Origin: Candidatus Woesebacteria bacterium RIFCSPHIGHO2_02_FULL_42_20 | GTDB taxonomy: Bacteria; Patescibacteriota; Microgenomatia; UBA8517 | Length of the DNA stretch: 64,000 nucleotides | Assembly (NCBI GenBank): GCA_001792535.1 | Contig: MGGS01000007.1 | Span: 44-64,043 of the forward strand | Reading direction: 5' to 3' | Part shown: in pieces, positions 1 to 64,000 of the stretch | How the letters are laid out: every line of letters starts with the position of its first letter | Numbering within the stretch: the stretch's first letter is position 1 | The notes under the pieces: model-generated | The model's database searches: none | The model's input: the letters and a program-made list of their open reading frames with translations, nothing else | Told to the model about the DNA's origin: nothing | Program-made: the position numbers and the translations under genes

Positions 1-166
1 TCTTGAAAACAGCGTCGTGGGCTTCGTTTAATTTACCGACATTTAGCCTTGGATCGGCGTCTCCAATCACCTCTTCGTCTATTCTGTTTGCGGTATTTAG
101 CGTTTCAAAAATCCCACGAACACCATAGACAACAAGTCCACCGACGATCACGACGGCAGCCGCCAA
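1..166 (-). CDS. Partial ORF (N-terminal part, runs off window): membrane-anchored hypothetical protein immediately downstream of pilO. Possible additional pilus-assembly component.
   Basis: Reverse-strand frame with candidate TTG start at ~166 gives AAAVVIVGGLVVYGVRGIFETLNTANRIDEEVIGDADPRLNVGKLNEAHDAVFK... (N-terminal TM helix then soluble part). Start abuts the pilO stop at 183-185. Partial at window edge. Confidence 0.25.
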   Translation of the reverse strand, partial: MAAAVVIVGGLVVYGVRGIFETLNTANRIDEEVIGDADPRLNVGKLNEAHDAVFK

Positions 167-182
167 AATTATGTAAAACCGG

Positions 183-707
183 TCAATTTCCCGAAAACTT
201 CTCATTTGTGTATAAAAACGCACTAACCTTAACTACTAATTTATCTTCATCCTTACTATTTAACACTTCTACATCGATAAACTTAACCATCTCCGACAAC
301 ACCCCGAATTTGTTGAGCGCTTCCCCTACTTCCGATTTTGTCCCTTTAAACTCCAAAAGAAGCGGCAAGCCCAAATATCCTTGCCTGTTTTTTACCGGTT
401 CTTGGGTTGCAAAGGAAAATGTCAGTCTTTCGTCACCAAAGCCGTCAAGTTTTTCAACATAGTCGATAAATCCCTGTTCGTCGACAAAAACCGATTCAAG
501 GTCCGAAATTGTCTTTTCATTTTGCTGCAAGTCCGACAAAACAAGCTCCGGACTGACCAGGCCCGCATACTTTATCTCAAGACTCCTAAGCTGGCTTAAT
601 TTCCGGGAAGAGGAAAGCGTGGCATTAAGTAAAATAAGCGACCCTACCACAAGCAGAACATCCAATACAACACCAAAGATTAGTTTGTTTTTGGTCAACT
701 TTTTCAT
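183..707 (-). CDS. pilO: Type IV pilus assembly protein PilO-like (bitopic membrane protein)
   Basis: 174 aa, N-terminal TM (LIFGVVLDVLLVVGSLILL) followed by coiled-coil/periplasmic-type domain. Gene order pilM/N then this ORF on minus strand is typical of pilMNO. Family call from position plus architecture, not from strong motif identity. Confidence 0.5.
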   Translation of the reverse strand: MKKLTKNKLIFGVVLDVLLVVGSLILLNATLSSSRKLSQLRSLEIKYAGLVSPELVLSDLQQNEKTISDLESVFVDEQGFIDYVEKLDGFGDERLTFSFATQEPVKNRQGYLGLPLLLEFKGTKSEVGEALNKFGVLSEMVKFIDVEVLNSKDEDKLVVKVSAFLYTNEKFSGN

Positions 708-710
708 GAT

Positions 711-2129
711 TTAAATTTGCAACTTAAGCTGTTTTTTAGTTCCTTTAGCCAATTCCAGAAAGCCAAAACTTGCTTCAAATTCCAAGTCCTTATCTTTTTC
801 AAAACTGGAGACAGGAATGCTAACGCTCGAAAACTTCCCGGTCTCTTCCAAATTCTTTTTGAAAGTAAGAAGTTGCTGCCGATCTACCGATGTCCCGCGT
901 ACCAGAATATTTCCCTCTTCCATGTCCAACCTGTAGTCGGTCACTTTGAGTCCTTCGGGCAAAGACGAACTAATAATATTGATTATTGTTTGCGGATAAA
1001 CTGTCCCGGAGGTGATCTTGATAACGTCGTCGCCCAGTTTGTTTGCACTTTCAATTTGTCCAACCACACTTTGCTGGGCACTATTTTTGCCGTTAGTTTG
1101 CGACTGCTCCAAGACCCCGATTTCGGCGCTTATCAAAATAAAAACAACTAAAGCAACAATAAAGTTGGCCAAAATAACCAAGGTCAAGACAACCAGCAAA
1201 CCTTTAATTTGGGCCATGAATTTTTTGGCTCTGTGAGTTTTGACCCACGCCGGTGGTAATAAGTTGATTGAATTTTCGTCCTCCGGCTCGGCCGGATCCC
1301 TTAGTTGCAACGAAAGCGGGATAAGATATTCCTGCAGACTTTTTGGGTCAAAGCCTTTCACTTTCGACTGTATCCACTCCGCCGGCATTTTCAGATTTTG
1401 ATTTATACCGGTAAAGAGTTCTTTAGTGATTTCCATCCCGCCAATTTGCACTTTCTTAATTTCCACTCTCTCGAAGTGCCCTATCATTCGCATTGCGGTC
1501 TGCAATATCTCCCGTTGGTTACTCGAATCAATAACAGAACTTCCTAAAATTTTTTCTCCTTCACGGACCAACAATATCGTTTTGCCCAAATTTGCATAAA
1601 TCACCAACGCGCCGCTGCCGTCGCCATCCGCGACTCTGGAGAGCGACAAGGAAGGCGTTTCAACGACCACAGGGAAAAGGCCAGCGAGGCTTACGGCATC
1701 AACAAATCCGGACAGCACATCTTTGGGGATCGCGACAGATAGTATTTGGTAACTTGTCTCGCCTTTTTGGGTAATTTTCCAATCCATCACAGAGTCTTTT
1801 GCTTCGGTCGGCAAAAAGTCCTGGGCTTCCCAGCGGACGGCTTCGTCCAATTCAGGAATGGGGACCTGCGGAAGTTCGATCGATTTGGTAAATGTGGAAA
1901 ACTCGGGCACAACAAGGCCGACAAGCTTTTCTTTTATATTCCGCTCTTGCCAAACTTTTTTGATGATTTCCGAAAGTGCTTTTGGATCTTTAACCTTGTA
2001 GTTATCGACTAGCCCCGACGGGATATCAATCGAGGTAACTAACCCCACTCGGTCACGGTCTTTAGTCAGGCTTACTAACTGGAGTTTATCTTGCGCAAAA
2101 TAAACAGAAACAAACTTTTTCTTTACCAT
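711..2129 (-). CDS. pilM: PilM-PilN fusion: actin-like ATPase-fold type IV pilus assembly protein PilM fused to a C-terminal TM plus PilN-like domain
   Basis: 472 aa. N-terminal ~330 aa shows the PilM pattern (VGLVVPEFSTFTKSIELPQVPIPELDEAVRWEAQDFLP). A hydrophobic helix follows (LLVVLTLVILANFIVALVVFILISAEIG), then a ~130 aa PilN-like periplasmic region. Divergently oriented to the pilin genes. Confidence 0.65.
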   Translation of the reverse strand: MVKKKFVSVYFAQDKLQLVSLTKDRDRVGLVTSIDIPSGLVDNYKVKDPKALSEIIKKVWQERNIKEKLVGLVVPEFSTFTKSIELPQVPIPELDEAVRWEAQDFLPTEAKDSVMDWKITQKGETSYQILSVAIPKDVLSGFVDAVSLAGLFPVVVETPSLSLSRVADGDGSGALVIYANLGKTILLVREGEKILGSSVIDSSNQREILQTAMRMIGHFERVEIKKVQIGGMEITKELFTGINQNLKMPAEWIQSKVKGFDPKSLQEYLIPLSLQLRDPAEPEDENSINLLPPAWVKTHRAKKFMAQIKGLLVVLTLVILANFIVALVVFILISAEIGVLEQSQTNGKNSAQQSVVGQIESANKLGDDVIKITSGTVYPQTIINIISSSLPEGLKVTDYRLDMEEGNILVRGTSVDRQQLLTFKKNLEETGKFSSVSIPVSSFEKDKDLEFEASFGFLELAKGTKKQLKLQI

Positions 2130-2192
2130 GGCAGGTCCTCGCTACCATTATACATAATCGAAATAATGAGAGGGTGCTATACTGAAAATAGG

Positions 2193-3518
2193 ATGCAAAA
2201 AGGGCAAACTTTCTTGGGTTTTTTGATTTCCGTTGCGATCCTTACCATTCTTTCCTCGGCATTATTCACATTGGTTTTGACAAGTTATGAACTGATTACC
2301 TTTACCCGGGCTCGGGTTACCGCTCGCCATATTGCTCAACAAAAAATGGAGAATGTCAGAAATCTACCCTACGACACCATTGGTACGGTCGGAGGAATCC
2401 CAACGGGAACGCTGGCCCAAATTGAAAATACCGTTCAAAACGGGCTTAATTACAGAATCAAGACCGACATCGTTTACGTAGACGACCCGTTTGACAACGT
2501 AGCTCCAACTGATCTCCTCCCGACCGATTACAAAAGAATCAGAGTAGACGTCTCCTGGGAAGGCTTGGCTGAGTCTGACATTAACCCTGTGACAATGATA
2601 ACCGACATTGCGCCCAAGGGGTTGGAAACGGCTGAAGGTGGCGGCACGCTATCCATACTTGTTTTTAACGCCAACGCCCAACCGGTCGACCAAGCGGCTG
2701 TAACTATTAGTGCAACCGAGACAACGCCACAGATTAATTTGAACCTGATGACTAACCAGTCAGGAAGAGTTATTCTGCCCGGTGCACCAATCTGCAACTC
2801 CTGTTACCAAATTACAGTCACGAAAGAAGGCTACAGCAGCGACCGCACTTACTCTACACTGGAAGTGGCAAACCCTCTCAAACCCCGGGTTACTGTTCTC
2901 GAAGGACAGGTGAGCGAAGTAAGTTTTGCAATAGACAGGCTTTCGGCAATTAATATCTCAACCCTTACAGACAGGGCAAACGGCTTTATAAACTTACCCA
3001 ATGTCGAGATGACTCTTCGCGGCAACAAGACAATCGGAACAGATGTCGCCGATTTCCCGGTCTATAAATACGAAGAAGGTTTGACCACAGACGCCAACGG
3101 ACAACTTACCGCCCAAAACCTGGAATGGGACAACTACACCATCATCTTGAGCGAGACTTCTCCTTTTGACATAACCGGTACAAACCCCCTGAATCCGTTT
3201 ACGGTCGACCCGGCGCAAACTCTTGGTATAGACGTCGCACTAACTTCGCACACCGACAATAACCTGCTTCTCGTTTTTACAGACCAAGCCGATAACTTAC
3301 TGGAAAATGTGGATGTGACACTGTCAGACGGCGCGGGCTTTGAAAAAAACACTACAACCGGCCTCCTTGATACGCCGGATTTTGGCCAAGCCTTCTTCGG
3401 CAGTCTTGAAAACAAGACTTATACAATAGATGCAACAATTACAGGCTTTTTGCCCCTCAACGGCAATTTTCCCGTAAGTGCGCAGACAGTTGAGAAAATT
3501 ATTTTGACACCGGAGTAA
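2193..3518 (+). CDS. Pilin-like protein with degenerate prepilin N-terminus and carboxypeptidase-regulatory-like repeats (putative minor pilin / tip protein)
   Basis: Longest ORF starts at 2091 but overlaps pilM. Internal start MQKGQTFLGFLISVAILTILSSALF has the short basic leader plus Gly plus hydrophobic helix pattern of class III signal peptides, but lacks Glu at +5. Remaining ~400 aa is Thr/Asn-rich beta-type sequence. Confidence 0.5.
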   Translation: MQKGQTFLGFLISVAILTILSSALFTLVLTSYELITFTRARVTARHIAQQKMENVRNLPYDTIGTVGGIPTGTLAQIENTVQNGLNYRIKTDIVYVDDPFDNVAPTDLLPTDYKRIRVDVSWEGLAESDINPVTMITDIAPKGLETAEGGGTLSILVFNANAQPVDQAAVTISATETTPQINLNLMTNQSGRVILPGAPICNSCYQITVTKEGYSSDRTYSTLEVANPLKPRVTVLEGQVSEVSFAIDRLSAINISTLTDRANGFINLPNVEMTLRGNKTIGTDVADFPVYKYEEGLTTDANGQLTAQNLEWDNYTIILSETSPFDITGTNPLNPFTVDPAQTLGIDVALTSHTDNNLLLVFTDQADNLLENVDVTLSDGAGFEKNTTTGLLDTPDFGQAFFGSLENKTYTIDATITGFLPLNGNFPVSAQTVEKIILTPE

Positions 3519-3520
3519 TA

Positions 3521-4147
3521 ATGAACAAATCACAAATCCCAAATCTCAAACACGGTTTCACTCTAGTCGAAGTTTTGGTTACAGGCTTTTTGGCGGTTGC
3601 CGTCGGCGCAGCCCTGGTGGGTTTGCAATATATTCTGACCCAGAACCAGTTAACCGTTTTTAGCAATTATATAAATGTCGATGAAGCCAACTTCGGCATC
3701 ACAAACTTGGAAAGAGAACTTCGGTCTGCCCGGTCGGGAGACAATGGTTCATATCCACTGGAAATCGCCGGCGACTGGGAAATCATCTTTTACTCCGACA
3801 TCGATTACGATGGCAACGCCGAGCGCGTTCGCTATTTCCTGGCCGACTCTACACTGACAAAAGGCATTATCGAGCCAACGGGGTTTCCAATCACTTACCC
3901 TGCCGGAAACGAGTTTGTCAAGATAATTAGCGAAAATGTCCGAAACGGAATCGAGCCAGTGTTTTATTATTATAATAGCAATTGGCCACTGGACACAGTA
4001 AATAACCCGCTTGCCCAGCCCTTGAGACTGTCCGATACCAGACTTATTGGAATATTGCTAAGATTAAATAGCGACTCATCGGGTCCCGATGATGACTATA
4101 TACTTGAATCAACTATTGCAATCAGAGAACTGAAAGACAATTTATAA
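3521..4147 (+). CDS. Type IV pilin / pseudopilin (prepilin-type N-terminal cleavage/methylation domain)
   Basis: MNKSQIPNLKHG|FTLVEVLVTGFLAVAVGAALVG: canonical leader ending in Gly, Phe+1, Glu+5, hydrophobic helix. 208 aa. Confidence 0.75.
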   Translation: MNKSQIPNLKHGFTLVEVLVTGFLAVAVGAALVGLQYILTQNQLTVFSNYINVDEANFGITNLERELRSARSGDNGSYPLEIAGDWEIIFYSDIDYDGNAERVRYFLADSTLTKGIIEPTGFPITYPAGNEFVKIISENVRNGIEPVFYYYNSNWPLDTVNNPLAQPLRLSDTRLIGILLRLNSDSSGPDDDYILESTIAIRELKDNL

Positions 4148-5509
4148 ATGACCAGGGGATCAATAACACCGGCATTACTTATAATTACCAGCGCTTTTGT
4201 AGTAGTCATCTATGGGATGCTTTCCGTCTTGTCACTTCAGCTGGATTCTTCCCACAGGCAAACCGCGCAAGAAGAAGCGCTCAATATCGCCGAAGCAGGA
4301 ATCAACTACTACCGCTGGCACCTTGCACACGACCCCAACGACTTTCAGGACGGAACGGGAAACCCCGGGCCGTATACTCACGATTACCACGATCCTCAAG
4401 GTAACATTACAGGAAGCTACACATTAGACATTACTCCACCCATTAATGGGTCGTCAGTCATAACCATCAAATCTACGGCGCGTACTTTGCAATACCCGAA
4501 TGTCCAAAGGACCATAACTGCCCAGTACGGAAAACAGTCGCTAACCAAGTTTTCATTTCTGCAAAACTCATCCAGCTGGTACGGAACAGGTATCACGGTC
4601 AACGGTGAAGTTCATTCAAACAACGGAATACGAATGGATGGGATAAATAATTCGCTGGTTTCAAGCGCCCAGGAAACTTATACCTGCGGCGGAGAAACCG
4701 GATGCAACCCGCCCCAAAGCCGACCGGGAGTCTGGGGTTCCGGGCCAAACAGCTTTTTGTGGGATTTCCCCATCCCCGCAGTCGACTTTGACTCAATATC
4801 TTTTGACTTTGCCAATATGCGTGACAGCGCGATTGCAGACGGACTTTATCTGGCACCATCCGGAAGCCGAGGATACCACTTGATTTTCAATGGAAACACA
4901 TTTGAAGTCCGCAGAGTTACAGGCACGAACTATTACAACGGTTATTCGGCCGATGACGGTTGCCAAAGGCGTTATCAAATAATAACCAGCGAAACGTCAA
5001 CAGGCACATATAACATAGTCGACAACCCTATAATCTTTGCCGAAGACCACCTCTGGGTTGAAGGATTGCTGGACGGACGGACAACCGTGACAGCGGCAAG
5101 GTTTCCCATCGACTCCAACCAAATGAATATCTGGCTCCGGGGGAACATAACCTATGCACAATATGACAACAGCGACTCAATGGGTTTAATTGCCCAAAAC
5201 GACATTTATTTCGTCAGAAACCTGCCTAACGACTTCAAGGTTGACGCGGCATTAATGGCTCAAAAAGGCAAAATAATCAGACACGGATATTTGAGTTGGT
5301 GCGGTGGCACGAGCCAGGCTGTCAAAAACAGCCTCACGATCAACGGCAGCGTTATCTCGTTTTACAAGTCGTACTGGAACTTTGGCTCCGGGCCATCATC
5401 CGGGTTTATTACAAGAACCATCACCTATAACTCCGACCTTTTATATAATCCTCCTCCGTATTTTCCGGTCACCGGCGACTTTGAAATTATCTCGTGGAGA
5501 GAAGAGTAG
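4148..5509 (+). CDS. PilX-like minor pilin (PilX N-terminal domain) with large C-terminal domain
   Basis: N-terminus ITPALLIITSAFVVVIYGMLSVLSLQLDSSHRQTAQEEALNIAEAGINYYRWHL matches the PilX_N signature (hydrophobic helix then Q..A...AEAG). 453 aa. Third pilin gene in a row. Confidence 0.6.
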   Translation: MTRGSITPALLIITSAFVVVIYGMLSVLSLQLDSSHRQTAQEEALNIAEAGINYYRWHLAHDPNDFQDGTGNPGPYTHDYHDPQGNITGSYTLDITPPINGSSVITIKSTARTLQYPNVQRTITAQYGKQSLTKFSFLQNSSSWYGTGITVNGEVHSNNGIRMDGINNSLVSSAQETYTCGGETGCNPPQSRPGVWGSGPNSFLWDFPIPAVDFDSISFDFANMRDSAIADGLYLAPSGSRGYHLIFNGNTFEVRRVTGTNYYNGYSADDGCQRRYQIITSETSTGTYNIVDNPIIFAEDHLWVEGLLDGRTTVTAARFPIDSNQMNIWLRGNITYAQYDNSDSMGLIAQNDIYFVRNLPNDFKVDAALMAQKGKIIRHGYLSWCGGTSQAVKNSLTINGSVISFYKSYWNFGSGPSSGFITRTITYNSDLLYNPPPYFPVTGDFEIISWREE

Positions 5510-5591
5510 AAATAATAGGCACTTTGATTACAATTAATATATACAGGGGTCACGGCACATCAGAAAATGCTCCGCCCTTGGCTCCAGTTTT

Positions 5592-5915
5592 TTAAGGAGA
5601 AGATATGGGTCGGTCACCACTCTCTCTAAGTCGCTCTAATATCCACATTCTAATAAGCGTGGTGGGGCCAATTCCCTGATTGCGGGCTTGCAAACGTAAT
5701 TTATTTAATGTTCGATCGTCTAATCGAATTGTTATGCCTCGAGACAAATTCTTTGCAAAACTGACTTTCACAGGCCTGAAGTCACCCCAATAATCCGCCA
5801 GATCGTGAGTATCCCAGAATTTCTGTTCCTCATCAATAGTTTTAAATTTAGGAATAGTTTTGGTTTTTTGTTTCGTGCCATTAGCCATGCTTTTCACCAC
5901 CTTTCTCTCCCTCAT
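5592..5915 (-). CDS. brnA: BrnA-type antitoxin (CopG/RHH-like) of a BrnT/BrnA type II TA pair
   Basis: 107 aa. TIDEEQKFWDTHDLADYWGDF ... RLDDRTLNKLRLQARNQGIGPTTLIRMWILERL is the characteristic BrnA pattern. Overlaps upstream toxin gene by ~35 nt. Confidence 0.75.
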   Translation of the reverse strand: MRERKVVKSMANGTKQKTKTIPKFKTIDEEQKFWDTHDLADYWGDFRPVKVSFAKNLSRGITIRLDDRTLNKLRLQARNQGIGPTTLIRMWILERLRESGDRPISSP

Positions 5916-6099
5916 AATTTTTCCTCATTCTTCTACTCGCCGTATAAGCAGTAACTGGATAATACTTATCTCTGCCTTTCGAAGCCAGTATGATAGCCAA
6001 CATCCTCCCGGATTTCGTCGGACCAACCAGAATTATGCGTTCCGCATATCTCAGTCTACTCATCAAGGCGTGGGGCTGGGGGTCGGCTCTTTTACGCAA
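5881..6099 (-). CDS. brnT: BrnT-type toxin (DUF497 ribonuclease), short form
   Basis: 72 aa ending ...YYPVTAYTASRRMRKNYEGEK, resembling the conserved BrnT C-terminus (I.ISARKA.KKER..YE). Sits directly upstream of and overlapping brnA. N-terminus shorter than typical, and the start overlaps the preceding gene. Confidence 0.55.
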   Translation of the reverse strand: MRKRADPQPHALMSRLRYAERIILVGPTKSGRMLAIILASKGRDKYYPVTAYTASRRMRKNYEGEKGGEKHG

Positions 6100-6797
6100 A
6101 GAGTGTTTGATATCACCGTCCGCTGCGTTACGGTACTGTCCCCAAGATCACAGTCGTAGACTAAATTCGGAAAAGGGTTGGCCGTTCCGGATGGAGTTTG
6201 GGTAGGTGTAGGTGTTCTTGGGTAAACACAATAAGACAGTCTCCAAAAAGGGCAATCGGGGTCCGGCCCGGGCACCGGAGTACTTGACCCTCCACTCGAG
6301 CCGCCCGATCCGCCTGACCCACCGGAACCTCCGCCACTTCCACCGCTTCCTCCGCCGCCCGATCCTTGCGTCGCAGCCGGCGTAGAAGTTGGATTTTCAT
6401 CTTCAAAATAAGTTAAGACTTCATCCTCATCTTCATCGGTTAAGACTATTGTGTAGGTCACGCCGTCTTTGGTGTAGATGACCAAAAAGCTTCCATCCTC
6501 CAAAGTTTCTGTCCCCTCAATGAACTCACCGCTTTCAAACTTGTCATTAATAATCTCAAAAAAAGACTTCGTCTTGGCAGTATCCCAAAAGTCCTCACCG
6601 GATAACGTTTTCGATCTCAAAAAAACTTTTCCGCTACTGTAAACCGTCGCCGAGTCGCTCCCCTGCTCTATTTTAATGTTGTCGACCGGGTCATCGGCGC
6701 CACTTTTAAAAATAGAGCCTTTTGACAAGAATAATACCAGCAAAAGCAAAACACCCAAACCCGCAATAACTACTATGTAATTTTTGGGCAACTTCAT
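6063..6797 (-). CDS. Membrane-anchored hypothetical protein with long Gly/Ser linker and Pro/Thr-rich Cys-containing C-terminus
   Basis: 244 aa. N-terminal TM (IVVIAGLGVLLLLVLFL), acidic middle, (GGS)n low-complexity tract (DNA 6290-6370 is a simple GGN/CCN repeat), then a PT-rich tail with 4 Cys. Directly downstream of pilC with 4-nt overlap. Confidence 0.5.
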   Translation of the reverse strand: MKLPKNYIVVIAGLGVLLLLVLFLSKGSIFKSGADDPVDNIKIEQGSDSATVYSSGKVFLRSKTLSGEDFWDTAKTKSFFEIINDKFESGEFIEGTETLEDGSFLVIYTKDGVTYTIVLTDEDEDEVLTYFEDENPTSTPAATQGSGGGGSGGSGGGSGGSGGSGGSSGGSSTPVPGPDPDCPFWRLSYCVYPRTPTPTQTPSGTANPFPNLVYDCDLGDSTVTQRTVISNTLCVKEPTPSPTP

Positions 6798-8011
6798 TTT
6801 TTGATACTACTTTGCAAGGACCCCACAATCGAATAGATTGGGGCAATAACCAAAATTACCATCGCACCCACCGCAACGCCGATAAAAAGCATCATCAAAG
6901 GCTCAAGTAAACTGGTAAGTCTCTTAAGATCGTTTTCGACTTCATTTTCGTAAAAGCCAGCCATCTCCTCCAAAACTTCATCAAGCCTGCCAGTCTTTTC
7001 CCCGGCCTTTATTGTCTGGATTACAACCAAAGGAAATGTACCCTTGGCGCGCGAAAGGACGCCGGAAAGCGACTCTCCTTTGGATACTTGCTCGGCAAAC
7101 TCAGTGGCTTTTCTTTTCAAGCCCGGCTGGCCCAAAGTATCTGCCGAAACATTTAAAGCGGTCGTTATCTGGACTCCACTCCGAAGAAGCGTAGATAATG
7201 TCCTTGAAAACCTGGCCACGTCGACTTTTAATGCTACCTTTTTGAGTAACGGGAGCTTAACCGCAAAATGGATAATTGCGTCTCGTGATTTTTTTATAAC
7301 AATTGTCAAAACCCCTAACAAACCAAGAACACCAACAATGACCAGGACAAGAACAGTGTTTTTCCCGACAAAATTACCAAAATTAAGAATGGCGGTAGTT
7401 AACGCCGGAAGAGGAACATTAAGCTTTATAAAAACAGTTGATATTTTTGGCAGAACAAATAGCAACATTAACAAACCCACACCAATCATCGACATAAAAA
7501 TCACAGCGGGGTACATCATTGAGTTCTTTACTTTTTGTGTAAGTTCATAGTTGGCATAAAGTTGCTTCGAAAGGTAATCGAAGGCTTCATCTAAGGTTCC
7601 GGACTCTTCTCCCGCCTTAATCATGGTTAAAAAAACCGGGTCAAAGTCAGACTTGTATTGCGACAAAACCGACGAGACGTTGTTCCCTTTTCTGGTCTGA
7701 AATGCAATATCGGAAAGTATTTTTTTCATTTTTTGGTTTTCCGATTCCTGTTTAATTATTTCCACCGCCTCCGGAAGCGAAAGGCCACTCCGAAGCATCG
7801 TCGCCATAAACCTGCAAAACGCCGCCTTTTCCGACACTTTTATCCCCCGACCGAAAATCCCCTGAACGTTACTTTCAAGTGACTTCACACTCAAAACCTT
7901 GTATCCGTTGGCCTTGAGCGACACAGCCGCATCCTCACGACTTGCAGCCTGAATAGTATCCTCACTTACTTTTCCCTTTTGATCCAAGACTTTGTACAAA
8001 AACAGCGGCAT
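6794..8011 (-). CDS. pilC: Type IV pilus inner-membrane platform protein PilC (GspF/T2SS-F family)
   Basis: 405 aa with two T2SSF-type repeats and 3 TM segments. Typical PilC length. Immediately downstream of pilB. Confidence 0.85.
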   Translation of the reverse strand: MPLFLYKVLDQKGKVSEDTIQAASREDAAVSLKANGYKVLSVKSLESNVQGIFGRGIKVSEKAAFCRFMATMLRSGLSLPEAVEIIKQESENQKMKKILSDIAFQTRKGNNVSSVLSQYKSDFDPVFLTMIKAGEESGTLDEAFDYLSKQLYANYELTQKVKNSMMYPAVIFMSMIGVGLLMLLFVLPKISTVFIKLNVPLPALTTAILNFGNFVGKNTVLVLVIVGVLGLLGVLTIVIKKSRDAIIHFAVKLPLLKKVALKVDVARFSRTLSTLLRSGVQITTALNVSADTLGQPGLKRKATEFAEQVSKGESLSGVLSRAKGTFPLVVIQTIKAGEKTGRLDEVLEEMAGFYENEVENDLKRLTSLLEPLMMLFIGVAVGAMVILVIAPIYSIVGSLQSSIKK

Positions 8012-8012
8012 A

Positions 8013-9692
8013 TCAACTCTCCCTTACGACTCTTATCATTTCGTCTATCGTAGTCAACCCGCTTGAAACTTTATTTAACCCGTCTGCAAGCATTGTCAGC
8101 ATCCCTTCCTTAACCGCGAGTGTCTCTAAATCATCCAGGGCGGACTTTTGAGTAATCAATTTGCGAATACTTTCAGACACCCGCATCACTTCGTAAATTC
8201 CGATTCTGCCCGCGTATCCCGACTTGTGACACTCGCCGCACCCCGTACCACGGTAAAATTTCTGGTCTTTGAGGTTAAGGTTAAATTCCTTTACAAACGG
8301 CCCCAACGTATTTTCATCGGGAGAGTATTCAGTGATGCAACTTGTACAAATTTTTCGAACCAGCCTCTGGGCGATTACCGCGTTGACCGTTGAAGCCAAT
8401 AAATAACCCTCAACGCCCATATCCAAAAATCTTGGGATTGCACCAGCCGCGGTATTGGTATGCAGCGTCGACAGGACCAAATGCCCGGTCAAGGCTGAGT
8501 GGACGGCAATCTCTGCGGTTTCTCTGTCTCGAATTTCACCTACCATAATTATGTCCGGGTCGTGCCTAAGCAGAGAGCGAAGGCCTGCTGCAAAATCCAG
8601 CCCGGCCTTTGGGTTTACTTGAATCTGGCTAACCCTCTTTACTCCATACTCAATAGGATCCTCGATGGTACAAATTTTGACCTTTACAGTATTTAAAATA
8701 TTCAGTATCGAATAAAGAGTCGTTGTCTTACCCGAACCCGTAGGGCCGGTCACCAAAAGCATGCCATTGGGTTTTGTTATATTATCTCTGACCACTTCCA
8801 GACCCTTGCCCGTAAGTCCCAATTCCTCCAAGCTCAGTGGCCTGCTGGTTTCGGGCAACAGCCTCATAACCACATTTTCGCCATAAAAACCCGGTATGAT
8901 CGAGATTCTCAAAGCAATCGTATCGTCGTCAATACTAAACCTGTGTCTGCCGTCTTGAGGAATTCTATGCTCGTCAATTTTGAGATTTGACAGAATTTTT
9001 ATCCTGGCCACCAAAGCAATCTCAATTCCTCTGGGAAGGCGGATGATGTCGCGAAGTATGCCGTCGATCCTAAACCGCACGACCACTTCTTCGGAATAGC
9101 TTTCGATATGAATGTCACTTGCCCTCTCTGCAGCCGCAAACTCGAAAATAGTATCCAGAATTTTAATTACCGGCAGCTCTTCCGCTGCCTTGGCAGGGTC
9201 TTTTTCAAGCTTAGTCTTGCTAACGTTTTCTTCAATTACTTTATCGAATTCCTCTCTAATATTTTTCTTATACTGACCCAGTGCTTTCCGCATCTCATCC
9301 GGGCCGGCATAATACGGCACAATTTCGAGGCCGGTTTGGCGTTTTGCAAATTCAATCGCCTCAAAGTCCGACGGATCCTCCATCGCAAGATTAAGCTTGT
9401 TATCCTGCCTGTCAAACGCAAGGATACGGTAGCTCCTCGCGGTCTTTTCCGGTATGAGCCGTAAGACTTCGTCGGCGGTAACTTTGTGGTTAAGATTCGC
9501 GTGCAGAACCTTTAGATGCTCTGCAACCAATTGTCCCAGCGTAGATTCACTTAAAAAGCCTTTAAATATCAAAATGTCTTCGGCACTTCTGCCAAGCTCC
9601 TGCGAAGACTTGGCAGCCTCATCAAAATCCTTTTCAGGCACATAGCCGGAGTCAACCAAGATTTTTTTGAGTGCTTCAATAGGGAGTTTCAT
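8013..9692 (-). CDS. pilB: Type IV pilus assembly ATPase PilB (GspE family)
   Basis: 559 aa. Walker A LLVTGPTGSGKTTTLYS, Asp-box, Walker B, His-box and C-terminal tetracysteine (CTSC...CGEC) typical of GspE/PilB. N-terminal GSPII-like domain. Confidence 0.9.
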   Translation of the reverse strand: MKLPIEALKKILVDSGYVPEKDFDEAAKSSQELGRSAEDILIFKGFLSESTLGQLVAEHLKVLHANLNHKVTADEVLRLIPEKTARSYRILAFDRQDNKLNLAMEDPSDFEAIEFAKRQTGLEIVPYYAGPDEMRKALGQYKKNIREEFDKVIEENVSKTKLEKDPAKAAEELPVIKILDTIFEFAAAERASDIHIESYSEEVVVRFRIDGILRDIIRLPRGIEIALVARIKILSNLKIDEHRIPQDGRHRFSIDDDTIALRISIIPGFYGENVVMRLLPETSRPLSLEELGLTGKGLEVVRDNITKPNGMLLVTGPTGSGKTTTLYSILNILNTVKVKICTIEDPIEYGVKRVSQIQVNPKAGLDFAAGLRSLLRHDPDIIMVGEIRDRETAEIAVHSALTGHLVLSTLHTNTAAGAIPRFLDMGVEGYLLASTVNAVIAQRLVRKICTSCITEYSPDENTLGPFVKEFNLNLKDQKFYRGTGCGECHKSGYAGRIGIYEVMRVSESIRKLITQKSALDDLETLAVKEGMLTMLADGLNKVSSGLTTIDEMIRVVRES

Positions 9693-9760
9693 GGGTAGTA
9701 ATTTAGTGTAGCACGCAGGGTGGCAAAAAAGTATAAACCCAATAACCTACGCCGCGCTAA

Positions 9761-9994
9761 TTATTTCCGGTTCTTCCCGCAAATTTTGCAATCCTCGCCA
9801 TGGGTAGCAAAAAGGTAAACGGCAGACACGCCCACCAAAATATAAACCAGCCTTTCCAATTCCGGGACAGATCCGAGTAGTGCGCTAACCAAATTAAAGT
9901 TAAAAATCCCAACCAAACCCCAGTTGAGCGCACCCACGACGGTCAGTGGAAAACTTACAAGGTGTAGTAGTTCCTTAGTTTTCATTCCTCTCAC
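9761..9994 (-). CDS. DUF378 family small membrane protein
   Basis: 77 aa. VVGALNWGLVGIFNFNLVSALLG matches the DUF378 signature (GALNWGLVG..FNLV). Two TM helices. Confidence 0.7.
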   Translation of the reverse strand: MRGMKTKELLHLVSFPLTVVGALNWGLVGIFNFNLVSALLGSVPELERLVYILVGVSAVYLFATHGEDCKICGKNRK

Positions 9995-10062
9995 CCCCCT
10001 CCGGGCCAGTGGCCATTCCTATTTAATTATTACTTGATAAAGGTGTTAAAATAAAGCAGCGA

Positions 10063-10371
10063 ATGAAAATCGAGATAAAGACCAAGGATCTCGAGATTAC
10101 CGACTTCGTCCAAAAGTTGGTTGACAACAAGCTAAAGCCCAAAATTGACAGGCTGCTTAAAAAGCTTCCTGCCGACAGAAAATCTGCGTTATTGCGACTG
10201 ACCACTAGAAGCCGATGGGGCTATAAGGCTAGCTTGTCGATGAGCCTACCCGGAAAGGTTCGGATTTTCGGCAAAGAAATCCATAAAAATTTAGAGTCAG
10301 CGATAGTGAACCTGCGAGAGGAAGTCGTGCGCCAAATTAGAGAATACAAAGAAAAACGCAGTTCCAGCTAG
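10063..10371 (+). CDS. hpf: Ribosome hibernation-promoting factor / ribosome-associated inhibitor (HPF/RaiA/YfiA family, short form)
   Basis: 102 aa. MKIEIKTKDLEITDFVQKLVDNKLKPKIDRLLKKL resembles the HPF N-terminus (MNIQITG.N.EIT.ALR.YVE.KL.KL.R). Confidence 0.7.
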   Translation: MKIEIKTKDLEITDFVQKLVDNKLKPKIDRLLKKLPADRKSALLRLTTRSRWGYKASLSMSLPGKVRIFGKEIHKNLESAIVNLREEVVRQIREYKEKRSSS

Positions 10372-10541
10372 TTTTCACAATTCAGTTTTTTATACTCATT
10401 ATCAAAAAATCGAGTAATTTTTAACATGAAATTAAACAATCTTACTGCCAAGTAAAAAATAGCCAGCTCCGCTAGCCAGGACAACACACACCCGACACTG
10501 TACAATGCCAAACTACCACAGTGCAATTTTACCAAAAGAGT

Positions 10542-10895
10542 TTAATATCTGCTCCGGCCTCGTCCGCCTCCACCGCGATTGCCGCCGTCGCGCCTGAAAC
10601 CGCCTCTATTGTCGCCTCCTCGAAAACCTCCTCGGTCTTCCCTGTCGGCCATGGGCCGGGCTTCGTTAACGTTAATCGTTCTTCCGTCCATTGAGTAGTT
10701 GTTGAACTTTTCAATTGCAGCCTTGGCTTCCTCTTCAGAACCCATTTCCACAAATCCAAAGCCTTTTGATTTTCCGGTAAACTTGTCGGTTATAACTGTC
10801 ACGGATACGACGTTTCCGGCCTGCGCGAAAAGGTCGCGTAGGGCATCTTCTGTCGTCCCCCAGGACAATCCCCCAACAAATAGTCTAGTTGCCAT
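10542..10895 (-). CDS. RNA-binding protein with RRM domain and Gly/Arg-rich (RGG) tail
   Basis: RNP-2 LFVGGL and RNP-1 KGFGFVEM motifs. C-terminal RGGFRGGDNRGGFRRDGGNRGGGGRG. Confidence 0.85.
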   Translation of the reverse strand: MATRLFVGGLSWGTTEDALRDLFAQAGNVVSVTVITDKFTGKSKGFGFVEMGSEEEAKAAIEKFNNYSMDGRTINVNEARPMADREDRGGFRGGDNRGGFRRDGGNRGGGGRGRSRY

Positions 10896-11035
10896 ACATT
10901 ATCACCTCCTTTATTTAAACTGCCTTTATACAAACCGCTCTCCACTGGCTATTTTGGGAAATAATCCTTGAGAAACCTAAATAAGCTGTAAAAGGAGCTA
11001 ACAAGAAGCAGTATAGCTTATTTTCACCAAAAAAG

Positions 11036-11311
11036 CTACATTGAAGCGGGCTCAAGCATGCCGACGCGGTTGCGCTCGAGGTCCGTAAGCATTACAAACT
11101 TGCCAATACCGGGAATATCCATCGGTTTGCCTAAAATCTTGCCGCCGGCTTTTTTAACCACAGCTATATGCTTTTCCAAATTATCTACCGAAATTATTAA
11201 ATGGGTACTCTTGGAACTTTTGCTTGCGGGATAAAAGCCGCCGTTAATTACGCCGTCTTCTTTTACGATCCCCAAAAGAAAGTAATCGCGTTTAGGTTTG
11301 TAAAACAACAC
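11036..11311 (-). CDS. VOC (glyoxalase/bleomycin-resistance) family protein, single-module / truncated
   Basis: 91 aa. HLIISVDNLEKHIAVVKKAGGKILGKPMDIPGIGKFVMLTDLERNRVGMLEP matches the VOC C-terminal module. An in-frame stop 5 codons upstream of the Met shows the first beta-alpha-beta-beta-beta module is absent. Confidence 0.5.
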   Translation of the reverse strand: MLFYKPKRDYFLLGIVKEDGVINGGFYPASKSSKSTHLIISVDNLEKHIAVVKKAGGKILGKPMDIPGIGKFVMLTDLERNRVGMLEPASM

Positions 11312-11868
11312 GAAAAAGGTGTCTTTAAACTTACTAAGGAAAGGTCTGCGGCTACTGTTTCAGTATTGTCATTCATTAAAGCGAATAAACTAAATCGGAA
11401 AAATTTTCTCGGGTGGTACGACAGGGAAAAAGTTTCAATTCCGGAAATAGGCGAGGTTTATGTTCTCCAACTTGACAAAAAATGAAGCAACTATTAGAAA
11501 GTATTTCGAAAATATCCGCAAGATTTAGTATCAAAAAAATCTTTAACAATTACACTTCCAACTCAAATAATAAGGTTGAGCTTCATTTTCACAGCCCCGT
11601 TAAATTCATCGATAAAAGACCTAAACAAATAAAGGACAAAAACTAGCTCGCAAAGAAGCCATTTCCTTTATCACTCATCTCTTGAAGTTTTGGGGGAATC
11701 GGGCGGCACGAGCAGGCCTTCGCATGGGCCAAATGCCACGCAATTCTATGTTCAAGCGTAGCGTTTTTCGGCATTTTGTTTTTTAAATGCCACTCTTTAT
11801 TAATTTTCATAAAAATATGATCTCATTTTTAGCCACAAAACCATTTTAACAGATGTTAAAATGGTTTA

Positions 11869-12603
11869 ATGCTTAAAAAGTTTTTTCCACTGGCGTTTGT
11901 TCTTGCCTTTAACCTCTGGATATGGAAAATTTTTGCTTTTAACGCTGCTGTCGGCTTGGTAGTCATCGGGGCATCGGTTTCTCTCTGGCTTGAGTTTCAG
12001 GAAAACACTAAATTCCACTTTTACGCCACGGCCGGATTATTTTTTATTCTTCTACTTTTTCAGTGGAAAACAAGCTCTGTTACCTCCCTCACTTATTTAA
12101 CAGAACATGAAAAACTCGGGCAGCAAGTGAGAATGCGAGGCTACCCTCCGCTTGCTTTTAATATTGCCGGTAAAACCGTTTGGTTGCCGGCAGCTAATTG
12201 GCTAGAGAAGCGAAAGGAAACACTCATCTTCTATAAAATTCAGACCAATATTTCAGAAATCATTGACCCAAACCTTTTTTTCTTCGCAAATCACCCCAGA
12301 GAAAGGGTTGGTGTAGTCGAATTTGAAAAGTTTCCCTACATATTCCTGCCAGCGTTCTTGTTAGGTCTGGCTTCGATACAAAAAAAACAGGTCAAAGACC
12401 TGTTTTTGGGCTTTTTACCAATAGCACTGATTGCCTTAATCGGCAACAGTAATCCAGCCGGGCCTTTTGCCTTTTTTCCAGTTTTTGCCGTCCTGGTAAG
12501 CATCGGCCTTGCGCCGTTATTTCTAAAGAAAAAACTGCTCATTGCTTGTGCAATTGTTTTTGTACCAGTCTTTATCCAAGTTGTTTCTTATGCAAAGTAT
12601 TAA
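11869..12603 (+). CDS. Polytopic membrane protein, hypothetical (co-oriented with and overlapping the downstream glycosyltransferase)
   Basis: 244 aa with ~7 hydrophobic segments and no recognisable motif. A 10-bp palindrome lies just upstream. Confidence 0.45.
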   Translation: MLKKFFPLAFVLAFNLWIWKIFAFNAAVGLVVIGASVSLWLEFQENTKFHFYATAGLFFILLLFQWKTSSVTSLTYLTEHEKLGQQVRMRGYPPLAFNIAGKTVWLPAANWLEKRKETLIFYKIQTNISEIIDPNLFFFANHPRERVGVVEFEKFPYIFLPAFLLGLASIQKKQVKDLFLGFLPIALIALIGNSNPAGPFAFFPVFAVLVSIGLAPLFLKKKLLIACAIVFVPVFIQVVSYAKY

Positions 12604-14245
12604 ATTTACTAAAATCGAACCGGTATTACTCTTGGTAATTGTTACACTCGGAGCGTTTCTTTATTTACACAAACTTGGGGAAACTCCTCCTGGGCTTTAT
12701 CTTGACGAAGCCGGGACCGGCTACAATGCTTACTCACTTTTAAAAACAGGTAAAGACGAATACGGAATGGCCTTCCCCGCCGCCATGCGGCTTTTTGGCT
12801 CATACACACCCCCTCTTCATATTTATTTAAGCATCCCTCTAATCACCCTTTTTGGCCTAAAGGTTTTTTCAGTAAGGCTCCTTTCGGCCATCTGTGGAGT
12901 CTTGGCAATTCCAGTTATTTTCCTGATTATTAAAGAGCTTCAAATAACAAAATCGAAATTTACTCCTCTTTTGTCCAGCTTGTTTTTTACAATCACTCCC
13001 TGGGCGGTTTTTTACAGTCGTATGGGCTACGAGCAAAACCTCGCTTTTCTGTTCCTTGCCTTCTCCGCACTTCTCATTGTCAAGTCCCTAAAAAAGCCAA
13101 AATTGCTTGCCCTGGCTATCCCGGTACTATCACTTGCCACTTATGCCGACTATGCCCAGAGATTTTTAGCCCCGATTTTTTTGGCCGGTAGCTTGGTTTT
13201 ATTTTGGAAAAAACTTCTCAACAAAAAATATATCAAATACGCGATAATAGGCGGCGTTGTCGCTTTTTTTATTCAACTTCCAAATTTGACACTACTTAAC
13301 ACAGCCTCGTTTTACACCAAGACCGACCATTTTTATTCCGAAGTAATAAAGGCACAAGCTGAAAAAATTAACCATTTTCTACCCCCTGCCATCGCCGTGC
13401 CGCTGGCATTTGTTCGCGAGTTTACCTCAAAAACGGCAACTTACTACTCTCCCAGATCGCTTTTTTTTCTGCCGGACCCTGACCCCCAACGCTCGACTCC
13501 AGAGCTTTCTGTCTTTTACCCTTGGATGGTAATCCCTTACTTAATCGGGCTATATTTTCTCTGGAAAACCAAAAAGGCTCCGTCGAGTAAACTCATCTTT
13601 TTTCTTCTACTCCTTACCCCGCTCCCCGGAACCTTAACCCATGAACCATTTCATGTTCAAAGAACTTTGGGGCTACTTTTACCAACAACTTTGGTTATCG
13701 CCATCGGCATTGACAAATTAATTAATGCCAAGCGAATCAAATTTTGGCTTCCCGTTGCCCTCTTTTTCCTTGGAACGTCTTTAATTTTACTTTGGCGCTC
13801 TTACTTTGTTCTCCTTCCTCAGGAAAGAGCGGTTATTTGGGGTTACGGGTACCCGCACCTCGCCCAAATAATCAAAGACAATCCCGACAAAGTTTACGTA
13901 ATTGACCAATCAAAAAGACCCAAGCCGCAGGATATCGCCTACATACAGTTAGCATTTTATCTGAATTTGCCTCCGGAAAAACTCCAAGCCTACTACGGCA
14001 ATGAAGTCACGGGCGGTTACTATACTAAAACGGAAGTTACTTTTACACACAAATTTGCCAATATTGAAACAAAACCGATTGACTGGGGCGAAGCCGTCTG
14101 GCGAGATGTTATTTTAGTCGGTGACTTGGTTGCAATCTCCGATCCGGAGGTGAAACTCCACAACCTTACGCAAGTTTTCGAGATCAAAGATCCAAACAAC
14201 CAAATTATCTACCGAGGCTTCCAAACCAATCCAAAACCAAAATAA
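12590..14245 (+). CDS. PMT/ArnT-family (GT39/GT83-like) membrane glycosyltransferase
   Basis: Starting at MQSIKF: multi-TM N-terminal half with PPGLYLDEAGTGYNAYSLLKTGKDEYG, resembling the conserved DE-containing first loop of ArnT/PMT glycosyltransferases. ~550 aa, soluble C-terminal domain. Confidence 0.65.
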   Translation: MQSIKFTKIEPVLLLVIVTLGAFLYLHKLGETPPGLYLDEAGTGYNAYSLLKTGKDEYGMAFPAAMRLFGSYTPPLHIYLSIPLITLFGLKVFSVRLLSAICGVLAIPVIFLIIKELQITKSKFTPLLSSLFFTITPWAVFYSRMGYEQNLAFLFLAFSALLIVKSLKKPKLLALAIPVLSLATYADYAQRFLAPIFLAGSLVLFWKKLLNKKYIKYAIIGGVVAFFIQLPNLTLLNTASFYTKTDHFYSEVIKAQAEKINHFLPPAIAVPLAFVREFTSKTATYYSPRSLFFLPDPDPQRSTPELSVFYPWMVIPYLIGLYFLWKTKKAPSSKLIFFLLLLTPLPGTLTHEPFHVQRTLGLLLPTTLVIAIGIDKLINAKRIKFWLPVALFFLGTSLILLWRSYFVLLPQERAVIWGYGYPHLAQIIKDNPDKVYVIDQSKRPKPQDIAYIQLAFYLNLPPEKLQAYYGNEVTGGYYTKTEVTFTHKFANIETKPIDWGEAVWRDVILVGDLVAISDPEVKLHNLTQVFEIKDPNNQIIYRGFQTNPKPK

Positions 14246-14491
14246 AGCCAAGAAAACAGCCCTTTGATTGACGATAAAAGCGCATAAATCTAAAAACCGC
14301 CCGTTCTTTTTCATCCGCAATCTGACAAGCTTTTTTATTAACGCGACGGGAAACGAACAGTAGCTTTGGCAGTTTCATACCCTAACGTATTTGTCCAAAA
14401 ATTTTCCTAACACCTCATTTACTTCATTCACAACTTCCGGGTAATATCGGTAGTCGTGATTTCCTTTGTTGAATAAAACATCATAAATACT

Positions 14492-14806
14492 CTAAATTTT
14501 TTTAATCAAACCTACTCTCGCGTGACCCGATAGATAAAATTTTTCAAACCTAGTAAAAATCTTATAACCCTGCTTAAGATAAAGGCTTGCCGCTTCATAT
14601 CCTGCCGTCCATGTCCAAAAATATTCCACGCCCGATAGTTGCATTTTATTTTCCAATAACTTTAATAGTTTTTCCCCATAACCTTTTTTTCTGTATTCCT
14701 TTTCAACTAAAAGGTCACTTAAATAAAAATATCTCCCATATTGACTGTTGTTTTTTTGTACTAATCCGCTTGATGCGCCTACAAATTTTCCATCGTCTGT
14801 TGCCAC
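14492..14806 (-). CDS. GNAT family N-acetyltransferase (short; C-terminal core)
   Basis: YRKKGYGEKLLKLLENKMQLSGVEYFWTWT contains the GNAT motif A (R/Q-x-x-G-x-G/A). In-frame upstream extension reads ...FDEHSLEFGNPPDLQERFGFV with a possible GTG start. Total would be <=130 aa. Confidence 0.55.
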   Translation of the reverse strand: MATDDGKFVGASSGLVQKNNSQYGRYFYLSDLLVEKEYRKKGYGEKLLKLLENKMQLSGVEYFWTWTAGYEAASLYLKQGYKIFTRFEKFYLSGHARVGLIKKI

Positions 14807-14900
14807 AAACCCAAAACGCTCTTGTAGATCTGGGGGGTTACCAAACTCTAAACTATGTTCATCAAAAGCAGCCTACTCCCGTTTATACTCCGTGTCAGTT

Positions 14901-15770
14901 ATGCTACGAAATTTAATTGTTATGGCCATGGCACTTGAAGTATACCAAATGACTTCTAAATTCTTCTCAAGCAAATTACGCGCTAAAAGTTGTATAGTTG
15001 GGTTAATGCTGCAAAAGGCCCTGCCTGCCGGCAGGCGGGGATTTGGCTCAATACTTCTAATAGTTATTATTTTGGGTGCTTTTGCGCTTGGGTTTTTCCT
15101 TTTAAAATCAGTTGCCAAATATTCGTCTAGGAACTATGGAAGTCAGCAGGTTTTAAATCCCGATGAACCACCGCTAAAACTAAAGACTATCGGAGTCAAT
15201 TTTGAGGATTTTAAATTTACAAAACAGAAACTGCAATTCGACAGGCTCTTTATGGAGTATGGCTTCGTTATTCCCGCTGGTAATTCAAGTACAGGTCAAG
15301 ACAAACCTAACCCGCAGCCAACTTTTGTTGTACCTCTGGGTACTTCGATTCGTTCAATTGTGGATGGGATAGTGGTTGCCATACCAACTCTTTGGAGTGG
15401 AGACTTCTCTGTTCAGGTAACCCAAGATGGTAAGATGCAAAAATGGATTTATGAAATGGAACACGTAATAAATCCCAAGGTGAAAGTAGGCGAAAAGGTA
15501 ACAGCCGGTCAGGTAGTTGGAGAAGTCAGCGATTTCAACCATGGGGCGCCTGTAGGATTCGGAGCCACGGAGATCGGAATTTTAAAAGGAGGTCAAGCAC
15601 CAGAACATGTTTGTCCGTTTGCTTACCTCGACGACTCTATAAGAGAGGAAACTTTCACAAATTTGGGGAATCTCTTAAAAGCCTGGGAGGAATACATTGG
15701 AGACCAAAAACTTTATGATGAATCCTTAACTATTCCGGGGTGTTTAACACTAAATCCCATAGAAGGTTAA
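14901..15770 (+). CDS. Membrane-anchored protein with degenerate M23/LytM-like (peptidase_M23-like) C-terminal domain
   Basis: Internal start MLRNL chosen to avoid overlap with the divergent GNAT gene. TM (GFGSILLIVIILGAFALGFFLL). C-terminal PLGTSIRSIVDGIVV...EMEHVINPKVKVGEKVTAGQVVGEVS follows the M23 fold pattern but lacks the HxH metal site, so probably non-catalytic. Confidence 0.45.
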   Translation: MLRNLIVMAMALEVYQMTSKFFSSKLRAKSCIVGLMLQKALPAGRRGFGSILLIVIILGAFALGFFLLKSVAKYSSRNYGSQQVLNPDEPPLKLKTIGVNFEDFKFTKQKLQFDRLFMEYGFVIPAGNSSTGQDKPNPQPTFVVPLGTSIRSIVDGIVVAIPTLWSGDFSVQVTQDGKMQKWIYEMEHVINPKVKVGEKVTAGQVVGEVSDFNHGAPVGFGATEIGILKGGQAPEHVCPFAYLDDSIREETFTNLGNLLKAWEEYIGDQKLYDESLTIPGCLTLNPIEG

Positions 15771-15855
15771 AAAGTGTATCAGAACTTACTTTTGACCAAA
15801 GCTTGCCGGGCCTAATGTTTTCGTGAAAGGTGGTGGGGGTAAGCGATACCCGCCA

Positions 15856-16431
15856 TTAGACCCTTAGCGAGCCACGGAACCCCCTGACGCCATAGTAAGA
15901 TTCTGCGCCGTTGTGATACACGAAGACATGGTCGTAGCGACGATCGGCAAAGAGTGCGCCGCCAAGTTTTCTAATGTCAGTTGGTGTTTTCACCCAGCTC
16001 GACGTCTTCGTATCAAAATTTCCAAGTTTCTGCAACTTTCGATATTGTTCTTCCGTTAAAAGTTCAATGCCCATGGCAGCTGCCATATCAATAGCACTAT
16101 TTTGCGGTTTATGTTCTTTCCTTGACTCCAGCGCTTCATGGTCGTAACAAACATTTCTGCGGCCGCGAGGCGTTTCCGCGCAGCAATCATAAAAAAGGTA
16201 TTCGCCCGTTTTTTTATCGAGACCCGCAACATCCGGTTCACCGCCGGTTTCTTCCATTTCCCTAAGTGACCACAGTTCTTCAGCATTAGCTTCCAGCTTT
16301 ACTTGTACTTTCGCCCACTCAAGACCTTTATGGCGGTCCATGTTTTTCTCAAAACGGGCTTTCAACGCTCTAAGTAGTTCTTCACGTTGTTCTGGTGACA
16401 ACTCCTTTTCATTACTCTTAATGTTGTTCAT
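15856..16431 (-). CDS. DUF4256 family protein
   Basis: ELSPEQREELLRALKARFEKNMDRHKGLEWAKVQVKLEANAEELWSLREMEETGGEPDVAGLDKKTGEYLFYDCCAETPRGRRNVCYDHEALESRKEHKPQNSAIDMAAAMGIELLTEEQYRKLQKLGNFDTKTSSWVKTP closely follows the highly conserved DUF4256 sequence as I recall it. Start taken at MNNIKS. Confidence 0.7.
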   Translation of the reverse strand: MNNIKSNEKELSPEQREELLRALKARFEKNMDRHKGLEWAKVQVKLEANAEELWSLREMEETGGEPDVAGLDKKTGEYLFYDCCAETPRGRRNVCYDHEALESRKEHKPQNSAIDMAAAMGIELLTEEQYRKLQKLGNFDTKTSSWVKTPTDIRKLGGALFADRRYDHVFVYHNGAESYYGVRGFRGSLRV

Positions 16432-16550
16432 ACCTTTATAGTCAACAAACCCGAGTTTGCAACTTTTAACGAGGGTTTTTGAATATATAACCATCGCGGC
16501 TTGCTTTGCAAACCGAAGTTAGATGGGTATATATTACCTCTATTGATACT

Positions 16551-17210
16551 CTAAAATAAAGTGTGTCTAGTACCCATTTCCCTAGACGAGCCGTCTTTCA
16601 TTTCCTGGGATCCTTTCCTGAACTGCTCCGGCGACATTTTCATAGCTATATGGATTCTTCCAGTATTGTAATACAAGACAGCCCCGGATATGCCTTCAAT
16701 TAACTCTCCCAACTCCCCGAATCTGTCTGTACTTCCCAGATCTACTTTGAATTGAGAGTAAAAAGACTCCTGGTAAGCGTTTTTCCAGGGAGAGGACTTT
16801 GTACTCATTGAGATTTTGGTTCCCAAGCCTTGGACTGAGTTAGTATACTTTTGGGAATCATACTCTGTTCCCTGATCGAAGTGTAGATAGTCAGGAGGAG
16901 TATTTTTCTTCAGGGCATCCTCCAGGGCCCCCAGGACTAACTCAGAATTGTGGAATCTGGAAACATTAAAGCCAACTATTTCCCGGGTGAATAGATCCAT
17001 AATGGTTGCCAAGTAAATAAACCTCTCTCCAAAATTAAAGTAAGTAAAGTCAGAGACCTAGATTTGATTTCTTCCGGTTGGACCAAGCCCTTTGATCAAA
17101 TTCCGGTATTTGGTTGCTGGTTTACCTTCATCACCTTTCTTCCTGGGCTTTTTGATTCTTCTCTTGTAAGGCTTAATCCCGAACTTCTTCTTTTGAAGGT
17201 TCCATCTGCC
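16551..17210 (-). pseudogene. IS3-family transposase (OrfB, rve integrase core) remnant: 5' truncated and carrying an in-frame stop
   Basis: Reverse strand reads ...KPATKYRNLIKGLGPTGRNQI*VSDFTYFNFGERFIYLATIMDLFTREIVGFNVS...HFDQGTEYDS...SMSTKSSPWKNAYQESFYSQFKVDL...GRIHIAMKMSPEQF. The DDE/rve pattern is clear but a TAG replaces the conserved Trp and orfA is absent. Confidence 0.7.
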
Positions 17211-17691
17211 TTTTTAATTTCCAATAAGTACTCCAGCGGCTCATGAGAGAAAACATTTTAAGTTCTGTTTCGATTCTGGTAACCTTAATCTTCACTCCCT
17301 TTACATTAATAATTGTCATCTCGTCACCTGACGCGTCAAAAATTTCACTCCATACTGACCCATCCTTTACTACCCCTGACTCTCTCCTCTTTTTAACCTG
17401 CCAGTTGCCATAAACTTCAACCAATACTCCCCCAATCTCAAACTTGCCAAAATAAGATTTAAATTTTTCTGACTCTTTGTAAGAAACTTTTTCAACCAAA
17501 AAATCTCCTAGCAATTTATTACACGCCAGTGCAACCGTTTTGTTCCCCAACACATCTACATCGTCCACGTTCATGTCAAACCCTTGAAGAAAGATACTTG
17601 CGGTACCCCGAACAGCATACTGCCTATTTATTAGTTTCGAGGCAATCACTTTAACTACCCCTTCTAATTTATTTCTGGGGATTGAGGCCAT
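17173..17691 (-). CDS. Nucleotidyltransferase-domain protein (pol-beta-like NTase superfamily), hypothetical
   Basis: RGTASIFLQGFDMNVDDVDVL fits the hG[GS]-x(9-13)-[DE]h[DE]h NTase motif. 172 aa. Its 3' end runs into the IS3 remnant, so the C-terminus may be truncated or altered. Confidence 0.4.
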   Translation of the reverse strand: MASIPRNKLEGVVKVIASKLINRQYAVRGTASIFLQGFDMNVDDVDVLGNKTVALACNKLLGDFLVEKVSYKESEKFKSYFGKFEIGGVLVEVYGNWQVKKRRESGVVKDGSVWSEIFDASGDEMTIINVKGVKIKVTRIETELKMFSLMSRWSTYWKLKRQMEPSKEEVRD

Positions 17692-18994
17692 ATTGGCTTA
17701 GAACCTTAGCTATCTCTTTAGGAAGATTTCCGATCGACCCTCTTTTTAAGGCTTCTTTAAAAAGAGTATTCAGTTGTGTATTTATCCCTGTCGGCCCATC
17801 GTTGGTTGCGTCCGCCAAATACCAAGTTTGGGAATATCGCGCTTGCTGTATTGCCACTCCAAAGTATGGGTTATTTATATAGTCGTCTCCCATGTCGACC
17901 CGCGAAGGCGGGGATACAAAATGACCCTCGCTCAAAGCTTTACTGTAGAGCTTATCAAGCGTCTCTTTTGACGAAATAAACTTCAGAAAGTCCCATGCTG
18001 CGCGTTTCGATTGACTTTGTTTCCAAACCCCTTCCACCCAATAGACAGAATACGTTGCCGTCGGCCGCTCAACCAAAACATCGGTCGGAAGTTGAGGGAC
18101 AGGAACAACTTTAAACTTGAGGTCTGGATTAAGATTTTTTATCTGCATCGCCCGCCAAGTAGGGCCAAAATACATAGCAAGCCTTCCTTGAGCAAAGTAT
18201 TCTGTCGAGCGCGGAAGGGTCGTATCCCAAACTCTTTCCTTACTTTGAAAAGTATTAAAATAGGTAAACACATCTCCTGCGTTAGTCCCGACAGGATTCG
18301 ACAGGCGAACTCCGTTTTGAAGCATTAAAGTTGCCACAAATTCCTGCCAGTGGTCAACGTTTTCGGTTTCCCCAAGTGCCACTGCCGACTGCTGGATTCT
18401 ATTTCTGTTATCGCGAACCACAAAACGAGGGACGATGCTTCGGAAGTCGTCCCAAATTTCGGGAACTGCAACACCATTTAGTGTAAATAGATCTTCGTTG
18501 ACAAAAAGAGCCAAATTGTCAAACTCAAGAGGGATTCCAAACATACCGCTTCCACTCGACAGGTCATTGCTTGCCACCTGATAAAAAGTTTTGGTAAAAT
18601 CCTCTGCAGTCATAACACCCCCGGGCATCGGGTCAAGATCTTTTTTGAACATTGGCACCCAGGTATTATGAAATCTAAAAATGTCGGGTCCGTTACCTTT
18701 AGCAAAAGCGTTGGTTAGCCGTTCTCTATAGTCGTCTTCGGGTTTAATTATGTAAGTAATCTTAATATCCGGGTGGTCTTTTGAATACTGCTCAATTAAA
18801 AAGACCGCCAGGCTTTCATCCATTGTACTTCCCCACCAAACCAACTCCTTACCTTCTTGGCCACCCTGATCTCTCCTTCCGGAGAGCGACCTAACAACCA
18901 ACAAAATCAGTAAAACTAGTATCAAGACAACCGGAATCAACAACAACTTTTTAGACAGCTTCGGCATAAGTTCCTTCATGATATCATACAGCAA
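17669..18994 (-). CDS. Extracellular solute-binding protein (ABC transporter SBP family 1, sugar-type), membrane-anchored
   Basis: N-terminal TM anchor. KDHPDIKITYIIKPEDDYRERLTNAFAKGNGPDIFRFHNTW and KRAAWDFLKFISSKE match conserved blocks of family-1 SBPs. No cognate permease genes adjacent. Confidence 0.6.
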   Translation of the reverse strand: MLYDIMKELMPKLSKKLLLIPVVLILVLLILLVVRSLSGRRDQGGQEGKELVWWGSTMDESLAVFLIEQYSKDHPDIKITYIIKPEDDYRERLTNAFAKGNGPDIFRFHNTWVPMFKKDLDPMPGGVMTAEDFTKTFYQVASNDLSSGSGMFGIPLEFDNLALFVNEDLFTLNGVAVPEIWDDFRSIVPRFVVRDNRNRIQQSAVALGETENVDHWQEFVATLMLQNGVRLSNPVGTNAGDVFTYFNTFQSKERVWDTTLPRSTEYFAQGRLAMYFGPTWRAMQIKNLNPDLKFKVVPVPQLPTDVLVERPTATYSVYWVEGVWKQSQSKRAAWDFLKFISSKETLDKLYSKALSEGHFVSPPSRVDMGDDYINNPYFGVAIQQARYSQTWYLADATNDGPTGINTQLNTLFKEALKRGSIGNLPKEIAKVLSQYGLNPQK

Positions 18995-20726
18995 AGGCGT
19001 TATGAAGAAAGTTGCACTCTTTATCTTGGTTACTTTTACCCTAGTAACCGGGTTGTATTCTATCTACAACATAATTTATTCCGGAAAAATTTACCCCGGC
19101 ATAACAATAGCCAATGCGGACATATCAGGAACGATTCCTGCCGATTCCAAATTTAAATTAATCCAGCACATTGCAATGCCCACAGAAATCACTTTGAGTT
19201 TCCAAAGTCAGGCATTTAACATCCCTACATCCTCGGTTAAGTTTGGTTATGACCTCGACAAAACTGTTGAGGCTGCCTATAGGTTTGGTCGGTCCGGAAA
19301 CGTTGCTGTTGACATCAAAAACAGTATCGCGGCACCGTTTTTAAAACCAAACTATCCCCTAAGATTTAACCTCGATCAAGAAAAACTAAACGACCTTCTT
19401 TCAACCATAGCCGAACAAGTTACTGTCGAGCCGGCAAGCCCTTATGTGGAACTGACCGACACTGGAAAAATAATTGTCAACAGAGGTAAAACCGGCACAA
19501 GCATCGATAAAGCGAAAATAGAAAAAGAAATCTTAGAAAACTTTTCTAGAAACACCTTCTCGCCCATTGTCATTTCTACCATTGAAGTAGACCCGACAAT
19601 CAACGAGCAACAAGCAAAGGTTTTGGAGCAAAGAGCCCAAAAAGTACTTGGCAAAAACGTAGCCCTGACCAGCGACAATTACAAACTCAAAATAACAGAC
19701 AAGGAAATAATCTCTCGCCTTAACGAAAACGGTTTTGACCAGGAAAAAATTTTACAAAAAGTCGCCGAAGTTTCAAGAGCCCTTAATCAGCAACCGCAAA
19801 ACCCGGTATTTATCGAAGAGAACGGCAAAGTAAAAGAGTTCACACCTTCCAAAAACGGCGTGTCGGTACTTAGCGAGATACTAGCCAAAGACATTTTGGC
19901 GGCTTTCAAACTGCTCGAGGCTTCCGAGGAAAAAATCGCCAACATTAACGTTTCAGTTGAAATTGCCGAACCGGCTATTAAAACGGAGGACATAAACAAT
20001 TTAGGAATCAAAGAACTTCTTGGTATCGGAACTTCCACTTTTAAAGGGTCTATTCCCGGAAGAATTCATAACATTGAGCTTGCCGCCAGCCGCTTAAACG
20101 GTGTACTAATCGCTCCGGGTGAAACCTTTTCATTTAACGAAGCTCTTGGGGACGTGTCACGCTACACCGGGTACCAGTCGGCCTACGTAATAAAAGACGG
20201 AAAAACAATTTTGGGCGACGGGGGCGGTGTTTGCCAGGTATCGACCACCTTCTTTAGAGCGGCTCTAGACTCTGGACTTCCAATTGTGGAACGTAGAGCC
20301 CATTCTTACCGCGTTTACTATTACGAACAGGACTCCGGTCCTGGACTGGACGCAACTGTTTACGCACCGACAACAGACCTTAAGATACAAAACGACACCC
20401 TGGGGCATATTCTAATCCAAAGCTCTACCGACACCAAAAATCTTGCCTTGAGGTTTGAGTTTTATGGCACCAGCGACGGAAGAGTAGCAACCACTACAAA
20501 ACCGGTAATCTTAAATTCCATTGCTCCACCCGAGGACCTCTATCAGGACGATCCTACACTTGCCAGCGGGGTTGTCAAGCAAACCGAACATAAGGCTTGG
20601 GGAGCAAAAGTTATCTTTGATTACTCCGTAGAGCGAAACGGAGAAAATATCTATAAAAAACAATTCGTGAGTAACTACCGCCCCTGGCAAGCCATATTTC
20701 TGCGAGGTACGGCCCCCGCTCAGTAG
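18978..20726 (+). CDS. VanW family protein (membrane-anchored, cell-wall associated)
   Basis: C-terminal half GVLIAPGETFSFNEALGDVSRYTGYQSAYVIKDGKTILGDGGGVCQVSTTFFRAALDSGLPIVERRAHSYRVYYY is the VanW domain signature. N-terminal TM. 582 aa. Confidence 0.75.
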   Translation: MISYSKGVMKKVALFILVTFTLVTGLYSIYNIIYSGKIYPGITIANADISGTIPADSKFKLIQHIAMPTEITLSFQSQAFNIPTSSVKFGYDLDKTVEAAYRFGRSGNVAVDIKNSIAAPFLKPNYPLRFNLDQEKLNDLLSTIAEQVTVEPASPYVELTDTGKIIVNRGKTGTSIDKAKIEKEILENFSRNTFSPIVISTIEVDPTINEQQAKVLEQRAQKVLGKNVALTSDNYKLKITDKEIISRLNENGFDQEKILQKVAEVSRALNQQPQNPVFIEENGKVKEFTPSKNGVSVLSEILAKDILAAFKLLEASEEKIANINVSVEIAEPAIKTEDINNLGIKELLGIGTSTFKGSIPGRIHNIELAASRLNGVLIAPGETFSFNEALGDVSRYTGYQSAYVIKDGKTILGDGGGVCQVSTTFFRAALDSGLPIVERRAHSYRVYYYEQDSGPGLDATVYAPTTDLKIQNDTLGHILIQSSTDTKNLALRFEFYGTSDGRVATTTKPVILNSIAPPEDLYQDDPTLASGVVKQTEHKAWGAKVIFDYSVERNGENIYKKQFVSNYRPWQAIFLRGTAPAQ

Positions 20727-20745
20727 TTTGTACAAAGTTACAACG

Positions 20746-20777
20746 TTGACAAAGTTCACAAAATATTTTATTATAAT
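20746..20777 (+). promoter_or_regulatory. Putative sigma70-type promoter for phd-vapC (TTGACA-17-TATTAT) with flanking ACAAAGTT direct repeats
   Basis: ttgaca at 20746-20751, 17-nt spacer, tattat at 20769-20774. caaagtt repeats at 20732-20739 and 20750-20757 could be an antitoxin operator. Confidence 0.35.
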
Positions 20778-20863
20778 CCCATACCCAAAATACTCTGGTT
20801 TGCATCTAAAAATGACATTTTGGGGGATCAAAATCACTAACGAAGAGTTACAAACTCAAGTTA

Positions 20864-21142
20864 GTGGAGTTTATGCAAACAATAACCATTAAAGAAACCA
20901 GAAACAATTTAGCTGAATTAATTGAAAAGGTCGCTGTGGGAAATAAAACCTTTATCATCACAAAATTTGGTAAGGCTAAAGCTCAACTTACTCCAGTAAG
21001 CAAGAATATGTCTCAAAAACAAAAAAAGAAAGATTTCCCCGGATTTGGCATGTGGGCAGATAGAAAAGATATGCAAGATTCAGCAAAATGGGTAGCCAAA
21101 ATAAGAAGTGAGTGGAAAAATAGGTATGAACCAACTCCTTGA
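20864..21142 (+). CDS. phd: Phd/YefM-family antitoxin
   Basis: 92 aa. TIKETRNNLAELIEKVAVGNKTFIITKFGKAKAQL matches the Phd/YefM N-terminal fold consensus. Overlaps the downstream PIN toxin. Confidence 0.75.
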   Translation: MEFMQTITIKETRNNLAELIEKVAVGNKTFIITKFGKAKAQLTPVSKNMSQKQKKKDFPGFGMWADRKDMQDSAKWVAKIRSEWKNRYEPTP

Positions 21143-21506
21143 TACTACTGTTTTTGTTGATTACTACAGAAAAGCTCCTCGGGCACAGCAATTCCTTCAG
21201 AATGAAACTGCTTTACTCTGCTCGGTTATCACCGCTGCAGAACTCATCCGGGGTTCCCGAAATAAAAATGAACAAAGAAACGTTGAAAAGTTGCTGTCAA
21301 AAATCGAGCTTGTACCACTTAACACTCAAATAGGAACCATTATGCTCGAACTAATGAAAAAGTATTATCTTTCGCACGGGTTGCAAATCCCCGACGCTTT
21401 AATAGCTGCGACTGCAATAGAAGAAGCTTTAACATTGGTTACCTCAAACGTCAAACATTTCTCTTTCATAAAAGGATTAAAGCTTGAAGACTGGAGTAGG
21501 CTTTAG
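21126..21506 (+). CDS. vapC: VapC-type PIN-domain toxin
   Basis: MNQLLDTTVFVDYY (first acidic residue), ...PDALIAATAIEEALTLVTSNVKHF (PIN C-terminal Asp and T.N.KdF block). Confidence 0.8.
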   Translation: MNQLLDTTVFVDYYRKAPRAQQFLQNETALLCSVITAAELIRGSRNKNEQRNVEKLLSKIELVPLNTQIGTIMLELMKKYYLSHGLQIPDALIAATAIEEALTLVTSNVKHFSFIKGLKLEDWSRL

Positions 21507-21581
21507 AAAAATCAGAAAGTCATCTTTGAAAGAGTTTAGTCATACTCCATTTTTGCTTCGAAATGATATACTACAGGATCT

Positions 21582-22196
21582 ATGCGAGAGTACGAAACCA
21601 GAGTTGCAACTCCTCACGACATAACTGGGATGGCTCAGTTTGAAACCAGAAAATTACTGGAATTGATCATGAACGGTGTTTTACCGGAGTGTGATTTAAG
21701 TTTTGGGTCAGACGAAATTTGTCCAAGAATAGATTTCAATCAACTTCGAAGAATGAGGGCAACCCATCTGGAAAACGATCAAGGTCAAAACGGTAGGGTG
21801 CAAATTGTTTGCCTAGACCGCAATGGCCAGATAACAGGCTCTGGTAAGGTGCGAATTGTACCTGAAGAAAAAAGAGCCGTTTTCTATGGAAATTATGCTG
21901 ATAGGAATACGGGATTACATGTACTAAGAGCTTCCATTAAAGAACTTGAAAAGTTAGAGTCGGAATTTGGAACAACCATTACTACGGTGTCAATTAGCCG
22001 ATATGAACAATCAGAGAATTCAAAACCATTTTTTAAAACAATAGCAGGTTGGGTAAACGGAGCAAAAACAGATTCAATAATAATAGATACTTACAAATGG
22101 AAAGGGCACAACGTTTTCCGTTTTACAACCAGCAGAGATGTATTTGAAGATTTAGTAGAAGAATTTGCTCCGAAAGTATCTGCTTTTCTTTCTTGA
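21582..22196 (+). CDS. Hypothetical protein (204 aa, soluble, no recognised motif) carried with the Phd/VapC insertion
   Basis: Clean ORF with the local codon style. No family recognised by inspection. Confidence 0.45.
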   Translation: MREYETRVATPHDITGMAQFETRKLLELIMNGVLPECDLSFGSDEICPRIDFNQLRRMRATHLENDQGQNGRVQIVCLDRNGQITGSGKVRIVPEEKRAVFYGNYADRNTGLHVLRASIKELEKLESEFGTTITTVSISRYEQSENSKPFFKTIAGWVNGAKTDSIIIDTYKWKGHNVFRFTTSRDVFEDLVEEFAPKVSAFLS

Positions 22197-22306
22197 AACG
22201 CCCCGACTATGCTAAAATTACATTGTAAGCAAAGATTTCATACAAAACTATAATGAGTAATATATTTCTTCTCTAGTACATTTTTGTTGTTGAAATACGG
22301 AATATA

Positions 22307-22590
22307 TGAACATTAAGAAAATTAGCGAAATTGAAGTTGACGAGATTGTGAAAACACTTGAAAAGGGTTGGTCATTATGCCGACCGAAACGGTTTACGGC
22401 GCGTTTACCGATGCGACACTGCCAACTGGAACATTTAAGCAAGTTGAGCACAAAGCCTGGGGTGTAAAGGTTATATTTGATTACTCCGTAAAGAGAAACG
22501 GAGAAGAAATCTATAAAAAACAATTCGTGAGTAACTCCCAGCCATGACAAGCGGTGTTTCTGCGTGGTACAAACCCTGTTCAGTAATTAG
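22307..22590 (+). pseudogene. Chimeric gene relic: degenerate 5' fragment of tsaC (22307-~22420, frameshifted) fused to a degenerate 3' fragment of vanW (~22420-22590, with internal stop)
   Basis: 22307- encodes MNIKKISEIEVDEIVKTLEKGWSL/MPTETVYGAFTDAT, compared with tsaC MKTIKTGSIEKIVDTLKNGGLVIMPTETVYIAAVDAT at 23871. 22433-22586 is ~85% identical to 20574-20726, the last ~50 codons of vanW: ...EHKAWGVKVIFDYSVKRNGEEIYKKQFVSNSQP*. Confidence 0.65.
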
Positions 22591-22614
22591 CAACGTTGTT
22601 GTAAATAAGACTTT

Positions 22615-23817
22615 TTAAGACCCGAGCTCTATAGCCGCCTTCACATAAACCTCTAAAATTTTAACTAAAGAGTCTATTTTTAAATACTCATCTGAAGAAT
22701 GAGCCCCTTCGCCTTCCACACCGAAACCACACACCGTAGGTATACCAACTTTGTTGAACAAGTAGGCCTCGTTAATTGGCCCTGATCCTTCAATTACAGG
22801 TTGAGTCTTTAACACATTTTTTGATAAAGATTGTAAAATCTTAACTATCTTTTCGTTTCTAGAAATTACTGAACCCTGGACGCTCCTTATTAACTTTGGC
22901 TTAATTAGTATTTTATCTTTCGATTTTTTCTTAGCTAACTTCTTTATCCACTTTATATAAACATCTCTATCCTGATTGGGTAAAAACCTTGCGTCTATGA
23001 TCAGCTTTACACTATCCGGTACTATTCCTACAGCAGAACCCCCCTTAATATAAATTGGTGTTTGTATAAAACAATAACCTGGAAAGTCCTTGTGATATTC
23101 GGTTTCAAAGTGAAATTTATCCAAACTTTGTAAAAAATCGACTGTGGCGGTTATTGCACTTTTACCTTTTTTGCCCAACTGCCAAGATTTAGAACCTACA
23201 TGTGCTGCCTCACCTAGTACCTCTATAGACATTTTTACCAAGCCCCTATGTCCAATTTTAATTGCGTCTAACCCTGGATATGTATAAATCGCGGCCTCCG
23301 CGTTAAGCCCTTTCTCTAACAAAAATTTACTACCCAAAGGAGAATCTGCTCCAACCTCTTCATCAGAAGATGCCACAAATTTTGCGATGTCATTGTAGCC
23401 CAAATCCGATATGATCTTAAGCGCGTAAATCGAAAGAGCAATACCTCCTTTGCAATCAATTGCGCCACGTCCGAATAACTTACCGTCCTCAACTTCTGCA
23501 GCAAAAGGTTTATGCTTCCACAACCTTCTATCTCCTACTGGGGCCGTATCCAAATGCGCGGCAAACAATAATCCTCTTTTTTGCGAATAATTAGTACCAA
23601 TAAAAACATTGGGTCTTTCTTTGTCTAAAGCAACAATCTGTACCGGTAAGCGCAACCTCTGTGCTTTTTTAAAAACTAATGCAGCAACATGTTTTTCCTT
23701 GTCCAACCCATTGACTGAAGGTATTCTAACCAGCTCTTTACAAAAATTTACCAGGTCATCTTCATATAAATCTATTTTCTTTTGGATTGTTTTGGAGGCA
23801 CGACTGCTTAACATCAA
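22615..23817 (-). CDS. M20-family metallopeptidase (ArgE/DapE/CPG2-like)
   Basis: 400 aa. AAHLDTAPVGD (metal-binding His/Asp block) and GRGAIDCKGG match the M20 signature. Confidence 0.8.
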   Translation of the reverse strand: MMLSSRASKTIQKKIDLYEDDLVNFCKELVRIPSVNGLDKEKHVAALVFKKAQRLRLPVQIVALDKERPNVFIGTNYSQKRGLLFAAHLDTAPVGDRRLWKHKPFAAEVEDGKLFGRGAIDCKGGIALSIYALKIISDLGYNDIAKFVASSDEEVGADSPLGSKFLLEKGLNAEAAIYTYPGLDAIKIGHRGLVKMSIEVLGEAAHVGSKSWQLGKKGKSAITATVDFLQSLDKFHFETEYHKDFPGYCFIQTPIYIKGGSAVGIVPDSVKLIIDARFLPNQDRDVYIKWIKKLAKKKSKDKILIKPKLIRSVQGSVISRNEKIVKILQSLSKNVLKTQPVIEGSGPINEAYLFNKVGIPTVCGFGVEGEGAHSSDEYLKIDSLVKILEVYVKAAIELGS

Positions 23818-23870
23818 TCTGAATTATAAACTAAACTAAGTCTGTGTTAAAATTTGTTTTTAAAAAAACC

Positions 23871-24914
23871 ATGAAAACAATAAAGACTGGCTCCATCGAA
23901 AAGATCGTTGACACCCTTAAAAACGGCGGACTTGTAATTATGCCCACGGAAACCGTCTATATAGCAGCTGTCGATGCAACAAACCACGCGGCAGTCCAAA
24001 AACTAATTAAATATAAAAACAGGCCGTTTGGAAAGCCGTTTTCAGTCGGCGTTGCCGACCTTAAAATGGCACAAGTTTTGGCCAAAATGAATCAAACCGC
24101 GCTTAATCTTTATAAAAACTTTTACCCCGGACCAGTCACAATTGTTTGCAGTGGTAAACATAAAGTTGCAACAGGGATAGAATCAGAACTGGGGACATTG
24201 GGCATATTTGTTACGGATCACAAATTAACAATTGACGTTATTAAGGCTCTTGGCAAACCAATTACTACTACTTCTGCAAACGCAAGTTACCAAAAAAGAC
24301 CTTTTAAAATTAAGGATTTGTTAGATTTTCTCTCAATTAAACAAAAGGGGCTGATTGACCTAATTGTTGATGCCGGCGAGATTCCTTACCGGGAAGCTTC
24401 TACCGTCATTGACACGACAATCGACGATCCAGCAGTACTGCGACAGGGTGAAATCAGACTAAAAGACAAAAACGAAGTACTAAGCAGAAGCGAAGAAAGT
24501 ACCCAAAATATAGGGAAAGAACTTTGGCAAAAATTTGAAAAGTACTTCGGGCAAAGAGCGCTGGTCTTTGCCTTAGAGGGACCGATGGGAGTAGGAAAAA
24601 CCGTCTTTACAAAAGGGCTGGCCCGCGCAATGGGAATAAAGGATGAAATAGTATCCCCTACTTATAATCTGGAGGAAGAATACGATAATGGAAAGCTTCA
24701 CCACTTCGATGCGTGGAGAATAGAGAATAATGAGGAACTTAACAATTTAGAATTCTCCAAAAAAATAACTGACAAAACTGTTATTGCAATTGAGTGGGCG
24801 GACAGAGTTGCGGATGAAATAAGAAAGTATAGCGAAGAAGCAATAATCATATGGATCAAAATAGAATATGCTAGAGGGGAGAATGAGAGAATAGTGTCTT
24901 GGGGAACTTTATGA
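23871..24914 (+). CDS. tsaC: Fusion protein TsaC (YrdC/Sua5, threonylcarbamoyl-AMP synthase) plus TsaE (YjeE P-loop ATPase) of the t6A37 pathway
   Basis: N-terminal ~200 aa has YrdC blocks (MPTETVYIAA; KNRPFGKPFSV; TTSANASYQ; STVID). C-terminal ~140 aa has TsaE blocks (LEGPMGVGKTVFTKGLARAMGI; VSPTYNLEEEY; HFDAWRIE). Start taken at MKTIK, supported by the relic copy. Confidence 0.75.
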   Translation: MKTIKTGSIEKIVDTLKNGGLVIMPTETVYIAAVDATNHAAVQKLIKYKNRPFGKPFSVGVADLKMAQVLAKMNQTALNLYKNFYPGPVTIVCSGKHKVATGIESELGTLGIFVTDHKLTIDVIKALGKPITTTSANASYQKRPFKIKDLLDFLSIKQKGLIDLIVDAGEIPYREASTVIDTTIDDPAVLRQGEIRLKDKNEVLSRSEESTQNIGKELWQKFEKYFGQRALVFALEGPMGVGKTVFTKGLARAMGIKDEIVSPTYNLEEEYDNGKLHHFDAWRIENNEELNNLEFSKKITDKTVIAIEWADRVADEIRKYSEEAIIIWIKIEYARGENERIVSWGTL

Positions 24915-25975
24915 AGATACTTGCGATAGACACATCGACTGACGAGACAGCCGCTGCAGTAACGCAAGGAATTAAAGTTTTGTCAAATATTATTTGGTCA
25001 CAAGCTTCGCTTCACGCTAAATGGGGTGGAGTTTACCCGTCACTTGCAAAAAGGGTACACCTGGAAAGAATTGATTGGGTTGTGTCAAAAGCACTTTCTT
25101 CTGCTAAATGTGAAGCTGATAATATTAATGCTATCGCGGTCGGCACAGGACCAGGACTCGCCGTGGCTATCGAAGTAGGCCTTGCCAAGGCAAAGAAGAT
25201 TAGCTTGTTGCTTAACAAGCCTTTTATAGCAATAAATCACGTCGAGGGCCATTTATTAAGCGTTCTTGCAAAACCTAAAACTTCACGTCAACAAAGACCT
25301 AAAGACATTGTCGGTTTTCCGGCAATTGGCTTGGTTGCCTCGGGAGGGACTACGCAGCTGGTTTTAATAATGCGAGTGGGAACTTATGAAATTCTTGCAC
25401 ATACAATAGATGACGCTCTGGGAGAAGCGCTTGATAAAGCTGCCAGAATGCTGGGCCTCGGTTATCCAGGAGGGCCTATTCTTGAAATAATGGCGAAAGA
25501 AGGCGATCCAAAAACCTATAATTTACCAATTCCGATGCTTGGCAAAGAAAACAGGTCAAGGTTCAGCTACTCAGGAATCAAAACCGCAATGTACAAACTG
25601 GTACAAAATGAGCAACCTCTCACTAAAGAGAAAATACATAATCTTGCCGCCTCTTTTCAAGACAAAACATTTCAACATGTCGAAAGACTTATCCGAAAGG
25701 TATTGGAAACATATAAAGTCAAGGAGTTTTTTTTGACGGGAGGGGTGTCAGCAAACATTGAGCTTCGAAAAAGGATAAGAAAAATTTGCAATGAAAGAGA
25801 AATTATCTTATCTATCCCCTACTCTAAAAAACTTTGTACGGACAACGCCGCAATGATTGGAATTGCTGCTAACTTTAAATTTCAAAGAGGAGAAATTGTA
25901 ACATCAACTAACCTTGACTTGGTTGACAGAGTTCCGAGAGCAAGGGTCGATAAAAAGTTCCCTTGGGAAAAGTAG
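24911..25975 (+). CDS. tsaD: tRNA N6-adenosine threonylcarbamoyltransferase TsaD (Kae1/Gcp family)
   Basis: MKILAIDTSTDETAAAV; metal-binding INHVEGHLLS; GGVSAN block. ~355 aa, compatible with TsaD rather than TsaB. ATGA overlap with the upstream gene. Confidence 0.85.
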   Translation: MKILAIDTSTDETAAAVTQGIKVLSNIIWSQASLHAKWGGVYPSLAKRVHLERIDWVVSKALSSAKCEADNINAIAVGTGPGLAVAIEVGLAKAKKISLLLNKPFIAINHVEGHLLSVLAKPKTSRQQRPKDIVGFPAIGLVASGGTTQLVLIMRVGTYEILAHTIDDALGEALDKAARMLGLGYPGGPILEIMAKEGDPKTYNLPIPMLGKENRSRFSYSGIKTAMYKLVQNEQPLTKEKIHNLAASFQDKTFQHVERLIRKVLETYKVKEFFLTGGVSANIELRKRIRKICNEREIILSIPYSKKLCTDNAAMIGIAANFKFQRGEIVTSTNLDLVDRVPRARVDKKFPWEK

Positions 25976-26039
25976 TCGCTTTTTTTGGAGCGGTTTAGGA
26001 CTTATAGTATTGCACGTGTTAGGAAAATATACATACTTT

Positions 26040-26068
26040 TTGTCTATCATGAATTCAGGCGGTATAAT
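26040..26068 (+). promoter_or_regulatory. Putative sigma70-type promoter (TTGTCT-17-TATAAT) for valS; near-leaderless GTG start
   Basis: ttgtct at 26040-45, 17-nt spacer, tataat at 26063-68. The valS GTG lies at 26080. Confidence 0.35.
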
Positions 26069-26079
26069 AGCCCAGTAAC

Positions 26080-28338
26080 GTGGATAAAATTTACGATCAC
26101 AAAAAATACGAGGAAAAGATTTATAAACTTTGGGAGAAGTCAGGTGCTTTTACCCCAAAAGTCGACAATAACAAAAAACCTTATACGATAATTCTCCCTC
26201 TCCCCAATGCTAGCGGTAAAATGCATACCGGCAATGTTTTAATGATTGCTATTGAGGATTTACTTATTCGCTGGAAGCGAATGCAAGGCTTTAGTGCCCT
26301 TTGGATACCGGGGACGGATCATGCAGGAATTGAAACTCAAGTTACCTTCGAACGTCATTTGAAAGAAACAGGAAAATCGCGTTTTGATTTTGACCGGCAG
26401 ACTCTATACAAAATGATTTGGGGCTTTGTTCAAGAAAACAAACACCTAATTGAAAGCCAAATACGAAGCATGGGGGCATCAGTCGACTGGACGCGCTACA
26501 AATTTTCACTAGACCCCGATATTGTCGACACTGTTTTAACCACTTTCGAGAAATTACATGCCGACGGCTTAGTTTACAAGGACGATTATATGGTCAACTA
26601 CTGTCCGGGCTGCGGTACTACTTTCGCTGACCTCGAAGTAGTTCATAAAGAAAGAAAGGACCCTCTTTACTACGTCCGATACCCCTTAGTTAACAAGGGT
26701 AAAAGTGAGCCAGACTATATAGTTGTCGCGACGGTACGGCCTGAACCGATCTTTGTAGATACGCATCTGGCTGTCAATCCCAAAGACAAGAAAAATAATT
26801 GGCTTGTGGGCAAAAAAGTAAAAAATCCGTTGACCGGCAAAGATATGGAAATTATTGCCGACGACTTTGTTGATCCAAAGTTTGGAACCGGGATCGTCAA
26901 AATGACTCCTGCTCATGACAAAGTTGATCTGGAAGTAGCTAAAAAACATTCTCTGCCAATAAACAAAGCACTTGACCTTAATGGGAAAGTATTGCCAGAG
27001 GGAGGAAAACTCACAGGACTCAACGTAGTGCAAGCACGCAAAATGGCTGTTAAAATCTTGGGAGATAAAGGACTGCTGGAAAAAGTCGACCGAAACTACA
27101 GCCACTCGGTGGCAGTTTGTTACAAAGTCGGCCACGACATCGAGCCGACAATCCTTCCTAATTGGTTTGTAAAAGTAGCAACTTTAAAAAAACCGGCGCA
27201 TGATGCCGTCAAGAGGGGTAAAGTCAGAATATTCCCCAAATGGCAGGAGATTAAATATCACAGGTGGATGGAATCGATGCTCGACTGGCCGGTATCTCGG
27301 CAAGCCGTTTGGGGCATTCGGATCCCCGTTTGGTATAACCTCAAGCAAAATCCAAAAATTGCTCTTTCATTCATCAACAAAAAAGGAAAAACGGTTAGTG
27401 GACCAGTCGATGAACTTACTAAGAAATATTCCCTCGCCGAAATCGAAAAAGGCCTGCAAACACTCATTGCGCCTCACGATGCACAGTACAGGATCTCTAA
27501 AAAAAGTCCGGGGAAAGGATACTTGCAGGAAACAGATACTTTCGACACTTGGTTCTCTTCCGGCCAATGGCCATTAGTAACACTGGGATATCCTGCCTCC
27601 GCTGACTTTAAAAATTTCTATCCCACGGATGTGCTCGAAACCGCGTGGGAAATCTTGCGTCTTTGGGTATCCAGGATGATTATGTTCGGAATATATTTGA
27701 CAGGCAAATCACCTTTCAAAGATGTCTACTTGCATGGAGTTGTTCGGGCGTTGGACGGCAAAAAGATGAGTAAAAGTTTGGGCAACGTAATAAACCCCGA
27801 CGACTATCAAACAGAATTCGGCACAGACGCTTTGAGAATGGGACTTGTTATCGGCAATGCCAACGGCCACGATTTTAATTTTCCCCGGGACAAAGTAACT
27901 TCGGCAAAAAACTTCGCCAATAAAATTTGGAATATGGGAAGGTTTATGAAGTTCATGTTTGAAAAATGTGAAACCAAAGTGCCTTTTTATTCACCAGATT
28001 TAACCTCAAATCTTAAAAAAGAGGATAAAATAATAATTAAAAAATTAAACACACTTGTCAATAAAACTGACTCTTCATTGGAAAAATATCGCTTTGCAGA
28101 TGCAGCTGATGCAATATACCACTTTATGTGGCACGAACTGGCAGATAAATATATAGAGACAATGAAGAACAGAGCAGATAAAGATATTGCACTGTCGGTG
28201 TTAAGACATATTTATTTAAACTGTCTCAAACTTCTACACCCATTCATGCCGTTTGTCACCGAAGCCATCTGGCAGGAGCTTAAGCCTTTACGCAAGAAAA
28301 AGGGGTTGCTGATTACCTCCCTCTGGCCGAGAAGCTAA
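26080..28338 (+). CDS. valS: Valine--tRNA ligase (class I aaRS), compact form
   Basis: HIGH-region variant PLPNASGKMHTGN and KMSKS motif (KMSKSLGNV). N-terminal YDHKKYEEKIYKLWEKSGAF and AHDKVDLEVAKKHSLP resemble ValRS rather than IleRS/LeuRS. 752 aa, lacking the long C-terminal coiled coil. Confidence 0.7.
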   Translation: MDKIYDHKKYEEKIYKLWEKSGAFTPKVDNNKKPYTIILPLPNASGKMHTGNVLMIAIEDLLIRWKRMQGFSALWIPGTDHAGIETQVTFERHLKETGKSRFDFDRQTLYKMIWGFVQENKHLIESQIRSMGASVDWTRYKFSLDPDIVDTVLTTFEKLHADGLVYKDDYMVNYCPGCGTTFADLEVVHKERKDPLYYVRYPLVNKGKSEPDYIVVATVRPEPIFVDTHLAVNPKDKKNNWLVGKKVKNPLTGKDMEIIADDFVDPKFGTGIVKMTPAHDKVDLEVAKKHSLPINKALDLNGKVLPEGGKLTGLNVVQARKMAVKILGDKGLLEKVDRNYSHSVAVCYKVGHDIEPTILPNWFVKVATLKKPAHDAVKRGKVRIFPKWQEIKYHRWMESMLDWPVSRQAVWGIRIPVWYNLKQNPKIALSFINKKGKTVSGPVDELTKKYSLAEIEKGLQTLIAPHDAQYRISKKSPGKGYLQETDTFDTWFSSGQWPLVTLGYPASADFKNFYPTDVLETAWEILRLWVSRMIMFGIYLTGKSPFKDVYLHGVVRALDGKKMSKSLGNVINPDDYQTEFGTDALRMGLVIGNANGHDFNFPRDKVTSAKNFANKIWNMGRFMKFMFEKCETKVPFYSPDLTSNLKKEDKIIIKKLNTLVNKTDSSLEKYRFADAADAIYHFMWHELADKYIETMKNRADKDIALSVLRHIYLNCLKLLHPFMPFVTEAIWQELKPLRKKKGLLITSLWPRS

Positions 28339-28637
28339 CCTCTTGAAGTTAGAACCAGTATCGAGCCACCAATTGCAATCGCTACCTCGACAAGAATCAG
28401 GATTACCCAAAAAACCGGCCGTGCAACTTTTTTCTCTTCTTCCACAACAGCCACCTGAGCTTGGCCCGGGAGGCCGACAATCGACTGGTTCGACACAATA
28501 GGTTGGACTACAGCCTGGGTCTGCCGGTGGTCTTCCGGGGCAACAGGTATATTTTTACTCGACGAATACTGGCCACCACCGGAAGCGGGGAAAATCGGGT
28601 CGTCTACCGGAGCTGTTAACTGGGCAGAGTCTGTCAT
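28335..28637 (-). CDS. Small hypothetical protein with C-terminal TM
   Basis: 100 aa. Gln/Val-rich N-terminus, TM FWVILILVEVAIAIGGSILVL. Last gene of the minus-strand operon. Confidence 0.35.
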   Translation of the reverse strand: MTDSAQLTAPVDDPIFPASGGGQYSSSKNIPVAPEDHRQTQAVVQPIVSNQSIVGLPGQAQVAVVEEEKKVARPVFWVILILVEVAIAIGGSILVLTSRG

Positions 28638-28638
28638 C

Positions 28639-29454
28639 TTATTCTAATTTAAAACTGGAAATATATTTGGCAAAGTCATTTAATGCCGCTTCGACTTCGT
28701 CTTCCGGATAGTTATTAGCAATCAGCGAAACAACAAAAATGTCATCCTTTTGATAAAACGCATAATAACGCTTTACTTGAGTATCTTCGCCTACTTCAGA
28801 CCTAAGTTCGACTCCTTTGACCTGCCTACCCAATATTTGTACATTCAAATAGTCCTCTGGTGATTCACTTTCACCAATAACCGCCAACCATTTATTTAAA
28901 CAGTCATCGTCGCCTGAACAGAAAATCGTTTCGCCTGTCTCGTCTGTAGGGTTGACTTTAACGCCCAGAATAACTACTGATGCAGGGTCATCCTCGCGAA
29001 CACCACCACTGAACGAAACATCATCCGACTGGCTGTAAAAAGTCTCCGGCAGATCAGTACCCGAAACTTTAATAAGCGAAAAATCCTGCGGATAAGCTAT
29101 TGTATAACCATACATTGTATTAACATAATAATTGGCCCCAGATATTACGTCGGTGGGTCCTGCATCGGTCTTCTGACCGGTGTCAGTTATCTTAGTAGCT
29201 GAGCCTTGGCCCATACGAGTCAAAAGAAAAGCTGCAACGGCTATTACTATAATCATCAATAAAAGCAGTAATACTTTCGGGGAACCGCGACGAGCGGACA
29301 CGGATGCAGTTGCCGGAGGCAATTTTTCAGGAGCGGGAGTCGTCACTGCAGCTACAGGTTTTTCTTGACTTGGTGTCTGCTGCGACCTCAGCTCACTTAG
29401 TTTAGCTTCAAGACCTTCTACTTTAGCCTCACTAGTATTTTGTTCCATAAACAC
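28639..29454 (-). CDS. Membrane-anchored hypothetical protein (N-terminal coiled coil, TM, extracellular domain)
   Basis: 271 aa. TM LLLLLMIIVIAVAAFLL. No recognised domain. Confidence 0.45.
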   Translation of the reverse strand: MFMEQNTSEAKVEGLEAKLSELRSQQTPSQEKPVAAVTTPAPEKLPPATASVSARRGSPKVLLLLLMIIVIAVAAFLLTRMGQGSATKITDTGQKTDAGPTDVISGANYYVNTMYGYTIAYPQDFSLIKVSGTDLPETFYSQSDDVSFSGGVREDDPASVVILGVKVNPTDETGETIFCSGDDDCLNKWLAVIGESESPEDYLNVQILGRQVKGVELRSEVGEDTQVKRYYAFYQKDDIFVVSLIANNYPEDEVEAALNDFAKYISSFKLE

Positions 29455-29517
29455 TCACCAAAACCATTATAGCAGAACCCAAAAAAACCGCGAGCTTTTG
29501 GGTCGGGTTTGTAAACT

Positions 29518-30222
29518 CTATTTTTTACCAGAAGCATCTTTGGTCGAAAGGTTCTCCTGAACGTCTCCTTCAGTTTTTGCTTCTGGAGTCTCTTCGGCTT
29601 TTACTTCCCCTTCGGTCTGGGGAGCAGCTTCGCCTTCAGCCTTGGGTTGTTCGATTACTTCCTCTTTTTGTGGTGGCTCAACTTTGACTATAATGCTTTC
29701 AAGATCGGTCTTTATCTCAACCTTAAGTTTATCTACATCTAAGTCTTTAACAAAGATTGCCTGGTCAACCTCGATTAGTTTGGACACGTCAACAACAAAC
29801 TTTTCGGGCAAGTCCAGTGGGAGTGCGCGTACTTCAATCTCATTAAGCTGAGCAACGATCGTGCCAAGCCCGCTTTTTTCGGCAGGAGACTCTCCACTAA
29901 TTTCCACTGGCACAGTCGCGTTCACCTGCTCTTTTAAGTTAACCTGCAAGAAATCCGCATGAATCGGTTCACCCGACACCGGGTTTAGTTGAATATTATG
30001 AATAAGAACCGGTTTTTTAGAAGAACCGATCATAAGCTCGACAATCCCAGTCTCCCCTGCCTTTTTGTAAGCATCTTGAAATGCCTTAAGAGCCACACAC
30101 ACCGAAGCCGATTTGACACCTTTGCCATAAACTACTCCCGGCAGCAAGCCCACTTTTCTCAAAGTCTTTACTTTTCTACCGAGTATCTTACGCTCGTTTG
30201 CTTTTAAAATTATTTTGTCCAT
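29518..30222 (-). CDS. rplY: 50S ribosomal protein L25 / general stress protein Ctc, with long acidic C-terminal tail
   Basis: MDKIILKANERKILGRKVKTLRKVGLLPGVVYGKG... matches the L25/Ctc N-terminal domain. 234 aa. Confidence 0.85.
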   Translation of the reverse strand: MDKIILKANERKILGRKVKTLRKVGLLPGVVYGKGVKSASVCVALKAFQDAYKKAGETGIVELMIGSSKKPVLIHNIQLNPVSGEPIHADFLQVNLKEQVNATVPVEISGESPAEKSGLGTIVAQLNEIEVRALPLDLPEKFVVDVSKLIEVDQAIFVKDLDVDKLKVEIKTDLESIIVKVEPPQKEEVIEQPKAEGEAAPQTEGEVKAEETPEAKTEGDVQENLSTKDASGKK

Positions 30223-30225
30223 TTA

Positions 30226-32655
30226 TTAATAATTCGTCGAAACCGAAAAATCCCGCCTAAGATCTGTATTATAGAAAATACCATGGCCACCGGTCAAGGA
30301 GCCAGTTTCAAACTCCGTTTTTACGGTAACCGGCATACTAACAAAACCCGGCTGTTTAACAATATACAACTGATACTCCCTGGAGGTTTCGCTTCTTGGA
30401 ATTTTCCAAACATAACTAATAAGAAGCCCTGCCGTGTCTGTATTGTCAACAACGATTGACGTCTCTGATCTGTCACCGTAAATGACTTTGTTTCCAGAAA
30501 TTTCTTTTGACACGCCACCTTCTTTAGTAACTATTTTTACCAACTCGGAATTTTTTGGCGAAACAAGTCTTAGTTGTAATTTGCCCGGAGCCTTTTCACT
30601 TTTAACCCAATAAGTAAGAGTGTTTACTATTTCGTTTTGCCCCACCAGTGTGTTTAAACTTTGAGTCCTTTCAATTTTTGAGCTTTGATCCCCCTCCAGC
30701 CAGGACTCAATCACAGCATACATATTAAAATCACATTCACACCTTCTGGTGGGGAGGGTGCCGCCATACCCTGCAGAATTTAAAGCCGTCCTTGTACTAA
30801 AATTATTAAAGTATACCAATAAGTGTTTTTCATTTAGTGCACTTAAAGTCTGCCTTAAAACCGGTAAGTAAAGATTATTGGGAGTATCAACGACCACCTC
30901 GATAATATTTTTTGCCCAGTCAATTCTGGCGGCGGCGCTACTTTCTTGGGCTATCTGTTCCAAATTATAAAGACTGCTCAATCTGTTCATAAAAGTTGTA
31001 TCGACAGCAATAACTCCGCTAACTTTCTCGCCTATCTGTCTGTCCAAAAACCACTCAGCGACTTCGGCAGAAATATTAAAATCACTGCTCCAATTCGAGT
31101 CCTTCATCGACCAATAATTACTTCCTGAAAATATTTCAAAATCTTTTGGCGCTTTCACCACTCCCTTCAGCTGTTTATCAAGGCTGTCTATGCTGCTTAT
31201 TGAAAAGCTGTCAAAACGGCCGTTTTTAAAATTCACAATGCCGACAGCGTACACCAAACCCCCGGAGGGTCTTGGAACGGTACTATTTTGAAAAAGCACC
31301 ATGTACGAGCTGTGGCCACTTGACTCAAGTAGATTTTTTAAATCCAAACCAATTTGTCTGCCCACAATTGCCAGTCTGCTAACATCGCCGCTTTCCCCCG
31401 CAAACGCCAAGTCCTTGTATAGAGAGTCTGAATCAAGATAAATATCTTCTGACAGCCTATCGATGCTTTCTTCCTTTCTCCCCAAAACAAGATCTATTAA
31501 AGAAAAGTTGTCTTTCAGTAACTTTTGCATCGACCGGTCTATTTGTGTAACTAGTTTAAAAGTATAAAAACTGTCCAGTTTTTGCTCGTAAACTGGCCTT
31601 AGCAATGGATAGTCTTCATAGCTCTTCTGAAGTCTTCTAAACGAATAGTCCGCTAATTTGACGCTTGCCGAAGATAGCTGGGTAGCAAGACCAACGGATC
31701 CGTACTTTATAAAAATGCGAGACATACCTAAAAAATAATTGGCGAGTGACATCGGCAGCAGCGGTAACACAAAAAACCAAAAGAGCAAAGCCGTAACAGT
31801 CAAAAGGGTACAAAATCTAAAACCACCTTTCAGTTTCACACCTTTGCTATCAGCTTTTTTAACTAATTTTGCTTTTGGAATAATGGGTTTTGGCTTTTCA
31901 TTAACGTCCTTCAGAACAACAAGTGCGGGTTTTTTCGCCTCAAAGTTTAATTGATCAAAGTCGTTTTTCAATTCGGCAAAGTTAGCCCTAGCAAATTTCT
32001 GAACAACTGGCGGAGAAGATAAAATAGGGCTCGCAACTATTTTAGGGTCAGTCAAACTATAACCGCAAGACTTTGCTAATTCAAGGCCGAAAATTTCCGA
32101 ACTCATCTCTTCGGCAAAAAAATTTTCGTTGCCGTTAGAGAACGAAAAAGTGTGTTTTAATATAAACTCGGCAGTTTTTTTTGCAGGTGCGATAAACAAT
32201 TCGAGGTCTTTTTCATATTTTACAAGCCTGCCAAAATGTGTAATTTCACGCAAAAGAGCGTTTGCGGGGAATCTATTATGCCTTGCATATTCATCACCAA
32301 TAACTTCTCCTATATAGAAATTAATTACAGCTTCATCCTGGACTGCCCCGGTAACCAACCTTTGCTCCTCTAAATCATAGATACTTTTGACAGCGACAGT
32401 TTTACAATTTGCACTGACTACTGTCAATTTGGCTAAATTAACATTTCCAAAAACAAAAACGTAATTAAACACAACATTTGCAGGAATCGACGTTGAAACG
32501 ACAATGTTTACCCCGAGCACTTCCGTTGGCAAATGTTTTATCCAAGAGTCCGTCCGTGCAGATTTTATATACACTTTTGCACCACCCGCGATAAGTTTTA
32601 CAACAAGACCACAAGCAACTAAATTATATTCTGACTCCACAAAAATGTTTGGCAT
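30226..32655 (-). CDS. Large bitopic membrane protein: ~290 aa cytoplasmic N-domain, one TM, ~490 aa extracellular domain, possibly DUF4012-like
   Basis: 809 aa. TM at FCTLLTVTALLFWFFVLPLLPMSLANYFLG. Extracellular part has blocks (MVLFQNSTVPRPSGGLVYAVGIV; SNWSSDFNISAE; VDTTFMNRL) reminiscent of DUF4012 proteins. Assignment from memory only. Confidence 0.45.
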   Translation of the reverse strand: MPNIFVESEYNLVACGLVVKLIAGGAKVYIKSARTDSWIKHLPTEVLGVNIVVSTSIPANVVFNYVFVFGNVNLAKLTVVSANCKTVAVKSIYDLEEQRLVTGAVQDEAVINFYIGEVIGDEYARHNRFPANALLREITHFGRLVKYEKDLELFIAPAKKTAEFILKHTFSFSNGNENFFAEEMSSEIFGLELAKSCGYSLTDPKIVASPILSSPPVVQKFARANFAELKNDFDQLNFEAKKPALVVLKDVNEKPKPIIPKAKLVKKADSKGVKLKGGFRFCTLLTVTALLFWFFVLPLLPMSLANYFLGMSRIFIKYGSVGLATQLSSASVKLADYSFRRLQKSYEDYPLLRPVYEQKLDSFYTFKLVTQIDRSMQKLLKDNFSLIDLVLGRKEESIDRLSEDIYLDSDSLYKDLAFAGESGDVSRLAIVGRQIGLDLKNLLESSGHSSYMVLFQNSTVPRPSGGLVYAVGIVNFKNGRFDSFSISSIDSLDKQLKGVVKAPKDFEIFSGSNYWSMKDSNWSSDFNISAEVAEWFLDRQIGEKVSGVIAVDTTFMNRLSSLYNLEQIAQESSAAARIDWAKNIIEVVVDTPNNLYLPVLRQTLSALNEKHLLVYFNNFSTRTALNSAGYGGTLPTRRCECDFNMYAVIESWLEGDQSSKIERTQSLNTLVGQNEIVNTLTYWVKSEKAPGKLQLRLVSPKNSELVKIVTKEGGVSKEISGNKVIYGDRSETSIVVDNTDTAGLLISYVWKIPRSETSREYQLYIVKQPGFVSMPVTVKTEFETGSLTGGHGIFYNTDLRRDFSVSTNY

Positions 32656-32752
32656 TCACATTTAATATACTTCATTTCCAAACAAGCATTCCAGAAGAAG
32701 TCCATTAAGCGCAGGAAGTAAGCAAACCTTTACACAAAAATTTAAAAGTCTT

Positions 32753-33184
32753 TCAAGTGACAGCGGCTACTTTATCAAGCTCACTATTAACCAGCGCATC
32801 GGCAAGTGTATTCCGTTCGCGAGGAATATAATTATAGACCGCTTGGTAACTTGCTAGTGCGACCAATTGTTTGGTCTTGCTGACTATAGACTTAAGGTGT
32901 GACGATTTTATTTTGAAATTGCCGTTCAGCTGGTTGACCACGAGTTGAGAGTCGACAAAAAACTCCACCTTTGCTGGCTTTTCTGCCAAATTTCTCTGCA
33001 ACCATTCGTGTGCCATAAGTACTGCTGTATGCTCTGCGACATTATTAGTGGTAATTTCTAAAAATTTCGACTCCTGGTAAATTTTTTTCTTCTTGGAATC
33101 GAAAACAATAAAACCACCGGCTGCATGCCCCGGATTACCCCGCGACGCTCCATCTGTATAAATAATTAAATGATTAGAAAGCAT
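32753..33184 (-). CDS. rnhA: Ribonuclease HI
   Basis: IYTDGASRGNPGHAAGGFIV (DG.s.gNPG catalytic Asp block), ...VDSQLVVNQL, ...RERNTLADAL. Confidence 0.85.
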   Translation of the reverse strand: MLSNHLIIYTDGASRGNPGHAAGGFIVFDSKKKKIYQESKFLEITTNNVAEHTAVLMAHEWLQRNLAEKPAKVEFFVDSQLVVNQLNGNFKIKSSHLKSIVSKTKQLVALASYQAVYNYIPRERNTLADALVNSELDKVAAVT

Positions 33185-33191
33185 TGAAGGC

Positions 33192-33647
33192 TCATTTTTT
33201 CGGCTTGACTACCAAGTATCTTTCTTTACCCTCACCAAAAGACTCGGTACTAATAGTCTTTTCATTTGCCAAATACATGTGGATTGTCCGCCTTTGACCG
33301 GCATTTAAATTGTATAACGGCTGACCTTCACCTGTAGCCTTCGCCCTGCTCACCGCACTTGCCGCCAACGACTTCAAATAATCATCCTGTTTTTCCCGCC
33401 AGTCCCCGACGTTTACCACAACTCTATACCACTCGCCCGTTTTATTTTTTAAAGCCAAGGTCAAAAAAGTTTGAATCCCGTTTAGGGTGTCTCCTCTATA
33501 GCCAATAAGCAAACCCTTATATTTTTCGCTGTCAAGAGAAACACTCAGGGTCTCCCCTTGGGTGCTTAAACTTATTTTCGCCTCCACTCCCAGTAAGTCC
33601 ATGAGTTCCTCAGTTAATTTTTTGGTTTTGTCAATTGGAAGCTTCAT
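33192..33647 (-). CDS. jag: Jag/KhpB-type RNA-binding protein (KH plus R3H domains)
   Basis: 151 aa. Conserved position after yidC, and R3H-type block (NLNAGQRRTIHMYL). Confidence 0.7.
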   Translation of the reverse strand: MKLPIDKTKKLTEELMDLLGVEAKISLSTQGETLSVSLDSEKYKGLLIGYRGDTLNGIQTFLTLALKNKTGEWYRVVVNVGDWREKQDDYLKSLAASAVSRAKATGEGQPLYNLNAGQRRTIHMYLANEKTISTESFGEGKERYLVVKPKK

Positions 33648-33650
33648 ACC

Positions 33651-34478
33651 TCACGATTTTAGCATTTTTACCTTCTTAATCCAAGGAGTAAGACCTCCCC
33701 ACCCTGAAGAGCGGTATTGCGAAACTACCTGAAAAAGTGAAAACAAAAACCAATAAATCGCCAGTCCCGATGGGAAACTCATACCAATCAAAAGTGTAAA
33801 GATGGGAAAAGTTATAAGCGACGACTTCTGAAAGGCCGCACTAAAATCATCCGACCCTTGTGGTGTCTTTTGTGCCAACTTCTGTTCGCCTTCCACATAA
33901 GGGGTCATTATTTTTGCGGAAAGTACCTGAACAAAGGCAGCCAAAAACAAAACCGGACCTGGCAACGAAATTGGAAAACCGGGAATGGTAATTATATCAG
34001 GCTTGGTAACGTCTAAAAAAAGAAATTTTGTGTTAAGCACCGCGTCCCCGGAAAACCTTAATGGCTCAATTAACAAAGTGTTGATATTGTTTATCACTTC
34101 GCCGTCCCCCGACAGGACTCTGTTAAAAACATTGAACAATGCTATTAAAACAACTATTTGCAGTAAATACGGCAAACAACCCGCGGCAGGATTAATCCCT
34201 TTTTGTTTATAAAAATCTGCAGTGGCAGTCGCTTGTTTTTGTTTGTCGTTTGCGTGTCTTTTTTTAATCTTATTTATTTCTTTGGCATACTCCCGCATTT
34301 TTTTCATCGACTGCATATACGGCTTGGTCAGTGGATTTAAAATTATTCGCAACAAAACCGTGAAGCCAATAATGGCAAGGCCCATGTTCCCAAAAAGAAC
34401 TTTATAAAACACAATAAGTCCGTTGGTTAGAGGTTGTACAAGCAGTACTGTAAAAATATCCATAGTATTAATTTTCAA
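33651..34478 (-). CDS. yidC: Membrane protein insertase YidC (short Gram-positive/Oxa1-type)
   Basis: 275 aa. KPYMQSMKKMREYAKEINKIKKRH...FYKQKGINPAAGCLPYLLQIVVLIALF matches the YidC/Oxa1 conserved core. Confidence 0.85.
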   Translation of the reverse strand: MKINTMDIFTVLLVQPLTNGLIVFYKVLFGNMGLAIIGFTVLLRIILNPLTKPYMQSMKKMREYAKEINKIKKRHANDKQKQATATADFYKQKGINPAAGCLPYLLQIVVLIALFNVFNRVLSGDGEVINNINTLLIEPLRFSGDAVLNTKFLFLDVTKPDIITIPGFPISLPGPVLFLAAFVQVLSAKIMTPYVEGEQKLAQKTPQGSDDFSAAFQKSSLITFPIFTLLIGMSFPSGLAIYWFLFSLFQVVSQYRSSGWGGLTPWIKKVKMLKS

Positions 34479-34481
34479 TTT

Positions 34482-34691
34482 TCAAACTGGGTCCCAGCCG
34501 AAGCCGCCAAAAGGGTTGCATTTGATTAACCTTCCTAGCGACATAAAACCGCCTCTAAAAACGCCATACTTTCGTAGTGCCTGATGACAATACTCGGAGC
34601 ACGAGGGTTCAAACCGACATCCGCTTCCAAAACTGGCCTTCAAAAATCTTGAAAGGTATTTTTTGTAAAATATAAACATCTTTGTCTTCAT
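34482..34691 (-). CDS. yidD: Membrane protein insertion efficiency factor YidD
   Basis: 69 aa. RFLKASFGSGCRFEPSCSEYCHQALRKYGVFRGGFMSLGRLIKCNPFGGFGWDPV is the YidD signature. Confidence 0.85.
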   Translation of the reverse strand: MKTKMFIFYKKYLSRFLKASFGSGCRFEPSCSEYCHQALRKYGVFRGGFMSLGRLIKCNPFGGFGWDPV

Positions 34692-35035
34692 TTTATCAGT
34701 AACTGCGCTCTTTCCAGCAAGTTCTTGATACAGCTGTCAACCGTCGCCCTATCTTTATCAATAATAGAAGTTTTTGTCAAAAATACAATGTCAAAACCTT
34801 TTTTAATCTTCCTTATTTGCTTCCTCAGTGACTCCCTCACCATCCTCTTTATTCTGTTTCGCTCTACAGCCTTTTTGGATATCTTTAACGAAACAATTAT
34901 CCCTATCCTTGTTGGTAGCTTTTCACTTCTAGTGTAAACAGACAGGCCAAGCGGGCCACTGTTGAACAGCTTTCCTTTACGTTTTACGTTTTCGAAGTTA
35001 AACCTGCCGACGAGTCTATTTTCGCGAGGTAACAC
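34688..35035 (-). CDS. rnpA: Ribonuclease P protein component RnpA (GTG start, overlapping rpmH stop)
   Basis: [16 protein letters not shown]... and [20 protein letters not shown] (RNR.KR motif). Confidence 0.85.
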
Positions 35036-35168
35036 TCAAAATTTTCCTTCCTTTAAGTCTTTTTCGCTTTAAAACATTTCTACCGGACTTGGTCGACATT
35101 CGCCTTCGAAAGCCAAATTTTCTCACCCGCCTGATTTTGCTCGGCTGATAAGTTCTTTTGGTTGACAT
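34938..35168. repeat. 231-bp direct repeat, copy A (rpmH plus first 33 codons of rnpA); identical to 37465-37695
   Basis: Base-by-base comparison: identical from acagacaggccaagcggg... to ...gttcttttggttgacat. Offset 2527 bp. Flanks diverge on both sides. Confidence 0.9.
35016..35168 (-). CDS. rpmH: 50S ribosomal protein L34
   Basis: Translates to [50 protein letters not shown] (50 aa), a classic L34. Below the 60-aa ORF-track cutoff, so found by direct translation. Confidence 0.85.
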
Positions 35169-35180
35169 GGAGCTATTATA

Positions 35181-35420
35181 CTAAAAATTGTCGCTGTTGA
35201 AAACATCAAGGTCCATAAAGTTCGGAACAAGGAGTAATTTTTTCATTAGCCAGTTTGAATTTTTCAATACTGCCGTCAAACTCCCACCATTTGTCTTTTG
35301 ACCAACTTCATACTCGAACTGTTCTTGGCTTAATATCTTTTCTACAAACCTTACAGCGATACTCAGCATTACTTAATTTCCAGAACTTTTTACCCTTACA
35401 TTTAATACAAACGAGTTTCA
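35181..35420 (-). pseudogene. IS1595-family transposase N-terminal remnant (zinc-ribbon only)
   Basis: Reverse strand from ATG at 35420: MKLVCIKCKGKKFWKLSNAEYRCKVCRKDIKPRTVRV*, resembling the IS1595/ISXO2 N-terminal zinc ribbon (C..CGS.K..KL.dgRYrCK.CrK.F). Downstream frames are broken and no DDE domain remains. Confidence 0.45.
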
Positions 35421-35559
35421 TAGCCCGATTATACCGTAATATCGTAACTTTCTAATATTTAAAGGTGCTAGTTAATGTATATTGAACCCGTTTCAAAACT
35501 CCATTAAGAATATTTGACAAATAAAAATAGGCAGTGCTAGCCTCAAATGTGAATTAGAA

Positions 35560-36400
35560 ATGAGGTGATTAACACTGCCCAATTCATATAATACAGATGT
35601 TCTTTCAGAGGCTCAACTTGAATATTTGGCTTCAAATCTTCCCAAACCCAAGGCAGACACCGGAAGACCAAGTTATTCAAACAGAGAGCTTTTACCCGGG
35701 ATTTTAAGAGTATTAAGGAGTGGCATGAGATGGAGGGACTTGGATGACAAAAGGTTTGCCTCAGGAGTTACACACTGGAGAAGAATGAGGTTTTGGCAGA
35801 TAAGGTTCGGACTTAGGAATGTTTTGAGATTTGTACTTGATAAACTAAAGGTACAAAGAAGGCTGAACCTAAGTATGGCCTCAATTGATGGATCACTAAT
35901 ACCCAGCTTTAACTTTTTTGACACAACCGGATATTCTGGTAAGTATAAAAAGACAGGAACTAAAATATCAACCCTGGTAGACTTTTGTGGGACCCCTTTT
36001 AATGTTGTCTTTGCTTCAGGAGAAAAACATGATATGCCTCTTGCCATGCCAACCATAGCAAATAATTCTGTTGGAAAGCCTGGAACAATCATAGCTGATA
36101 AAGGGTATGATTCTGATAAGTTCAGGTTCAAATTAAAACAAAATGGAATTAATACCAATATTCCAATAAGGAATATTAAAAACAGAAAAAAGCAAGAAAA
36201 CTACAACATTCCACTCGGAAAAATAAGGTTTAAGATAGAAAGAACAAATGCTTGGATAAAAAGTTTCAGAAGACTTCATTTCAGGTTTGATTACACTCTG
36301 GCTTCATTCCAAGCATTAACATACTTGGCCTTAATAGTAATCTGCTTAAGAAAGCTGGTGTAAAAACATCAATTTTCCAAAGAAGATTAACCTAACATCC
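35560..36400 (+). mobile_element. IS5-family insertion sequence (IS427/ISL2-like group), apparently intact single-ORF element; ends approximate
   Basis: Carries the transposase below. Terminal inverted repeats could not be identified by eye, so boundaries are estimated from ORF limits and the disrupted DedA gene. Confidence 0.4.
35626..36363 (+). CDS. IS5-family transposase (DDE_Tnp_1)
   Basis: SEAQLEYLASNLPKPKADTGRPSYSNRELLPGILRVLRSGMRWRDL (HTH plus GRP block); DDE triad candidates in IDGSLIP, IADKGYDSDKFR, ERTNAWIKSFRRLHFRFD. The in-frame upstream extension to 35569 suggests a non-ATG start earlier than the TTG at 35626. Confidence 0.8.
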   Translation: MASNLPKPKADTGRPSYSNRELLPGILRVLRSGMRWRDLDDKRFASGVTHWRRMRFWQIRFGLRNVLRFVLDKLKVQRRLNLSMASIDGSLIPSFNFFDTTGYSGKYKKTGTKISTLVDFCGTPFNVVFASGEKHDMPLAMPTIANNSVGKPGTIIADKGYDSDKFRFKLKQNGINTNIPIRNIKNRKKQENYNIPLGKIRFKIERTNAWIKSFRRLHFRFDYTLASFQALTYLALIVICLRKLV

Positions 36401-36408
36401 ACATAGTT

Positions 36409-36882
36409 TTGAAACCAGTTCATTACCCTTATCTATTTGGAATAAGCGTTGTTTGGTATATGGCAATTGCAAGTGTTTTGGGTTTTGTAACTAATTTCTG
36501 GATAGCGAGGAAACTGGGTGAACCTATTTTAAGACACCTTGTAGATAAACAGTCCATTAGTCGTGTTAATAAGTTGGTAGCCAACTATGGAAGGCTTTCT
36601 TTATTGTTCTCCAGAGTTTTTTTGGGAGGGTTTAATAATGTGGTATCGTACGCTGCAGGTTTGACCTCGATGAGTTTTAAAGACTGTTTTCTTATATCTT
36701 TCTTCGGCATAATTCCAGGCACGTTTGTATGGTTTATGCTGGCAAAAGATGCAGATTCTCCGGAGGAATTTACTATTTTGTCTGTCGGAATGTCTTATAT
36801 AATGTTCGTATTCTTTGCAAGCAGGTTGGTTGTTGGAAAATTGAAGAACGGGCGTTTCAGGGAAAAGGCCGGGGTAGGTTAA
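36409..36882 (+). CDS. TVP38/TMEM64 (DedA/SNARE-associated) family membrane protein, N-terminally truncated
   Basis: LLFSRVFLGGFNNVVSYAAGLTSMSFKDCFLISFFGIIPGTFVW matches the conserved C-terminal half (R..P..P..lvnyaaGlt...f...t.lG.lP). The ~60 N-terminal residues expected for the family are missing. Gene begins right after the IS5 element. Confidence 0.5.
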   Translation: MKPVHYPYLFGISVVWYMAIASVLGFVTNFWIARKLGEPILRHLVDKQSISRVNKLVANYGRLSLLFSRVFLGGFNNVVSYAAGLTSMSFKDCFLISFFGIIPGTFVWFMLAKDADSPEEFTILSVGMSYIMFVFFASRLVVGKLKNGRFREKAGVG

Positions 36883-37091
36883 TTTCTGGTTAAGGGGTGG
36901 CAGGCGGATATTGGAACGCGGATCTGCGAAACTATCTCGGCGGCGGCTTGGTTGCCTACCCCCAGCTCCATTGCGTCTTTATATGCGTCGTCGATAGCTG
37001 GAAGATTACTACATACATCCTGTACGCACCATTTGCCTTTGTAAAATGGACAAAGCACGGGATACCTTCCAGCATATCCAGTTTCAGCCAT
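36879..37091 (-). CDS. Small Cys-containing hypothetical protein (~70 aa from MAETGY)
   Basis: MAETGYAGRYPVLCPFYKGKWCVQDVCSNLPAIDDAYKDAMELGVGNQAAAEIVSQIRVPISACHPLTRN. No family recognised. Upstream part of the longest ORF overlaps the IS481 remnant and was discarded. Confidence 0.3.
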   Translation of the reverse strand: MAETGYAGRYPVLCPFYKGKWCVQDVCSNLPAIDDAYKDAMELGVGNQAAAEIVSQIRVPISACHPLTRN

Positions 37092-37122
37092 AACGACATT
37101 ATAGAATATTAGGTAAAAATAG

Positions 37123-37464
37123 TCAAAAGTTTGTACGGGCCCAGTACTTTTTCGACATTCCTCCTTTCGTATACAGATACTCAAGTGGTGTCATGTAGTT
37201 TAGTGATTGGTGTACTCTTTGGCTATTGAAGAATAACAAATAATCTGTAAGTTTTACAGAGAAAGCTTTGGATTCGTGAATGAGGTGCAGGTTTTGGTCG
37301 ATAAACTCCTCTTGAATTGTTCTGTTGAATCTCTCAACAACTCCGTTGATCTTGGGGCATCTTGGATATGTAAAGACATGTGCAACACCTTGTGCCCCAA
37401 GGTAGGCATCAAATACTCCCAGGAATTCGAGGCCATTGTCTGTCTTCCATCTTCCCTATTATAT
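37123..37464 (-). pseudogene. IS481-family transposase C-terminal remnant (rve integrase core, last ~110 aa), 5' end replaced by the duplicated rnpA fragment
   Basis: Reverse strand: GRWKTDNGLEFLGVFDAYLGAQGVAHVFTYPRCPKINGVVERFNRTIQEEFIDQNLHLIHESKAFSVKLTDYLLFFNSQRVHQSLNYMTPLEYL...*. The DNG.EF / T.P..P..NG.VERF.RT / YN..R.H..L pattern fits the IS481 family. Confidence 0.65.
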
Positions 37465-37562
37465 ACAGACAGGCCAAGCGGGCCACTGTTGAACAGCTTT
37501 CCTTTACGTTTTACGTTTTCGAAGTTAAACCTGCCGACGAGTCTATTTTCGCGAGGTAACAC
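37465..37562 (-). pseudogene. rnpA 5' fragment (first 33 codons), duplicate copy fused out of frame to the IS481 remnant
   Basis: Part of repeat copy B. ORF 37254-37562 begins [34 protein letters not shown], identical to rnpA, then diverges. Confidence 0.85.
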
Positions 37563-37695
37563 TCAAAATTTTCCTTCCTTTAAGTCTTTTTCGCTTTAAA
37601 ACATTTCTACCGGACTTGGTCGACATTCGCCTTCGAAAGCCAAATTTTCTCACCCGCCTGATTTTGCTCGGCTGATAAGTTCTTTTGGTTGACAT
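37543..37695 (-). CDS. rpmH: Second, sequence-identical copy of rpmH (L34) within repeat copy B
   Basis: Coordinates are copy A plus 2527. Whole rpmH ORF lies inside the perfect repeat. Upstream flank, and hence the promoter, differs from copy A. Confidence 0.7.
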
Positions 37696-37743
37696 CAACG
37701 TATTGTACCAAATACTTCTGATCTACTCAATCTCAAAAAGCAT

Positions 37744-38555
37744 TTACAACAATTGCGGTTGCAGATCTGTACCACGGGGGAAATCGCGCAAGAAACCGTT
37801 GCTTAAAGCTGTCTTTTCAAGGTTTTTAATCTCATTAATCTCACTTCTGTAGTCGAAAGGATCAGACGCGAAGACCCGATCCCAAATATAACTTGCAGAT
37901 AGGTCTTTGTTGTCGACGGCCAAGACCTCTCCCCCCACAATCTCCATTTGCCGTTCATATTCAGGTACTAATCTATGCCCGAATTCGCAACCCAGCATGT
38001 TGATACCAAGTCTTCGGTAGATATCCAAGAATTCTTCGCTTTGCCCTGATTCAAGGGGTAAAACAAAAACTGTTTTCCTCCCACCTTAGCACTGAGACGT
38101 GCATGGCCCATATGCGGGGGGTCAAAAGCACCATGTACCAAGCCAACTTTGCCCCCCATATTATGTAGCTCGTCTGCACGTTTTACTACCTCATCCCAAG
38201 TTTTATACTTTCCACTGGCTTCCAAACTTGCCTCGGGTTTACGAAAATATCCGTCTCTTATCAAAACCAGTTCTCGACTTGTTACCAGACCGAATTCCTT
38301 ACCTAAAAATTCTATGAAAGGAAGTATTAATAAATGTTGGATAGGGTTTTGGGGATAGGTTTTATATCGAGGCTTATACATACCAATTAAATACTCCAAG
38401 AAAAGCCCGCGCTGTTTGCTCAACAAGGGACAATAGACATTTAATACCAGAAGCTTGTCTCTCAACAACTTCAAATTATCTCTGCTAAAAAAATTGGCTT
38501 CAAAATTGTCCGCAGGAACTTTCGCCTCAACTGTCATACTCGCAAATGAAGTCAA
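37744..38555 (-). pseudogene. Cytidylyltransferase-like (HxGH nucleotidyltransferase) gene, apparently frameshifted (two overlapping ORFs 37968-38555 and 37744-38028)
   Basis: GKVGLVHGAFDPPHMGHARL is a G.FD..H.GH cytidylyltransferase/adenylyltransferase signature. It lies ~150 aa into the first ORF. Reading continues in another frame (MDIYRRLGINMLGCEFGH...). Could be a sequencing error or a true pseudogene. Confidence 0.4.
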
Positions 38556-38567
38556 GTATACAACATC

Positions 38568-40646
38568 TTAGCACTCGGTTATTTTTTCATTAACCAGTAT
38601 GAACTTTTCAATGTCTTCATTAAACTCCCACCATTTTTCAACACGAGTATCGCTTCCGTGGTCACCGCACTCAAAAAGGTCGTATGCACGTCCTGCAACT
38701 GGATCGAATCTCCCTATCCAATCAGAATACAATCTCACCGAGTCCGTGGAAACATCATATCCGACTACCAAATTTTCATAAAAGCCGCAGCCACCCGAGG
38801 TCGTTGTCAAAATAAATTCATTTGCATTTCCATCACCTGTATAGTCCTTCAAATCAATCAGCTCTTCGACTTTTAATTTATTCTTGGTAGCGTCCCGATA
38901 ATCTTCATAGTCATAGTTGACGTAAACAAGCGCCAGCTTGTCTTCGCTTTCAAAATTGGCCAGATTTGGAACATTTACGTCACTTATAATCTTACCGTCT
39001 TCAACTAACGCGGCATGGTAGTCCCCAATCATCGCCTGGCCAAGAATCTGTGTGGGGCAAGAGATATTTTTGTAATTAGGGTCTCCTAATCTATATTCCT
39101 GTTCTAAATAAACAACTATGTACTTATCTTTGTCAAGTTTTTTAAAGTCGCGCAAAAATGCTCCATGCACCAAACTGTTTTCCAGCACCTCCCTAATTGT
39201 CTGCTCAAAAATATCAGGAGGATCAAACCAAGAAGGCATGTCTCCTTTTAATCGAATAAGTTGATCGCTCGGAAAACTGGAGATTACTAACTCTGCTTTA
39301 TCTTGGAACATAAAAAGCTTTTTATCGGGAGAGATCAAAAAATCAGACGGACCGGACAATTTCGGAGAATATTCCGGCGCAATCTGCATCAAATTTCCCG
39401 TCTCTAGGTTGTATATGCTTGTTGTCCCCTTCGCATCTAAGTAACCATTTACTTGATTAATTAAGATATTGGATTCATCAATCCAAGAAAAATACAAATT
39501 TTGCGCCTGAATGTTTAAGGCTTTTGGTACTAAAATCTCATCGGACAAAACCTCATCCAAGGAAACAACAGCGAGTCCGAATAAATTCTCGGTATCGTAA
39601 AACTCGCCCTCTTTGTAAATAAATGCAATATTTTCACCCGACGGAGACCACTGTGAATCTCTTAAGTAAGCATTGCCAACACCAACTCGGAGCAAGTGCT
39701 CTTTGGATTCATTTGTAGAAACAACCTTTTCTCCCAAGTTGGAAAAACTCTTTATAAAATAGTTTCTGTTTGGCGAATATTTTACTGTCGGGTCAAAATA
39801 TATACTGCTTCTATAAAAATCCGTTTTGGTTGCGCTTTTTCTATTTCCTTCGAGATCGGCGTAAAAATAATCTACCCTATCTGGCATTAAACCGGCCTGT
39901 TCGCCGATCAAAATCGGATTGTTATTCTGATATTTCTCATTAAAATATAGCCCCAAAGAATCCTTTGACCAAAAGACGTCTCCAAAAACCTCGGCAATTA
40001 AAAGTTCGCTTTGATAAGTTTCAAGGTCGATGACGTAAAGTAAGTAATTAAAACCAGCAGTTGTTGCCTTAGCTTCGGGTATAAGCGAAAAACTTGACTT
40101 TCCGCCATATTCGCCCTGAACAAGCGTTGCCAAGTATTTCCCGTCGGGTGACCACAAAAAGGGGTAGACATAACCATCCACTCCAAGGTCATATTCCTTG
40201 CTTGTTGCAAAATCATACAACTTCGGTCTGCCGTCAGCGCCGTTAAAGGCGAGTTTATTCTCAAAATAATTGCCGCTCAGAGAGTTAACGTCTGAATCTT
40301 CTGTTTCCTTTGAATCAGGCCAAAATGAACGAAATGTTGTTAAAGAAACCACCACACCAAACAAAAGACTGGCAACCAAAATCAATTTCATCCATTTAGA
40401 GCTGATTGCCTCCTTACCCGAGGATTTGAAAATCTTTGCAACAACAAACTTGGAAACTAAAAATAAACAGCTAACAAAGGCCGGAAAAAATAAAGGCGGC
40501 AGCAATATACCGCTGTAGATTATTCCTACAAATAAACCTTCTAGGCCTTCTCTGCTCCCAATCCAGAGTTTCAAAACAAGTAAAGCAGCCACAAACGCTC
40601 CGCCGCTTATCCAAAAAACTTTCTTCAAAAGTTGATTTTCGGTCAT
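38568..40646 (-). CDS. Membrane-anchored protein with large extracytoplasmic TolB/PD40-like beta-propeller region
   Basis: 692 aa. Three N-terminal TM helices. Recurrent WSPDG/SP.G..IAF-type blades (LWSPDGKYLATL, QWSPSGENIAFI, LISPDKKLFMF). Confidence 0.55.
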   Translation of the reverse strand: MTENQLLKKVFWISGGAFVAALLVLKLWIGSREGLEGLFVGIIYSGILLPPLFFPAFVSCLFLVSKFVVAKIFKSSGKEAISSKWMKLILVASLLFGVVVSLTTFRSFWPDSKETEDSDVNSLSGNYFENKLAFNGADGRPKLYDFATSKEYDLGVDGYVYPFLWSPDGKYLATLVQGEYGGKSSFSLIPEAKATTAGFNYLLYVIDLETYQSELLIAEVFGDVFWSKDSLGLYFNEKYQNNNPILIGEQAGLMPDRVDYFYADLEGNRKSATKTDFYRSSIYFDPTVKYSPNRNYFIKSFSNLGEKVVSTNESKEHLLRVGVGNAYLRDSQWSPSGENIAFIYKEGEFYDTENLFGLAVVSLDEVLSDEILVPKALNIQAQNLYFSWIDESNILINQVNGYLDAKGTTSIYNLETGNLMQIAPEYSPKLSGPSDFLISPDKKLFMFQDKAELVISSFPSDQLIRLKGDMPSWFDPPDIFEQTIREVLENSLVHGAFLRDFKKLDKDKYIVVYLEQEYRLGDPNYKNISCPTQILGQAMIGDYHAALVEDGKIISDVNVPNLANFESEDKLALVYVNYDYEDYRDATKNKLKVEELIDLKDYTGDGNANEFILTTTSGGCGFYENLVVGYDVSTDSVRLYSDWIGRFDPVAGRAYDLFECGDHGSDTRVEKWWEFNEDIEKFILVNEKITEC

Positions 40647-41803
40647 CAGTAATTTATTGAAGACAAAATCTCTTTAATAATATCAACATCACCTAGGTTT
40701 GGAAAACTGGCGGTAACCATTGGACTATAAGGCTGGCTGTAAAAAGAAGCTGTATAGGTTAGGCCAGAAACTTCAAAACTGAATCTGTACCCACCATTTG
40801 GATGGTCCAAAATGTCTGTTTCGTAAGTCTTCCCTTTGATCTTGACTAAAAACTTACCTGCATTCTCGCATCTCGTATTTGCACAAAGTGCACCTGATGT
40901 TGAAAAAATAAGTCCGTGGCCAATGTAAACATTGGTATAACTATTGTCATCCGAATCATCTCTGACACCAAAACTTTTATTGATTGGTCTATTGCTAACA
41001 AGCGTCAAGTACCCGTCACTTGTGTCGCTTCGCCAAACAGTCCAGCCCCAGGGCACCTGCACAGTAAAGCCTTGGTTTATATCAGTGTAGTAATTTTCGC
41101 CACCCATAATCTTTAATTCACTTCTTGGAACAAAAATTCCACTGTGATATTGAAAGCTATCAATTATCTCGTCAAAAATCGCTTTATCAGCCTCACCACC
41201 ACCCCAACCGTGATATTTTATTTCAAAAGTAAGATCATTTACCTCGAAAATCAAATAACCAAGAAATTCTATTCTTCCCAGCTCTTGAGCCAGTAAGGCA
41301 GTATATTTTTCGGCAGGAATTTTAACATACTTTTCTAAAGAAATATTTTCTTTCTGAAAATCGAAGTTTGTCGGAAGATTTGCCCGAACTTTTGAAATAG
41401 GTGTGTCACTTATGTCTATAGACAAGTCATACCCAAGCTCCACATAATAATGATTGAATCCAAGGTAATCAATAAATTCTTCATGACTAATTTCGTAAGG
41501 ATCTTGGTACTTAATGTAAAAGTTATACCTTTCATCTCTATAAAATCTCCAATTATCTTTAATTGTGTTGTTCAAAACATTTTTGCAAACACTAAGCTCT
41601 TGTTGACAGGAAAAATCACCTGCTTTAGGTGTAGGGGGGAGATTCATTATTTGAGTTTCAGGTAAAGGGGTCGTTGAAAACCTAAAAGGTTTTATTAAAT
41701 ATAAAAGCCCAAAAATTAACAAAATAACCAGGCCAGCTCCAGCAAGCAAGACTTTTCTGTTTACTAATTTATAAAAGAAATTTACGACAGAAATTATATT
41801 CAC
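40646..41803 (-). CDS. Membrane-anchored hypothetical protein (385 aa)
   Basis: N-terminal TM LLAGAGLVILLIFGLLYLI. Extracellular Tyr/Trp-rich domain. No recognised motif. Confidence 0.45.
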   Translation of the reverse strand: MNIISVVNFFYKLVNRKVLLAGAGLVILLIFGLLYLIKPFRFSTTPLPETQIMNLPPTPKAGDFSCQQELSVCKNVLNNTIKDNWRFYRDERYNFYIKYQDPYEISHEEFIDYLGFNHYYVELGYDLSIDISDTPISKVRANLPTNFDFQKENISLEKYVKIPAEKYTALLAQELGRIEFLGYLIFEVNDLTFEIKYHGWGGGEADKAIFDEIIDSFQYHSGIFVPRSELKIMGGENYYTDINQGFTVQVPWGWTVWRSDTSDGYLTLVSNRPINKSFGVRDDSDDNSYTNVYIGHGLIFSTSGALCANTRCENAGKFLVKIKGKTYETDILDHPNGGYRFSFEVSGLTYTASFYSQPYSPMVTASFPNLGDVDIIKEILSSINY

Positions 41804-41864
41804 CGATAATTAAAGTATACACAAACCCAAATTAGCGTATTTAGAAACACAATTCACCAAAAAG

Positions 41865-42314
41865 TCATTTTCTAGTTTTGTTTTTCTCGTACTTTTCCAA
41901 AAATTTCTCAATGTATTGGGCAAATTGGGCCAAGTCCGGAAGGCGGTTTTGAATATTATCATAAGTAATACCTTTTTTGACATTTAAGTACCCGTGCACC
42001 AACACATTCCTGTAGCCAGTCATACTTATCATCTTATCTGCAAAATCCCCGGGTAAAATATCCTCTTGCGCCAACTCATAAAAAACCTCGCTGTTTTTAT
42101 CAAACTCTCTGCTAAACCCTAGTGACGCAACAATATGATTAGCAATATCCAGACACGCTTGGATTGCTACTTGCAAATTGTGCTCGGCGGAAGAGTTCAA
42201 AACTTCGTCTTTAGTAAGCTCTTCTTCTAATAAAGGCTTAAATCTTTTCTCCAACAACCTAACGCGTTTTCTTATCTCCTTAACCCTACTCACAACTTTA
42301 TATGTATCCAACAC
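41865..42314 (-). CDS. hepT: HepT-type toxin (DUF86, Rx4HxY RNase) of a HepT/MntA module
   Basis: MTGYRNVLVHGYLNV contains the R-x4-H-x-Y catalytic motif. 149 aa. Overlaps upstream mntA by 17 nt. Confidence 0.8.
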   Translation of the reverse strand: MLDTYKVVSRVKEIRKRVRLLEKRFKPLLEEELTKDEVLNSSAEHNLQVAIQACLDIANHIVASLGFSREFDKNSEVFYELAQEDILPGDFADKMISMTGYRNVLVHGYLNVKKGITYDNIQNRLPDLAQFAQYIEKFLEKYEKNKTRK

Positions 42315-42735
42315 CCAACTCTCCTTTCCTTGCCATCTCTCTTAAGTATCTAAAATATTCATCTATGGAAGGCTTCATATCAAAAAACTCCCTTAAAATC
42401 TTTTCTTCAAAATCTACCCTGATCTTTGAGTCCAATCCTGATAAAATCTCTCCTTCTGAAATTACTCGGTGGGCAAAGTCAATAGGTGCCTTTTCCAAAT
42501 CCTGAACCTCTACTTCCTTCCCTAATAATTTTGAAAGGTCGTAAGTGTATCTGGTTTGGGGAATATCAAAGCCGCCAAAGGTTTTTCTGTCGGCAACAAG
42601 CGCTGCAAGGTCTATATCAGAGTCGCCTCGCGCAAAACCTTTTACTTGCGAACCATACAAATAAACCGCCGCTATTTCAGGCCTCCTTTCAAAAAATTTA
42701 ACAATCTGGTCTTTTTGTCTTTTGCCTAAATTCAT
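42298..42735 (-). CDS. mntA: MntA-type nucleotidyltransferase antitoxin
   Basis: VYLYGSQVKGFARGDSDIDLAAL: GS-x9-SD.D minimal NTase motif. 145 aa. Confidence 0.8.
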   Translation of the reverse strand: MNLGKRQKDQIVKFFERRPEIAAVYLYGSQVKGFARGDSDIDLAALVADRKTFGGFDIPQTRYTYDLSKLLGKEVEVQDLEKAPIDFAHRVISEGEILSGLDSKIRVDFEEKILREFFDMKPSIDEYFRYLREMARKGELGVGYI

Positions 42736-42796
42736 GATCTAAGTATACCAAAAACTCTCGTTGCCCCAAAAAATTGCTACAATAAAGGTGTAGCTA

Positions 42797-43195
42797 ATGA
42801 TTAAATATTTTTTCAAAGGCTGGATTAAAACTACTTTAAAATCTATTCTTCTGACGTTCGCACTTCTTATTGTTGTTATAATTTTATTTATGGTCATCCC
42901 TATGCCGCAAGCTATCGAACAAAAACTAGCCAATGCGGAGCTAGGAGCTCTATCTATTTTTGTACCTCCAATCTTAATATCCCTCACTTTATCCTCCATA
43001 ATTATCGGCCTTAAGGAGAAAGATAAAATAGAAATGGCAACAAAAAATAAAATAGGAATTATTGGCATTGGTATCCCAATAGCAGCAATGCTCTCGTCAC
43101 TATTAAGTCTTCCGATCTTCCTTATGCTTCTTCTGGTTATTGTTGAGACTACCGGATTAATACTGGGTTTACTGCTGGGCCGGTTTATAAATTAA
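42797..43195 (+). CDS. Small polytopic membrane protein, hypothetical
   Basis: 132 aa, 4 hydrophobic segments, plausible RBS (aaaggtg). Preferred over the fully overlapping antisense ORF 42739-43068. Confidence 0.4.
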   Translation: MIKYFFKGWIKTTLKSILLTFALLIVVIILFMVIPMPQAIEQKLANAELGALSIFVPPILISLTLSSIIIGLKEKDKIEMATKNKIGIIGIGIPIAAMLSSLLSLPIFLMLLLVIVETTGLILGLLLGRFIN

Positions 43196-43946
43196 GCATC
43201 ATTGACTCGCCGTTTGGTCTTCGGATTTCAATTTCGTTTTCCGAAAGCCAAGTTTTAATAAATGCTTCATTTTCTGAATAAACTCTTACTTTTTCTTTTG
43301 TCTTTGGATTATATCCCCAAATTCCTCCTCTTTTTTCTATCTCGCTATTCGGAATCTCAACAGTGTAAAGATCTGTCGAAACTCCTCTTCTTGACACCTC
43401 CGCAGAGTAATAAACAAGCTCGCAGTCTGGTGACCAGTAAACGTTGTCGACGGCAACGTATGACCAAGTGTTGTTAACATTCGAATAGTTTTCACCATAG
43501 ACCCCCATTGGGACCGGCCCGCACTTTTCAATTCCTTTTTTTAAATCCCAGGAAAAATCCTTATTTTCAGCCGCTTCCTCCTTACATCTTTCCCTGTCCT
43601 CCTGCCAAAAATCTTCCCTTCTGTCAATTTTCTCACACAGTGTCCGGTCTTTTAATTGAACCGCAACATTTATAATGCAACCATTTTTCTTCCATAAAGT
43701 TTGGACCATATCACAAATACCGACATTTTTTTGATAAGTAGCCACGCCAAAATAACAATCATCTTTATCTCCAATGATAAAATTGCAGTCGAAAAGTTGT
43801 CTGCAATCGTTTCTGATCCCTACAACGCCACCAACTTTCTTTATACAGCTACTGTTTGCCGAAAGAACAGTAAACAACAGCGCAATCAATCCCAACAGAA
43901 CCAGACCAACGAACAAGCGTTTCTTGGTAACAACTCCTCCAATCAC
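43185..43946 (-). CDS. Secreted/anchored Cys-rich hypothetical protein
   Basis: Start trimmed to the GTG before VVTKKRLFVGLVLLGLIALLFTVL (signal/anchor). ~12 Cys in the mature part. No family recognised. Confidence 0.4.
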   Translation of the reverse strand: MIGGVVTKKRLFVGLVLLGLIALLFTVLSANSSCIKKVGGVVGIRNDCRQLFDCNFIIGDKDDCYFGVATYQKNVGICDMVQTLWKKNGCIINVAVQLKDRTLCEKIDRREDFWQEDRERCKEEAAENKDFSWDLKKGIEKCGPVPMGVYGENYSNVNNTWSYVAVDNVYWSPDCELVYYSAEVSRRGVSTDLYTVEIPNSEIEKRGGIWGYNPKTKEKVRVYSENEAFIKTWLSENEIEIRRPNGESMMLNL

Positions 43947-43994
43947 TTCACTTTCATTGTTCCACAAACAAAGATTTGCTACAATAAAACCAGC

Positions 43995-44474
43995 ATGGCA
44001 GATACTTGGCCTGGCGCAAGAATGGGAAAGATGCAAAGATACCTAGACACAATAGCCGGTGCGAACCAATTACCAGCACTTCTTCGTCGAGTAGACGAAT
44101 TTGGTCAGCGCGAAGCCGCTGGAAGAAAAGACTCAGATTTTCTTGACCCAACGGAAAGAATGAGAACTCTTTTAAGAGATTTACCTGGCTCAGAGGAACT
44201 CTTGGTAACGATAACAACAACTAAAGGGAGGTTGCCTAATGAGGATTCTGTTGAGGGAGCAAGGGTCCGCTTGGCAATGGCTGCCAACCTTTGCTTTAAA
44301 GATAATAGAAATGCTATTAAAGAAGGTCAGGTAGAACCAATACAACCTGTGGGTAAATTTTTGGAGGCACAAATACTCTCAAGGGATCCTGGCATCAGAG
44401 AAAGGGAGGGTGTGCCAAGGCCAGAGGACATAGTTGAAGCTGAATTTAGCGTTGTTGGCCCTGAAGGGAATTGA
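43995..44474 (+). CDS. Hypothetical soluble protein (159 aa), acidic, more GC-rich by eye
   Basis: Internal Met of ORF 43701-44474 chosen to avoid antisense overlap. MADTWPGARMGKMQRYLDTIAGANQLPALLRRVDEF... No motif. Confidence 0.35.
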   Translation: MADTWPGARMGKMQRYLDTIAGANQLPALLRRVDEFGQREAAGRKDSDFLDPTERMRTLLRDLPGSEELLVTITTTKGRLPNEDSVEGARVRLAMAANLCFKDNRNAIKEGQVEPIQPVGKFLEAQILSRDPGIREREGVPRPEDIVEAEFSVVGPEGN

Positions 44475-44497
44475 GACACGTTGTAAAATAAACCCAA

Positions 44498-45034
44498 ATG
44501 GTAGATGAAACTGATACTGGTTTTACAGGAAAAACATTAAAGGCGGAGTACGAAAGTAGAAACCGTGTTCCATTTAGTGTGGATTTGACGGGACAACCGC
44601 TAACAAAAAAGTTAGACAGGGGGTCAATCCTACTTGTACTGGAAAACGCCAGAGGTTTCCATAAATCATCAGAGGCCAATAACAGAATGTTAAACCAACA
44701 TACTTCTGCACAAAAAGACAGGGAAATGACGACTCTTTTTGAAAGAGCATTAGAAGTAGCAAATGGAAAAAGGAAAAACACGGATAGTCTTAGAGAGTCC
44801 ATCCTTGTTTTGGCTAAAGAAGCCGAAACTGAGGCAAATAAAACTTACCAAAAACAACCATTAGATACAGATAACTCAGATACAGAACATGGGGGTACTT
44901 TATCAGACCCAGAGTTGTTAGAAGCCGAAAAAAAGCAGGTCGCTAGAGTGATAAGTTTTGTTAATGAAAATGCTGATCGCTGGGCCAGTGGCGATTTAAA
45001 GGATCCTGAACTTCCAAATCCTCCAACATCTTAG
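44498..45034 (+). CDS. Hypothetical soluble acidic protein (178 aa) immediately upstream of the dnaA promoter
   Basis: Clean ORF. No motif recognised. Confidence 0.4.
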   Translation: MVDETDTGFTGKTLKAEYESRNRVPFSVDLTGQPLTKKLDRGSILLVLENARGFHKSSEANNRMLNQHTSAQKDREMTTLFERALEVANGKRKNTDSLRESILVLAKEAETEANKTYQKQPLDTDNSDTEHGGTLSDPELLEAEKKQVARVISFVNENADRWASGDLKDPELPNPPTS

Positions 45035-45086
45035 CTTTTTTCAATTACTCAACAAAAATGACATATAAACATACACTTTTTGGGGG

Positions 45087-45133
45087 TTGACCTGTTGTGG
45101 GTAACTTTCTAATATGCCGATTAGAAAGTTACC
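45087..45133 (+). promoter_or_regulatory. dnaA promoter region: TTGACC-17-TAATAT with a perfect 14-bp inverted repeat (GGTAACTTTCTAAT-6-ATTAGAAAGTTACC) spanning the -10 through to 3 nt before the dnaA ATG
   Basis: ttgacc at 45087-92, 17-nt spacer, taatat at 45110-15. Palindrome arms at 45100-45113 and 45120-45133 checked base by base. Confidence 0.6.
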
Positions 45134-45136
45134 CCA

Positions 45137-46525
45137 ATGAAACTTGACAACGAGCGTGTTTGGAAAGATGTATTGGAAAGCGTACAAGTAAACGTCTCTC
45201 CGGCAATTTACAAAACTTGGTTCACCCAAACCAAGCTTACCAAACTCGAAAAAGTTGAGGGGGGCGTGATAGCAGCCGAAGTAGGCTGTGCAACAAACTA
45301 TGTAAAAGATTTTATCGAAAACAGATATTTCGGAATAATCCAAGACTCTCTCAAAAAAATAACAGAATCAAGTTGCAGTTTGGTCTTTGCGGTCAAGCAA
45401 TTTCCCTCCATCAGTAGATTGGAGCCAACCGGCGAATCCGCACCCCTTTTTAATCCCCAAGCCGCTTCCGTACAGATAAACCAAATGCTCCAGCGCTCGC
45501 GCATCCGCCCTGGTTTTACCTTTGAAAATTATGCGGTATCCGGCAGCAACCAAATGGCTTATGCAGCCGCAGAAGCTGTATCTAAAAACCCTGGTAACGC
45601 TTATAATCCGCTGTTTATTTATGGAGGTGTTGGGGTGGGAAAGACTCATCTTATGGTAGCTGTAGGACATAAAATATTAAGCGATAATCCTGTCTCTCAT
45701 AAAACACTTTTTGCTACAGGTGAAGAATTTACCAATGATATTGTAGAAGGTATACGTAATAAAACCACTCCCAGTGTCCGTGACAAGTATCGCAAACTGG
45801 GTTGCCTTTTAATCGATGATGTTCAGTTCATTGCAGGAAAGGATACTGTACAAGAAGAGTTTTTTCATACGTTTAATGCGGTTACTTCGGCGGGTGGGCA
45901 GGTCATCTTAACGTCGGACAGGCCACCCTCTGAAATAGCCAGGCTAGAGGAAAGATTAAGAAGCCGCTTTGAAGCAGGACTCATTGTAGACATTGCCAAC
46001 CCCGACTTTGAGCTGCGCTGTGCAATAACTCAAATCAAAGCGAGGGAGCGAGGATTGGACCTAGCAATGGATCTAGTCCAAACTATCGCCGGTAACATTA
46101 TAGCAGCTAGAGAAATACAAGGCTTTATAGTTCGCCTGGCCAGTGAAGTGTCGGTAAACAATGCCGAACTGTCAATCGAGTTAATTGAAAAACTCTTAAA
46201 TAAAAGTACTTTGGATAACGGGAATGTCACCATAAAATATACTCCCGAAGATATGATCTCGGCTGTTTCAAAATACTTTTCCATAGGTAAAAGGGTATTA
46301 CTTGGAACGTCCAGGGCAAGACCTGTCGCCATGCCCAGACAAATATTAATGTATTTACTTCGTCGTGACCTTAAACTTCCTCTTGAGGAAGTAGGAAGGG
46401 TAATTGGCCGTGATCACACAACAGTTATGCACGCTGTTAATAAAATAACAAATCTAGCTTCATCCGATGTGCATATCAGTGAGGATTTGATGGGGATAAA
46501 AAAAACGCTTTCTGGAAAACTCTAA
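45137..46525 (+). CDS. dnaA: Chromosomal replication initiator protein DnaA
   Basis: Walker A GGVGVGKTHLMVAVGH, Walker B LLIDDVQFIAGK, sensor TSDRPPSEI. Domain IV DNA-binding helix VIGRDHTTVMHAVNKI. Confidence 0.95.
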   Translation: MKLDNERVWKDVLESVQVNVSPAIYKTWFTQTKLTKLEKVEGGVIAAEVGCATNYVKDFIENRYFGIIQDSLKKITESSCSLVFAVKQFPSISRLEPTGESAPLFNPQAASVQINQMLQRSRIRPGFTFENYAVSGSNQMAYAAAEAVSKNPGNAYNPLFIYGGVGVGKTHLMVAVGHKILSDNPVSHKTLFATGEEFTNDIVEGIRNKTTPSVRDKYRKLGCLLIDDVQFIAGKDTVQEEFFHTFNAVTSAGGQVILTSDRPPSEIARLEERLRSRFEAGLIVDIANPDFELRCAITQIKARERGLDLAMDLVQTIAGNIIAAREIQGFIVRLASEVSVNNAELSIELIEKLLNKSTLDNGNVTIKYTPEDMISAVSKYFSIGKRVLLGTSRARPVAMPRQILMYLLRRDLKLPLEEVGRVIGRDHTTVMHAVNKITNLASSDVHISEDLMGIKKTLSGKL

Positions 46526-46527
46526 AA

Positions 46528-46668
46528 TGATATCCACTTATCCACAAAAATGGTTAATTTATCAACAATACTATCCACAATTCGGTAAGTTCAGTGTAAA
46601 CAATTCATTTCAAGTTCTCTGGAAATCGGCAATCCACATATCCACACTGCCTACTACTACAACTACTA
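46528..46668. promoter_or_regulatory. oriC core between dnaA and dnaN: five DnaA boxes plus a DnaA-trio array (3'-GAT-5' repeats) plus a downstream AT-rich stretch
   Basis: Boxes: aTATCCACt 46528-36, TTATCCACA 46537-45 (perfect), cTATCCACA 46570-78, caATCCACA 46630-38, aTATCCACA 46638-46. GC spacer ctgc, then cta cta cta caa cta cta at 46651-46668 (complement 3'-GAT-5' x5). An AT-rich stretch then runs to the dnaN start. Confidence 0.75.
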
Positions 46669-46710
46669 ATTGAAAGAGAAATACTACACTGATAGACTAA
46701 TACACTAGAA

Positions 46711-47817
46711 ATGAAAGTCGAAGTACTTCAAGAGAAACTGTCGAAAGCTCTGAATATATCCTCTCGGTTTATTGCCAATAGGGCACAGTTACCAATTCTT
46801 GCCAATGTGATGCTTGAAGCCACTAAAACAAAACTAACAGTGTTTGCGACCAATCTTGAAATGTCTTCTGTTGTTAGTATTGGAGCTCAAGTAAGTGTGC
46901 CAGGGAAAATTACCGTGCCCAGCCGGATATTATTTGACATTGTGGCGAATTTGTCTTCCGGAAAAGTGTTACTGGAAGCCCAGAGGGAACAATTGAAAAT
47001 GGAAGCAGGAAGTTTCAAAGGTAACGTAATGGGCATAAATGCTCTAGACTTTCCCAATTTACCTACCAGCCTTGGTAAATCAGCCTTTAAAATGCCCCAG
47101 ATTGAACTGATTAAATCGCTTACAAAGACCTTGTTTTGTGTGTCCGGTGACGAAGCCAGGCCGATTCTAACCGGTGTCTTGTTTGTTTTTAGTACAAATG
47201 GGTTGACTCTGGTTGCCACAGACGGTTTTAGATTGACCCTAACAAAGATTCCGGTAAAAACTGCAATAAAGGACATGAAAGTTGTTCTCCCCAAGGGGAT
47301 ATTAATAGAAATAGCCAAACAGCTTAAGTCGGAGCCAATTGGCGTGGAATTTAATCAAGAGAGTAATCAAGCCTTATTTGGCTTTGACGATATGGTGTTG
47401 TCTTCAAGGATAATTGAGGGGGAATTTCCTGACTATGAAAAAATAATTCCGAAAACTTCCAAGGTCACTCTGGCAGTGGACAAACAGGAGCTGTTGCAGA
47501 CGATCAAGCTTTCGAGTATTTTTGCGCGTGAGTCGTCAAATGTGATTAAAATGACAATCAACAAAGAGGGGATAACCATTTCTTCTGAAAGCGAAAAGAC
47601 AGGTACACAGTCATCGCAAGTGGATGCTAAAATTGAAGGCTTGGAAGAAAGTTTGCAGGTGGCTTACAATTTCAGATTTATTGAAGAGTTGCTTAATGTG
47701 ATTGAAGGCGATCTACTTAAAATTGAGCTTACGGACGGATCTTCACCGGGGGTTTTTAAGGACCCCAAAGATCCTGATTTTCTTCACTTGATCATGCCTG
47801 TCAAGGTTCAGGGCTGA
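46711..47817 (+). CDS. dnaN: DNA polymerase III beta sliding clamp DnaN
   Basis: MKVEVLQEKLSKALNISSRFIANRAQLPILANVMLEA... typical DnaN N-terminus. 368 aa three-domain length. Confidence 0.9.
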   Translation: MKVEVLQEKLSKALNISSRFIANRAQLPILANVMLEATKTKLTVFATNLEMSSVVSIGAQVSVPGKITVPSRILFDIVANLSSGKVLLEAQREQLKMEAGSFKGNVMGINALDFPNLPTSLGKSAFKMPQIELIKSLTKTLFCVSGDEARPILTGVLFVFSTNGLTLVATDGFRLTLTKIPVKTAIKDMKVVLPKGILIEIAKQLKSEPIGVEFNQESNQALFGFDDMVLSSRIIEGEFPDYEKIIPKTSKVTLAVDKQELLQTIKLSSIFARESSNVIKMTINKEGITISSESEKTGTQSSQVDAKIEGLEESLQVAYNFRFIEELLNVIEGDLLKIELTDGSSPGVFKDPKDPDFLHLIMPVKVQG

Positions 47818-48812
47818 GAGGAAATTGCCGGAAGATAGAACGAGATGTTTGTTGTCTTACCATAGAGCGAAACTTCACCATTCAAAAGAAGGATAGGGTA
47901 AAGATATTTGGATTTTACGTTATCTATTAAGTAAGCCAATTTTACGTTTGATATTTTTACGTTCTTTAAATCTCCAAGTTTTATTTCAACAAGGCCTTGG
48001 TTCCCATTATCTATACTTACAACTTTAGCTTCGTTTAGGGAGGAAATTATTTCGTCGTATTTTTTAATTTTATATCTGGTATCCGATTTAGATGTCCCCC
48101 CAAGTCTGTAAATGTCAACTCTAAAAACTTCGCCGTCGGGTAGTATCACGACGTTCACTATACTTGATAGTGGATTGTACGTTAATATATCAAATCCGCC
48201 AATTTTATATGTATAATTCACTTGGATTAGTTCAGCTTCAGCCTTTTCTGTTTGAGCCATGTGTTCGCCTTGAGGATCTTCTTTTTTCCAATAAACAAAA
48301 GATGAAAATTCAATCTTACCGCTGTCTAAGAGAGAGTGATTTAGCAAGAATTGTTTTCCTGTTTCAATTAAAGCATTATTGCTCAATTGTTTATTGATTC
48401 TATAAACGTCACTCTGTAGAGAGTATCTTATATGATTTTCTTGGGCATATATTGTAAGAAAATGTTTTTCTGTGCTTCCGAAAAACGTTTGTCCTACTCT
48501 AGTGTCGCTGACTTCCAACAGGTTCGTCTCGAGGTCAAAAGTTGATGCAATTTTTACAGCTTCGTCTTTAGTTATAAGAGGTGGAGTTGAAATTCCCAAG
48601 AGTGCGGCTGTTTGGGGTAAATTTAAAGTCACCTCCTCGATTTGGGTTTCGATTTTAGGGGTGTCTTTGATTAGATCGGGAAGTTCTATTTTGGGTATAA
48701 CAGTTGGTGTAACTGGTACAGGTTGGGTTTTGCGTGTTAACAAAACAATTGTAACGATAAAAGTAGACGCAAGAAGAAGTACAAGTAGGATTTTTTTATA
48801 TCTTTTTATCAT
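47808..48812 (-). CDS. Membrane-anchored hypothetical protein (334 aa), last gene of the T4SS-like minus-strand operon
   Basis: N-terminal TM ILLVLLLASTFIVTIVLL. No motif. Confidence 0.45.
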   Translation of the reverse strand: MIKRYKKILLVLLLASTFIVTIVLLTRKTQPVPVTPTVIPKIELPDLIKDTPKIETQIEEVTLNLPQTAALLGISTPPLITKDEAVKIASTFDLETNLLEVSDTRVGQTFFGSTEKHFLTIYAQENHIRYSLQSDVYRINKQLSNNALIETGKQFLLNHSLLDSGKIEFSSFVYWKKEDPQGEHMAQTEKAEAELIQVNYTYKIGGFDILTYNPLSSIVNVVILPDGEVFRVDIYRLGGTSKSDTRYKIKKYDEIISSLNEAKVVSIDNGNQGLVEIKLGDLKNVKISNVKLAYLIDNVKSKYLYPILLLNGEVSLYGKTTNISFYLPAISSQP

Positions 48813-48828
48813 ACTTAATCAGTATAAC

Positions 48829-50145
48829 TTAGGGAACATAACCGCATAAACCAACACCAGCAGAGTCGACACAACCTCTGAATGCTGACTCTGAGCTGAT
48901 CCCTTGTGGTCTGTATATATTTGGTTCCCACATTCTCAAACCGCCAAAATCATAGTGGATGTGTGCTCCTCTCGCTCCACCACCGGTTGCTCCACTGATC
49001 CCTATAGGATCACCAAGTTTAATCACTCCGTTTTGTGCAGTTACTACTTCAAGATGGGCATAGGTTGACCAGAATCTGACACCATTGCAGATTGAGGATA
49101 TTCTGACATAATTTCCGTAGCCCGCTCCTTCCCAGCCAACAGATGCTACACCCGAATGAGTGGCGACGACTTGTAAACCTGCTGGTGGTACGTCTACAGA
49201 TTCAGAAGGGTAATGTTGAGGACCAGGGCCCTGGCTAATTCTTAAACCCTGTCTTACTGGCCACGGTCCAGGACATTCATCAGGCGGATTTCCAATTCTT
49301 ACAGTTGCAGTACCCGACGCAGTGCTTCTGTTTGTACTGGTTCCCACCGGCGCATCTGCTGAAACAGTAAAAACATCAACAACTAGCGTGTCAGTATAAT
49401 CAGTAGGTGGCAGGGTAAAGGTCATTGTGTATGTAAAGGTAAAAGTGGTGCCGGCTGGTATGGCATCTGGTGGGTCCGGTATTGAGGCACTAGGACAGCC
49501 GGGGGGAGTCCCCCTGTTATTGTCCCAAATTACACTACATTCGTTGTTATAAGTTATGTTAGTTAGAGCCCCCTGTTTGGCTGTAATTTGAATAGTGTAT
49601 TGAACAGGATAGGGAAGTTGGTCATTGGTCAAAACCCTTGGTTCTGCGGTTTTAATAACGCGGATATAGGGTGACTCAACGTTTCCAGGAGCCTGCAAAA
49701 CTCCGCCAGTATAGGGAGGGACGATGTAGGCGCCCGAGTTGATGATAAATGAAATCGAAGGAACCAGTACAATAAGAGCGAGAATGGCAATCGCAACAGT
49801 ACCCAGTATAGCAAGGGGTATTGCCAGAAAAGCGCCGATAATTGCTAAAAAAGGGGCAAGAATGGCTGCAGCAATATGCTCTTTTTTCATCTTGCCGACA
49901 AGTTTTTCAACAGCCGCTTGTATGGCGGCTGCGGCTAAGGCGAGTCCTGCAGTTGCTGCTGCGGAAGCGGCGGTTGCGGCTACCTTTGCGGCCTGCGTAC
50001 CCATTTTAACGGCTTTAGCGGCGTTAGCAGCGGCTTTGGAAGCGTTTGAGGCGAGGTTTTTCCCGAGACTTTTTACGCCCTTTCCAGCCGCTTGTCCAGC
50101 CAGATCTCCAGCAGCGCTTTTTTGTTGCTTTTGTTCTTCAGCCAC
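48829..50145 (-). CDS. Membrane-anchored M23 (LytM-type) peptidoglycan endopeptidase with Ala-rich N-terminal region
   Basis: C-terminus GYGNYVRISSICNGVRFWSTYAHLEVVTAQNGVIKLGDPIGISGATGGGARGAHIHYD shows the full M23 signature including HxH. Central TM block AAAILAPFLAIIGAFLAIPLAILGTVAIAILALIVLV. Poly-Ala/Lys N-terminus. Overlaps virB4 by 8 nt. Confidence 0.7.
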   Translation of the reverse strand: MAEEQKQQKSAAGDLAGQAAGKGVKSLGKNLASNASKAAANAAKAVKMGTQAAKVAATAASAAATAGLALAAAAIQAAVEKLVGKMKKEHIAAAILAPFLAIIGAFLAIPLAILGTVAIAILALIVLVPSISFIINSGAYIVPPYTGGVLQAPGNVESPYIRVIKTAEPRVLTNDQLPYPVQYTIQITAKQGALTNITYNNECSVIWDNNRGTPPGCPSASIPDPPDAIPAGTTFTFTYTMTFTLPPTDYTDTLVVDVFTVSADAPVGTSTNRSTASGTATVRIGNPPDECPGPWPVRQGLRISQGPGPQHYPSESVDVPPAGLQVVATHSGVASVGWEGAGYGNYVRISSICNGVRFWSTYAHLEVVTAQNGVIKLGDPIGISGATGGGARGAHIHYDFGGLRMWEPNIYRPQGISSESAFRGCVDSAGVGLCGYVP

Positions 50146-52009
50146 TTTGTCCTCCTCGGTCTAATATTACACCGCCCTTGGCTCTCTGCTGCATCTCAAG
50201 CTTCTCCTGCGGCTTGGTGGTGACCAGTCTATGTTCTTGAGGAGAAGAAACGACTCTAATCGGTGCTCTGTGGGGTCCCGCAAAGAAGATCCCTTCTCCC
50301 ACATCAGCCGACATAAGGAGTTGTTTTTCTCCTTGAGACAGATAAAAAACTTCGGTAATCGAGTCCATAGCTGCAGCTGACTGTTTGAGTAAAAGCTTGA
50401 GCGAGGAATTGGTCAGAATTGCTTTACCCAAGTCGTGATTCAAAAAATCCTCAACGTCTTGGGTGATGGTGGTTAAGCCCATATAGTATTTTCTGGCTCG
50501 CTTCACCATTGACCACATAAAGGTAGCGGAATCCGGATGCCGCATCATCTGCCAAGCCTCATCGACAATCAAAATTCGCTTTTTAAGGTCTTTTTTGACT
50601 CTTGTCCAGACGTAGTCAAGAATGATAAACATGGCAATGGGCCGCAGGATGTCTTGCAGGTCGTTAACAGAAAAGACTGTAAAGGAATTGTCGAGCGAGA
50701 CATTTGTCTGTTTGTCAAACATGCCAACAAAGCTCCCTTTGACATATTTTTCAATTCTGGCAGCCAGGTCCAGTGCCTCGTTTGTTTCCATGCCGATGAG
50801 GGTTTTATAAAGGTCTTCCATCAAGGGTGGCTCTTTGTTTTGCGTTTCCGGATATTGGGTTATGCCTTTGTTGCGGTATGTTAGTACCAGCGCCCGGTCA
50901 AGCAATGCTTCACGAATAGGATCAAGCTCTCCCATGATTACTTTAAAAAGGGAATGCAGCGACAAAATTTTAAGGCCGAGCTGATTCTCACCTTCTTCAC
51001 GAACCTGTGCCAGGTCAAAAGGATTAATCTTGGACTGAGATGAGAACGAAAACGACACGTATTCACCGCCTACAGCGTCGCAAAGTGCCTTATATTCAAA
51101 TTCTGGGTCTAGTATTATAATTTCGGCGCCAAGCATCAAGGAACGCACTGCTTCCAGTTTTACGAAATAACTTTTGCCGGCGCCTGAAGTTGCAAAGACC
51201 GTCATGTTATAGTTTTCGAGAGAAAACCTGTCAAAGATGATAAATGAATCGTTTTCGGGATTAATACCATAAAGGACCCCCCTGTCGCTTGAGAGTTCGG
51301 TTGACGTGAAGGGGAAAGTTGTGGCGAGGCTGGTTGTGTCCATATTGCGTGTGACCGAGATTCTGTCTAAGCCAAGCGGCGATGTCGTCAGAAACCCGTT
51401 TTCTTGATCCAAAGCTGCCGTTCTACCGTTAATTAATAATGCACCAAGAGTGGAAAGAATTTGTTTAGAGACGTCATTTAGCTCGTCGATTGTCGCGGCT
51501 GGTATTGTAATGTAGAACGCAAACTCAAAAAATCGTTCAATTCCTTTGACAAGCTCTTCTTGCAATGCCTTTGCGTCATCAAGTTTTGCTTCGGTTGTTG
51601 CGTGGGCAATTCGGCCCCGCTCAATGTCGGTCTCGATTTCGGCTTCCATTTCCGTAATTTTTCGCCTAAGGTCGTCGAGAATTGTTTTTGCGTCGATAGG
51701 ATAGATATAGAAGGCGATATCCAAGGAACTGTCAAAATTCACGACAGGATCAAGCCAACCCGGGGAAACAAATCTAGGGTAACCCGATACATAAAGAGTT
51801 CTATAGTATTTACCGTTGATTATCAAGTAATCAAACTCTTCTTCAATCGTATTTGGAGAAATTATGTCAATGAGATAACTCTTTTTGGCAAGAAAATTGT
51901 CTACCGGCTTACCCATGGCTGGCTTGTATTGCTGGCTGTTAAGTTCGCCTGTTTGCCCTTTTTGCGCTGTGGTTTGAGCGTTAATTTGGTTTTGCTGGTT
52001 CGGGTTCAT
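50138..52009 (-). CDS. virB4: VirB4/TrbE/CagE-family type IV secretion ATPase (Gram-positive DUF87/AAA_10 type)
   Basis: Walker A FATSGAGKSYFVKLEA, Walker B RILIVDEAWQMM. 623 aa. Operon context with PrgI-like and a cell-wall hydrolase. Confidence 0.8.
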   Translation of the reverse strand: MNPNQQNQINAQTTAQKGQTGELNSQQYKPAMGKPVDNFLAKKSYLIDIISPNTIEEEFDYLIINGKYYRTLYVSGYPRFVSPGWLDPVVNFDSSLDIAFYIYPIDAKTILDDLRRKITEMEAEIETDIERGRIAHATTEAKLDDAKALQEELVKGIERFFEFAFYITIPAATIDELNDVSKQILSTLGALLINGRTAALDQENGFLTTSPLGLDRISVTRNMDTTSLATTFPFTSTELSSDRGVLYGINPENDSFIIFDRFSLENYNMTVFATSGAGKSYFVKLEAVRSLMLGAEIIILDPEFEYKALCDAVGGEYVSFSFSSQSKINPFDLAQVREEGENQLGLKILSLHSLFKVIMGELDPIREALLDRALVLTYRNKGITQYPETQNKEPPLMEDLYKTLIGMETNEALDLAARIEKYVKGSFVGMFDKQTNVSLDNSFTVFSVNDLQDILRPIAMFIILDYVWTRVKKDLKKRILIVDEAWQMMRHPDSATFMWSMVKRARKYYMGLTTITQDVEDFLNHDLGKAILTNSSLKLLLKQSAAAMDSITEVFYLSQGEKQLLMSADVGEGIFFAGPHRAPIRVVSSPQEHRLVTTKPQEKLEMQQRAKGGVILDRGGQSG

Positions 52010-52697
52010 TTTCCTCCCTTTCTATTCTTCGCTCGGTTAAAGTTCCGCTTTTTTCTTCTTCACCAATGTTATAGATTTGGTAAAAAAGCTCAACAAGTTG
52101 TGTAGTTGAAAGCTGTTTAAGCACAAGTCCGGCTCTTGAGGACTGGCGTATTAGGTGGTCTCTTTTTGGATAAAGGGAAACCTTGGCTTTTTTTACAACA
52201 TAATCCTTATTGTAAGGTAGTGGGCCCTTTTTTTTCTTTATGCTCGATGTAAATGATTTACTTAGCCCGAGCTCGAGTGCCGAAAAGGGTGCAACAATGA
52301 AAAACCTTTTTCCCAAAACCTGTTTTTTCTTTATAGTGTCTTTGATGAACACTTTGTATGTTTCCATGAGCGAAGCCAGTTTTGGACCTTTTATTTTTTT
52401 GGATTCTTGGTCTAGGTACATCAAGTAATTGGTAATGTCTTTTCGCTCAGACCGGATAACTATTTGGACAGGGAATGTTAGGCTGTTTAAAAAAGCTGCG
52501 TACGCCAGAATCACCGCTTTTTGCTCGGCAGGTGAGAGTAAACCGAAATTGAGTGATGTAGATTCTAAAACGATGCAGGCAGAGCCGTCTTTAAGGTAAA
52601 CAATGCCGTCTGATATTTCGGCTATAGGGACGTGCACCTGGGTCGTAGATCTGATTGGACTTTCTTTTACTTTAAACAGTGTTTTAATTAGGTTCAT
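51981..52697 (-). CDS. T4SS-associated hypothetical protein (238 aa), possibly a split N-terminal VirB4 domain or accessory factor
   Basis: Located between the PrgI-like gene and virB4, with a 29-nt overlap. ISDGIVYLKDGSACIVLESTSLNFGLLSPAEQ weakly resembles VirB4 N-terminal regions. Confidence 0.4.
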   Translation of the reverse strand: MNLIKTLFKVKESPIRSTTQVHVPIAEISDGIVYLKDGSACIVLESTSLNFGLLSPAEQKAVILAYAAFLNSLTFPVQIVIRSERKDITNYLMYLDQESKKIKGPKLASLMETYKVFIKDTIKKKQVLGKRFFIVAPFSALELGLSKSFTSSIKKKKGPLPYNKDYVVKKAKVSLYPKRDHLIRQSSRAGLVLKQLSTTQLVELFYQIYNIGEEEKSGTLTERRIEREENEPEPAKPN

Positions 52698-52699
52698 GC

Positions 52700-53647
52700 T
52701 TATTTTGCTCTCACCGCAATTGGAGGTACCAGCTCCCCTTCAGTTTTGAGTTTGATCGGCTCAAAGTCAAAACCTTCTTTTTCGACTAAGATTTTATAGT
52801 CGCCGTCGGCAAGGGGAGTAATCACCATAAAATGCCCCGCTTTATTGGATTTTAAGGCTCTGACAGGGCGACCTTGGTTATCTTTAATTTCAAGTATCGC
52901 TCCCTCGATTATTTTTTTGTCCTTGTCCATCACTTGGCCGACGATAGTATTGGGCAGCGTAGGCGGGCTTGGCGGGGCCGCATCTGGCGAGAATTGGGCC
53001 TGGGTTCCCTCTATTTGCCCCCTTGCAACAAGCGTTTGGTCGACCGCTTTAGTGGTAGCCTGGCCGGGTGGTGCTGCAGGCGTGCTTTCGGGAACCTTTT
53101 GTTTCTCAACTGCTGTGGGGACGCGGGAGGGAATAGCGCCGCTGATAGTGGGTACCGGCTGGGCAGACACTATTGGGTTGTGATGGAGCAAAAAGAGGTT
53201 TCCGATATTTTGCAAAATCGAGCGCTCTGACCGCTCCAAGTTTAGTTGTAAGTTAACTCTTGGCTCCTGGTTCGGTTGGATGTTTTCTGGACTGGTGGGT
53301 GTTACAGTTGTGACTGTTTTGGTTGGCTCCTGAAAATAAACAGGCTCTTTTTCTGTTTTTTTCCAGATAAACTCTGTCGGTGTATAAATTGCTTTAAAGA
53401 AAATTACAATCCAGGTTTCAAGTGGCCTGTCTTCGATGGTGAAAAAGGCGAAACCCACTCCGAGAAGAACAAACAGAGCAACAACTGGCCATTTGACAAT
53501 TGGTGGAAGTGGCGACGCGTAGGTGAGCAAGCCTAATACAACTCCCATCGCTACTTGGAAAAACTGCTTTAAGGTCATGTCGCCAACCAGCCTGAAGCTG
53601 TAGCTTGAGATTTGCTGCGGTATCGGGTGTTCCTGTTCAATTTCCAT
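52700..53647 (-). CDS. PrgI-family (VirB3-like) T4SS membrane protein fused to a C-terminal carboxypeptidase-regulatory-like beta-sandwich domain
   Basis: HPIPQQISSYSFRLVGDMTLKQFFQVAMGVVLGLLTYASPLPPIVKWPVVALFVLLGVGFAFFTIEDRPLETWIVIFFKAIYTPTEF matches the PrgI pattern (P.dIS.YE.K..G.lTlRQ..., second TM, G.P.E.W). C-terminus EGAILEIKDNQGRPVRALKSNKAGHFMVITPLADGDYKILVEKEGF resembles CarboxypepD_reg. Confidence 0.45.
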   Translation of the reverse strand: MEIEQEHPIPQQISSYSFRLVGDMTLKQFFQVAMGVVLGLLTYASPLPPIVKWPVVALFVLLGVGFAFFTIEDRPLETWIVIFFKAIYTPTEFIWKKTEKEPVYFQEPTKTVTTVTPTSPENIQPNQEPRVNLQLNLERSERSILQNIGNLFLLHHNPIVSAQPVPTISGAIPSRVPTAVEKQKVPESTPAAPPGQATTKAVDQTLVARGQIEGTQAQFSPDAAPPSPPTLPNTIVGQVMDKDKKIIEGAILEIKDNQGRPVRALKSNKAGHFMVITPLADGDYKILVEKEGFDFEPIKLKTEGELVPPIAVRAK

Positions 53648-53742
53648 GTTTCTCCTTCTAATTTACACCGTGAATAAAAGTTTTTCTACAGCTAGCTAAA
53701 AACCCTTGTGTGAATTTGCAGTTGCGGATATACTTTAGTTAT

Positions 53743-54156
53743 ATGGATCAGCAGGAAGTGAAAGCAAAGATTCAACAACTTAATGATGAGGCTTATAAAA
53801 GAGCCAAAGATAACGGCGTAGAATTAGATTTTACAAATGAAAGTGTAACTACAGTTGAAGCGATTTTACTCGAAATGTTTGAGGAAGCTCAGGGCTTGGA
53901 CTTAACCGAGCAAGACTATGAACGCATGGCCGAGGTTTGGGGGGCTTATTTGGGCGAGTCTTTAATCCGCAACCTCGGTAAGGGTTATTGGGACTTCGAC
54001 CAGGAAAGAAAAGCTTACGTTGTCCGTTTGGACGATTTATCTGTTTATTTTCCGACGGAAGTGTACCAGGTATTAAAAAGTGGGCTCGTTGAAAATGTGA
54101 TTGACCTTTATATTGACGTTTATAACCAACATTCTCCGGTTCCGATCCAACTTTAA
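53743..54156 (+). CDS. Hypothetical acidic protein P1 (~138 aa)
   Basis: Start at MDQQEV (the ORF-track GTG start at 53710 is also possible). No recognised motif. First gene of the plus-strand block inserted in the T4SS-like cluster. Confidence 0.4.
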   Translation: MDQQEVKAKIQQLNDEAYKRAKDNGVELDFTNESVTTVEAILLEMFEEAQGLDLTEQDYERMAEVWGAYLGESLIRNLGKGYWDFDQERKAYVVRLDDLSVYFPTEVYQVLKSGLVENVIDLYIDVYNQHSPVPIQL

Positions 54157-54286
54157 CCATTGATCTTCAGATTTTAGTAGTCTACTATCTTTGATTAGAG
54201 GTTGTGTTTAAGGAATGGGGTGCAAATCCCCAGCTGTGCCGCAACCGTAGAGCCGGAAAACTAGCAACCCTCTGGGCAGAAGGCCT

Positions 54287-55291
54287 TTGGATCCCGAGCA
54301 GGATATGAGTGAAAGACAAGCACTAGACATGTGGGCTTATGCTCGCCCAAATTCGGAAATTGACGAAGCTGGTCTTGGGTATTCATTAACTTCACTCTTT
54401 TTGGAAGCAGGAACAGAGGCGCCTACCTATTACAGAATTAGACTAACTCCCGAAGGAAGAGTTGTCGACGATTTTTCGGATGGAAGAGTAGACGTTCGTG
54501 AGCAAGTTGTTATGGAGGACGAACTTAGCCGTAAGGAAAGTTCTACGACGCTTGCTCGGATAAAGGTTATGCTTCAAAAAAGGGTCGGGACATTGTGTGT
54601 TTGGGTGAGCCCGCCAGGAGGGCCGTATGGCTATGAGGAAGGAAAAATAGACGTCGGCTATGTTACCGAAGAAGGCGGTGTTTTAGTCCATTGGGGTTAT
54701 GGGATAAAGACGCGTTTTGACAAACAGACGCATTTATTAATAGCGTCTAGAATAGGAGAGTTTGCTTTGACGTCATGGCCCTTAAATTCTCCCGAGGACC
54801 TTCGCGACAAACTTTTTGAAATTCAAACAGATGATCCGCTGGCATTGCTTCACGAAATTATACCGATGCCCGAAGCGCTGGACTCTATCGAAAACGGTGA
54901 AGCCAGGAGACTTAGAGAAATGATGTTTCAGAAAGCACGGCACGTTGTGAGGCATGTCAAACCGCTTTTAACTTCGGCAGCGACAAGGTGGGATTACATG
55001 CAGGCCGGTGCCCTGGCCGAGAGAATGATGGTGCAGGAAACGGGGATTGAGATATCCGATGGCCCATGCGGTTTGCTGAATTCAAGCTTGGTTGAGAATA
55101 GAAGCGGTACACAATTTGTTGTCGGTTTTGCCCAAATAGACTTTCGTGGAAAAGTTACTGATGTTTTTTCCGGGTCGGGAAATAGGGAAGGTAAATATGT
55201 CAAAAGCTGCGGCAAGTGCGGCAAATCTATAAATGCAGTTATTTCCAAAGGCTACAAATGCTCCTGCGGCGGAGTGTACGAAGGCTGCTAG
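54287..55291 (+). CDS. Hypothetical protein P2 (334 aa) with C-terminal Cys4-type zinc-ribbon (CGKCGKS...CSCGG)
   Basis: Clean ORF, GC-richer by eye. Ends ...KSCGKCGKSINAVISKGYKCSCGGVYEGC*. No enzymatic motif recognised. Confidence 0.5.
   Translation: MDPEQDMSERQALDMWAYARPNSEIDEAGLGYSLTSLFLEAGTEAPTYYRIRLTPEGRVVDDFSDGRVDVREQVVMEDELSRKESSTTLARIKVMLQKRVGTLCVWVSPPGGPYGYEEGKIDVGYVTEEGGVLVHWGYGIKTRFDKQTHLLIASRIGEFALTSWPLNSPEDLRDKLFEIQTDDPLALLHEIIPMPEALDSIENGEARRLREMMFQKARHVVRHVKPLLTSAATRWDYMQAGALAERMMVQETGIEISDGPCGLLNSSLVENRSGTQFVVGFAQIDFRGKVTDVFSGSGNREGKYVKSCGKCGKSINAVISKGYKCSCGGVYEGC
55245..55291 (+). repeat. Direct repeat copy 1 (3' end of P2) flanking the DUF433-DUF5615/HicB-HicA cassette; copy 2 at 56230-56268
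   Basis: ccaaag...tcctgYggcggagtgtacgaaggctgYtRg. The 23-bp core 55265-55287 versus 56243-56265 differs at 1 position. Both copies read CGGVYEGC followed by a stop. Confidence 0.8.
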
Positions 55292-55312
55292 GCCATGCTA
55301 TAATTCAGGTAT

Positions 55313-55564
55313 ATGGCAAGAAAGATTGTGGTTAATCCTAAAGTTTGTTTTGGCAAGCCCTATTTCGACGGTACTAGAATCCCTGTCGATATGGTACTCG
55401 AGCTTCTTGCAACCGGCATAGAGATTAAAGATATTGTGAAAGACTATTATCCTCGTCTCACGACCAACGATGTTAAAGAGGCTGTTAAATATGCTTCTCA
55501 GGTTGTCAAAAATGAAGAGGTGGTCGTAAACATTCCTCGTATAGGAAAACTGGCTGCGATTTGA
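55313..55564 (+). CDS. DUF433-family antitoxin-like protein
   Basis: CFGKPYFDGTRIPVDMVLELLATGIEIKDIVKDYYPRLTTNDVKEAVKYA matches the DUF433 consensus (cgGkP.i.GTRipV..vl..la.G.s.eeil..YP.Lt.edv.aal.ya). Confidence 0.75.
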   Translation: MARKIVVNPKVCFGKPYFDGTRIPVDMVLELLATGIEIKDIVKDYYPRLTTNDVKEAVKYASQVVKNEEVVVNIPRIGKLAAI

Positions 55565-55571
55565 AAAACAA

Positions 55572-56051
55572 ATGCGCTTGCTTGCAGATGAAAACGTTTA
55601 TTTTGTAATTACTAACCGTCTAAGTGGTCTGGGTTTTTCGGTAACGAGTGTTTATAAAGAAGGTCTTATTTCAGAAAGTGACTTAAATATTTTACTTTTC
55701 GCGCGAAAGAAGAATTTGGTTATTTTAACTCAAGACAAAGATTTTACAGTATTGCATAACGCATATTCCCACAAAGGAATAGTTTTACTGAGGAAAGTTG
55801 ATAAGTCATTAGGAGCTGTTATGGCAAATCTCATTAAGTTTTTGGAAGACGATAAAGGTAAAAGTGTCAAAGACAAGATTATTTCTGCTTTGGGTGTTGC
55901 CGATGATGGTGATACGGTGGAGGAAGCGTTAAGTAATGTCACGGGGGCGATTAAAACTTATGTTGATAGTTTGACTGAGGATAAACTTCCTGTTCCTCAC
56001 GATGAAACTCAAAAAGATATTATTACAACTACCCAGGTTGCCCCAAATTAA
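55572..56051 (+). CDS. DUF5615 (PIN-like, Mut7-C-type) toxin-like domain continuing in frame into a HicB/UPF0150-like antitoxin domain
   Basis: N-terminus MRLLADENVYFVITNRLSGLGFSVTSVYKEGLISESDLNILLFARKKNLVILTQDKDF is the DUF5615 pattern. From MANLIKF the frame continues as DKGKSVKDKIISALGVADDGDTVEEALSNVTGAIKTYVDSLTEDKLPVPHDE, resembling HicB N-domain (PGC.tQGdTlEEAl.n.keAl.l.le.l.edg..iPeP). No stop between the two parts. Confidence 0.55.
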   Translation: MRLLADENVYFVITNRLSGLGFSVTSVYKEGLISESDLNILLFARKKNLVILTQDKDFTVLHNAYSHKGIVLLRKVDKSLGAVMANLIKFLEDDKGKSVKDKIISALGVADDGDTVEEALSNVTGAIKTYVDSLTEDKLPVPHDETQKDIITTTQVAPN

Positions 56052-56226
56052 ACCCCGCCAAATCCAAAAAGTTTTACTTAAGTCAGGATTTGTTCCAAGA
56101 CCAGGAAAAGGGAGTCATACAGTGGTTCCCGTACACAATCGGCCGGTCAGAATAGGCACTTTGTATTCAATTCTTGGCCAAGCAGGGATTAAAGTCGGCG
56201 ATTTCCTGAAACTTCTGAAGAAGTAA
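56002..56226 (+). CDS. hicA: HicA-family mRNA interferase toxin
   Basis: IQKVLLKSGFVPRPGKGSHTVVPVHNRPVRIGTLYSILGQAGI matches HicA (l.k.Gf...rqkGSH..f.h.....tvP.H....l..gtl.sIlkqaGl). Start could be the ATG at 56002 or the TTG at 56038. Confidence 0.75.
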   Translation: MKLKKILLQLPRLPQIKPRQIQKVLLKSGFVPRPGKGSHTVVPVHNRPVRIGTLYSILGQAGIKVGDFLKLLKK

Positions 56227-56229
56227 TTG

Positions 56230-56268
56230 CCAAAGTTTTCCTGTGGCGGAGTGTACGAAGGCTGTTGA
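56230..56268 (+). repeat. Direct repeat copy 2 (relic of the P2 3' end) immediately upstream of mntA
   Basis: See 55245-55291. Confidence 0.8.
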
Positions 56269-56287
56269 AAATGGTACCATTAGGGCA

Positions 56288-56599
56288 ATGAAAGTAAATA
56301 ATAAGCAGGAAATATTGGAATTACTAGCCGGGAATAAATCTACCTTTTCAGGTTATGGAATAAAAAGGATTGGTTTATTCGGTTCGTTTGCGCGTGGTGA
56401 GCAACACGAAGGAAGTGATATAGACCTATTAGTAGAATTTGATAAAAAGAAAAAAAACTTTAAGAACTTTATTAAGTCAGCAGAATATGCGGAAAGTCTC
56501 CTGGGAAGAAAAGTTGAATTTTTAACCCCCGAATCGGTTAGTCCGTATATTTTTCCCTATATAGAGAAAGAAGTAAATTATGTCCAAATCTCCGGTTGA
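56288..56599 (+). CDS. mntA: MntA-type nucleotidyltransferase antitoxin (second copy in window)
   Basis: IGLFGSFARGEQHEGSDIDLLVEF. The longest-ORF N-extension (MAECTKAV...) is the repeat relic, so the start is taken at MKVNNKQ. Confidence 0.8.
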   Translation: MKVNNKQEILELLAGNKSTFSGYGIKRIGLFGSFARGEQHEGSDIDLLVEFDKKKKNFKNFIKSAEYAESLLGRKVEFLTPESVSPYIFPYIEKEVNYVQISG

Positions 56600-56924
56600 A
56601 TACCTGAAACACATTTCAGATGAAATTGATTACTTGGCTGAAACTACGGAAAGTCTGAGTGAACCTGATTTTGCAAAAAACCTTACTTTACAGAAAGCCT
56701 TTGTTAGAAGTTTGGAAATTATTGGTGAGGCAGTTAAGAACTTGCCTGAAGATTTCAAAGTTAAATATTCGCAGGTAAATTGGAAGTCTTATGCAGGTTT
56801 ACGGGACAGGTTAATCCATCATTATTTTGGTGTTGACTACGGGATTGTCTGGGATGTGGTCAAAAACGAAGCACCGGCATTAAAAGAAAAAATTAGTAAA
56901 ATTATTGAAGTACTTCGTAAATAA
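56580..56924 (+). CDS. hepT: HepT-type toxin (DUF86; Rx4HxY), second copy
   Basis: GLRDRLIHHYFGVD. 114 aa. Overlaps mntA by 20 nt. Confidence 0.8.
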   Translation: MSKSPVEYLKHISDEIDYLAETTESLSEPDFAKNLTLQKAFVRSLEIIGEAVKNLPEDFKVKYSQVNWKSYAGLRDRLIHHYFGVDYGIVWDVVKNEAPALKEKISKIIEVLRK

Positions 56925-56977
56925 TAAATCGTATTTTGTGTTGTTTGTTTCTCCCCCGGCTGATATAATTTGGGTGT

Positions 56978-59269
56978 ATGGTAGATGTAGATGACGAAGC
57001 ATTGCTACGACAGCCTGAGAATGCAGAAAATGGTTCTGAAGAACAAAGGCGTCTTTTTATGTTCAGGCCAGAACTCTACACAGTAAATGGTGCTGATTTA
57101 ATTGAGAATGTGAAATCGGCCGAGATAGGCGAAAATGGCGACATTAGTGAATTAAGTGCTGCTGTAGACGAGGCTCTTGCTTATCAGGAAGGATTGGTGT
57201 TGGGATCAAGGCTTTCTTTGCTTGAAATAGACCATCCCTTGGCAGATGAGCTAATTCAGGCCGTTGATACTTTATATAAAATTACATACGATCCTCAAAA
57301 ACCGGCTCCCGATGAAATAGAAAAGATTAGGAAAGCAGACAAAAGAGGCATTTTAGACTATCAAGTTGTCCAAGACTTTGCTTTTGGGTTGGCATCGGCC
57401 AGAAAACAAGCGGAAGCTGATAATCCTACCGATACCAATCGGAGGGAGGAGCAATTTAGAGAAGCGCATAAAGTTATGGAAGACTCGTCCAGAACACTCG
57501 CCGAACTGTTAAGTGACGAGAGCCGTGCCACTCTAAATCTTTACAAGGACATGTTCACCAACGCGAGGACAATGATTGAGAGACCTGATCCCAGAGGCAA
57601 CTTGATGGATGCCATTGAACACGCTTTGTCAGAGCCTGTGCGGAGGGCAAAAGAGTATGCTCGTGATAGGAAAGGCTGGGCCGAGAAAGAAAAGAGGAAA
57701 AGAGTAAAACAATACACAAGGCAGAATATGGCCGACAGAAATCCAAGGACAAGAATGTCTGAAAAGGAGATACCTGCCCTGGTAGATCTAGAAATAGAGG
57801 AAGAGGAAGAGAAGTTGCAGCGGTATGCTGAAGCCGCTCCTCACTTAGTCCGAAAATTGGCTCATGTGACAGCAAGAAGACATAACGATGAAATGTTTAT
57901 ACACCGTACGCAAGTTGGTGGAGATAAAGACAATGAGCCTAAAACTAATGAATATATGTCTGGCAGAATTCCTTTAATTGACTCTGAAGACTTCATTGCT
58001 GAGTACAGATACTCCGGCGAGTGGGGCAAAAAGGTGGACACTGTCATGAAAGAAATGCTTTTTGTGGCTCTTGGGAAGTATGAAACAAACGACCCTAAAA
58101 CTAGCATAAGCAGAGATGCTTATATAGACGGATTTACTACGGATGCTTTTAAAGGGTGGCTTACACCGATGTTACGGAAAGCCGGTGGAGACATGAGTGT
58201 GGTCTGGGCAGCTTGGCGGAATTTATTAACAAGTGAGCTCTTACTACCGTTTACCATGAAGGTAGTAGATACAGAGGTCAAAGATAAAGATGGTGGAGTT
58301 CGTAGAGAGAAGTCTTATAAGTTTGCCGATCCCCCGATTGCTACAGATTTAGGATCGCATTTGTATTTTTTTGAGGAGCACAGGAGAGACGAAAGGGGAA
58401 TAGATCCGGATGGTATAAGGCATCCAAGTAGGCCTTATTCCCGAGTTTCTCATTTTGGACATCCTTTTAACATGGGCAAGATATCAAGAGGTGAGGATGG
58501 TGCACCAAAGCCGCTTGTAGGCTCTTACTTTGAAGGTGCCAAAGTCAAGAACTGGCCAACTGGTAAGACTGATAATTCTGGACAACCCCTAAAAGGTGAA
58601 ATGCCACTTTATAATATTTGGATGGGGACTTCGGTGAGAAAGATGCAGGAGATTAGAGGGAGAGGTTGGCAAATGAGTGACGAAACGATTTTTGATAAAG
58701 GGGTTAGTCTTGCAGATAAGAAATTTCCCTTTGATGATACTGAAAAGCGCGATCCTAAAGACGCAAACGAGCCCGGTTCGGCTTCTTTTACTGCTTGGTA
58801 TGTTATTATAAGGTCTAGATGCGCCCAGATCAGAAAGATGATTTTAGGGTTTCCGCACGATGTAAAAGACATGGAGGGGACGACATTCCAGGAGGGTTTC
58901 CGAGCATTGGATAAGATGAATATGGTACGCCCCGACCACGAAATAAATCCAGATGACTTAGATCCCAAAGACCCTTCATTGTGGTTTCTGGCAAGTGTCT
59001 TGATATACCTTCACCCTGAAACCGCTGCACAATTGGAAAAAAGAGATTTTATGGTAAAATCTCGTATCGGTAAGCATAGGTTGTATAAATCCATAGCTCC
59101 GCCAATAATAGGTAAGACAGCACCGGTTCCCGCAGCCAGTGGAAGGACAGACGTGGTGAGTATGTCATCGGGTAATATCTACGAGAATTGGCAGACAGTA
59201 GGCTTGATTGGAGGCAACAAGAGAGCTTGGTTGGCCAACAATATCTTGTCGGAAACCCGGTTCACATAG
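56978..59269 (+). CDS. Large hypothetical soluble protein P3 (763 aa), no recognisable domain
   Basis: Uninterrupted ORF, GC-richer by eye. Acidic N-terminus, Lys/Arg-rich segment (KEKRKRVKQYTRQNMADRNPRTR), EEEEE tract, His-containing patch RHPSRPYSRVSHFGHPFNMG. No Walker A, HUH, DDE or RT motifs found. Confidence 0.5.
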   Translation: MVDVDDEALLRQPENAENGSEEQRRLFMFRPELYTVNGADLIENVKSAEIGENGDISELSAAVDEALAYQEGLVLGSRLSLLEIDHPLADELIQAVDTLYKITYDPQKPAPDEIEKIRKADKRGILDYQVVQDFAFGLASARKQAEADNPTDTNRREEQFREAHKVMEDSSRTLAELLSDESRATLNLYKDMFTNARTMIERPDPRGNLMDAIEHALSEPVRRAKEYARDRKGWAEKEKRKRVKQYTRQNMADRNPRTRMSEKEIPALVDLEIEEEEEKLQRYAEAAPHLVRKLAHVTARRHNDEMFIHRTQVGGDKDNEPKTNEYMSGRIPLIDSEDFIAEYRYSGEWGKKVDTVMKEMLFVALGKYETNDPKTSISRDAYIDGFTTDAFKGWLTPMLRKAGGDMSVVWAAWRNLLTSELLLPFTMKVVDTEVKDKDGGVRREKSYKFADPPIATDLGSHLYFFEEHRRDERGIDPDGIRHPSRPYSRVSHFGHPFNMGKISRGEDGAPKPLVGSYFEGAKVKNWPTGKTDNSGQPLKGEMPLYNIWMGTSVRKMQEIRGRGWQMSDETIFDKGVSLADKKFPFDDTEKRDPKDANEPGSASFTAWYVIIRSRCAQIRKMILGFPHDVKDMEGTTFQEGFRALDKMNMVRPDHEINPDDLDPKDPSLWFLASVLIYLHPETAAQLEKRDFMVKSRIGKHRLYKSIAPPIIGKTAPVPAASGRTDVVSMSSGNIYENWQTVGLIGGNKRAWLANNILSETRFT

Positions 59270-59277
59270 TTTTCTTA

Positions 59278-61128
59278 TTAAGCTACATCCTCTTTTTTAG
59301 TTACTGGTTTGGAAGCGGTTGTAGAACCTTTTCCTTTCTGGCCAAATTTAGGCATTTGGAACGGTGCCAACGGCGTTCCGGCTTCTTTTTCTTCACCTGG
59401 CACTTCCCTTCGCCACCACTGCGCTGCCGTTCCGGCTTTTGTACCAAACTTACCCACTCCTCCAACTACGGACCCTAGAACAGCTGACCCCTTGAGTCTT
59501 GTGCTGAATCTGGTTTTTGCTCCAGAGATACGTGTTCTTGCTGGTTCTGTGGCTCTTGCTACATAACCCCCTGCCCTTGTTCTTGCAAATCTTCCGCCAA
59601 CCCAACCGGCGGCTCCGCCGACAACAGCGGAAGTTGCGCTAAGGCCTGGAATAAGCCCTTTCAAAGTTCCGCCCGAAGTTCCAAATCTCATAAATCTACC
59701 CATGGCTTCACCGCCAAAACCTTTACCAACAACTGCACCAAGAGCAGCGGCGCCCAAGAGCTCTCCCCCATACTGGCCGCGAATGCCCAGTATAAAGTTT
59801 TTAGCCGCTTGGGAAAGGCTGGGCGTTGCTATCATTGTTGCCAGCCCTACCAAAAAGCCTATCGTAGCTGTGTCGCCAAAGCTAAACCCCGGGAGAATAC
59901 CCGTCCCTCCGACACCAGCCAACGAAAGTATATAGAAAGGATTGATCATTGGCCAGGTTTGAAGCACGCCGTAATACCCGTCCGGTGCCATTCCCCAAGC
60001 AAAAACATGGGCAGCAAAAACAAGGAAAGTTGCCATTACAAACACGGACAGGTTTGCGATAACGTGCTTCAGCCAGAAAGTGAAGCCGATCTGTTGGGCA
60101 ATTAATCCGCCCAGAATTATGAACGGGCCCGCAATGATCATAATCAAAAGCGTCGCATAGGCTTTAAGAAGCGTCCAGAAAATCCTGAATATGGTAATGA
60201 ATATTACCAAAAATAGGATTAATGACAGGATAAAATCCATTATATTACATAGAAGTGGAACTCTGGTTATTACACAGGCAATGCCGCCATATAATGTCGA
60301 TCTAATTATAGTGAGCCATGCGTAGGCGATAGTTCCACCGTTGATGTCTTGCAGTCTTGTGAAGGTAAATGAAGCTGCTCCTGTGGGGTCTAGTAAGCCT
60401 GAAGCTCTGGCAATTGAAACAACAATGCCTTGGGTAAGAAAGGCAAGATCGACCAGAAGCCCGGCGATTGCATAAGAAAATGTTATTAAAATAAGAACCA
60501 TTGCAATTTTAGGGATAGCTGACTGAATAGTAATCACAACTCTGGGCGCTATTTGAACCCGAAACATGATCAAGAATGCCATGATAATGATTACAAAGAT
60601 TAGGAATGTGTATGCAACGTTTCTCGTAGCCAACCACAAGGCTCTTGCAGGGACTAATGCGGAACTATAACCAAATCCTTGAGCGTTGGCCTCAGGGATT
60701 AGATGCAGGTCGGCAGCTGTGCTGGCAATATATTCGAGCCCGGACGCTGGTTTTTGATTGAGCAGAAGATCAGCGTATGATGCCAGCGAAAGGAGCGCAC
60801 CGGGGCTCTTATTACTGCTAATGGCCCCCGACCCTGGAACAAACATATCAGCGCACTCTGGTATTGTTTCAAAAATGCCATCTGAGACGTCAAGGCAGCG
60901 GTAAACGTCCATCGGTATAAACCAGAAGATAATGCTCATTATTATCCATCTGGTCTGTGCATAGGTGTACCTTTCACCGTATACTTCAGCGTCAGGAGGC
61001 TCTGCCACCCGATCGGCAAACTCGCCCATACTAGGTTCCCACCAAGTCTGTGCGATGGCTGTTGTGGGGAGGAACAGAGTATGAAAAGCAAAGGCTGCCA
61101 GAAGGACGATAAAGACCGATTTTTTCAT
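59278..61128 (-). CDS. Polytopic membrane protein with signal peptide, extracytoplasmic N-domain, ~6-7 TM helices and Gly-rich C-tail; VirB6/TrbL-like T4SS channel candidate
   Basis: 616 aa. Signal peptide MKKSVFIVLLAAFAFHTLFLPTTAIAQ. Multiple long hydrophobic helices. C-terminal GxGG-rich low-complexity region. Placement next to pilin-like genes and T4SS operon supports a VirB6-type role, with no strict motif. Confidence 0.4.
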   Translation of the reverse strand: MKKSVFIVLLAAFAFHTLFLPTTAIAQTWWEPSMGEFADRVAEPPDAEVYGERYTYAQTRWIIMSIIFWFIPMDVYRCLDVSDGIFETIPECADMFVPGSGAISSNKSPGALLSLASYADLLLNQKPASGLEYIASTAADLHLIPEANAQGFGYSSALVPARALWLATRNVAYTFLIFVIIIMAFLIMFRVQIAPRVVITIQSAIPKIAMVLILITFSYAIAGLLVDLAFLTQGIVVSIARASGLLDPTGAASFTFTRLQDINGGTIAYAWLTIIRSTLYGGIACVITRVPLLCNIMDFILSLILFLVIFITIFRIFWTLLKAYATLLIMIIAGPFIILGGLIAQQIGFTFWLKHVIANLSVFVMATFLVFAAHVFAWGMAPDGYYGVLQTWPMINPFYILSLAGVGGTGILPGFSFGDTATIGFLVGLATMIATPSLSQAAKNFILGIRGQYGGELLGAAALGAVVGKGFGGEAMGRFMRFGTSGGTLKGLIPGLSATSAVVGGAAGWVGGRFARTRAGGYVARATEPARTRISGAKTRFSTRLKGSAVLGSVVGGVGKFGTKAGTAAQWWRREVPGEEKEAGTPLAPFQMPKFGQKGKGSTTASKPVTKKEDVA

Positions 61129-61180
61129 TAGAATTAATTTAATACCATACCGGTTAATTTATCAATTATCAATTTAATAG

Positions 61181-63526
61181 TTAACCGCAGCAGACGCTGT
61201 TGCAAACGGCAGAGCATTGTGCGCCTGTTTCGGATGCGTCGCGTCTTACGCACACATTAGGGTTTGCGTAATAGCACCCATTGAAATCCGGATCGTCGTA
61301 AGTGTCAGGATCCCAGGTCTGTCTGTTGAGCCATTTGCATCCTGTCGAGCAATCTGCAGTTGGTACCGAGCATGGGGGAACATGATCAGTATAGTCTTTT
61401 GCCGGGCCCCATTCATAGGGGTTGCAACGCCTGCTTTCGCAGACAGGGTCTGTACAAAGTGTGGAGCTGTTAACCGGCTGCGGTCCACCGTATGAGGCGA
61501 TGGTGTCTATAGGGCAGTCGCCCCTTGGGTTACTACCTGAGTCATTTGTAAGAATTTCTTGGCATCTTCCACCGGGCACAAAATAATCGCACGAGCTGGT
61601 AACAGGATTCCAGTTGCAGGCGATAGGAAGTACAGCAGGCGGCGGTCGGCTTGCGAGTTGGCGGACGCGAGCCGAACTGGAATAGGGCAAAAGAGCTTCT
61701 CGGATACCTATCAAGAAATATTCGTAAATGCCTCCCAGGTGGGGATAGAATATGTCGGCGCGAGCCCCGGACCTTGTGAAGTTCCCTGCAAAAACTTGAA
61801 TATCAAGGTCGGTGGAGCTGTAGTTGGCTGTAGTTACTCCCGGCAGATCAAGTATTTCAAATGCTAATGTACCGATGTCGTCGGGAACGGGAATTATTCT
61901 AGGATAAATTCTTCTGAACACCGATTGCCTGCTTTCAACTGACCTTCCCCAGATTTCATCAAGTAATGGAGTCCTGGTATAGACCGAAAAAGGCGCGGTG
62001 GCAATTAGCACATCACAAGGAGGTATTGTACAAATTGCCGAACATTCGTTTCTACAATCGGTATATTCTGTTGCACAGCCAGCAATACATGTGACATCTC
62101 CTCCACAGGTGTTTTCACAATTTGTTCTTTGGGTTATACAGGTTGAGTCGCAAGCTGAAAAACACTCTGCTTCGCCGCAGTATTGAGTTCCACCCAAAGC
62201 AAAACAGGGTTTTTCGAAAGTACACTCAAAAGTGGAGGTGTAGGAAAAATCTCCGCTTATGTCCGGTTGTGGACTGATTTCGCCAAAGACATCGTCGCCA
62301 GTATTCCATCTCACGTTTGTCAGATCGCACCTATTCGTATTATAGTAGAGCTCGTCCCTGACTTCGGTGTAATTTACAGATAATTGCAGCGGCAGATAAG
62401 TTTGCGAAAGTATGTCAAGTAGGTCTCTGGATTCTTCCAGGTGGGAAAGGTATAGCCAGTCAATATCTCGGTCGGTAAATGTGTTATCAACAAATTCCAT
62501 TGTTGGGCCATAAATTTGAATATTGTCCGCATCAGACGGCGGTTGCGGGGGTTGAACTGGTATTGGACCTGTTGCTGCGTTTTGAAGATCTATTCCTCTG
62601 TATGTTTCGACAGACGAAGTCCTGTCCTCGGTAGACGACAATGGTACCAATGGAAAAGAGCTGATGAATGGTCGATCAATCCAAAAATCACCATTTAGAT
62701 AACTGAGCGCGCTAACCATTGGGAGGTAAATATCTGTAGTTCTTCTTTCTACGCTTCCCGGTACACCGCAAGGTACGGGACCCCTGAAGGGACCTGAAAC
62801 CAGCTCGCATTCCACTTTTTGGTTGTGTCTGGAGTTACCTGTCCTGTCTGCGGCGGCGATTTTATCGCGAAGCAGAACCTGGATAGGAAGAAGCTTGTTT
62901 AACGGTCCTGAATAAGTAGAAATTAGTCTGGCGCACTCGTCTGGGTCATATGACCCGCCAGTTAAAGATGAACACACTGAGTAGAAATAATCCGTTTCTT
63001 CCATGCGAAACATGGGCCCGTTCAAGTACCAGCTGACATACTCGGCTGTTCGGCGGTTATAAGCTAGGTTTTCAGGCTGTGGGTTGCCGTTGTTGACTTG
63101 ATTTGGAACAAGTTGTGTATTGCCCATGATGGGCAGCTCTGCATCGGCAAGATTGACTGAGGTTTGATAAGTTGACGGTCTCTCGTAGTAGCAAGTAAGG
63201 GTGGTGGCACTGTCTACACAGTAGACTGTGGTGTTTGCACCACCAGCCGGGGTTACTTGAAAAGATTCTAATCCAAGGTAGTCGTTTCCGCAGTAGAGCC
63301 TTGCAGGTTCAAGTGGGCGGCTCCAGGGGTCAGTCAAAACAGGAGGGGTTCCACCGAATTCACACGGACTTGCTTGATAAGGCCGCAGGGTGTGAAATTC
63401 TGGACTGCGAACGTCGCTGCAGCGGATGTAAGGCGGGGGAATCTGAGCGCTCACGCGACCAAATGATTTATGATAAATGATGTACGAGGTAAGAATGAAT
63501 ATAAAAAACAAAATCTTAAATCTCAT
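61181..63526 (-). CDS. Large secreted Cys-rich surface protein (781 aa), hypothetical; possible adhesin / pilus-tip component of the T4SS-like system
   Basis: Signal peptide MRFKILFFIFILTSYIIY. More than 50 Cys, many in CxxC/CxC clusters. No TM after the signal. Confidence 0.5.
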   Translation of the reverse strand: MRFKILFFIFILTSYIIYHKSFGRVSAQIPPPYIRCSDVRSPEFHTLRPYQASPCEFGGTPPVLTDPWSRPLEPARLYCGNDYLGLESFQVTPAGGANTTVYCVDSATTLTCYYERPSTYQTSVNLADAELPIMGNTQLVPNQVNNGNPQPENLAYNRRTAEYVSWYLNGPMFRMEETDYFYSVCSSLTGGSYDPDECARLISTYSGPLNKLLPIQVLLRDKIAAADRTGNSRHNQKVECELVSGPFRGPVPCGVPGSVERRTTDIYLPMVSALSYLNGDFWIDRPFISSFPLVPLSSTEDRTSSVETYRGIDLQNAATGPIPVQPPQPPSDADNIQIYGPTMEFVDNTFTDRDIDWLYLSHLEESRDLLDILSQTYLPLQLSVNYTEVRDELYYNTNRCDLTNVRWNTGDDVFGEISPQPDISGDFSYTSTFECTFEKPCFALGGTQYCGEAECFSACDSTCITQRTNCENTCGGDVTCIAGCATEYTDCRNECSAICTIPPCDVLIATAPFSVYTRTPLLDEIWGRSVESRQSVFRRIYPRIIPVPDDIGTLAFEILDLPGVTTANYSSTDLDIQVFAGNFTRSGARADIFYPHLGGIYEYFLIGIREALLPYSSSARVRQLASRPPPAVLPIACNWNPVTSSCDYFVPGGRCQEILTNDSGSNPRGDCPIDTIASYGGPQPVNSSTLCTDPVCESRRCNPYEWGPAKDYTDHVPPCSVPTADCSTGCKWLNRQTWDPDTYDDPDFNGCYYANPNVCVRRDASETGAQCSAVCNSVCCG

Positions 63527-63527
63527 A

Positions 63528-63827
63528 TTATCCAGGTATATTAAACGTTAATATTGAATTTACTCCGGTAAAGACGGCAATGAGTCTTAGGATCAAATAG
63601 GCTATGGCTATAAAAACAAGGCCGCCCACGGCCCAGGTAAGCACCCCTTGAGCTTCGGCGACTTTTTTTGGGTCGCCACCGCTGGTTATGAATTTAAAGC
63701 CTCCCGCAATTAACATTATAAAAAATACCACTCCTGCCAAAGCAAGGACGCTTTGTATTAAAAAGCCAAAAACAGTTTCCAGGTCTTTTAGAGTCGAAGC
63801 GTTGGTCAAATTAAGAGGTGGCATCAA
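63528..63827 (-). CDS. Small two-TM pilin-like protein (VirB2/TrbC-like candidate)
   Basis: 99 aa: hydrophilic leader, TM1 (VLALAGVVFFIMLIAGGF), short basic loop (SGGDPKKVAEAQG), TM2 (LTWAVGGLVFIAIAYLILRLIAVF), fitting VirB2-type topology. Confidence 0.35.
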   Translation of the reverse strand: MMPPLNLTNASTLKDLETVFGFLIQSVLALAGVVFFIMLIAGGFKFITSGGDPKKVAEAQGVLTWAVGGLVFIAIAYLILRLIAVFTGVNSILTFNIPG

Positions 63828-63879
63828 CTATAATTTTAGATAGCGAGAAGAATAATAGCAAGTAAGTTTTTTAAAGAAG

Positions 63880-64000
63880 CTAAAGTATATTGGGTATCGT
63901 AAAATTGAGCAGACTTACCCCAAACACATTCTGAACCAGGATTATTATTAACCATGCTGCAAAAACTATGATCAAGCCGATCAATGCCGCCGTGATTCTG
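63880..64000 (-). CDS. Partial ORF (C-terminal part): tandem paralog of the small pilin-like protein
   Basis: Reverse translation ...ITAALIGLIIVFAAWLIIILVQNVFGVSLLNFTIPNIL* resembles the C-terminus of 63528-63827 (...LVFIAIAYLILRLIAVFTGVNSILTFNIPG*). Runs off the window. Confidence 0.3.
   Translation of the reverse strand, partial: RITAALIGLIIVFAAWLIIILVQNVFGVSLLNFTIPNIL

Follow-up and report, generated by a model that had tools for sequence, protein, structure and literature searches.

Organization of the rpmH–rnpA Region

The 64,000-nt stretch analysed here (hereafter, the window) carries near the replication origin a direct repeat of 231 nt, each copy of which contains, on the minus strand, a full rpmH gene (50 codons) for ribosomal protein L34 followed by the first 98 nt of rnpA (Table 1). 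In a self-comparison of the window, copies A and B are identical base for base at an offset of 2527, as an earlier note on this DNA had claimed, and the first bases outside the repeat are unlike at either end (34937 A vs. 37464 T; 35169 G vs. 37696 C). At one end, the boundary coincides exactly with the A of the rpmH ATG. The L34 identity of the rpmH copies is given by Pfam Ribosomal_L34 (E = 3.9e-19) and TIGR01030 (E = 1.6e-18). The proximity to the origin, also put forward earlier, is borne out by a cumulative GC-skew minimum at about 44–46 kb and by four DnaA boxes at 46538–46646, some 9 kb from the repeat.

Copy A lies, as already described, within an intact rpmH-rnpA-yidD-yidC-jag operon, in which the GTG start of rnpA leads to a 20-nt overlap with the end of rpmH-A. 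In copy B, a complete rpmH is followed by a truncated rnpA that abuts the C-terminus of an IS481-family transposase; this much of the earlier description stands, but the rnpA frame does not read on into the transposase. Indeed, the 102-aa ORF that starts in the truncated rnpA crosses the IS481 remnant in the +1 frame, while the transposase frame itself has two stop codons at the junction, so that no fusion protein with transposase sequence is encoded. This ORF matched no Pfam family, and its “RnpA-like” character is probably a meaningless annotation artefact.

The interval between the copies is filled with IS debris, and the family profiles and the ORF list agree with the contents listed in the earlier note as regards the IS481 C-terminus beside copy B, the IS5 element, the truncated DedA gene, and the small Cys-rich ORF. 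The IS481 remnant, which has lost its N-terminal two thirds, is also matched by rve_3 (E = 3e-13), and the essentially full-length IS5 transposase reaches 150.9 bits with NF033580 (cut-off 110), with further matches to DDE_Tnp_1 and DUF4096. The IS1595 N-terminal stump is a weaker case, its zinc ribbon scoring below the family threshold. The Cys-rich ORF found no match in the family search and is preceded by TTGACT, 17 nt, TATAAT, 6 nt, and ATG; neither Rfam nor tRNA scanning gave a match in the region. Two IS-borne origins of the repeat were rejected. A target-site duplication would be a repeat of 2–15 bp abutting the inverted repeats of one element, whereas the repeat measures 231 bp and its edges, the rpmH ATG and rnpA codon 33, do not coincide with the ends of an IS, and both the IS481 and the IS1595 piece nearby are internally truncated. 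A composite transposon would have its cargo between two copies of one IS; here, the repeated sequence is rpmH-rnpA, and the window has no more than a single IS5, IS481, and IS1595 sequence.

Table 1. Features and variants of the rpmH–rnpA region, in window coordinates.
Feature	Position	Strand	Evidence or remark
Intact rnpA, 115 aa	34688..35035	−	Pfam Ribonuclease_P E = 3e-24, whole profile covered
Repeat copy A: rpmH-A (35016–35168) and rnpA codons 1–33	34938..35168	−	Exact identity with 37465–37695
16-bp frameshifting deletion in rpmH-A of GCA_001793275.1	35051..35066	−	Between TTAAAG direct repeats
Promoter P_A: TTTTCA, 17 nt, TATAAT	35175..35203	−	6 nt separate it from the rpmH-A ATG; leaderless layout
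Decayed 3′-terminal ~23 codons of an orf692-like gene, immediately upstream of P_A	35227..35295	−	81% DNA identity over 62 nt to 38578–38639
Short zinc-ribbon ORF, possible IS1595 N-terminal stump	35311..35421	−	Zn_ribbon_IS1595 E = 0.007, below the Pfam cut-off
IS5-family element, transposase 35626–36363	35480..36425	+	21-nt terminal inverted repeats
N-terminally truncated DedA/VTT membrane protein gene	36460..36882	+	VTT_dom E = 1.6e-18; UptA profile 54–176 of 198
Cys-rich 70-aa ORF (36879–37091) with strong leaderless-type promoter	36879..37126	−	
IS481-family DDE transposase C-terminal remnant, ~108 codons	37126..37449	−	NF033577 transpos_IS481 E = 5e-22, profile 194–283 of 284
Chimeric 102-aa ORF: rnpA codons 1–38, then IS481 remnant out of frame	37254..37562	−	
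Diverged rnpA continuation of copy B, codons ~34–38, VYNRED	37450..37464	−	Outside the identical core
Repeat copy B: rpmH-B (37543–37695) and first 98 nt of truncated rnpA	37465..37695	−	Identity; L34 family matches
Two synonymous differences in rpmH-B of GCA_001792075.1	37609..37629	−	Codon 29 GGT>GGC, codon 23 CGA>AGA
Promoter P_B: TTGAGT, 17 nt with TG, TACAAT	37702..37730	−	6 nt separate it from the rpmH-B ATG
Two overlapping orphan ORFs, 195 and 84–94 aa, between orf692 and P_B	37744..38555	−	
Intact orf692, conserved hypothetical gene	38568..40646	−	3′ end is the counterpart of the decayed remnant at 35227..35295

Edges of the Identical Core, Promoters, and Synteny

In the earlier note, the rnpA homology of copy B ended at codon 33; in fact, 15 further rnpA-derived nucleotides (37464–37450) follow, and they belong to a diverged allele. 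They share 13/15 positions with rnpA of L013, the closest relative (empirical p = 3e-5), to which they align in frame (VYNRED vs. VYNRGD), and only 8/15 with copy A, i.e., 7 differences against 0/231 within the core. Alignments of IS481 transposase homologs begin no earlier than (K)TDNG (37446/37443 and downward); this flank is not transposase sequence. The corresponding 15 nt of copy A are identical to those of L013 at 10 positions only; a pseudogene under neutral drift would not be expected to leave the flank of copy B the nearer of the two, and this closeness would suit a foreign origin of one copy just as well. At the promoter-side edge, four of the first five nucleotides differ, and P_A and P_B resemble each other over the −10 region only (11/17, p = 0.005). 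The identity tract is, thus, bounded at both edges by an abrupt shift to diverged yet homologous sequence, although these flanks are short (15 and ~17 nt), so that any estimate of the age of the duplication rests on few sites.

The two identical L34 genes have different upstream regions, as had been noticed before: P_B has the layout of P_A and a different sequence. P_A is identical at 28/37 nt to the rpmH promoter of L013 (p = 8e-6), and a −10 box 6–7 nt upstream of the rpmH start codon is shared by both copies, L013, and three of the six more distant relatives examined (L015, L016, and L019). By itself, the promoter scan is not significant (10 sites vs. 8.8 expected), and we, therefore, put weight only on the position of the −10 box relative to the ATG, which is conserved across relatives.

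A second, decayed repeat lies upstream of the promoters. The remnant preceding P_A matches residues 670–692 of orf692 in tblastn (E = 1e-4) and, compared with 38571–38639, is about as diverged as the ortholog of L013: over 57 nt, the paralogs share 46 positions, and the comparisons with L013 give 46/57 and 43/57. In L013, the ORF preceding rpmH (706 aa) is 62% identical to intact orf692. The order orf692 tail, promoter, rpmH, and 5′ rnpA is present twice in the same orientation, which is what characterizes a tandem segmental duplication, the original junction being obscured by IS debris. Between orf692 and P_B, the first of the orphan ORFs has a NadD-like HxGH motif in its C-terminal part, and a word-indexed protein search with the orphan ORF upstream of copy B matched its own cluster only.

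Related genomes, with which a comparison had been suggested, have a single rpmH: L013 is organized as orf706-P-rpmH-rnpA, with the orf692 homolog directly upstream of rpmH, and in the six more distant relatives dnaA adjoins the single rpmH. Over the core, the paralogs are 100% identical and the ortholog of L013 only 71% (165/231), the classic pattern of concerted evolution. The relative search found no genome with an RnpA identity between 65% and 99%, and since the orphan ORF matches its own cluster only, the duplication cannot be dated or polarised.

Contigs Spanning the Repeat and Population Variants

A perfect 231-nt repeat cannot be a product of chance within 64 kb, and it is real, with at least four independent contigs holding both copies. 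Both copies and the same intervening 2.3 kb are found on scaffold_215, scaffold_13514, MGHN01000018, and MGFW01000009, which differ in length and in sample of origin; about 28 further contigs, not individually displayed, were grouped with contigs crossing one copy into its own flank. All the contigs compared come from short-read metagenome assemblies, the repeat being longer than the reads. MEGAHIT k141 contigs break off after exactly 141 nt of the repeat (37555 is the last position of L007 and L008; L042 covers 37605..35028), which is the assembly-graph signature of a true repeat, and the copies of MGFW01000009 differ at two sites and have, therefore, not been collapsed.

Several variants of the locus are found in the population. 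The two differences in copy B of GCA_001792075.1, lacking in the other strains, could be either new mutations or differences that have been erased elsewhere. In GCA_001793275.1, the 16-bp deletion frameshifts rpmH-A, so that rpmH-B would be the only intact L34 gene there; the deletion is read from one GenBank contig and from contig breaks, the contigs of three other assemblies ending at 35054–35070. A single-copy arrangement, P_B-R-A-flank (R being the repeat), is seen on four contigs of 0.6–1.9 kb from four samples, and the reciprocal P_A-R-B-flank on none of the contigs examined, as predicted by deletion between the repeats; such short contigs could also be path switches of the assembler. 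The population variants, the orf692 tail before copy A, and the promoter of copy B are all absent from the earlier note.

Origin and Maintenance of the Repeat

Of the two explanations offered earlier for the lack of divergence, a very recent event or gene conversion, the second fits better, as homologous but diverged sequence sets in abruptly at either edge of the core. We, thus, consider it probable, on the strength of these sequence comparisons, that the locus derives from an old tandem duplication with an IS-filled junction, the core of which has been kept identical by gene conversion.

The order of events that we infer is the following. In a Woesebacteria lineage with the ancestral order orf692-rpmH-rnpA-yidD-yidC, a tandem duplication would have copied a segment running at least from the 3′ end of orf692 through the rpmH promoter and rpmH to about codon 38 of rnpA, or beyond. 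Complementary decay would then have left orf692 and rpmH-B in the upstream copy, which lost rnpA, and rpmH-A with the operon in the downstream copy, which lost orf692; the junction would have gathered IS481, IS1595, and IS5 insertions, later trimmed by deletions. RecA-type interlocus gene conversion between the direct repeats would continually homogenise the 231-bp core, the last few homologous bases at each edge escaping conversion and diverging. A separate promoter would drive each rpmH, yielding a leaderless mRNA, and the repeats would permit deletion of the intervening 2.5 kb, giving the single-copy variant under P_B. Both rpmH genes are probably functional. rpmH-B is an intact ORF with P_B in front of it, both differences observed in it are synonymous, and one strain has a frameshifted copy A.

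An unlikely alternative, and still the most serious one, is that a single-copy orf84-P_B-rpmH-rnpA arrangement is ancestral and that a circular or linear 2.5-kb fragment, made of IS debris and a piece of related chromosome (orf692 tail, P_A, rpmH, and 5′ rnpA), integrated by homologous recombination within rpmH-rnpA, in a Campbell-type or homology-facilitated manner, the core being homogenised afterwards. The single-copy contigs of four samples would then be the original state, and the orf692 tail remnant, P_A, and the copy B flank would stand side by side in a circular 2.5-kb unit. Moreover, P_A and the copy B flank are more L013-like than P_B and the copy A flank, while within the orf692 tail this holds only for the few codons after EKIT. 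However, P_A is orthologous to the promoter of L013 and lies in synteny upstream of the intact operon, which makes an incoming fragment less parsimonious; a donor with diverged flanks would lack an identical 231-bp core, so that conversion is needed here too; and the circle junction P_A-R-B-flank is on no contig.

Slightly less credible still is a very recent one-step duplication of exactly 231 bp, without gene conversion, in which any likeness outside the repeat would be due to chance or promoter convergence. The complete identity of the 231 bp, which holds for the window and for most assemblies, is what such an event predicts, and IS elements do adjoin the repeat; nevertheless, the repeat edges are not IS ends, the in-frame match of the copy B flank to rnpA of L013 would be fortuitous, a correctly spaced −35/−10 pair directly before a copy starting at the ATG would be a coincidence, and the second decayed repeat, the orf692 tail, stands in the same order.

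An assembly artefact, either two strains joined through the shared 231 bp or a one-copy chromosome with a separate 2.5-kb circle, is very improbable: the read length, the P_B-R-A-flank contigs, and the inability of an assembly graph to separate R-X-R from chromosome plus circle do leave room for it, but the four two-copy contigs and the group of contigs crossing single copies speak against it, as do the two differences in MGFW01000009, the joining of the interval to both copies through unique sequence, and a circle that would have no replication gene and whose junction is never seen. We also rejected a retro-copy, i.e., a cDNA of a leaderless mRNA, as might be suggested by a repeat starting at the ATG, since the −10 box of copy B shares the position and part of the sequence of that of copy A and the other end of the repeat continues into diverged rnpA.

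Comparison with Known Systems

Concerted evolution by RecA-dependent gene conversion is known for tufA/tufB in Salmonella and E. coli (PMC5485169), and long-lasting concerted evolution has been described for prokaryotic paralogs (PMC6053082), rpmH not being mentioned in the latter work. Like tufA/tufB, the rpmH copies are two paralogs of the translation apparatus on one chromosome, with (near-)identical coding cores and diverged flanks, and are closer to each other than to their orthologs. Unlike tufA/tufB, the converted unit is only 231 bp long and lies in direct repeats 2.5 kb apart instead of at distant loci, one copy carries a dead rnpA fragment, and conversion is deduced here from sequence.

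As for duplicates of rpmH itself, our literature search found only the DU1 duplication of BCG, which is likewise an origin-proximal tandem duplication including rpmH and rnpA, unstable and varying between substrains. DU1, however, is recent, spans 7–30 kb, and duplicates oriC, dnaA, and dnaN, whereas the rpmH duplicate that survives here is an old and decayed one of under 0.4 kb, with IS debris interrupting it. An oriC-spanning duplication of this type was rejected for the present locus, dnaA and dnaN being single and the window having one DnaA-box cluster.

Duplicated ribosomal protein genes of bacteria include the Zn-binding and Zn-free paralogs of L31, L33, L36, S14, and S18, which are Zur-regulated and differ in sequence and function. 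The present case resembles them in having a second small ribosomal protein gene with a different upstream region, but its two L34 proteins do not differ, and there is no sign that they are regulated differently. Truncated IS481 and IS1595 sequences fused to truncated host genes, with an intact IS5 inside, recall the adjacent deletions and pseudogene “junkyards” associated with IS elements; the 231-bp repeat, in contrast, belongs to no IS and is not a target-site duplication either.

The locus is, thus, a new example of known mechanisms, i.e., of ordinary bacterial genome evolution, and does not challenge current understanding. It does illustrate that a perfect repeat need not be young, as a few bases outside it can show that an old duplication is being homogenised, and it offers a rare within-population view, in an uncultivated groundwater bacterium of the Candidate Phyla Radiation (CPR), of the duplicated head of an essential operon that decays, is converted, and is deleted. 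A bolder reading, to which we give little credence, is that selection maintains, in a CPR bacterium with a reduced genome, two identical leaderless L34 genes, each with its own promoter, and that the Rifle population captures every stage in the fate of a duplicate. If true, these stages would be the two copies in homogenised form, their silent divergence, the ancestral copy lost through the 16-bp deletion, and repeat-mediated deletion; the latter would purge the IS debris and put the essential rnpA-yidC operon under a new promoter, a natural route of duplication, decay, and deletion to promoter replacement beside the origin.

For annotators, the two L34 genes per genome already present in the GenBank annotation of these genomes are real in this lineage, the assemblies of which break, or may switch paths, at the rpmH repeat.

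Repeat and Diverged Edges

Positions 34938-35168 and 37465-37695 of the window are identical base for base over 231 nt, as the earlier note had reported, and the adjoining bases differ at both ends. One edge of this core coincides exactly with the A of the rpmH (L34) start codon. All genes relevant to the repeat are on the minus strand; downstream of rpmH-rnpA at copy A lie yidD, yidC, jag and a gene for RNase H.

Features of the repeat and of the interval between its copies (in minus-strand order, beginning with copy B)
Feature	Coordinates	Strand	Remarks
Copy B	rpmH-B 37543-37695	-	plus the same 98 nt of rnpA as in copy A
Diverged rnpA	37464-37450	-	15 nt
IS481-family transposase	~37449-37126	-	last ~108 codons; NF033577 E=5e-22, profile 194-283 of 284
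Cys-rich ORF	after IS481 remnant		70 aa; own strong predicted promoter
DedA gene		opposite	~50 N-terminal residues missing
IS5 element		opposite	essentially full-length; 21-nt inverted repeats
IS1595 zinc-ribbon stump	between IS5 and orf692 remnant		weakly supported
orf692-like gene remnant	35227-35295	-	last ~23 codons
P_A			rpmH-A promoter; last interval feature before copy A
Copy A	rpmH-A 35016-35168	-	plus first 98 nt of intact rnpA (34688-35035)

Past the rnpA end of the core, copy B (B-flank) reads A TAT AAT AGG GAA GA, rnpA of L013, the closest available relative (YidC 81% identical), reads T TAT AAT AGG GGA GA in the corresponding codons, and copy A (A-flank) reads T TAC ACT AGA AGT GA. 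The B-flank matches the L013 rnpA in frame at 13/15 positions, a score equalled at only 4 of 127,880 window positions, and 7 of its 15 bases do not match copy A. Comparison with transposase homologs (consensus VQTDNGLEF) places the start of transposase homology only past these 15 nt. Identity thus falls from 231/231 to 8/15 inside sequence that is still homologous.

On the other side, the rpmH-B promoter P_B (TTGAGT, 17 nt with an extended TG, TACAAT, 6 nt, ATG) resembles P_A around the -10 box only (11/17, p=0.005). Farther out, a second pair of matching segments keeps this order, namely two tails of the conserved hypothetical gene orf692, which share 81% identity and are roughly equidistant from each other and from L013 (46/57, 46/57 and 43/57), and the remnant beside copy A extends a few codons like the longer C-terminus of L013. 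The core itself is 71% identical to L013 (165/231). If neutral divergence were even 19%, the chance of the 78 unconstrained rnpA bases in copy B all remaining identical would, by our own arithmetic, be about 1e-7. Judging from sequence comparison, a perfect core within an older, decayed duplication is the signature of interlocus gene conversion, which has been described in tufA/tufB (PMC5485169) and among further paralogs of prokaryotes (PMC6053082).

The earlier note, which proposed a recent event or ongoing conversion together with an rnpA-transposase fusion, was partly right: the identical core is better read as a conversion tract inside an old duplication, and the two parts of the fusion are not in the same frame. 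In copy B, translation from rnpA would cross the transposase remnant out of register, and two stops lie in the transposase frame at the junction, so that the 102-aa ORF is no fusion protein with transposase sequence in it. The repeat is neither a target-site duplication nor a composite transposon: its edges do not coincide with IS termini, and none of the IS sequences occurs twice.

Two features of the interval deserve mention. The promoter of the Cys-rich ORF (37089-37126; TTGACT, 17 nt, TATAAT, 6 nt, ATG) may be a hybrid arisen at the end of the IS, because within 37098-37126 its -35 box overlaps the last codons and the stop of the IS481 remnant. About 28 assemblies break at 36422-36476, just beyond the right end of IS5 (L006-type contigs stop at 36422, L002-type at 36476), which suggests either presence/absence polymorphism of IS5 or a second DedA-side copy elsewhere in the genome.

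Assembly Support and Population Variation

By exact-protein look-ups, the sequence belongs to metagenomes of the Rifle aquifer and to Candidatus Woesebacteria MAGs in GenBank, where two L34 proteins per genome are already annotated (OGM14682 and OGM14687; OGM29696 and OGM29701). Both copies and the intervening 2.3 kb lie together on four contigs of differing lengths and samples (scaffold_215, scaffold_13514, MGHN01000018 and MGFW01000009); about 28 more contigs from the look-ups, not shown individually, were grouped with contigs crossing one copy into its own flank. MEGAHIT k141 contigs end exactly 141 nt inside the repeat, and one consists of the interval with 141 nt of copy B on one side and 141 nt of copy A on the other (37605..35028), the expected product of a true repeat in a de Bruijn graph.

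The locus varies between strains. MGFW01000009 (GCA_001792075.1) shows six differences from the window in 12.2 kb, all inside 35265-37629; two of them, both synonymous, are in rpmH-B (codon 23 CGA>AGA, codon 29 GGT>GGC), so the copies are not identical in that strain. The clustering of the six within 2.4 kb of otherwise identical strains exceeds expectation, even when selection on the debris is taken to be relaxed.

In MGHP01000025 (L037; GCA_001793275.1), a 16-bp deletion between TTAAAG repeats in rpmH-A (35051-35066) cuts L34 to 38 residues, and contigs of three other assemblies terminate at 35054-35070. If the deletion is real, rpmH-B is the sole intact L34 gene of this strain, in whose assembly the copy-B region is missing (contigs break off at 37665 and 37464). 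The truncated frame ends at a TGA abutting the rnpA GTG (TGAGTG; window 35035-35066) and could act as a short upstream ORF coupling translation into rnpA.

In four short contigs (L029, L031, L032 and L045), which come from four samples and were built by at least two assembly pipelines, P_B is joined through the repeat to the A-flank, the single-copy arrangement that recombination between the repeats would yield. The reciprocal P_A-repeat-B-flank junction was not seen among the fetched contigs. These contigs may be assembler path switches, or they may be real deletion variants, the reading that we favour.

Proposed History and Known Systems

In the history that we infer, an ancestor arranged orf692-P-rpmH-rnpA, like L013, would have undergone a tandem duplication taking in at least the orf692 3' end to rnpA codon 38. 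The junction would then have received IS481, IS1595 and IS5 insertions, later trimmed by deletions, and two orphan ORFs would have come between orf692 and rpmH-B, giving P_B its new -35 region. Presumably orf692 was kept in the upstream copy, rnpA in the downstream copy, and rpmH in both, homogenised through conversion.

The mechanism is ordinary, segmental duplication plus gene conversion, and the locus is a new example of known mechanisms; our analysis adds that an old duplication holds a putative conversion tract, that the "fusion" is out of frame and that the locus is polymorphic in the population. Known ribosomal-protein paralog pairs have members differing in sequence and regulation, unlike the L34 pair of the window. 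In BCG, the DU1 duplications, which are unstable, invariably take in rnpA and rpmH (PMC6615170). The duplication described here resembles them but lacks dnaA-oriC-dnaN, single in the window.

Relatives and Probable Leaderless mRNAs

In six more distant Woesebacteria/Patescibacteria genomes, dnaN-dnaA adjoins a single rpmH-rnpA-yidD-yidC-jag; in L013, a 706-aa orf692 homolog ends 40 bp before the single rpmH. The L013 rpmH promoter is, from its sequence, clearly orthologous to P_A (28/37 identical, p=8e-6; TTTTCA, 17 nt, TATAAT, AGCT(C/T)C, ATG). A -10 box ends 6-7 nt before the rpmH ATG in both window copies (35169-35203 and 37696-37730), in L013 (9270-9314) and upstream of rpmH in the more distant L015, L016 and L019. 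As this recurrent box leaves no room for a Shine-Dalgarno sequence, rpmH in this group is probably translated from leaderless mRNA; its occurrence at rpmH of several Woesebacteria and at the Cys-rich ORF suggests widespread use of leaderless mRNAs in the lineage.

The two overlapping orphan ORFs (37744-38555, -; 195 and 84-94 aa) may represent a single gene that is frameshifted or degenerate; a word-indexed protein search matched only their own cluster, and residues 131-157 of the 195-aa ORF bear a weak resemblance to the HxGH motif near the N-terminus of NadD-type nucleotidyltransferases (E ~1e-3 to 0.08). Compared with orf692 of the window (38568-40646, -), which ends right after EKITEC, the L013 homolog (7152-9272) has an extra 84-residue C-terminal extension reaching up to 40 bp before rpmH. 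The dnaA-rpmH distance in the window is ~7.4 kb (37696-45136), comprising hypothetical genes, a HepT/nucleotidyltransferase toxin-antitoxin pair (41865-42735), orf385 and orf692, whereas more distant Woesebacteria have dnaA and rpmH side by side; the DnaA-box cluster of the window lies between dnaA and dnaN (46538-46646).

Follow-up and report, generated by a model that had tools for sequence, protein, structure and literature searches.

The region beside dnaA and dnaN in this Woesebacteria genome is very probably a chromosomal, vertically inherited type IV secretion system (T4SS), which derives from monoderm MPF-FATA (CD1110/PrgI) conjugation machinery and has lost its DNA-processing parts. 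It was found in a stretch of 64,000 nucleotides, which we call the window. An initial annotation, made from the letters alone, had described a T4SS-like cluster with Gram-positive-type components. All of the open reading frames that it named were present, and the description was borne out by profile matches: VirB4 was not the sole match, since the pilin and the M23 protein scored above their cut-offs and PrgI was recognized in most homologues. The two operons of the system lie on the minus strand and are oriented toward dnaN and oriC (Table 1).

Table 1. Features of the secretion locus and its surroundings (positions within the window).
Feature	Position	Strand	Remark
dnaA	45137-46525		profile match
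DnaA-box cluster, likely oriC	46491..46646	.	dnaA-dnaN spacer; context, outside the secretion system
dnaN	46711-47817		profile match
334-aa anchored protein, extracytoplasmic YycI/YycH-like fold	47808..48812	-	last gene of proximal operon
438-aa membrane-anchored M23 metallopeptidase	48829..50145	-	PF01551
623-aa VirB4-type ATPase, CD1110/MPF-FATA type	50138..52009	-	without the usual N-terminal domain
238-aa TrsD-like protein	51981..52697	-	29-bp overlap with virB4
315-aa PrgI/VirB3-like membrane protein	52700..53647	-	first gene of proximal operon
Lineage-specific insertion	53710..56924	+	Pfam matches; outside the secretion system
763-aa soluble, highly charged protein	56978..59269	+	convergent with VirB6-like gene
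616-aa polytopic membrane protein, candidate divergent VirB6	59278..61128	-	fold similarity
781-aa secreted protein	61181..63526	-	40 Cys
VirB2-like T4SS pilin, 98-99 aa, two TM	63528..63827	-	last gene of pilin array
Next pilin paralog (111 aa), C-terminal 39 codons	63880..64000	-	read from sequence

The proximal operon runs from the PrgI/VirB3 fusion through the TrsD-like protein, VirB4 and the M23 enzyme to the YycI/YycH-like anchored protein. It is tightly packed, with genes that overlap or abut. The 623-aa ATPase scored 376.5 bits against NCBIfam NF045971 (CD1110 family; cut-off 325 bits) over profile positions 180-735 of 752. It also covered positions 271-888 of 894 in VirB4_plasma and matched P-loop_TraG (105 bits), AAA_10 and the solved VirB4 structure PDB 4ag5 (E 4e-49). 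The Walker motifs A (GAGKS) and B (IVDEAW) can be read in the sequence. The assignment as VirB4 was thereby upheld. In Patescibacteria genomes 272 relatives of this VirB4 were found, and 80 of them, 57-90% identical, were kept; counts of species loci given below were taken over these 80 VirB4 loci.

The neighboring 238-aa product had been listed as an accessory protein. The gene is real, and its label can be refined. It matched VirB4_plasma at positions 100-285 (E 8.7e-8), TrsD (NF041427, E 3.4e-5) and the CD1110 profile at positions 11-108 (E 0.016), and its profile ranges lie directly before those of the 623-aa VirB4. Judged by these matches, it is TrsD-like and represents the N-terminal domain of VirB4, encoded by a gene of its own. 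This gene adjoins VirB4 in 70-71 of the 80 loci. A weak precomputed match to PF26593 (TraC-like) was also seen for this protein.

In the first gene product of the operon, a Pro-rich linker joins a PrgI domain (residues 8-90) to a CarboxypepD_reg beta-sandwich at the C-terminus (residues 234-294). In the window protein both domains scored just under the Pfam cut-offs (22.5 and 29 bits, respectively). Among 62 homologues, PrgI was matched in 60 (best E 4.7e-11) and CarboxypepD_reg in 55. By these profile matches the fusion is conserved across Microgenomates. Its existence, as claimed earlier, therefore stands, but it is typical of the lineage and not unusual. In 65 of the 80 loci a homologue adjoins VirB4 and the TrsD-like gene, and the three genes occur together in 65-71.

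The claimed M23 peptidoglycan hydrolase was likewise recovered, with 35.9 bits against PF01551 (cut-off 28.7). It weakly resembles MepM and ShyC and has hydrophobic segments at residues 55-73 and 117-135. Of 52 homologues, 32-47 retain the residues D318, H364, H395 and H397; the first zinc-ligand motif (HxxxD) of the window protein is atypical. Family members were found in 52 of the 80 VirB4 loci. Such an enzyme would be the functional analogue of VirB1. The gene for the 334-aa protein always follows directly after the M23 gene, and among relatives it adjoins M23 in both gene orders. Its anchor was confirmed as a single TM segment near the N-terminus (residues 8-26), and the family comprises 1342 representatives of about 330 aa. 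The AlphaFold model (pLDDT 93.6, pTM 0.85) refined the assignment to a YycI/YycH-like fold. Best PDB fold matches were 5coz, YycH (9a5d_B) and YycI (2o3o), with E-values of 3e-7 to 2e-5 and a target TM-score of up to 0.56. A VirB8 fold was considered and rejected, as no VirB8 was among the top PDB fold matches; a VirB8-like component was not found. YycH and YycI are regulators of the cell-wall kinase WalK in Bacillus. The likeness consists of the N-terminal anchor, the extracytoplasmic fold (E 1.5e-6 to 2e-5) and the genetic coupling to a cell-wall hydrolase gene. The protein had no YycH or YycI match in Pfam, and no WalK-type kinase was seen within the T4SS locus. Possibly, the YycI-like partner controls the M23 enzyme.

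The distal operon consists of 11 VirB2-like pilins, the 781-aa Cys-rich secreted protein and the divergent VirB6-like polytopic protein, in this order. A contig (L081) that is 100% identical to window positions 51181-64000 runs 9526 bp further and carries the rest of the array. In total, 10 short pilins were counted, plus one of 284 aa that is extended at its N-terminus by a Cys-rich segment; the array was examined by Pfam matches and by an alignment of the 11 paralogs. The 99-aa pilin scored 34.2 bits against T4SS_pilin PF18895 (cut-off 26.6), has two TM segments as expected from the pilin-like assignment, and weakly matched the mycoplasma ICE pilin-like family NF045849. The partial second copy at the window end proved to be the C-terminus of the 111-aa pilin on L081. 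In contrast to the earlier view, tandem VirB2-like genes are not unusual, as arrays of 2-11 genes are reported for the lineage in PMC12102498.

As described before, the 781-aa protein is Cys-rich and secreted: it has 40 cysteines, a signal-like N-terminal segment and no TM anchor. Seventeen homologues (563-1253 aa) share about 17 conserved Cys columns, and no Pfam or NCBIfam match was obtained. In most related loci that carry a homologue, the gene has the pilin genes on one side and the VirB6-like gene on the other. The protein is a candidate for a component of the surface or tip, or for an adhesin.

The 616-aa protein had been described as VirB6/TrbL-like. It is polytopic, with about seven hydrophobic helices; its N-terminus is signal-like, and its tail is disordered and rich in Gly, Ala and Lys. 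Every test by sequence profile failed, with no match in Pfam, NCBIfam or PDB sequences. Its 217 homologues are all unannotated among the matches listed, and the few named ones come from Microgenomates/Patescibacteria MAGs. The TM core (residues 160-450) was modeled by AlphaFold with pLDDT above 90. When the fold was searched against 350,542 PDB chains, the top five matches were TrwI/VirB6 of R388 (E 0.017-0.07, probability 0.93-1.0, target TM-score 0.36-0.45). By weak fold similarity alone, the protein is a candidate divergent VirB6.

Between the operons lies what had been called a foreign block. This holds for the insertion, which contains two ORFs of 148 and 334 aa, the larger one Cys-rich at its C-terminus, followed by a DUF433/DUF5615 (PIN-like) pair, a HicA-like ORF and the toxin-antitoxin pair MNT/HepT, whose MNT gene matches PADLOC PDC-S09. 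Its GC content is lower (0.39-0.41). It does not hold for the 763-aa gene. Of 27 related loci, 26 have a large ORF (at least 500 aa) with the same position and orientation, and in the closest related loci, which lack the insertion genes, this large gene is all that fills the gap. The ORFs form at least 8 clusters, between which HMM and hhalign comparisons found no link; all products are soluble, Cys-poor and 25-36% charged. The 763-aa protein itself had no match in Pfam, NCBIfam, PADLOC, phage or plasmid collections. The gene thus fills a conserved slot for hypervariable large soluble proteins. On a sibling contig it is frameshifted by a 25-bp deletion.

The origin-proximal position was confirmed. 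In the dnaA-dnaN spacer, 155 bp hold five TTATCCACA-like boxes (at most one mismatch), among them the sole perfect DnaA box of the window; over the whole window 27 boxes were observed against 15.5 expected. The cumulative GC skew has its minimum at about 43-45 kb.

An integrated conjugative element, or its decayed remnant, that lies near the origin by chance would account for the toxin-antitoxin modules within and beside the locus, for the deviating GC content of the insert, and for a gene order (VirB4, PrgI, hydrolase) collinear with conjugative modules of Firmicutes. We consider this highly improbable. In 57-59 of the 80 species the locus keeps its chromosomal place beside dnaA/dnaN, which lie within 0.2-8.8 kb (median 3 kb). 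VirB4 identity follows DnaA identity (Spearman 0.83, n=58), and VirB4 is better conserved on average (63.7% against 47.9%), which argues for vertical inheritance under strong constraint. Moreover, all genes are intact and tightly spaced, the toxin-antitoxin genes belong to the insertion that the closest relatives lack, and ORFs scanned over about 73 kb included no integrase, relaxase or T4CP.

The absence of relaxase and VirD4 noted earlier was confirmed in a scan of window positions 1-45000 that covered 20 of the larger ORFs there (178-809 aa). The 9.5 kb past the window end on contig L081 held no relaxase or coupling protein either. The locus is therefore unlikely to be a classical conjugative element, as had been proposed. 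Another part of the genome could encode a coupling protein; distant T4CP homologues are numerous in Patescibacteria, according to PMC12102498.

We compared the locus with the MPF-FATA conjugative systems of Firmicutes (CD1110/CTn2 type, pCF10 Prg/Pcf, Brevibacillus plasmid NZ_CP144923). By its score, which exceeds the NCBIfam cut-off, the window VirB4 is a member of the CD1110 family. The gene order is the same: PrgI directly precedes VirB4, and a gene for a large cell-wall hydrolase directly follows it; the Brevibacillus plasmid order PrgI, VirB4(CD1110), cell-wall hydrolase is collinear with the window locus. The best plasmid homologues of VirB4, from Firmicutes and Actinobacteria, are 28-36% identical. 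In contrast to these systems, the window locus lacks relaxase, MobC and a VirD4/CD1115 coupling protein, its VirB4 is encoded as two proteins of 238 and 623 aa, its PrgI has a 220-aa C-terminal extension, its hydrolase is M23 instead of NlpC/P60, CHAP or SLT, and the system is chromosomal and vertically inherited. It also has VirB2-like pilins, which Gram-positive systems generally lack.

These pilins are two-TM hairpins like VirB2 of the MPF-T systems (R388, Agrobacterium VirB), and among PDB folds the TM core of the 616-aa protein matches TrwI/VirB6 best. In the virB operon, VirB5 lies directly upstream of VirB6. The secreted 781-aa protein occupies this position relative to the VirB6-like gene; it is far larger than VirB5 and is likened to it by gene position alone. 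Unlike MPF-T systems, the locus shows no sequence-level VirB6 or VirB5 similarity and lacks the outer-membrane core (VirB7, VirB9, VirB10), VirB11 and VirD4.

The proposed comparison with Saccharibacteria and other CPR loci was run against Quinonero-Coronel et al. 2025 (PMC12102498) and the Southlakia epibionticum genes SEML1_0006-0019 (Wang et al. 2023, PMC10633639), together with a review of Patescibacteria T4SS (PMC12857230). The published system matches the Woesebacteria locus. Both have an MPF-FATA-like VirB4 with an adjacent TrsD-like protein, a PrgI/VirB3 homologue, tandem divergent VirB2-like pilins (PF18895), an M23-type hydrolase replacing VirB1, a place beside dnaA/dnaN and no nearby relaxase or coupling protein. 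Patescibacteria T4SS, pilin arrays, the missing relaxase and dnaA proximity are already published (PMC12102498, PMC10633639), and PMC12102498 also treats TrsD and PrgI. For Microgenomates, PMC12102498 reports scarce VirB6 homologues and an association with VirB4 for only 22.6% of VirB3 homologues; here, in contrast, the PrgI-CarboxypepD_reg gene is adjacent in 65 of the 80 loci, and the fold search yields a divergent VirB6 candidate. The YycI/YycH-like partner of M23, the 781-aa Cys-rich protein and the slot gene are absent from the searched text on Patescibacteria-clade T4SS.

Extrapolating from established T4SS biology, a VirB4 hexamer would dock at the membrane via PrgI/VirB3 and the split N-terminal domain and power assembly, with the VirB6-like protein as membrane platform. 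The pilins would polymerize into a pilus or tube, with the Cys-rich proteins as adhesins at its surface or tip. The M23 enzyme would open the cell's own wall, possibly under control of the YycI-like partner.

Such a machine might instead import DNA, like the Helicobacter ComB T4SS or archaeal Ced, to feed a nucleotide-auxotrophic cell or for natural transformation. Nucleotide synthesis is absent in Patescibacteria, a preprint proposes host RNA acquisition with possible T4SS pili at the interface, and relaxase and T4CP are missing. VirB4 also weakly resembles the import ATPases CedB (E 1.5e-14) and CedD (E 1e-7), but the CedB likeness reflects the generic VirB4 ATPase core (54 bits, against 376 for CD1110). 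A DNA-binding or nuclease component was not found in the locus. In Southlakia, competence needs type IV pili and ComEC, and deletion of comEC leaves viability unaffected while the T4SS stays essential (PMC12857230). DNA uptake is therefore an unlikely function.

We rate as quite unlikely that the VirB2-type fibre and its Cys-rich adhesins only hold the cell on its host, with no substrate translocated. The 11 pilin paralogs, one with a Cys-rich head domain, the 781-aa protein and the missing coupling protein would fit. However, the window also encodes a type IV pilus system (PilB, PilC, PilM/N), which is the organelle of adhesion and motility in Saccharibacteria (PMC12857230). There, type IV pilus and T4SS are independently essential, which argues for distinct roles.

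With neither relaxase nor coupling protein found, contact-dependent exchange with a host is the most likely function of the Woesebacteria T4SS, rather than conjugation. This reading draws on the analogy with Saccharibacteria, where the T4SS and pilin array are required for epibiotic growth, as PMC10633639 reports; tubular structures have been described at a parasite-host interface (preprint). By this analogy, the machine would most likely export proteins to the host or acquire host macromolecules.

All of the genes named in the initial annotation were recovered by ORF listing and translation of the window. The observation of a type IV secretion system (T4SS) beside dnaA-dnaN was confirmed, and its interpretation was supported with refinements. 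Five DnaA boxes, among them the only perfect TTATCCACA of the window, lie within 46491-46646, the dnaA-dnaN spacer (27 boxes were found window-wide, with 15.5 expected). The cumulative GC skew is lowest around 43-45 kb. Thus, the T4SS cluster is truly origin-adjacent. The five minus-strand genes of the proximal operon overlap by 8 and 29 bp or are separated by gaps of 2-17 bp. Both T4SS operons (47808-53647 and 59278-64000) read toward oriC at about 46.5 kb, and their transcription would be head-on to replication if the forks start at the DnaA-box cluster. The convergent virB4/dnaN arrangement was also seen in most related loci. A scan of the window against Rfam detected no RNA family. Promoter-like sites were no more frequent than expected by chance, and terminator-like sites exceeded chance modestly (26 versus 17.1, SD 4.0), so that the scan defined no transcription units.

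Features of the window, with coordinates and, where assigned, coding strand
Feature	Position	Strand	Remarks
PilM/PilN fusion	711-2129	minus	
475-aa protein with CarboxypepD_reg domain	2091-3518	plus	
PilC/T2SSF	6794-8011	minus	
PilB/T2SSE ATPase	8013-9692	minus	
809-aa DUF4012 protein	30226-32655	minus	
dnaA	45137-46525		Pfam
dnaN	46711-47817		abuts proximal operon; Pfam
334-aa anchored protein	47808-48812	minus	proximal operon; 3' end shares 10 bp with dnaN end
M23 peptidase	48829-50145	minus	proximal operon
VirB4	50138-52009	minus	proximal operon
238-aa TrsD-like protein	51981-52697	minus	proximal operon
PrgI-like protein with CarboxypepD_reg	52700-53647	minus	proximal operon
Lineage-specific insertion	53710-56924		DUF433/DUF5615, HicA-like ORF, MNT/HepT toxin-antitoxin pairs and two unknown ORFs
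616-aa polytopic protein	59278-61128	minus	distal operon
781-aa Cys-rich protein	61181-63526	minus	distal operon
Pilin(s)	63528-64000	minus	distal operon

VirB4 scored 376.5 bits (cut-off 325) against NF045971, the CD1110 family of conjugative ATPases, and matched the solved VirB4 ATPase domain 4ag5 (PDB) at 4e-49. Both Walker motifs (A and B) are intact in the translation. It is therefore related to MPF-FATA, as is typical of the Patescibacteria clade of T4SS. A scan with one genome per species yielded 272 VirB4 relatives. The best 80 of these are all Microgenomates or Patescibacteria MAGs, 57-90% identical to the window protein, with the closest match in a Rifle aquifer Woesebacteria; the best plasmid homologues, found in Firmicutes and Actinobacteria, are only 28-36% identical. 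These pairwise identities lend indirect support to a place of the window VirB4 in the MPF-FATA-related clade, monophyletic for Patescibacteria, that has been described (Quinonero-Coronel et al. 2025, PMC12102498).

The CD1110 profile is matched by VirB4 over positions 180-735 only, and the TrsD-like protein encoded beside it matches positions 11-108. The latter also matched the N-terminal positions 100-285 of VirB4_plasma (E 8.7e-8) and TrsD NF041427 (E 3.4e-5). Because these matches cover the preceding part of full-length VirB4 models, the 238-aa protein is identified as the VirB4 N-terminal domain, carried on a gene of its own. An hhalign comparison of the TrsD-like family profile with the window VirB4 as a single sequence gave no match, as expected if the two together make up one protein. 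With a full-length Firmicute VirB4 as the target, the alignment was collinear and non-significant (E 0.1). When the TrsD-like and PrgI family profiles were compared with PDB sequences, only weak beta-sandwich matches were obtained. The TrsD-like gene lies beside VirB4 in 70-71 of the best 80 loci, again as in the Patescibacteria clade, where TrsD is the commonest VirB4 partner (PMC12102498).

The initial annotation had proposed a PrgI/VirB3-like protein fused to a carboxypeptidase-regulatory-like domain and had called this fusion unusual. The window protein alone is borderline for PrgI (22.5 bits versus a cut-off of 27). Among its homologues, 60 of 62 match PrgI (PF12666; best E 4.7e-11), so that the assignment stands and the locus carries the PrgI/VirB3 homologue expected of the Patescibacteria clade; such homologues have already been described in Patescibacteria (PMC12102498). 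The C-terminal CarboxypepD_reg beta-sandwich was found in 55 of the 62. Therefore, the fusion is fixed in the class and is not an oddity of this genome.

The VirB6-like assignment of the 616-aa protein did not survive profile searches. Sequence-level relatives are confined to an unannotated family of 217 proteins. No TrbL/VirB6 or PrgH profile matched the protein in Pfam or NCBIfam, or 25 of its homologues in Pfam. The family profile found no match among PDB sequences, and an hhalign comparison with the protein upstream of PrgI on a Firmicute plasmid was negative. The AlphaFold model shows a confident helical membrane core, and TrwI/VirB6 of plasmid R388 takes all of the top 5 places among 350,542 PDB chains, with weak fold scores (E 0.017-0.07, TM-score <0.5). 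On this model, VirB6 is the best available reading of the protein, not a proven one. VirB6 has been reported as scarce in Microgenomatia (PMC12102498).

The M23 domain of the proximal operon scored over the Pfam cut-off, and the protein has conserved residues at D318, H364 and H395-x-H397. In the first motif (HxxxD), the spacing from H311 to D318 is atypical, and the first His is kept in only 11 of 52 homologues. M23 or lysozyme enzymes in the place of VirB1 are known from Patescibacteria (PMC12102498). Another M23-like protein, 340 aa long and with a weaker score (27.3 bits, just under the cut-off), is encoded at 14748-15770 on the plus strand.

For the 334-aa protein, the homologue search returned 4 proteins, even when queried with a profile, and an exhaustive search of representatives returned 1342. 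The deep alignment from these gave a model with a pLDDT of 93.6. It matched YycI 2o3o (E ~2e-6, target TM-score 0.55), YycH 9a5d_B (E 1.5e-6) and 5coz, an uncharacterised Eubacterium protein. A TM segment was found at residues 8-26, and Pfam gave no sequence-level match to YycH or YycI. The protein is thus predicted by its model to consist of an N-terminal anchor and a YycI/YycH-like extracytoplasmic fold. The protein was also considered as the missing VirB8, which has an NTF2-like fold; the confident model matched YycI/YycH instead, and neither VirB8 nor PrgL nor TraM was among its fold matches. In each of the two gene orders found among Microgenomates, the 334-aa gene comes directly after the M23 gene, and this constant adjacency suggests that the two form a functional pair. 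In other Microgenomates lineages (loci L062, L073, L075, L078 and similar), the M23 protein is enlarged to 1100-1500 aa. There the M23 and YycI-like pair lies upstream of PrgI, not downstream of VirB4, and moves as a unit.

The distal operon could be followed beyond the window on L081, a JGI contig that is 100% identical to window 51181-64000 and extends 9.5 kb farther (9526 bp). On it the pilin array comprises 11 members, ten of 98-122 aa and one of 284 aa; their identity to the first paralog is 21-44%. Of five pilins scanned, four exceeded the PF18895 cut-off, and the fifth, the 284-aa protein, was just under it (25.6 bits). A tandem array of divergent VirB2-like genes is thus present, as in T4SSs of the Patescibacteria clade, where arrays of 2-11 genes are reported especially from Microgenomatia and Saccharimonadia (PMC12102498). 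The 284-aa protein (L081 5616-6470, about 3.1-3.9 kb past the window end) has a signal peptide, a 28-Cys N-terminal region and a C-terminal pilin domain, and might represent a pilin whose head is rich in disulfides. The 781-aa protein of the same operon has a signal-like N-terminus and no anchor, and it matched nothing in Pfam or NCBIfam. Of its 40 cysteines, about 17 fall in conserved columns. Two adjacent 111-aa pilin genes at L081 8970-9647 are near-identical (their 3' ends agree at 90% of nucleotides), and the sibling contig L082 has one pilin copy fewer than L081. Directly upstream of the pilins, the same strand (L081 2328-5575) carries genes for two soluble, highly charged and Cys-free proteins, one of 936 aa and one of 144 aa, that match no known domain. 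Past these genes, L081 carries an AbiEii/DUF6922 pair and then an AAA_14 ATPase.

We looked for genes of DNA transfer on both sides of the cluster. No relaxase, coupling protein or integrase was found in the 9.5 kb past the window end, or among 20 of the larger ORFs (178-809 aa) in window 1-45000, which have type IV pilus and housekeeping functions. In the ORFs scanned over about 73 kb, neither a relaxase with oriT nor a VirD4/TcpA-type coupling protein was present. Thus, the earlier statement that no relaxase or VirD4 is visible was borne out for the ORFs scanned in the window and the 9.5 kb beyond it. This differs from the Firmicute comparator, a conjugative MPF-FATA system, which has both a relaxase and a coupling protein. 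A chromosomal site near dnaA with no relaxase or coupling protein nearby is characteristic of the Patescibacteria clade, in which relaxases are nearly absent and T4SS loci lie near dnaA/dnaN (PMC12102498). The window also holds a type IV pilus cluster at 183-9692. The type IV pilus and T4SS genes flank the origin on opposite sides, about 40 kb apart at most.

The distribution of the locus was compared with that expected of a mobile element. Of the best 80 of the 272 loci, 65-71 combine PrgI with the TrsD-like gene and VirB4, and 57-59 have dnaA/dnaN at a median distance of 3 kb from virB4. A plasmid or ICE should vary in genomic position, but the locus kept the same origin-side place in these 57-59 species. 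VirB4 identity correlated with DnaA identity (Spearman 0.83, n=58), and VirB4 was more conserved (63.7%) than DnaA (47.9%) and DnaN (36.6%). This pattern marks a core function that is inherited vertically under strong constraint, and not a mobile element.

The initial annotation had placed a foreign block between the VirB6-like and PrgI-like genes. For 53710-56924 this holds, since the closest relatives lack these genes, making them a lineage-specific insertion. Within it, the DUF5615 (PIN-like) protein of 159 aa (55572-56226 region) has a weak HicB-like C-terminal part. The 74-aa HicA-like ORF overlaps the DUF5615 gene by 50 bp and is missing from the public gene calls of the identical contig. 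Together they may be a HicAB module that has decayed or been rearranged. The 763-aa gene (56978-59269, plus strand) is a different case. It fills a slot between the VirB6-like and PrgI-like genes, and at the same position in related loci (L002-L054) an ORF of at least 500 aa in the same orientation was found in 26 of the 27 loci having both flanking genes, usually as the sole gene in the gap. All of these slot proteins are soluble and poor in Cys, with 25-36% charged residues. They form at least 8 clusters, of which iterated HMMs and hhalign joined only two (96.5% probability), and they had no match in Pfam, PADLOC, or phage or plasmid collections. A short N-terminal acidic motif resembling (M/I)-(S/T)-P-E, a pattern set post hoc, occurs in 13 of 24 slot proteins versus 18% of control ORFs. 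In the same sibling contig that has one pilin fewer (L082), a 25-bp deletion (window 58513-58537) frameshifts the 763-aa gene into ORFs of 222 and 528 aa. We consider it improbable that the slot proteins are translocated substrates (effectors), with the C-terminal beta-sandwich of PrgI/VirB3 as the cytoplasmic receptor replacing VirD4.

In Southlakia, Tn-seq showed that epibiotic growth cannot do without the T4SS and its pilins (Wang et al. 2023, PMC10633639), a finding repeated in a 2025 review (PMC12857230), and protein export or another non-DNA role has been proposed (PMC10633639). From homology to conjugative T4SSs and from this Saccharibacteria genetics, we infer by analogy how the Woesebacteria system would work. 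The T4SS of the window is ordinary for its lineage and belongs to a system already published. In the searchable literature we found no description of a VirB6 candidate for Microgenomatia, the class-wide PrgI-beta-sandwich fusion, a YycI-like partner of M23, a Cys-rich-headed pilin or the hypervariable slot.

A large part of bacterial diversity falls within the Patescibacteria, whose members appear to live on other cells. Within its secretion superfamily, the Saccharibacteria T4SS was the first on which the survival of the bacterium carrying it was shown to depend. The findings leave the published picture of the Patescibacteria T4SS unchanged. They provide a complete Woesebacteria example that fills gaps noted for the class Microgenomatia, namely a candidate divergent VirB6, a VirB4-adjacent PrgI/VirB3 with a beta-sandwich extension (55/62), a conserved M23 and YycI-like pair, and an 11-gene pilin array with a putative Cys-rich-headed pilin. 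In addition, the hypervariable slot inside the T4SS locus could be mined for candidate substrates.

Follow-up and report, generated by a model that had tools for sequence, protein, structure and literature searches.

A 5.6-kb block of plus-strand genes, which encodes three proteins that resisted assignment (P1, P2 and P3) together with several toxin-antitoxin (TA) pairs, lies within an otherwise minus-strand T4SS-like locus that adjoins dnaA-dnaN in a genome of Candidatus Woesebacteria (CPR/Patescibacteria, Microgenomatia), and the question it raises is whether these genes constitute one new system or several unrelated ones. A preliminary description of the 64,000-nucleotide stretch that was analyzed (the window) took the block for a G+C-rich interruption of the T4SS-like operon and for a candidate defence or addiction system, or cargo of the secretion machine. 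Its layout holds, as all open reading frames (ORFs) of the block are on the plus strand where they had been placed (Table 1) with minus-strand T4SS-like genes on either side, and P1, P2 and P3, none of which has a TM segment, indeed lack significant matches in Pfam, PHROGs, NCBIfam, PADLOC or PDB sequences. The G+C content of the block (0.4245) is, on the other hand, that of the window (0.4239), both flanks are higher (0.440 for the T4SS genes on the left, 0.468 on the right), and the lowest value (0.36) is that of the TA genes. Codon-usage distances of the block genes are also ordinary given the gene sizes, and both measures match the genome. The block is not one new system. It is likely a composite of unrelated units that share a strand, an ancestral P3 and an insert; the lineage-specific insert proper (53648-56977) comprises P1, the cobalamin-riboswitch aptamer with P2, and the TA cassettes.

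Table 1. Features of the plus-strand block and of the genes around it, in window positions.
Feature	Positions	Strand	Description
dnaA and dnaN	45137-47817
VirB4-type ATPase	50138-52009		623 aa; Pfam matches DUF87, AAA_10, P-loop_TraG
PrgI/VirB3-like membrane protein	52700-53647	-	First gene of the VirB4 half; ancestral divergent neighbour of P3
P1	53743-54156	+	137-aa acidic cytoplasmic protein
Predicted cobalamin (B12) riboswitch aptamer, AdoCbl-II class	54199-54270	+	RF01689
Conserved expression-platform segment ATCCCGAGCAGGAT	54291-54304	+	P2 Shine-Dalgarno AGGA in short predicted hairpin
P2	54305-55291	+	328-aa cytoplasmic protein; longest ORF from TTG 54287
26-nt direct repeat, left copy	55262-55287	+	3' end of P2
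DUF433 protein, putative antitoxin of DUF433/DUF5615	55313-55564	+	PF04255, E 1.2e-20
DUF5615 (PIN-like) putative toxin and HicB C-terminal remnant	55572-56051	+	PF18480, E 1.3e-18, residues 1-93
HicA remnant, internal deletion	56002-56226	+	PF07927, E 6e-8
26-nt direct repeat, right copy	56239-56264	+	Remnant P2 3' end before MntA
MntA-type nucleotidyltransferase antitoxin	56243-56599	+	PF01909, E 5e-15; PADLOC PDC-S09, E 1e-31
HepT-type HEPN RNase toxin	56580-56924	+	PF01934, E 3e-26
Extended -10 promoter-like element TGATATAAT	56961-56969	+	8 nt 5' of P3 ATG, leaderless-type design
P3	56978-59269	+	763-aa cytoplasmic protein, new family; core syntenic gene of Microgenomatia T4SS-like locus
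VirB6-like polytopic membrane protein	59278-61128	-	Convergent with P3; stop codons 8 nt apart

Published work ties the T4SS-like locus of Patescibacteria to the MPF-FATA conjugation machinery of monoderms (Quinonero-Coronel et al. 2025, PMC12102498; Wang et al. 2023, PMC10633639). The locus in the window shares with the published one VirB4, an M23 hydrolase, a VirB2-like pilin array and the position beside dnaA-dnaN, contains candidates for the TrsD/TraC-like, PrgI/VirB3-like and VirB6-like proteins, and has no relaxase or coupling protein. Both are described as missing at the locus in Patescibacteria (PMC12102498, PMC10633639), and because of this the export of protein is expected in the literature (PMC10633639). 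VirB4 is 61-90% identical across loci. The PrgI/VirB3-like and TrsD/TraC-like proteins encoded next to virB4 have weak or faint Pfam matches (PF12666 and PF26593) in the window protein or in orthologues, with fitting position and topology; the former has two hydrophobic segments, and it is its orthologues that match PF12666 (PrgI). The VirB6-like protein, with a hydrophobic N-terminus and at least six hydrophobic segments, has no Pfam match, and the VirB6 of Microgenomatia is reported to be too diverged for HMMs (PMC12102498). Just past the window end, PF18895 (T4SS_pilin) matches at least eight tandem small genes.

P3 belongs to this locus and was not brought into it. P3-family genes are found in 25 lineages at 80% identity, the window counted, and the VirB6-like gene is the immediate tail-to-tail neighbour in all 19 informative ones (gaps of 1-231 bp), while the PrgI/VirB3-like gene is divergent from it in 18 of 20 (modal gap 132 bp). 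At the split loci (L017, L041/42), which have the VirB4 half elsewhere, P3 is still beside the VirB6-like gene and not beside dnaA/dnaN or other neighbours, and in L017 it also keeps the pilin array. Family members lie at such T4SS-like loci in 33 of 34 fetched loci, the exception (L031) being a 2.2-kb contig with no identifiable neighbouring gene, and plasmid and phage collections contained no relatives of P3. The strict synteny with the VirB6-like and PrgI-like genes implies that P3 is an ancestral gene of the locus rather than inserted cargo. To say that the operon is interrupted is hence misleading, as an opposite-strand P3 is conserved at this type of locus in 24 further lineages; and of the proposed secretion-linked cargo, the link to secretion survives for P3 only, through the VirB6-like gene, whereas mobile cargo does not, P3 being a resident gene.

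The P3 family (64 cluster representatives with conserved motifs) was undescribed until now. P3 is without a match in Pfam and PDB sequence searches, and although its AlphaFold model is confident (pLDDT 88), a fold search with it gave no match, so that the fold has no solved relative. Neither a signal peptide nor a TM segment is present in P3, and a secretion signal, an enzymatic motif and a T4SS motif were looked for with none recognized. No other gene of the locus diverges as fast: P3 has 22-30% identity where VirB4 has 61-71%. In most other P3-family loci an equivalent of TGATATAAT is located 5-9 nt 5' of the start codon, and some 12 of the 68 window ORFs share such an abutting promoter-like element, which makes the design a habit of the genome. 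To the right of the GC-skew minimum, the strand that carries P3 is the leading one. In a sister species (L018), in which VirB4 is 90%, the PrgI-like protein 69% and the VirB6-like protein 47% identical to those of the window, the P3 slot, again preceded by an equivalent promoter-like element, holds a gene for a 642-aa protein that BLAST, the family HMM and hhalign do not relate to P3, apart from one borderline local match (E 0.003 in a 109-sequence set).

VirD4/TcpA coupling proteins and relaxases share with P3 a cytoplasmic or peripheral location, a similar size and genes placed among those for secretion. Unlike coupling proteins, P3 has no P-loop NTPase domain, and the one Walker-A-like string that it contains (APPIIGKT) lacks conservation across the family. 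Its identity as a type IV coupling protein (VirD4/TcpA) was rejected, as Pfam gave no NTPase match in 60 family members and the alignments contain no conserved P-loop. A relaxase was also rejected, there being no Pfam match, no fold match and no catalytic motif of the HUH/Tyr, Rep_trans or recombinase type; the columns conserved at ≥90% in 60 P3-family sequences include no His or Tyr.

The insert between the PrgI-like gene and P3 contains elements of three kinds. P1 has homologues (78-100% identical) only in this Woesebacteria lineage and a sister lineage and is absent from all other P3 loci; one source labels it as DUF3806-containing, Pfam gives only a sub-threshold DUF6278 match (E 0.0015), and a TATACT element ends 8 nt 5' of its ATG. 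For the TA pairs, three modules had been named in the preliminary description, of which DUF433/DUF5615 and MntA/HepT are confirmed by Pfam and HicB/HicA does not exist as an intact pair. The DUF433 and DUF5615 genes are 7 nt apart with both matches above the gathering score, and TGCTATAAT ends 8 nt 5' of the DUF433 ATG. HicB is reduced to its C-terminal ~50 aa, which continue the DUF5615 ORF as a fused tail; HicB_lk matches residues 108-145 there, and over 45 aa this tail shares 38% identity with the intact sister-species HicB. In HicA, which shares 36% identity with the complete 78-aa protein of L018, 44 residues span 56 profile positions, ~12 residues being missing relative to both the profile and the sister-species copy. 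The HicAB pair has decayed and been overwritten in part; in the sister species HicBA is intact, and neither a DUF433 nor an MntA module is present. MntA and HepT overlap by 20 nt, both match Pfam above the gathering score, and their translations contain the GSxxxG...DxD and Rx4HxY (RDRLIHHY) motifs, respectively, so by sequence the pair looks intact; the true start of MntA is probably ATG 56276 (MKVNNKQ...).

The two copies of the 26-nt repeat agree at 25 of 26 positions, bracket one 977-bp TA cassette, and their similarity continues into the downstream promoter region. Neither this repeat nor the riboswitch aptamer in the P1-P2 interval had been noted before. In domain content, small size, adjacency or overlap, and the catalytic motifs of MntA/HepT, the pairs resemble type II/VII TA modules, while cassettes stacked behind one gene, a duplicated junction and a decayed HicAB are unlike the usual case. 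Recombination may have stacked the cassettes behind P2 and left a duplicated P2 3' end, with DUF433/DUF5615 overwriting the 5' half of hicB, and the TA pairs would be selfish addiction modules rather than partners of P1, P2 and P3.

The third kind of element is P2 with its riboswitch. The window aptamer scores 34.6 bits with RF01689, which is 1.9 bits short of the gathering score of 36.5 (E of 1e-6 locally and 2e-4 for the whole window), but copies at the same position in L018 (37.3 bits) and L026 (41 bits) exceed it, and a copy in L007 scores 43.4 bits with RF01482 (gathering score 50). The aptamer precedes all four independent P2 genes, and no such riboswitch is found in 65.7 kb of six P3 loci that have no P2. 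In the four-sequence alignment 98.7% of pair cells are paired, compared with 29-51% in slid controls, and five aptamer pairs have compensatory changes on both sides, as judged from these four sequences only; the minimum free energy of the window aptamer is no better than that of shuffled sequences (z = +1.0). The core aptamer sequence and helices, the compensatory changes and the location in a 5' leader directly before a ribosome-binding site are those of cobalamin riboswitches of clan CL00101 (RF01689, RF01482 and RF00174), although the window copy would control a protein family not known as B12-related. A distance of 34 nt separates the aptamer from the P2 ATG, and within the platform segment ATCCCGAGCAGGAT, to which no described kissing-loop partner was matched, 13 nt are invariant across four lineages. 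This segment presumably regulates P2: by analogy with other B12 riboswitches, the binding of cobalamin would mask the AGGA ribosome-binding hairpin and switch P2 off.

P2 represents a new family, putatively riboswitch-controlled. P2 and its homologues (P0003, 47% identity; P0004, 32%; the L026 copy, 27%) span 274-334 aa, and the C-terminus is a nearly invariant zinc ribbon (...CGxCG...KGYKCSCGGVYEGC, followed by the stop codon); neither Pfam nor PDB gave a match, and the AlphaFold model is unusable (pLDDT 37). B12 riboswitches commonly repress B12-independent isozymes, and P2 might on that ground be a B12-independent substitute enzyme, comparable to metE or nrdD, that is shut off when B12 makes the B12-dependent enzyme usable. 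Its Cys-rich zinc ribbon, which may resemble the zinc-ribbon region of class III ribonucleotide reductases, fits this proposal, but the length of P2 and its lack of a Pfam match to any such enzyme do not, and we regard it as rather unlikely. The L007 relative also argues against a substitute enzyme, as it is located directly after a second B12 riboswitch and a DUF4430/DUF6580 operon that this riboswitch controls. B12 binders of the transcobalamin type have DUF4430 as their C-terminal domain (PMC4350170), and the position of P2 behind an operon that encodes a membrane protein along with a protein bearing a transcobalamin-like domain suggests uptake or processing. By association with the riboswitch and these neighbours, P2 is probably a B12-handling protein of the cytoplasm.

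P1-P2-(MntA-HepT)-P3 and the remaining TA pairs could be imagined as a single system of anti-phage defence or addiction, or as an inserted cargo island, from the tight packing of genes on one strand, from a TA density reminiscent of defence islands, and from the match of MntA to a PADLOC candidate model. Co-occurrence contradicts this: another 24 lineages have P3-family genes and no P1, a P2 relative is found in only one of these (in the gap of L026), and P2 relatives also occur away from the T4SS, as in L007. The contents of the gap between the PrgI-like gene and P3 vary or are absent among lineages, with four NTase/HEPN pairs in L038, MntA/HepT and two AAA_14-DUF4143 ATPases in L016, a DOT1-like methyltransferase in L014 and L039, and a small zinc protein in L022, L024 and L029/L030. 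The packing of TA pairs was correctly described, and the same intergenic gap gathers them elsewhere too. The parts of the supposed system do not co-occur, and each has an element of its own, a promoter-like one for P1, the DUF433 module and P3 and the riboswitch for P2. PADLOC-DB v2 matched only MntA, to the candidate single-gene model PDC-S09, and not P1, P2 or P3, and there was no evidence of a defence system. With G+C and codon usage matching the genome, P3 ancestral to the locus and no plasmid or phage relatives of P3, a single system is highly improbable. In the composite reading, the gap would have expanded in this lineage to 3.3 kb with its three kinds of element.

What P3 does has to be judged from its setting. 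On one side of the locus, which is near oriC, are the PrgI/VirB3-like, TraC/TrsD-like, VirB4 and hydrolase genes, and on the other those for the VirB6-like protein, a large Cys-rich surface protein and the VirB2-like pilin array; P3 would act with this secretion machine at its cytoplasmic face, either assisting the VirB6/VirB4 channel as an accessory factor or recruiter of substrates, or being itself the dedicated secreted substrate. In tiny compact genomes synteny near oriC could persist without shared function. A core part of the machine is not expected to be replaceable or as diverged as the slot protein of L018. The Saccharibacteria locus, the sole one tested genetically, has no gene at the P3 position.

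That P3 is a dedicated T4SS effector, delivered into the host bacterium of these epibionts and shaped in sequence by an arms race with that host, is possible though doubtful. A cytoplasmic protein with its own transcription unit and no signal peptide or TM segment, diverging faster than any other gene of the locus, with a fold without relatives and an unrecognizable counterpart in L018 where VirB4 is 90% identical, would suit this, as would the protein export expected in the literature (PMC10633639). Strict one-copy synteny throughout the class (19 of 19 lineages) is, however, rare for effectors, P3 has no recognizable secretion signal or enzymatic motif, and its conserved core motifs and length suit a partner of the machine equally. 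A housekeeping or regulatory protein unrelated to secretion, kept beside the VirB6-like gene only by the rarity of rearrangement near the origin, is improbable. It would agree with dnaA-dnaN and the T4SS locus being syntenic in many lineages, with the leading-strand orientation of P3 and with its lack of a T4SS motif, but at the split loci P3 follows the VirB6-like gene and not dnaA/dnaN, the family occurs only at such loci (33 of 34), and divergence faster than that of every neighbour is unexpected for a housekeeping protein.

The consulted section on the published repertoire of T4SS genes (PMC12102498) names no conserved cytoplasmic protein of 550-760 aa whose gene lies between the VirB3-like and VirB6-like genes and runs opposite to them. 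P3 would be an additional component, found only in the Microgenomatia type. We tentatively consider, as a joint reading that is rather unlikely, that P3 and the 642-aa protein of L018 belong to a hyper-variable class, new in structure, of cytoplasmic T4SS partners or injected effectors, and that P2 represents a new cobalamin-handling family. If this were true, a Microgenomatia-specific P3 class would fill the "missing" coupling protein or substrate role of the Patescibacteria T4SS, and P2 would found a zinc-ribbon family controlled by a B12 riboswitch in organisms that are unable to make B12.

The plus-strand block at 53710-59269, which the preliminary description offered as a single candidate for a novel defence or addiction system, or as possible secretion cargo, interrupting a T4SS-like operon, is real as a description and wrong as one system. 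Translation of the window places all of the named open reading frames (ORFs) at their coordinates, and the proteins P1, P2 and P3 do lie outside known families; searches of Pfam, PHROGs, NCBIfam, PADLOC and PDB sequences, and profile searches with the P3 and P2 alignments, yielded nothing significant. The block is not G+C-rich as had been thought (0.4245 vs 0.4239 for the window, with 0.440 and 0.468 in the flanking T4SS genes); its lowest G+C content, ∼0.36, is that of the toxin-antitoxin (TA) genes, and codon-usage distances are ordinary. Nothing supports a role in anti-phage defence, and the density of TA genes should not be taken as the sign of a defence island. Three parts of the block are worth keeping, namely a P3 family that is fixed at the locus, a predicted cobalamin riboswitch with its P2 family, and a hot spot in the gap between P3 and the PrgI/VirB3-like gene (the PrgI-P3 gap).

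The P3 family was found only by an exhaustive HMMER search, a word-indexed homology search having returned P3 alone, and it comprises 64 cluster representatives of 550-760 aa with shared motifs that include AFxQRMxTCE, RMDVVWxAW, HSGxPxSIG, FPW and NPRxWW. Pfam recognized no domain in any of 60 members, and a Walker-A-like APPIIGKT in P3 was rejected because it is not conserved across the family. The 60- and 12-sequence alignments had no stretch conserved enough to seed a search for related loci, and a 6-sequence subgroup was used. Loci of the family were drawn from three sources, annotated against the proteins of the window and reduced at 80% identity to 24 lineages besides the window. The next gene 3′ of P3, on the opposite strand, is VirB6-like in 19/19 lineages with enough downstream sequence (spacing 1-231 bp), and a PrgI/VirB3-like gene lies upstream, also on the opposite strand, in 18 of the 20 lineages with enough upstream sequence, at a distance of just 111-163 bp in eight of them (mode 132 bp). 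In the two exceptions (loci L017 and L041/42) the VirB4 half is elsewhere and P3 is still beside the VirB6-like gene, with the pilin array as a further neighbour in L017. What looked like an opposite-strand “interruption” is therefore how loci of this type were ancestrally arranged, and P3 belongs to the secretion locus instead of having been inserted there. No relatives were found in plasmid or phage collections. The family is undescribed and structurally unmatched and has a fixed place in the Microgenomatia T4SS-like locus, and its putative function is deduced only from this synteny. Only 8 nt, with no terminator, separate the stop codon of P3 from that of the VirB6-like gene (59269-59278); elsewhere in the family the spacing was noted as 1-38 bp or as an overlap. 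Convergent transcription must run into the partner gene. Two of the fetched metagenome-assembled genomes with a CPR-type locus (L015 and L017) are titled “uncultured Gammaproteobacteria,” probably a mislabel. In one NCBI assembly (L002, GCA_001793255.1) several of the locus genes are annotated short or not at all, with no call for P2 and a PrgI-like product of 76 aa, a hint that the record may contain frameshifts or assembly errors.

P3 has no hydrophobic segment and is therefore cytoplasmic. Its AlphaFold2 model, built on the 60-sequence alignment (pLDDT 88.4, pTM 0.87), runs from a disordered, acidic N-terminus through a small and very confident helical module (∼residues 35-80), a lineage-specific insertion (∼residues 85-185) and three 45-residue helices to an alpha/beta region (∼residues 380-560) and a helical C-terminal part. 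In most other lineages an equivalent of its extended -10 element precedes the start by 5-9 nt. A leaderless-type design of this kind, in which an extended -10-like element 5-10 nt before the start codon leaves no room for a Shine-Dalgarno sequence, is shared by about 12 of the window's 68 ORFs; this suggests that leaderless mRNAs are frequent in the genome, and the element of P3 thus marks it as a separate transcription unit without any further distinction. A sigma-70 and terminator consensus scan gave no more sites than in shuffled sequences and overlooked the extended -10 elements.

What P3 might do can be weighed from a sister species, in whose contigs (Woesebacteria RIFCSPLOWO2_01_FULL_39_21-like) the gene order is P1-P2-HicB-HicA, a 642-aa protein and the VirB6-like gene. 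Identity to the window is 90% for VirB4, 83% for the TraC-like protein, 82% for P1, 69% for the PrgI-like protein, 53% for the Cys-rich protein and 47% for both the VirB6-like protein and P2. BLAST, the family HMM and hhalign all fail to relate the 642-aa protein, which occupies the P3 slot, to P3, and it has no Pfam or PDB match; a comparison with a P3-family member with filters off gave a single short, collinear and borderline match (E 0.003, 109-sequence set), and the promoter and 5′ junction of its gene resemble those of P3. The slot protein reflects either extremely fast evolution or replacement, and either reading argues against P3 as a rigid structural subunit. Both leave room for P3 as an effector, a reading that the divergence of the slot in the sister species keeps alive.

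The true insertion is 53648-56977, where the PrgI-P3 gap has grown from ∼132 bp to 3.3 kb. Different genes occupy this site in other lineages (see table). Small selfish or accessory genes have repeatedly gathered in the gap, which is a hot spot for TA modules among others; small gap proteins of other lineages were considered as relatives of P1 or P2 and rejected, having been found unrelated. As for the three TA modules first described, Pfam recognized DUF433, DUF5615, HicA, the MntA-type nucleotidyltransferase and HepT, while HicB/HicA did not survive as an intact pair. MntA/HepT looks intact, with a 20-nt gene overlap and both catalytic motifs, and DUF433/DUF5615 is intact as a pair. The DUF5615 ORF extends into the C-terminal third of HicB (55572-56226 region), which remains as a remnant, and the HicA gene that overlaps this DUF5615-HicB′ ORF has an internal deletion of ∼12 residues; an intact HicBA is found at the equivalent junction in the sister species. 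Copies of a 26-nt direct repeat flank the 977-bp DUF433/DUF5615-HicB′/HicA′ segment, the right copy being the 3′ end of P2 placed in front of MntA, and the promoter that follows is copied more loosely. This repeat suggests cassette stacking, and in the simplest reading cassettes would have been exchanged or stacked behind P2 through recombination between locus variants. The stacked cassettes and duplicated junction would illustrate how an intergenic gap beside essential genes gathers selfish modules.

Coordinates of features in the window and in comparison loci (L numbers; L018, L020 and L021 are from the sister species)
Feature	Location	Particulars
Direct repeat, 26 nt	55262-55287 and 56239-56264	25/26 positions identical
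Extended -10 element of P3	56961-56969	TGATATAAT; ends 8 nt before ATG
Other extended -10-like elements in the block	55300-55312, 53729-53734	
AdoCbl-II aptamer (RF01689)	54199-54270	in 130-nt P1-P2 spacer; 34.6 bits vs gathering score 36.5
Platform segment	54291-54303	ATCCCGAGCAGGA; 13 nt, invariant; Shine-Dalgarno before ATG 54305; short hairpin
Aptamer before P2 relative	L018	37.3 bits
Aptamer before P2 relative	L026	41 bits
Aptamer before P2 relative	L007	RF01482, 43.4 bits
Second cobalamin riboswitch	L007 8648-8765	RF00174
Group I intron	L007 10994-11237	119 bits; just 3′ of P2 relative, beside serine recombinase genes
642-aa slot protein	L018 12143-14071; also L020, L021	
Gap contents	L038 6484-9959	four NTase/HEPN pairs
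Gap contents	L016 5764-9959	23S-IVP protein, MntA/HepT-like genes, two AAA_14-DUF4143 ATPases
Gap contents	L014, L039	DOT1-like methyltransferase
Gap contents	L022 9525-9878, L024 9521-9892, L029/L030	117-123 aa Cys-rich, RING/zinc-finger-like protein, either orientation
Gap contents	L026	P2 relative
Contents upstream of P3	L041 1-2949	several TA pairs

The aptamer upstream of P2 lies below its gathering score and was therefore missed by the default search (E-value 1e-6 locally, 2e-4 over the whole window). All independent P2 relatives are preceded by a cobalamin-class aptamer at the equivalent place, and none was found in six P3 loci that lack P2 (65.7 kb). Pairing in the Rfam-derived helices reaches 98.7% across an alignment of the four sequences, with five pairs changed on both sides, compared to 29-51% in slid controls. 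The minimum-free-energy fold of the region is not better than those of shuffled sequences; the argument for a riboswitch comes from the covariance model and from covariation. Inspection by eye gave no convincing complementarity for a kissing-loop partner of the conserved platform loop, and a search of the literature on B12 riboswitches in Patescibacteria/CPR returned nothing relevant. Members of the P2 family are cytoplasmic proteins of 274-334 aa with a near-invariant C-terminal zinc ribbon (...CGxCG...KGYKCSCGGVYEGC); the AlphaFold model of P2, from three sequences, is unusable (pLDDT 37). In locus L007 a second cobalamin riboswitch lies ahead of an operon for a DUF4430 protein and a DUF6580 membrane protein, and the P2 relative comes after both; DUF4430 is the domain at the C-terminus of transcobalamin-type binders (PMC4350170). 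P2 is predicted to be under B12 riboswitch control and to represent a new B12-regulated family, and we infer B12-dependent translational repression of what would be a protein of cobalamin handling. The main alternative is that P2 is a B12-independent substitute enzyme.

The locus resembles the T4SS described for Patescibacteria in having VirB4, putative TrsD/TraC-like, PrgI/VirB3-like and VirB6-like proteins and arrays of VirB2-like pilins, and also in its position near dnaA and in encoding neither a relaxase nor a coupling protein (PMC12102498; PMC10633639). In the window dnaA and dnaN span 45137-47817 and the cumulative GC skew reaches its minimum at ∼45-46 kb, which therefore marks the origin region. 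P3 is 100% identical to a hypothetical protein of Candidatus Woesebacteria RIFCSPHIGHO2_02_FULL_42_20, and the same 22-kb arrangement was found again in many metagenome contigs, which places the window on a CPR/Patescibacteria (Microgenomatia) chromosome. The gene-repertoire section of PMC12102498 makes no mention of a P3-like component, and in Saccharibacteria the position of P3 is empty. Among T4SSs, that of Patescibacteria was the first found to be required for its bearer's growth (PMC10633639), and its cargo and substrate route are a puzzle given a locus without coupling protein or relaxase. P3, which is conserved, cytoplasmic and tied to the VirB6-like gene throughout the class, and whose fold is confidently predicted and matched by no solved structure, is a concrete candidate for the missing piece. 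The predicted riboswitch in turn gives a handle on the unannotated P2 family and hints at cobalamin management in ultra-small, B12-auxotrophic bacteria.
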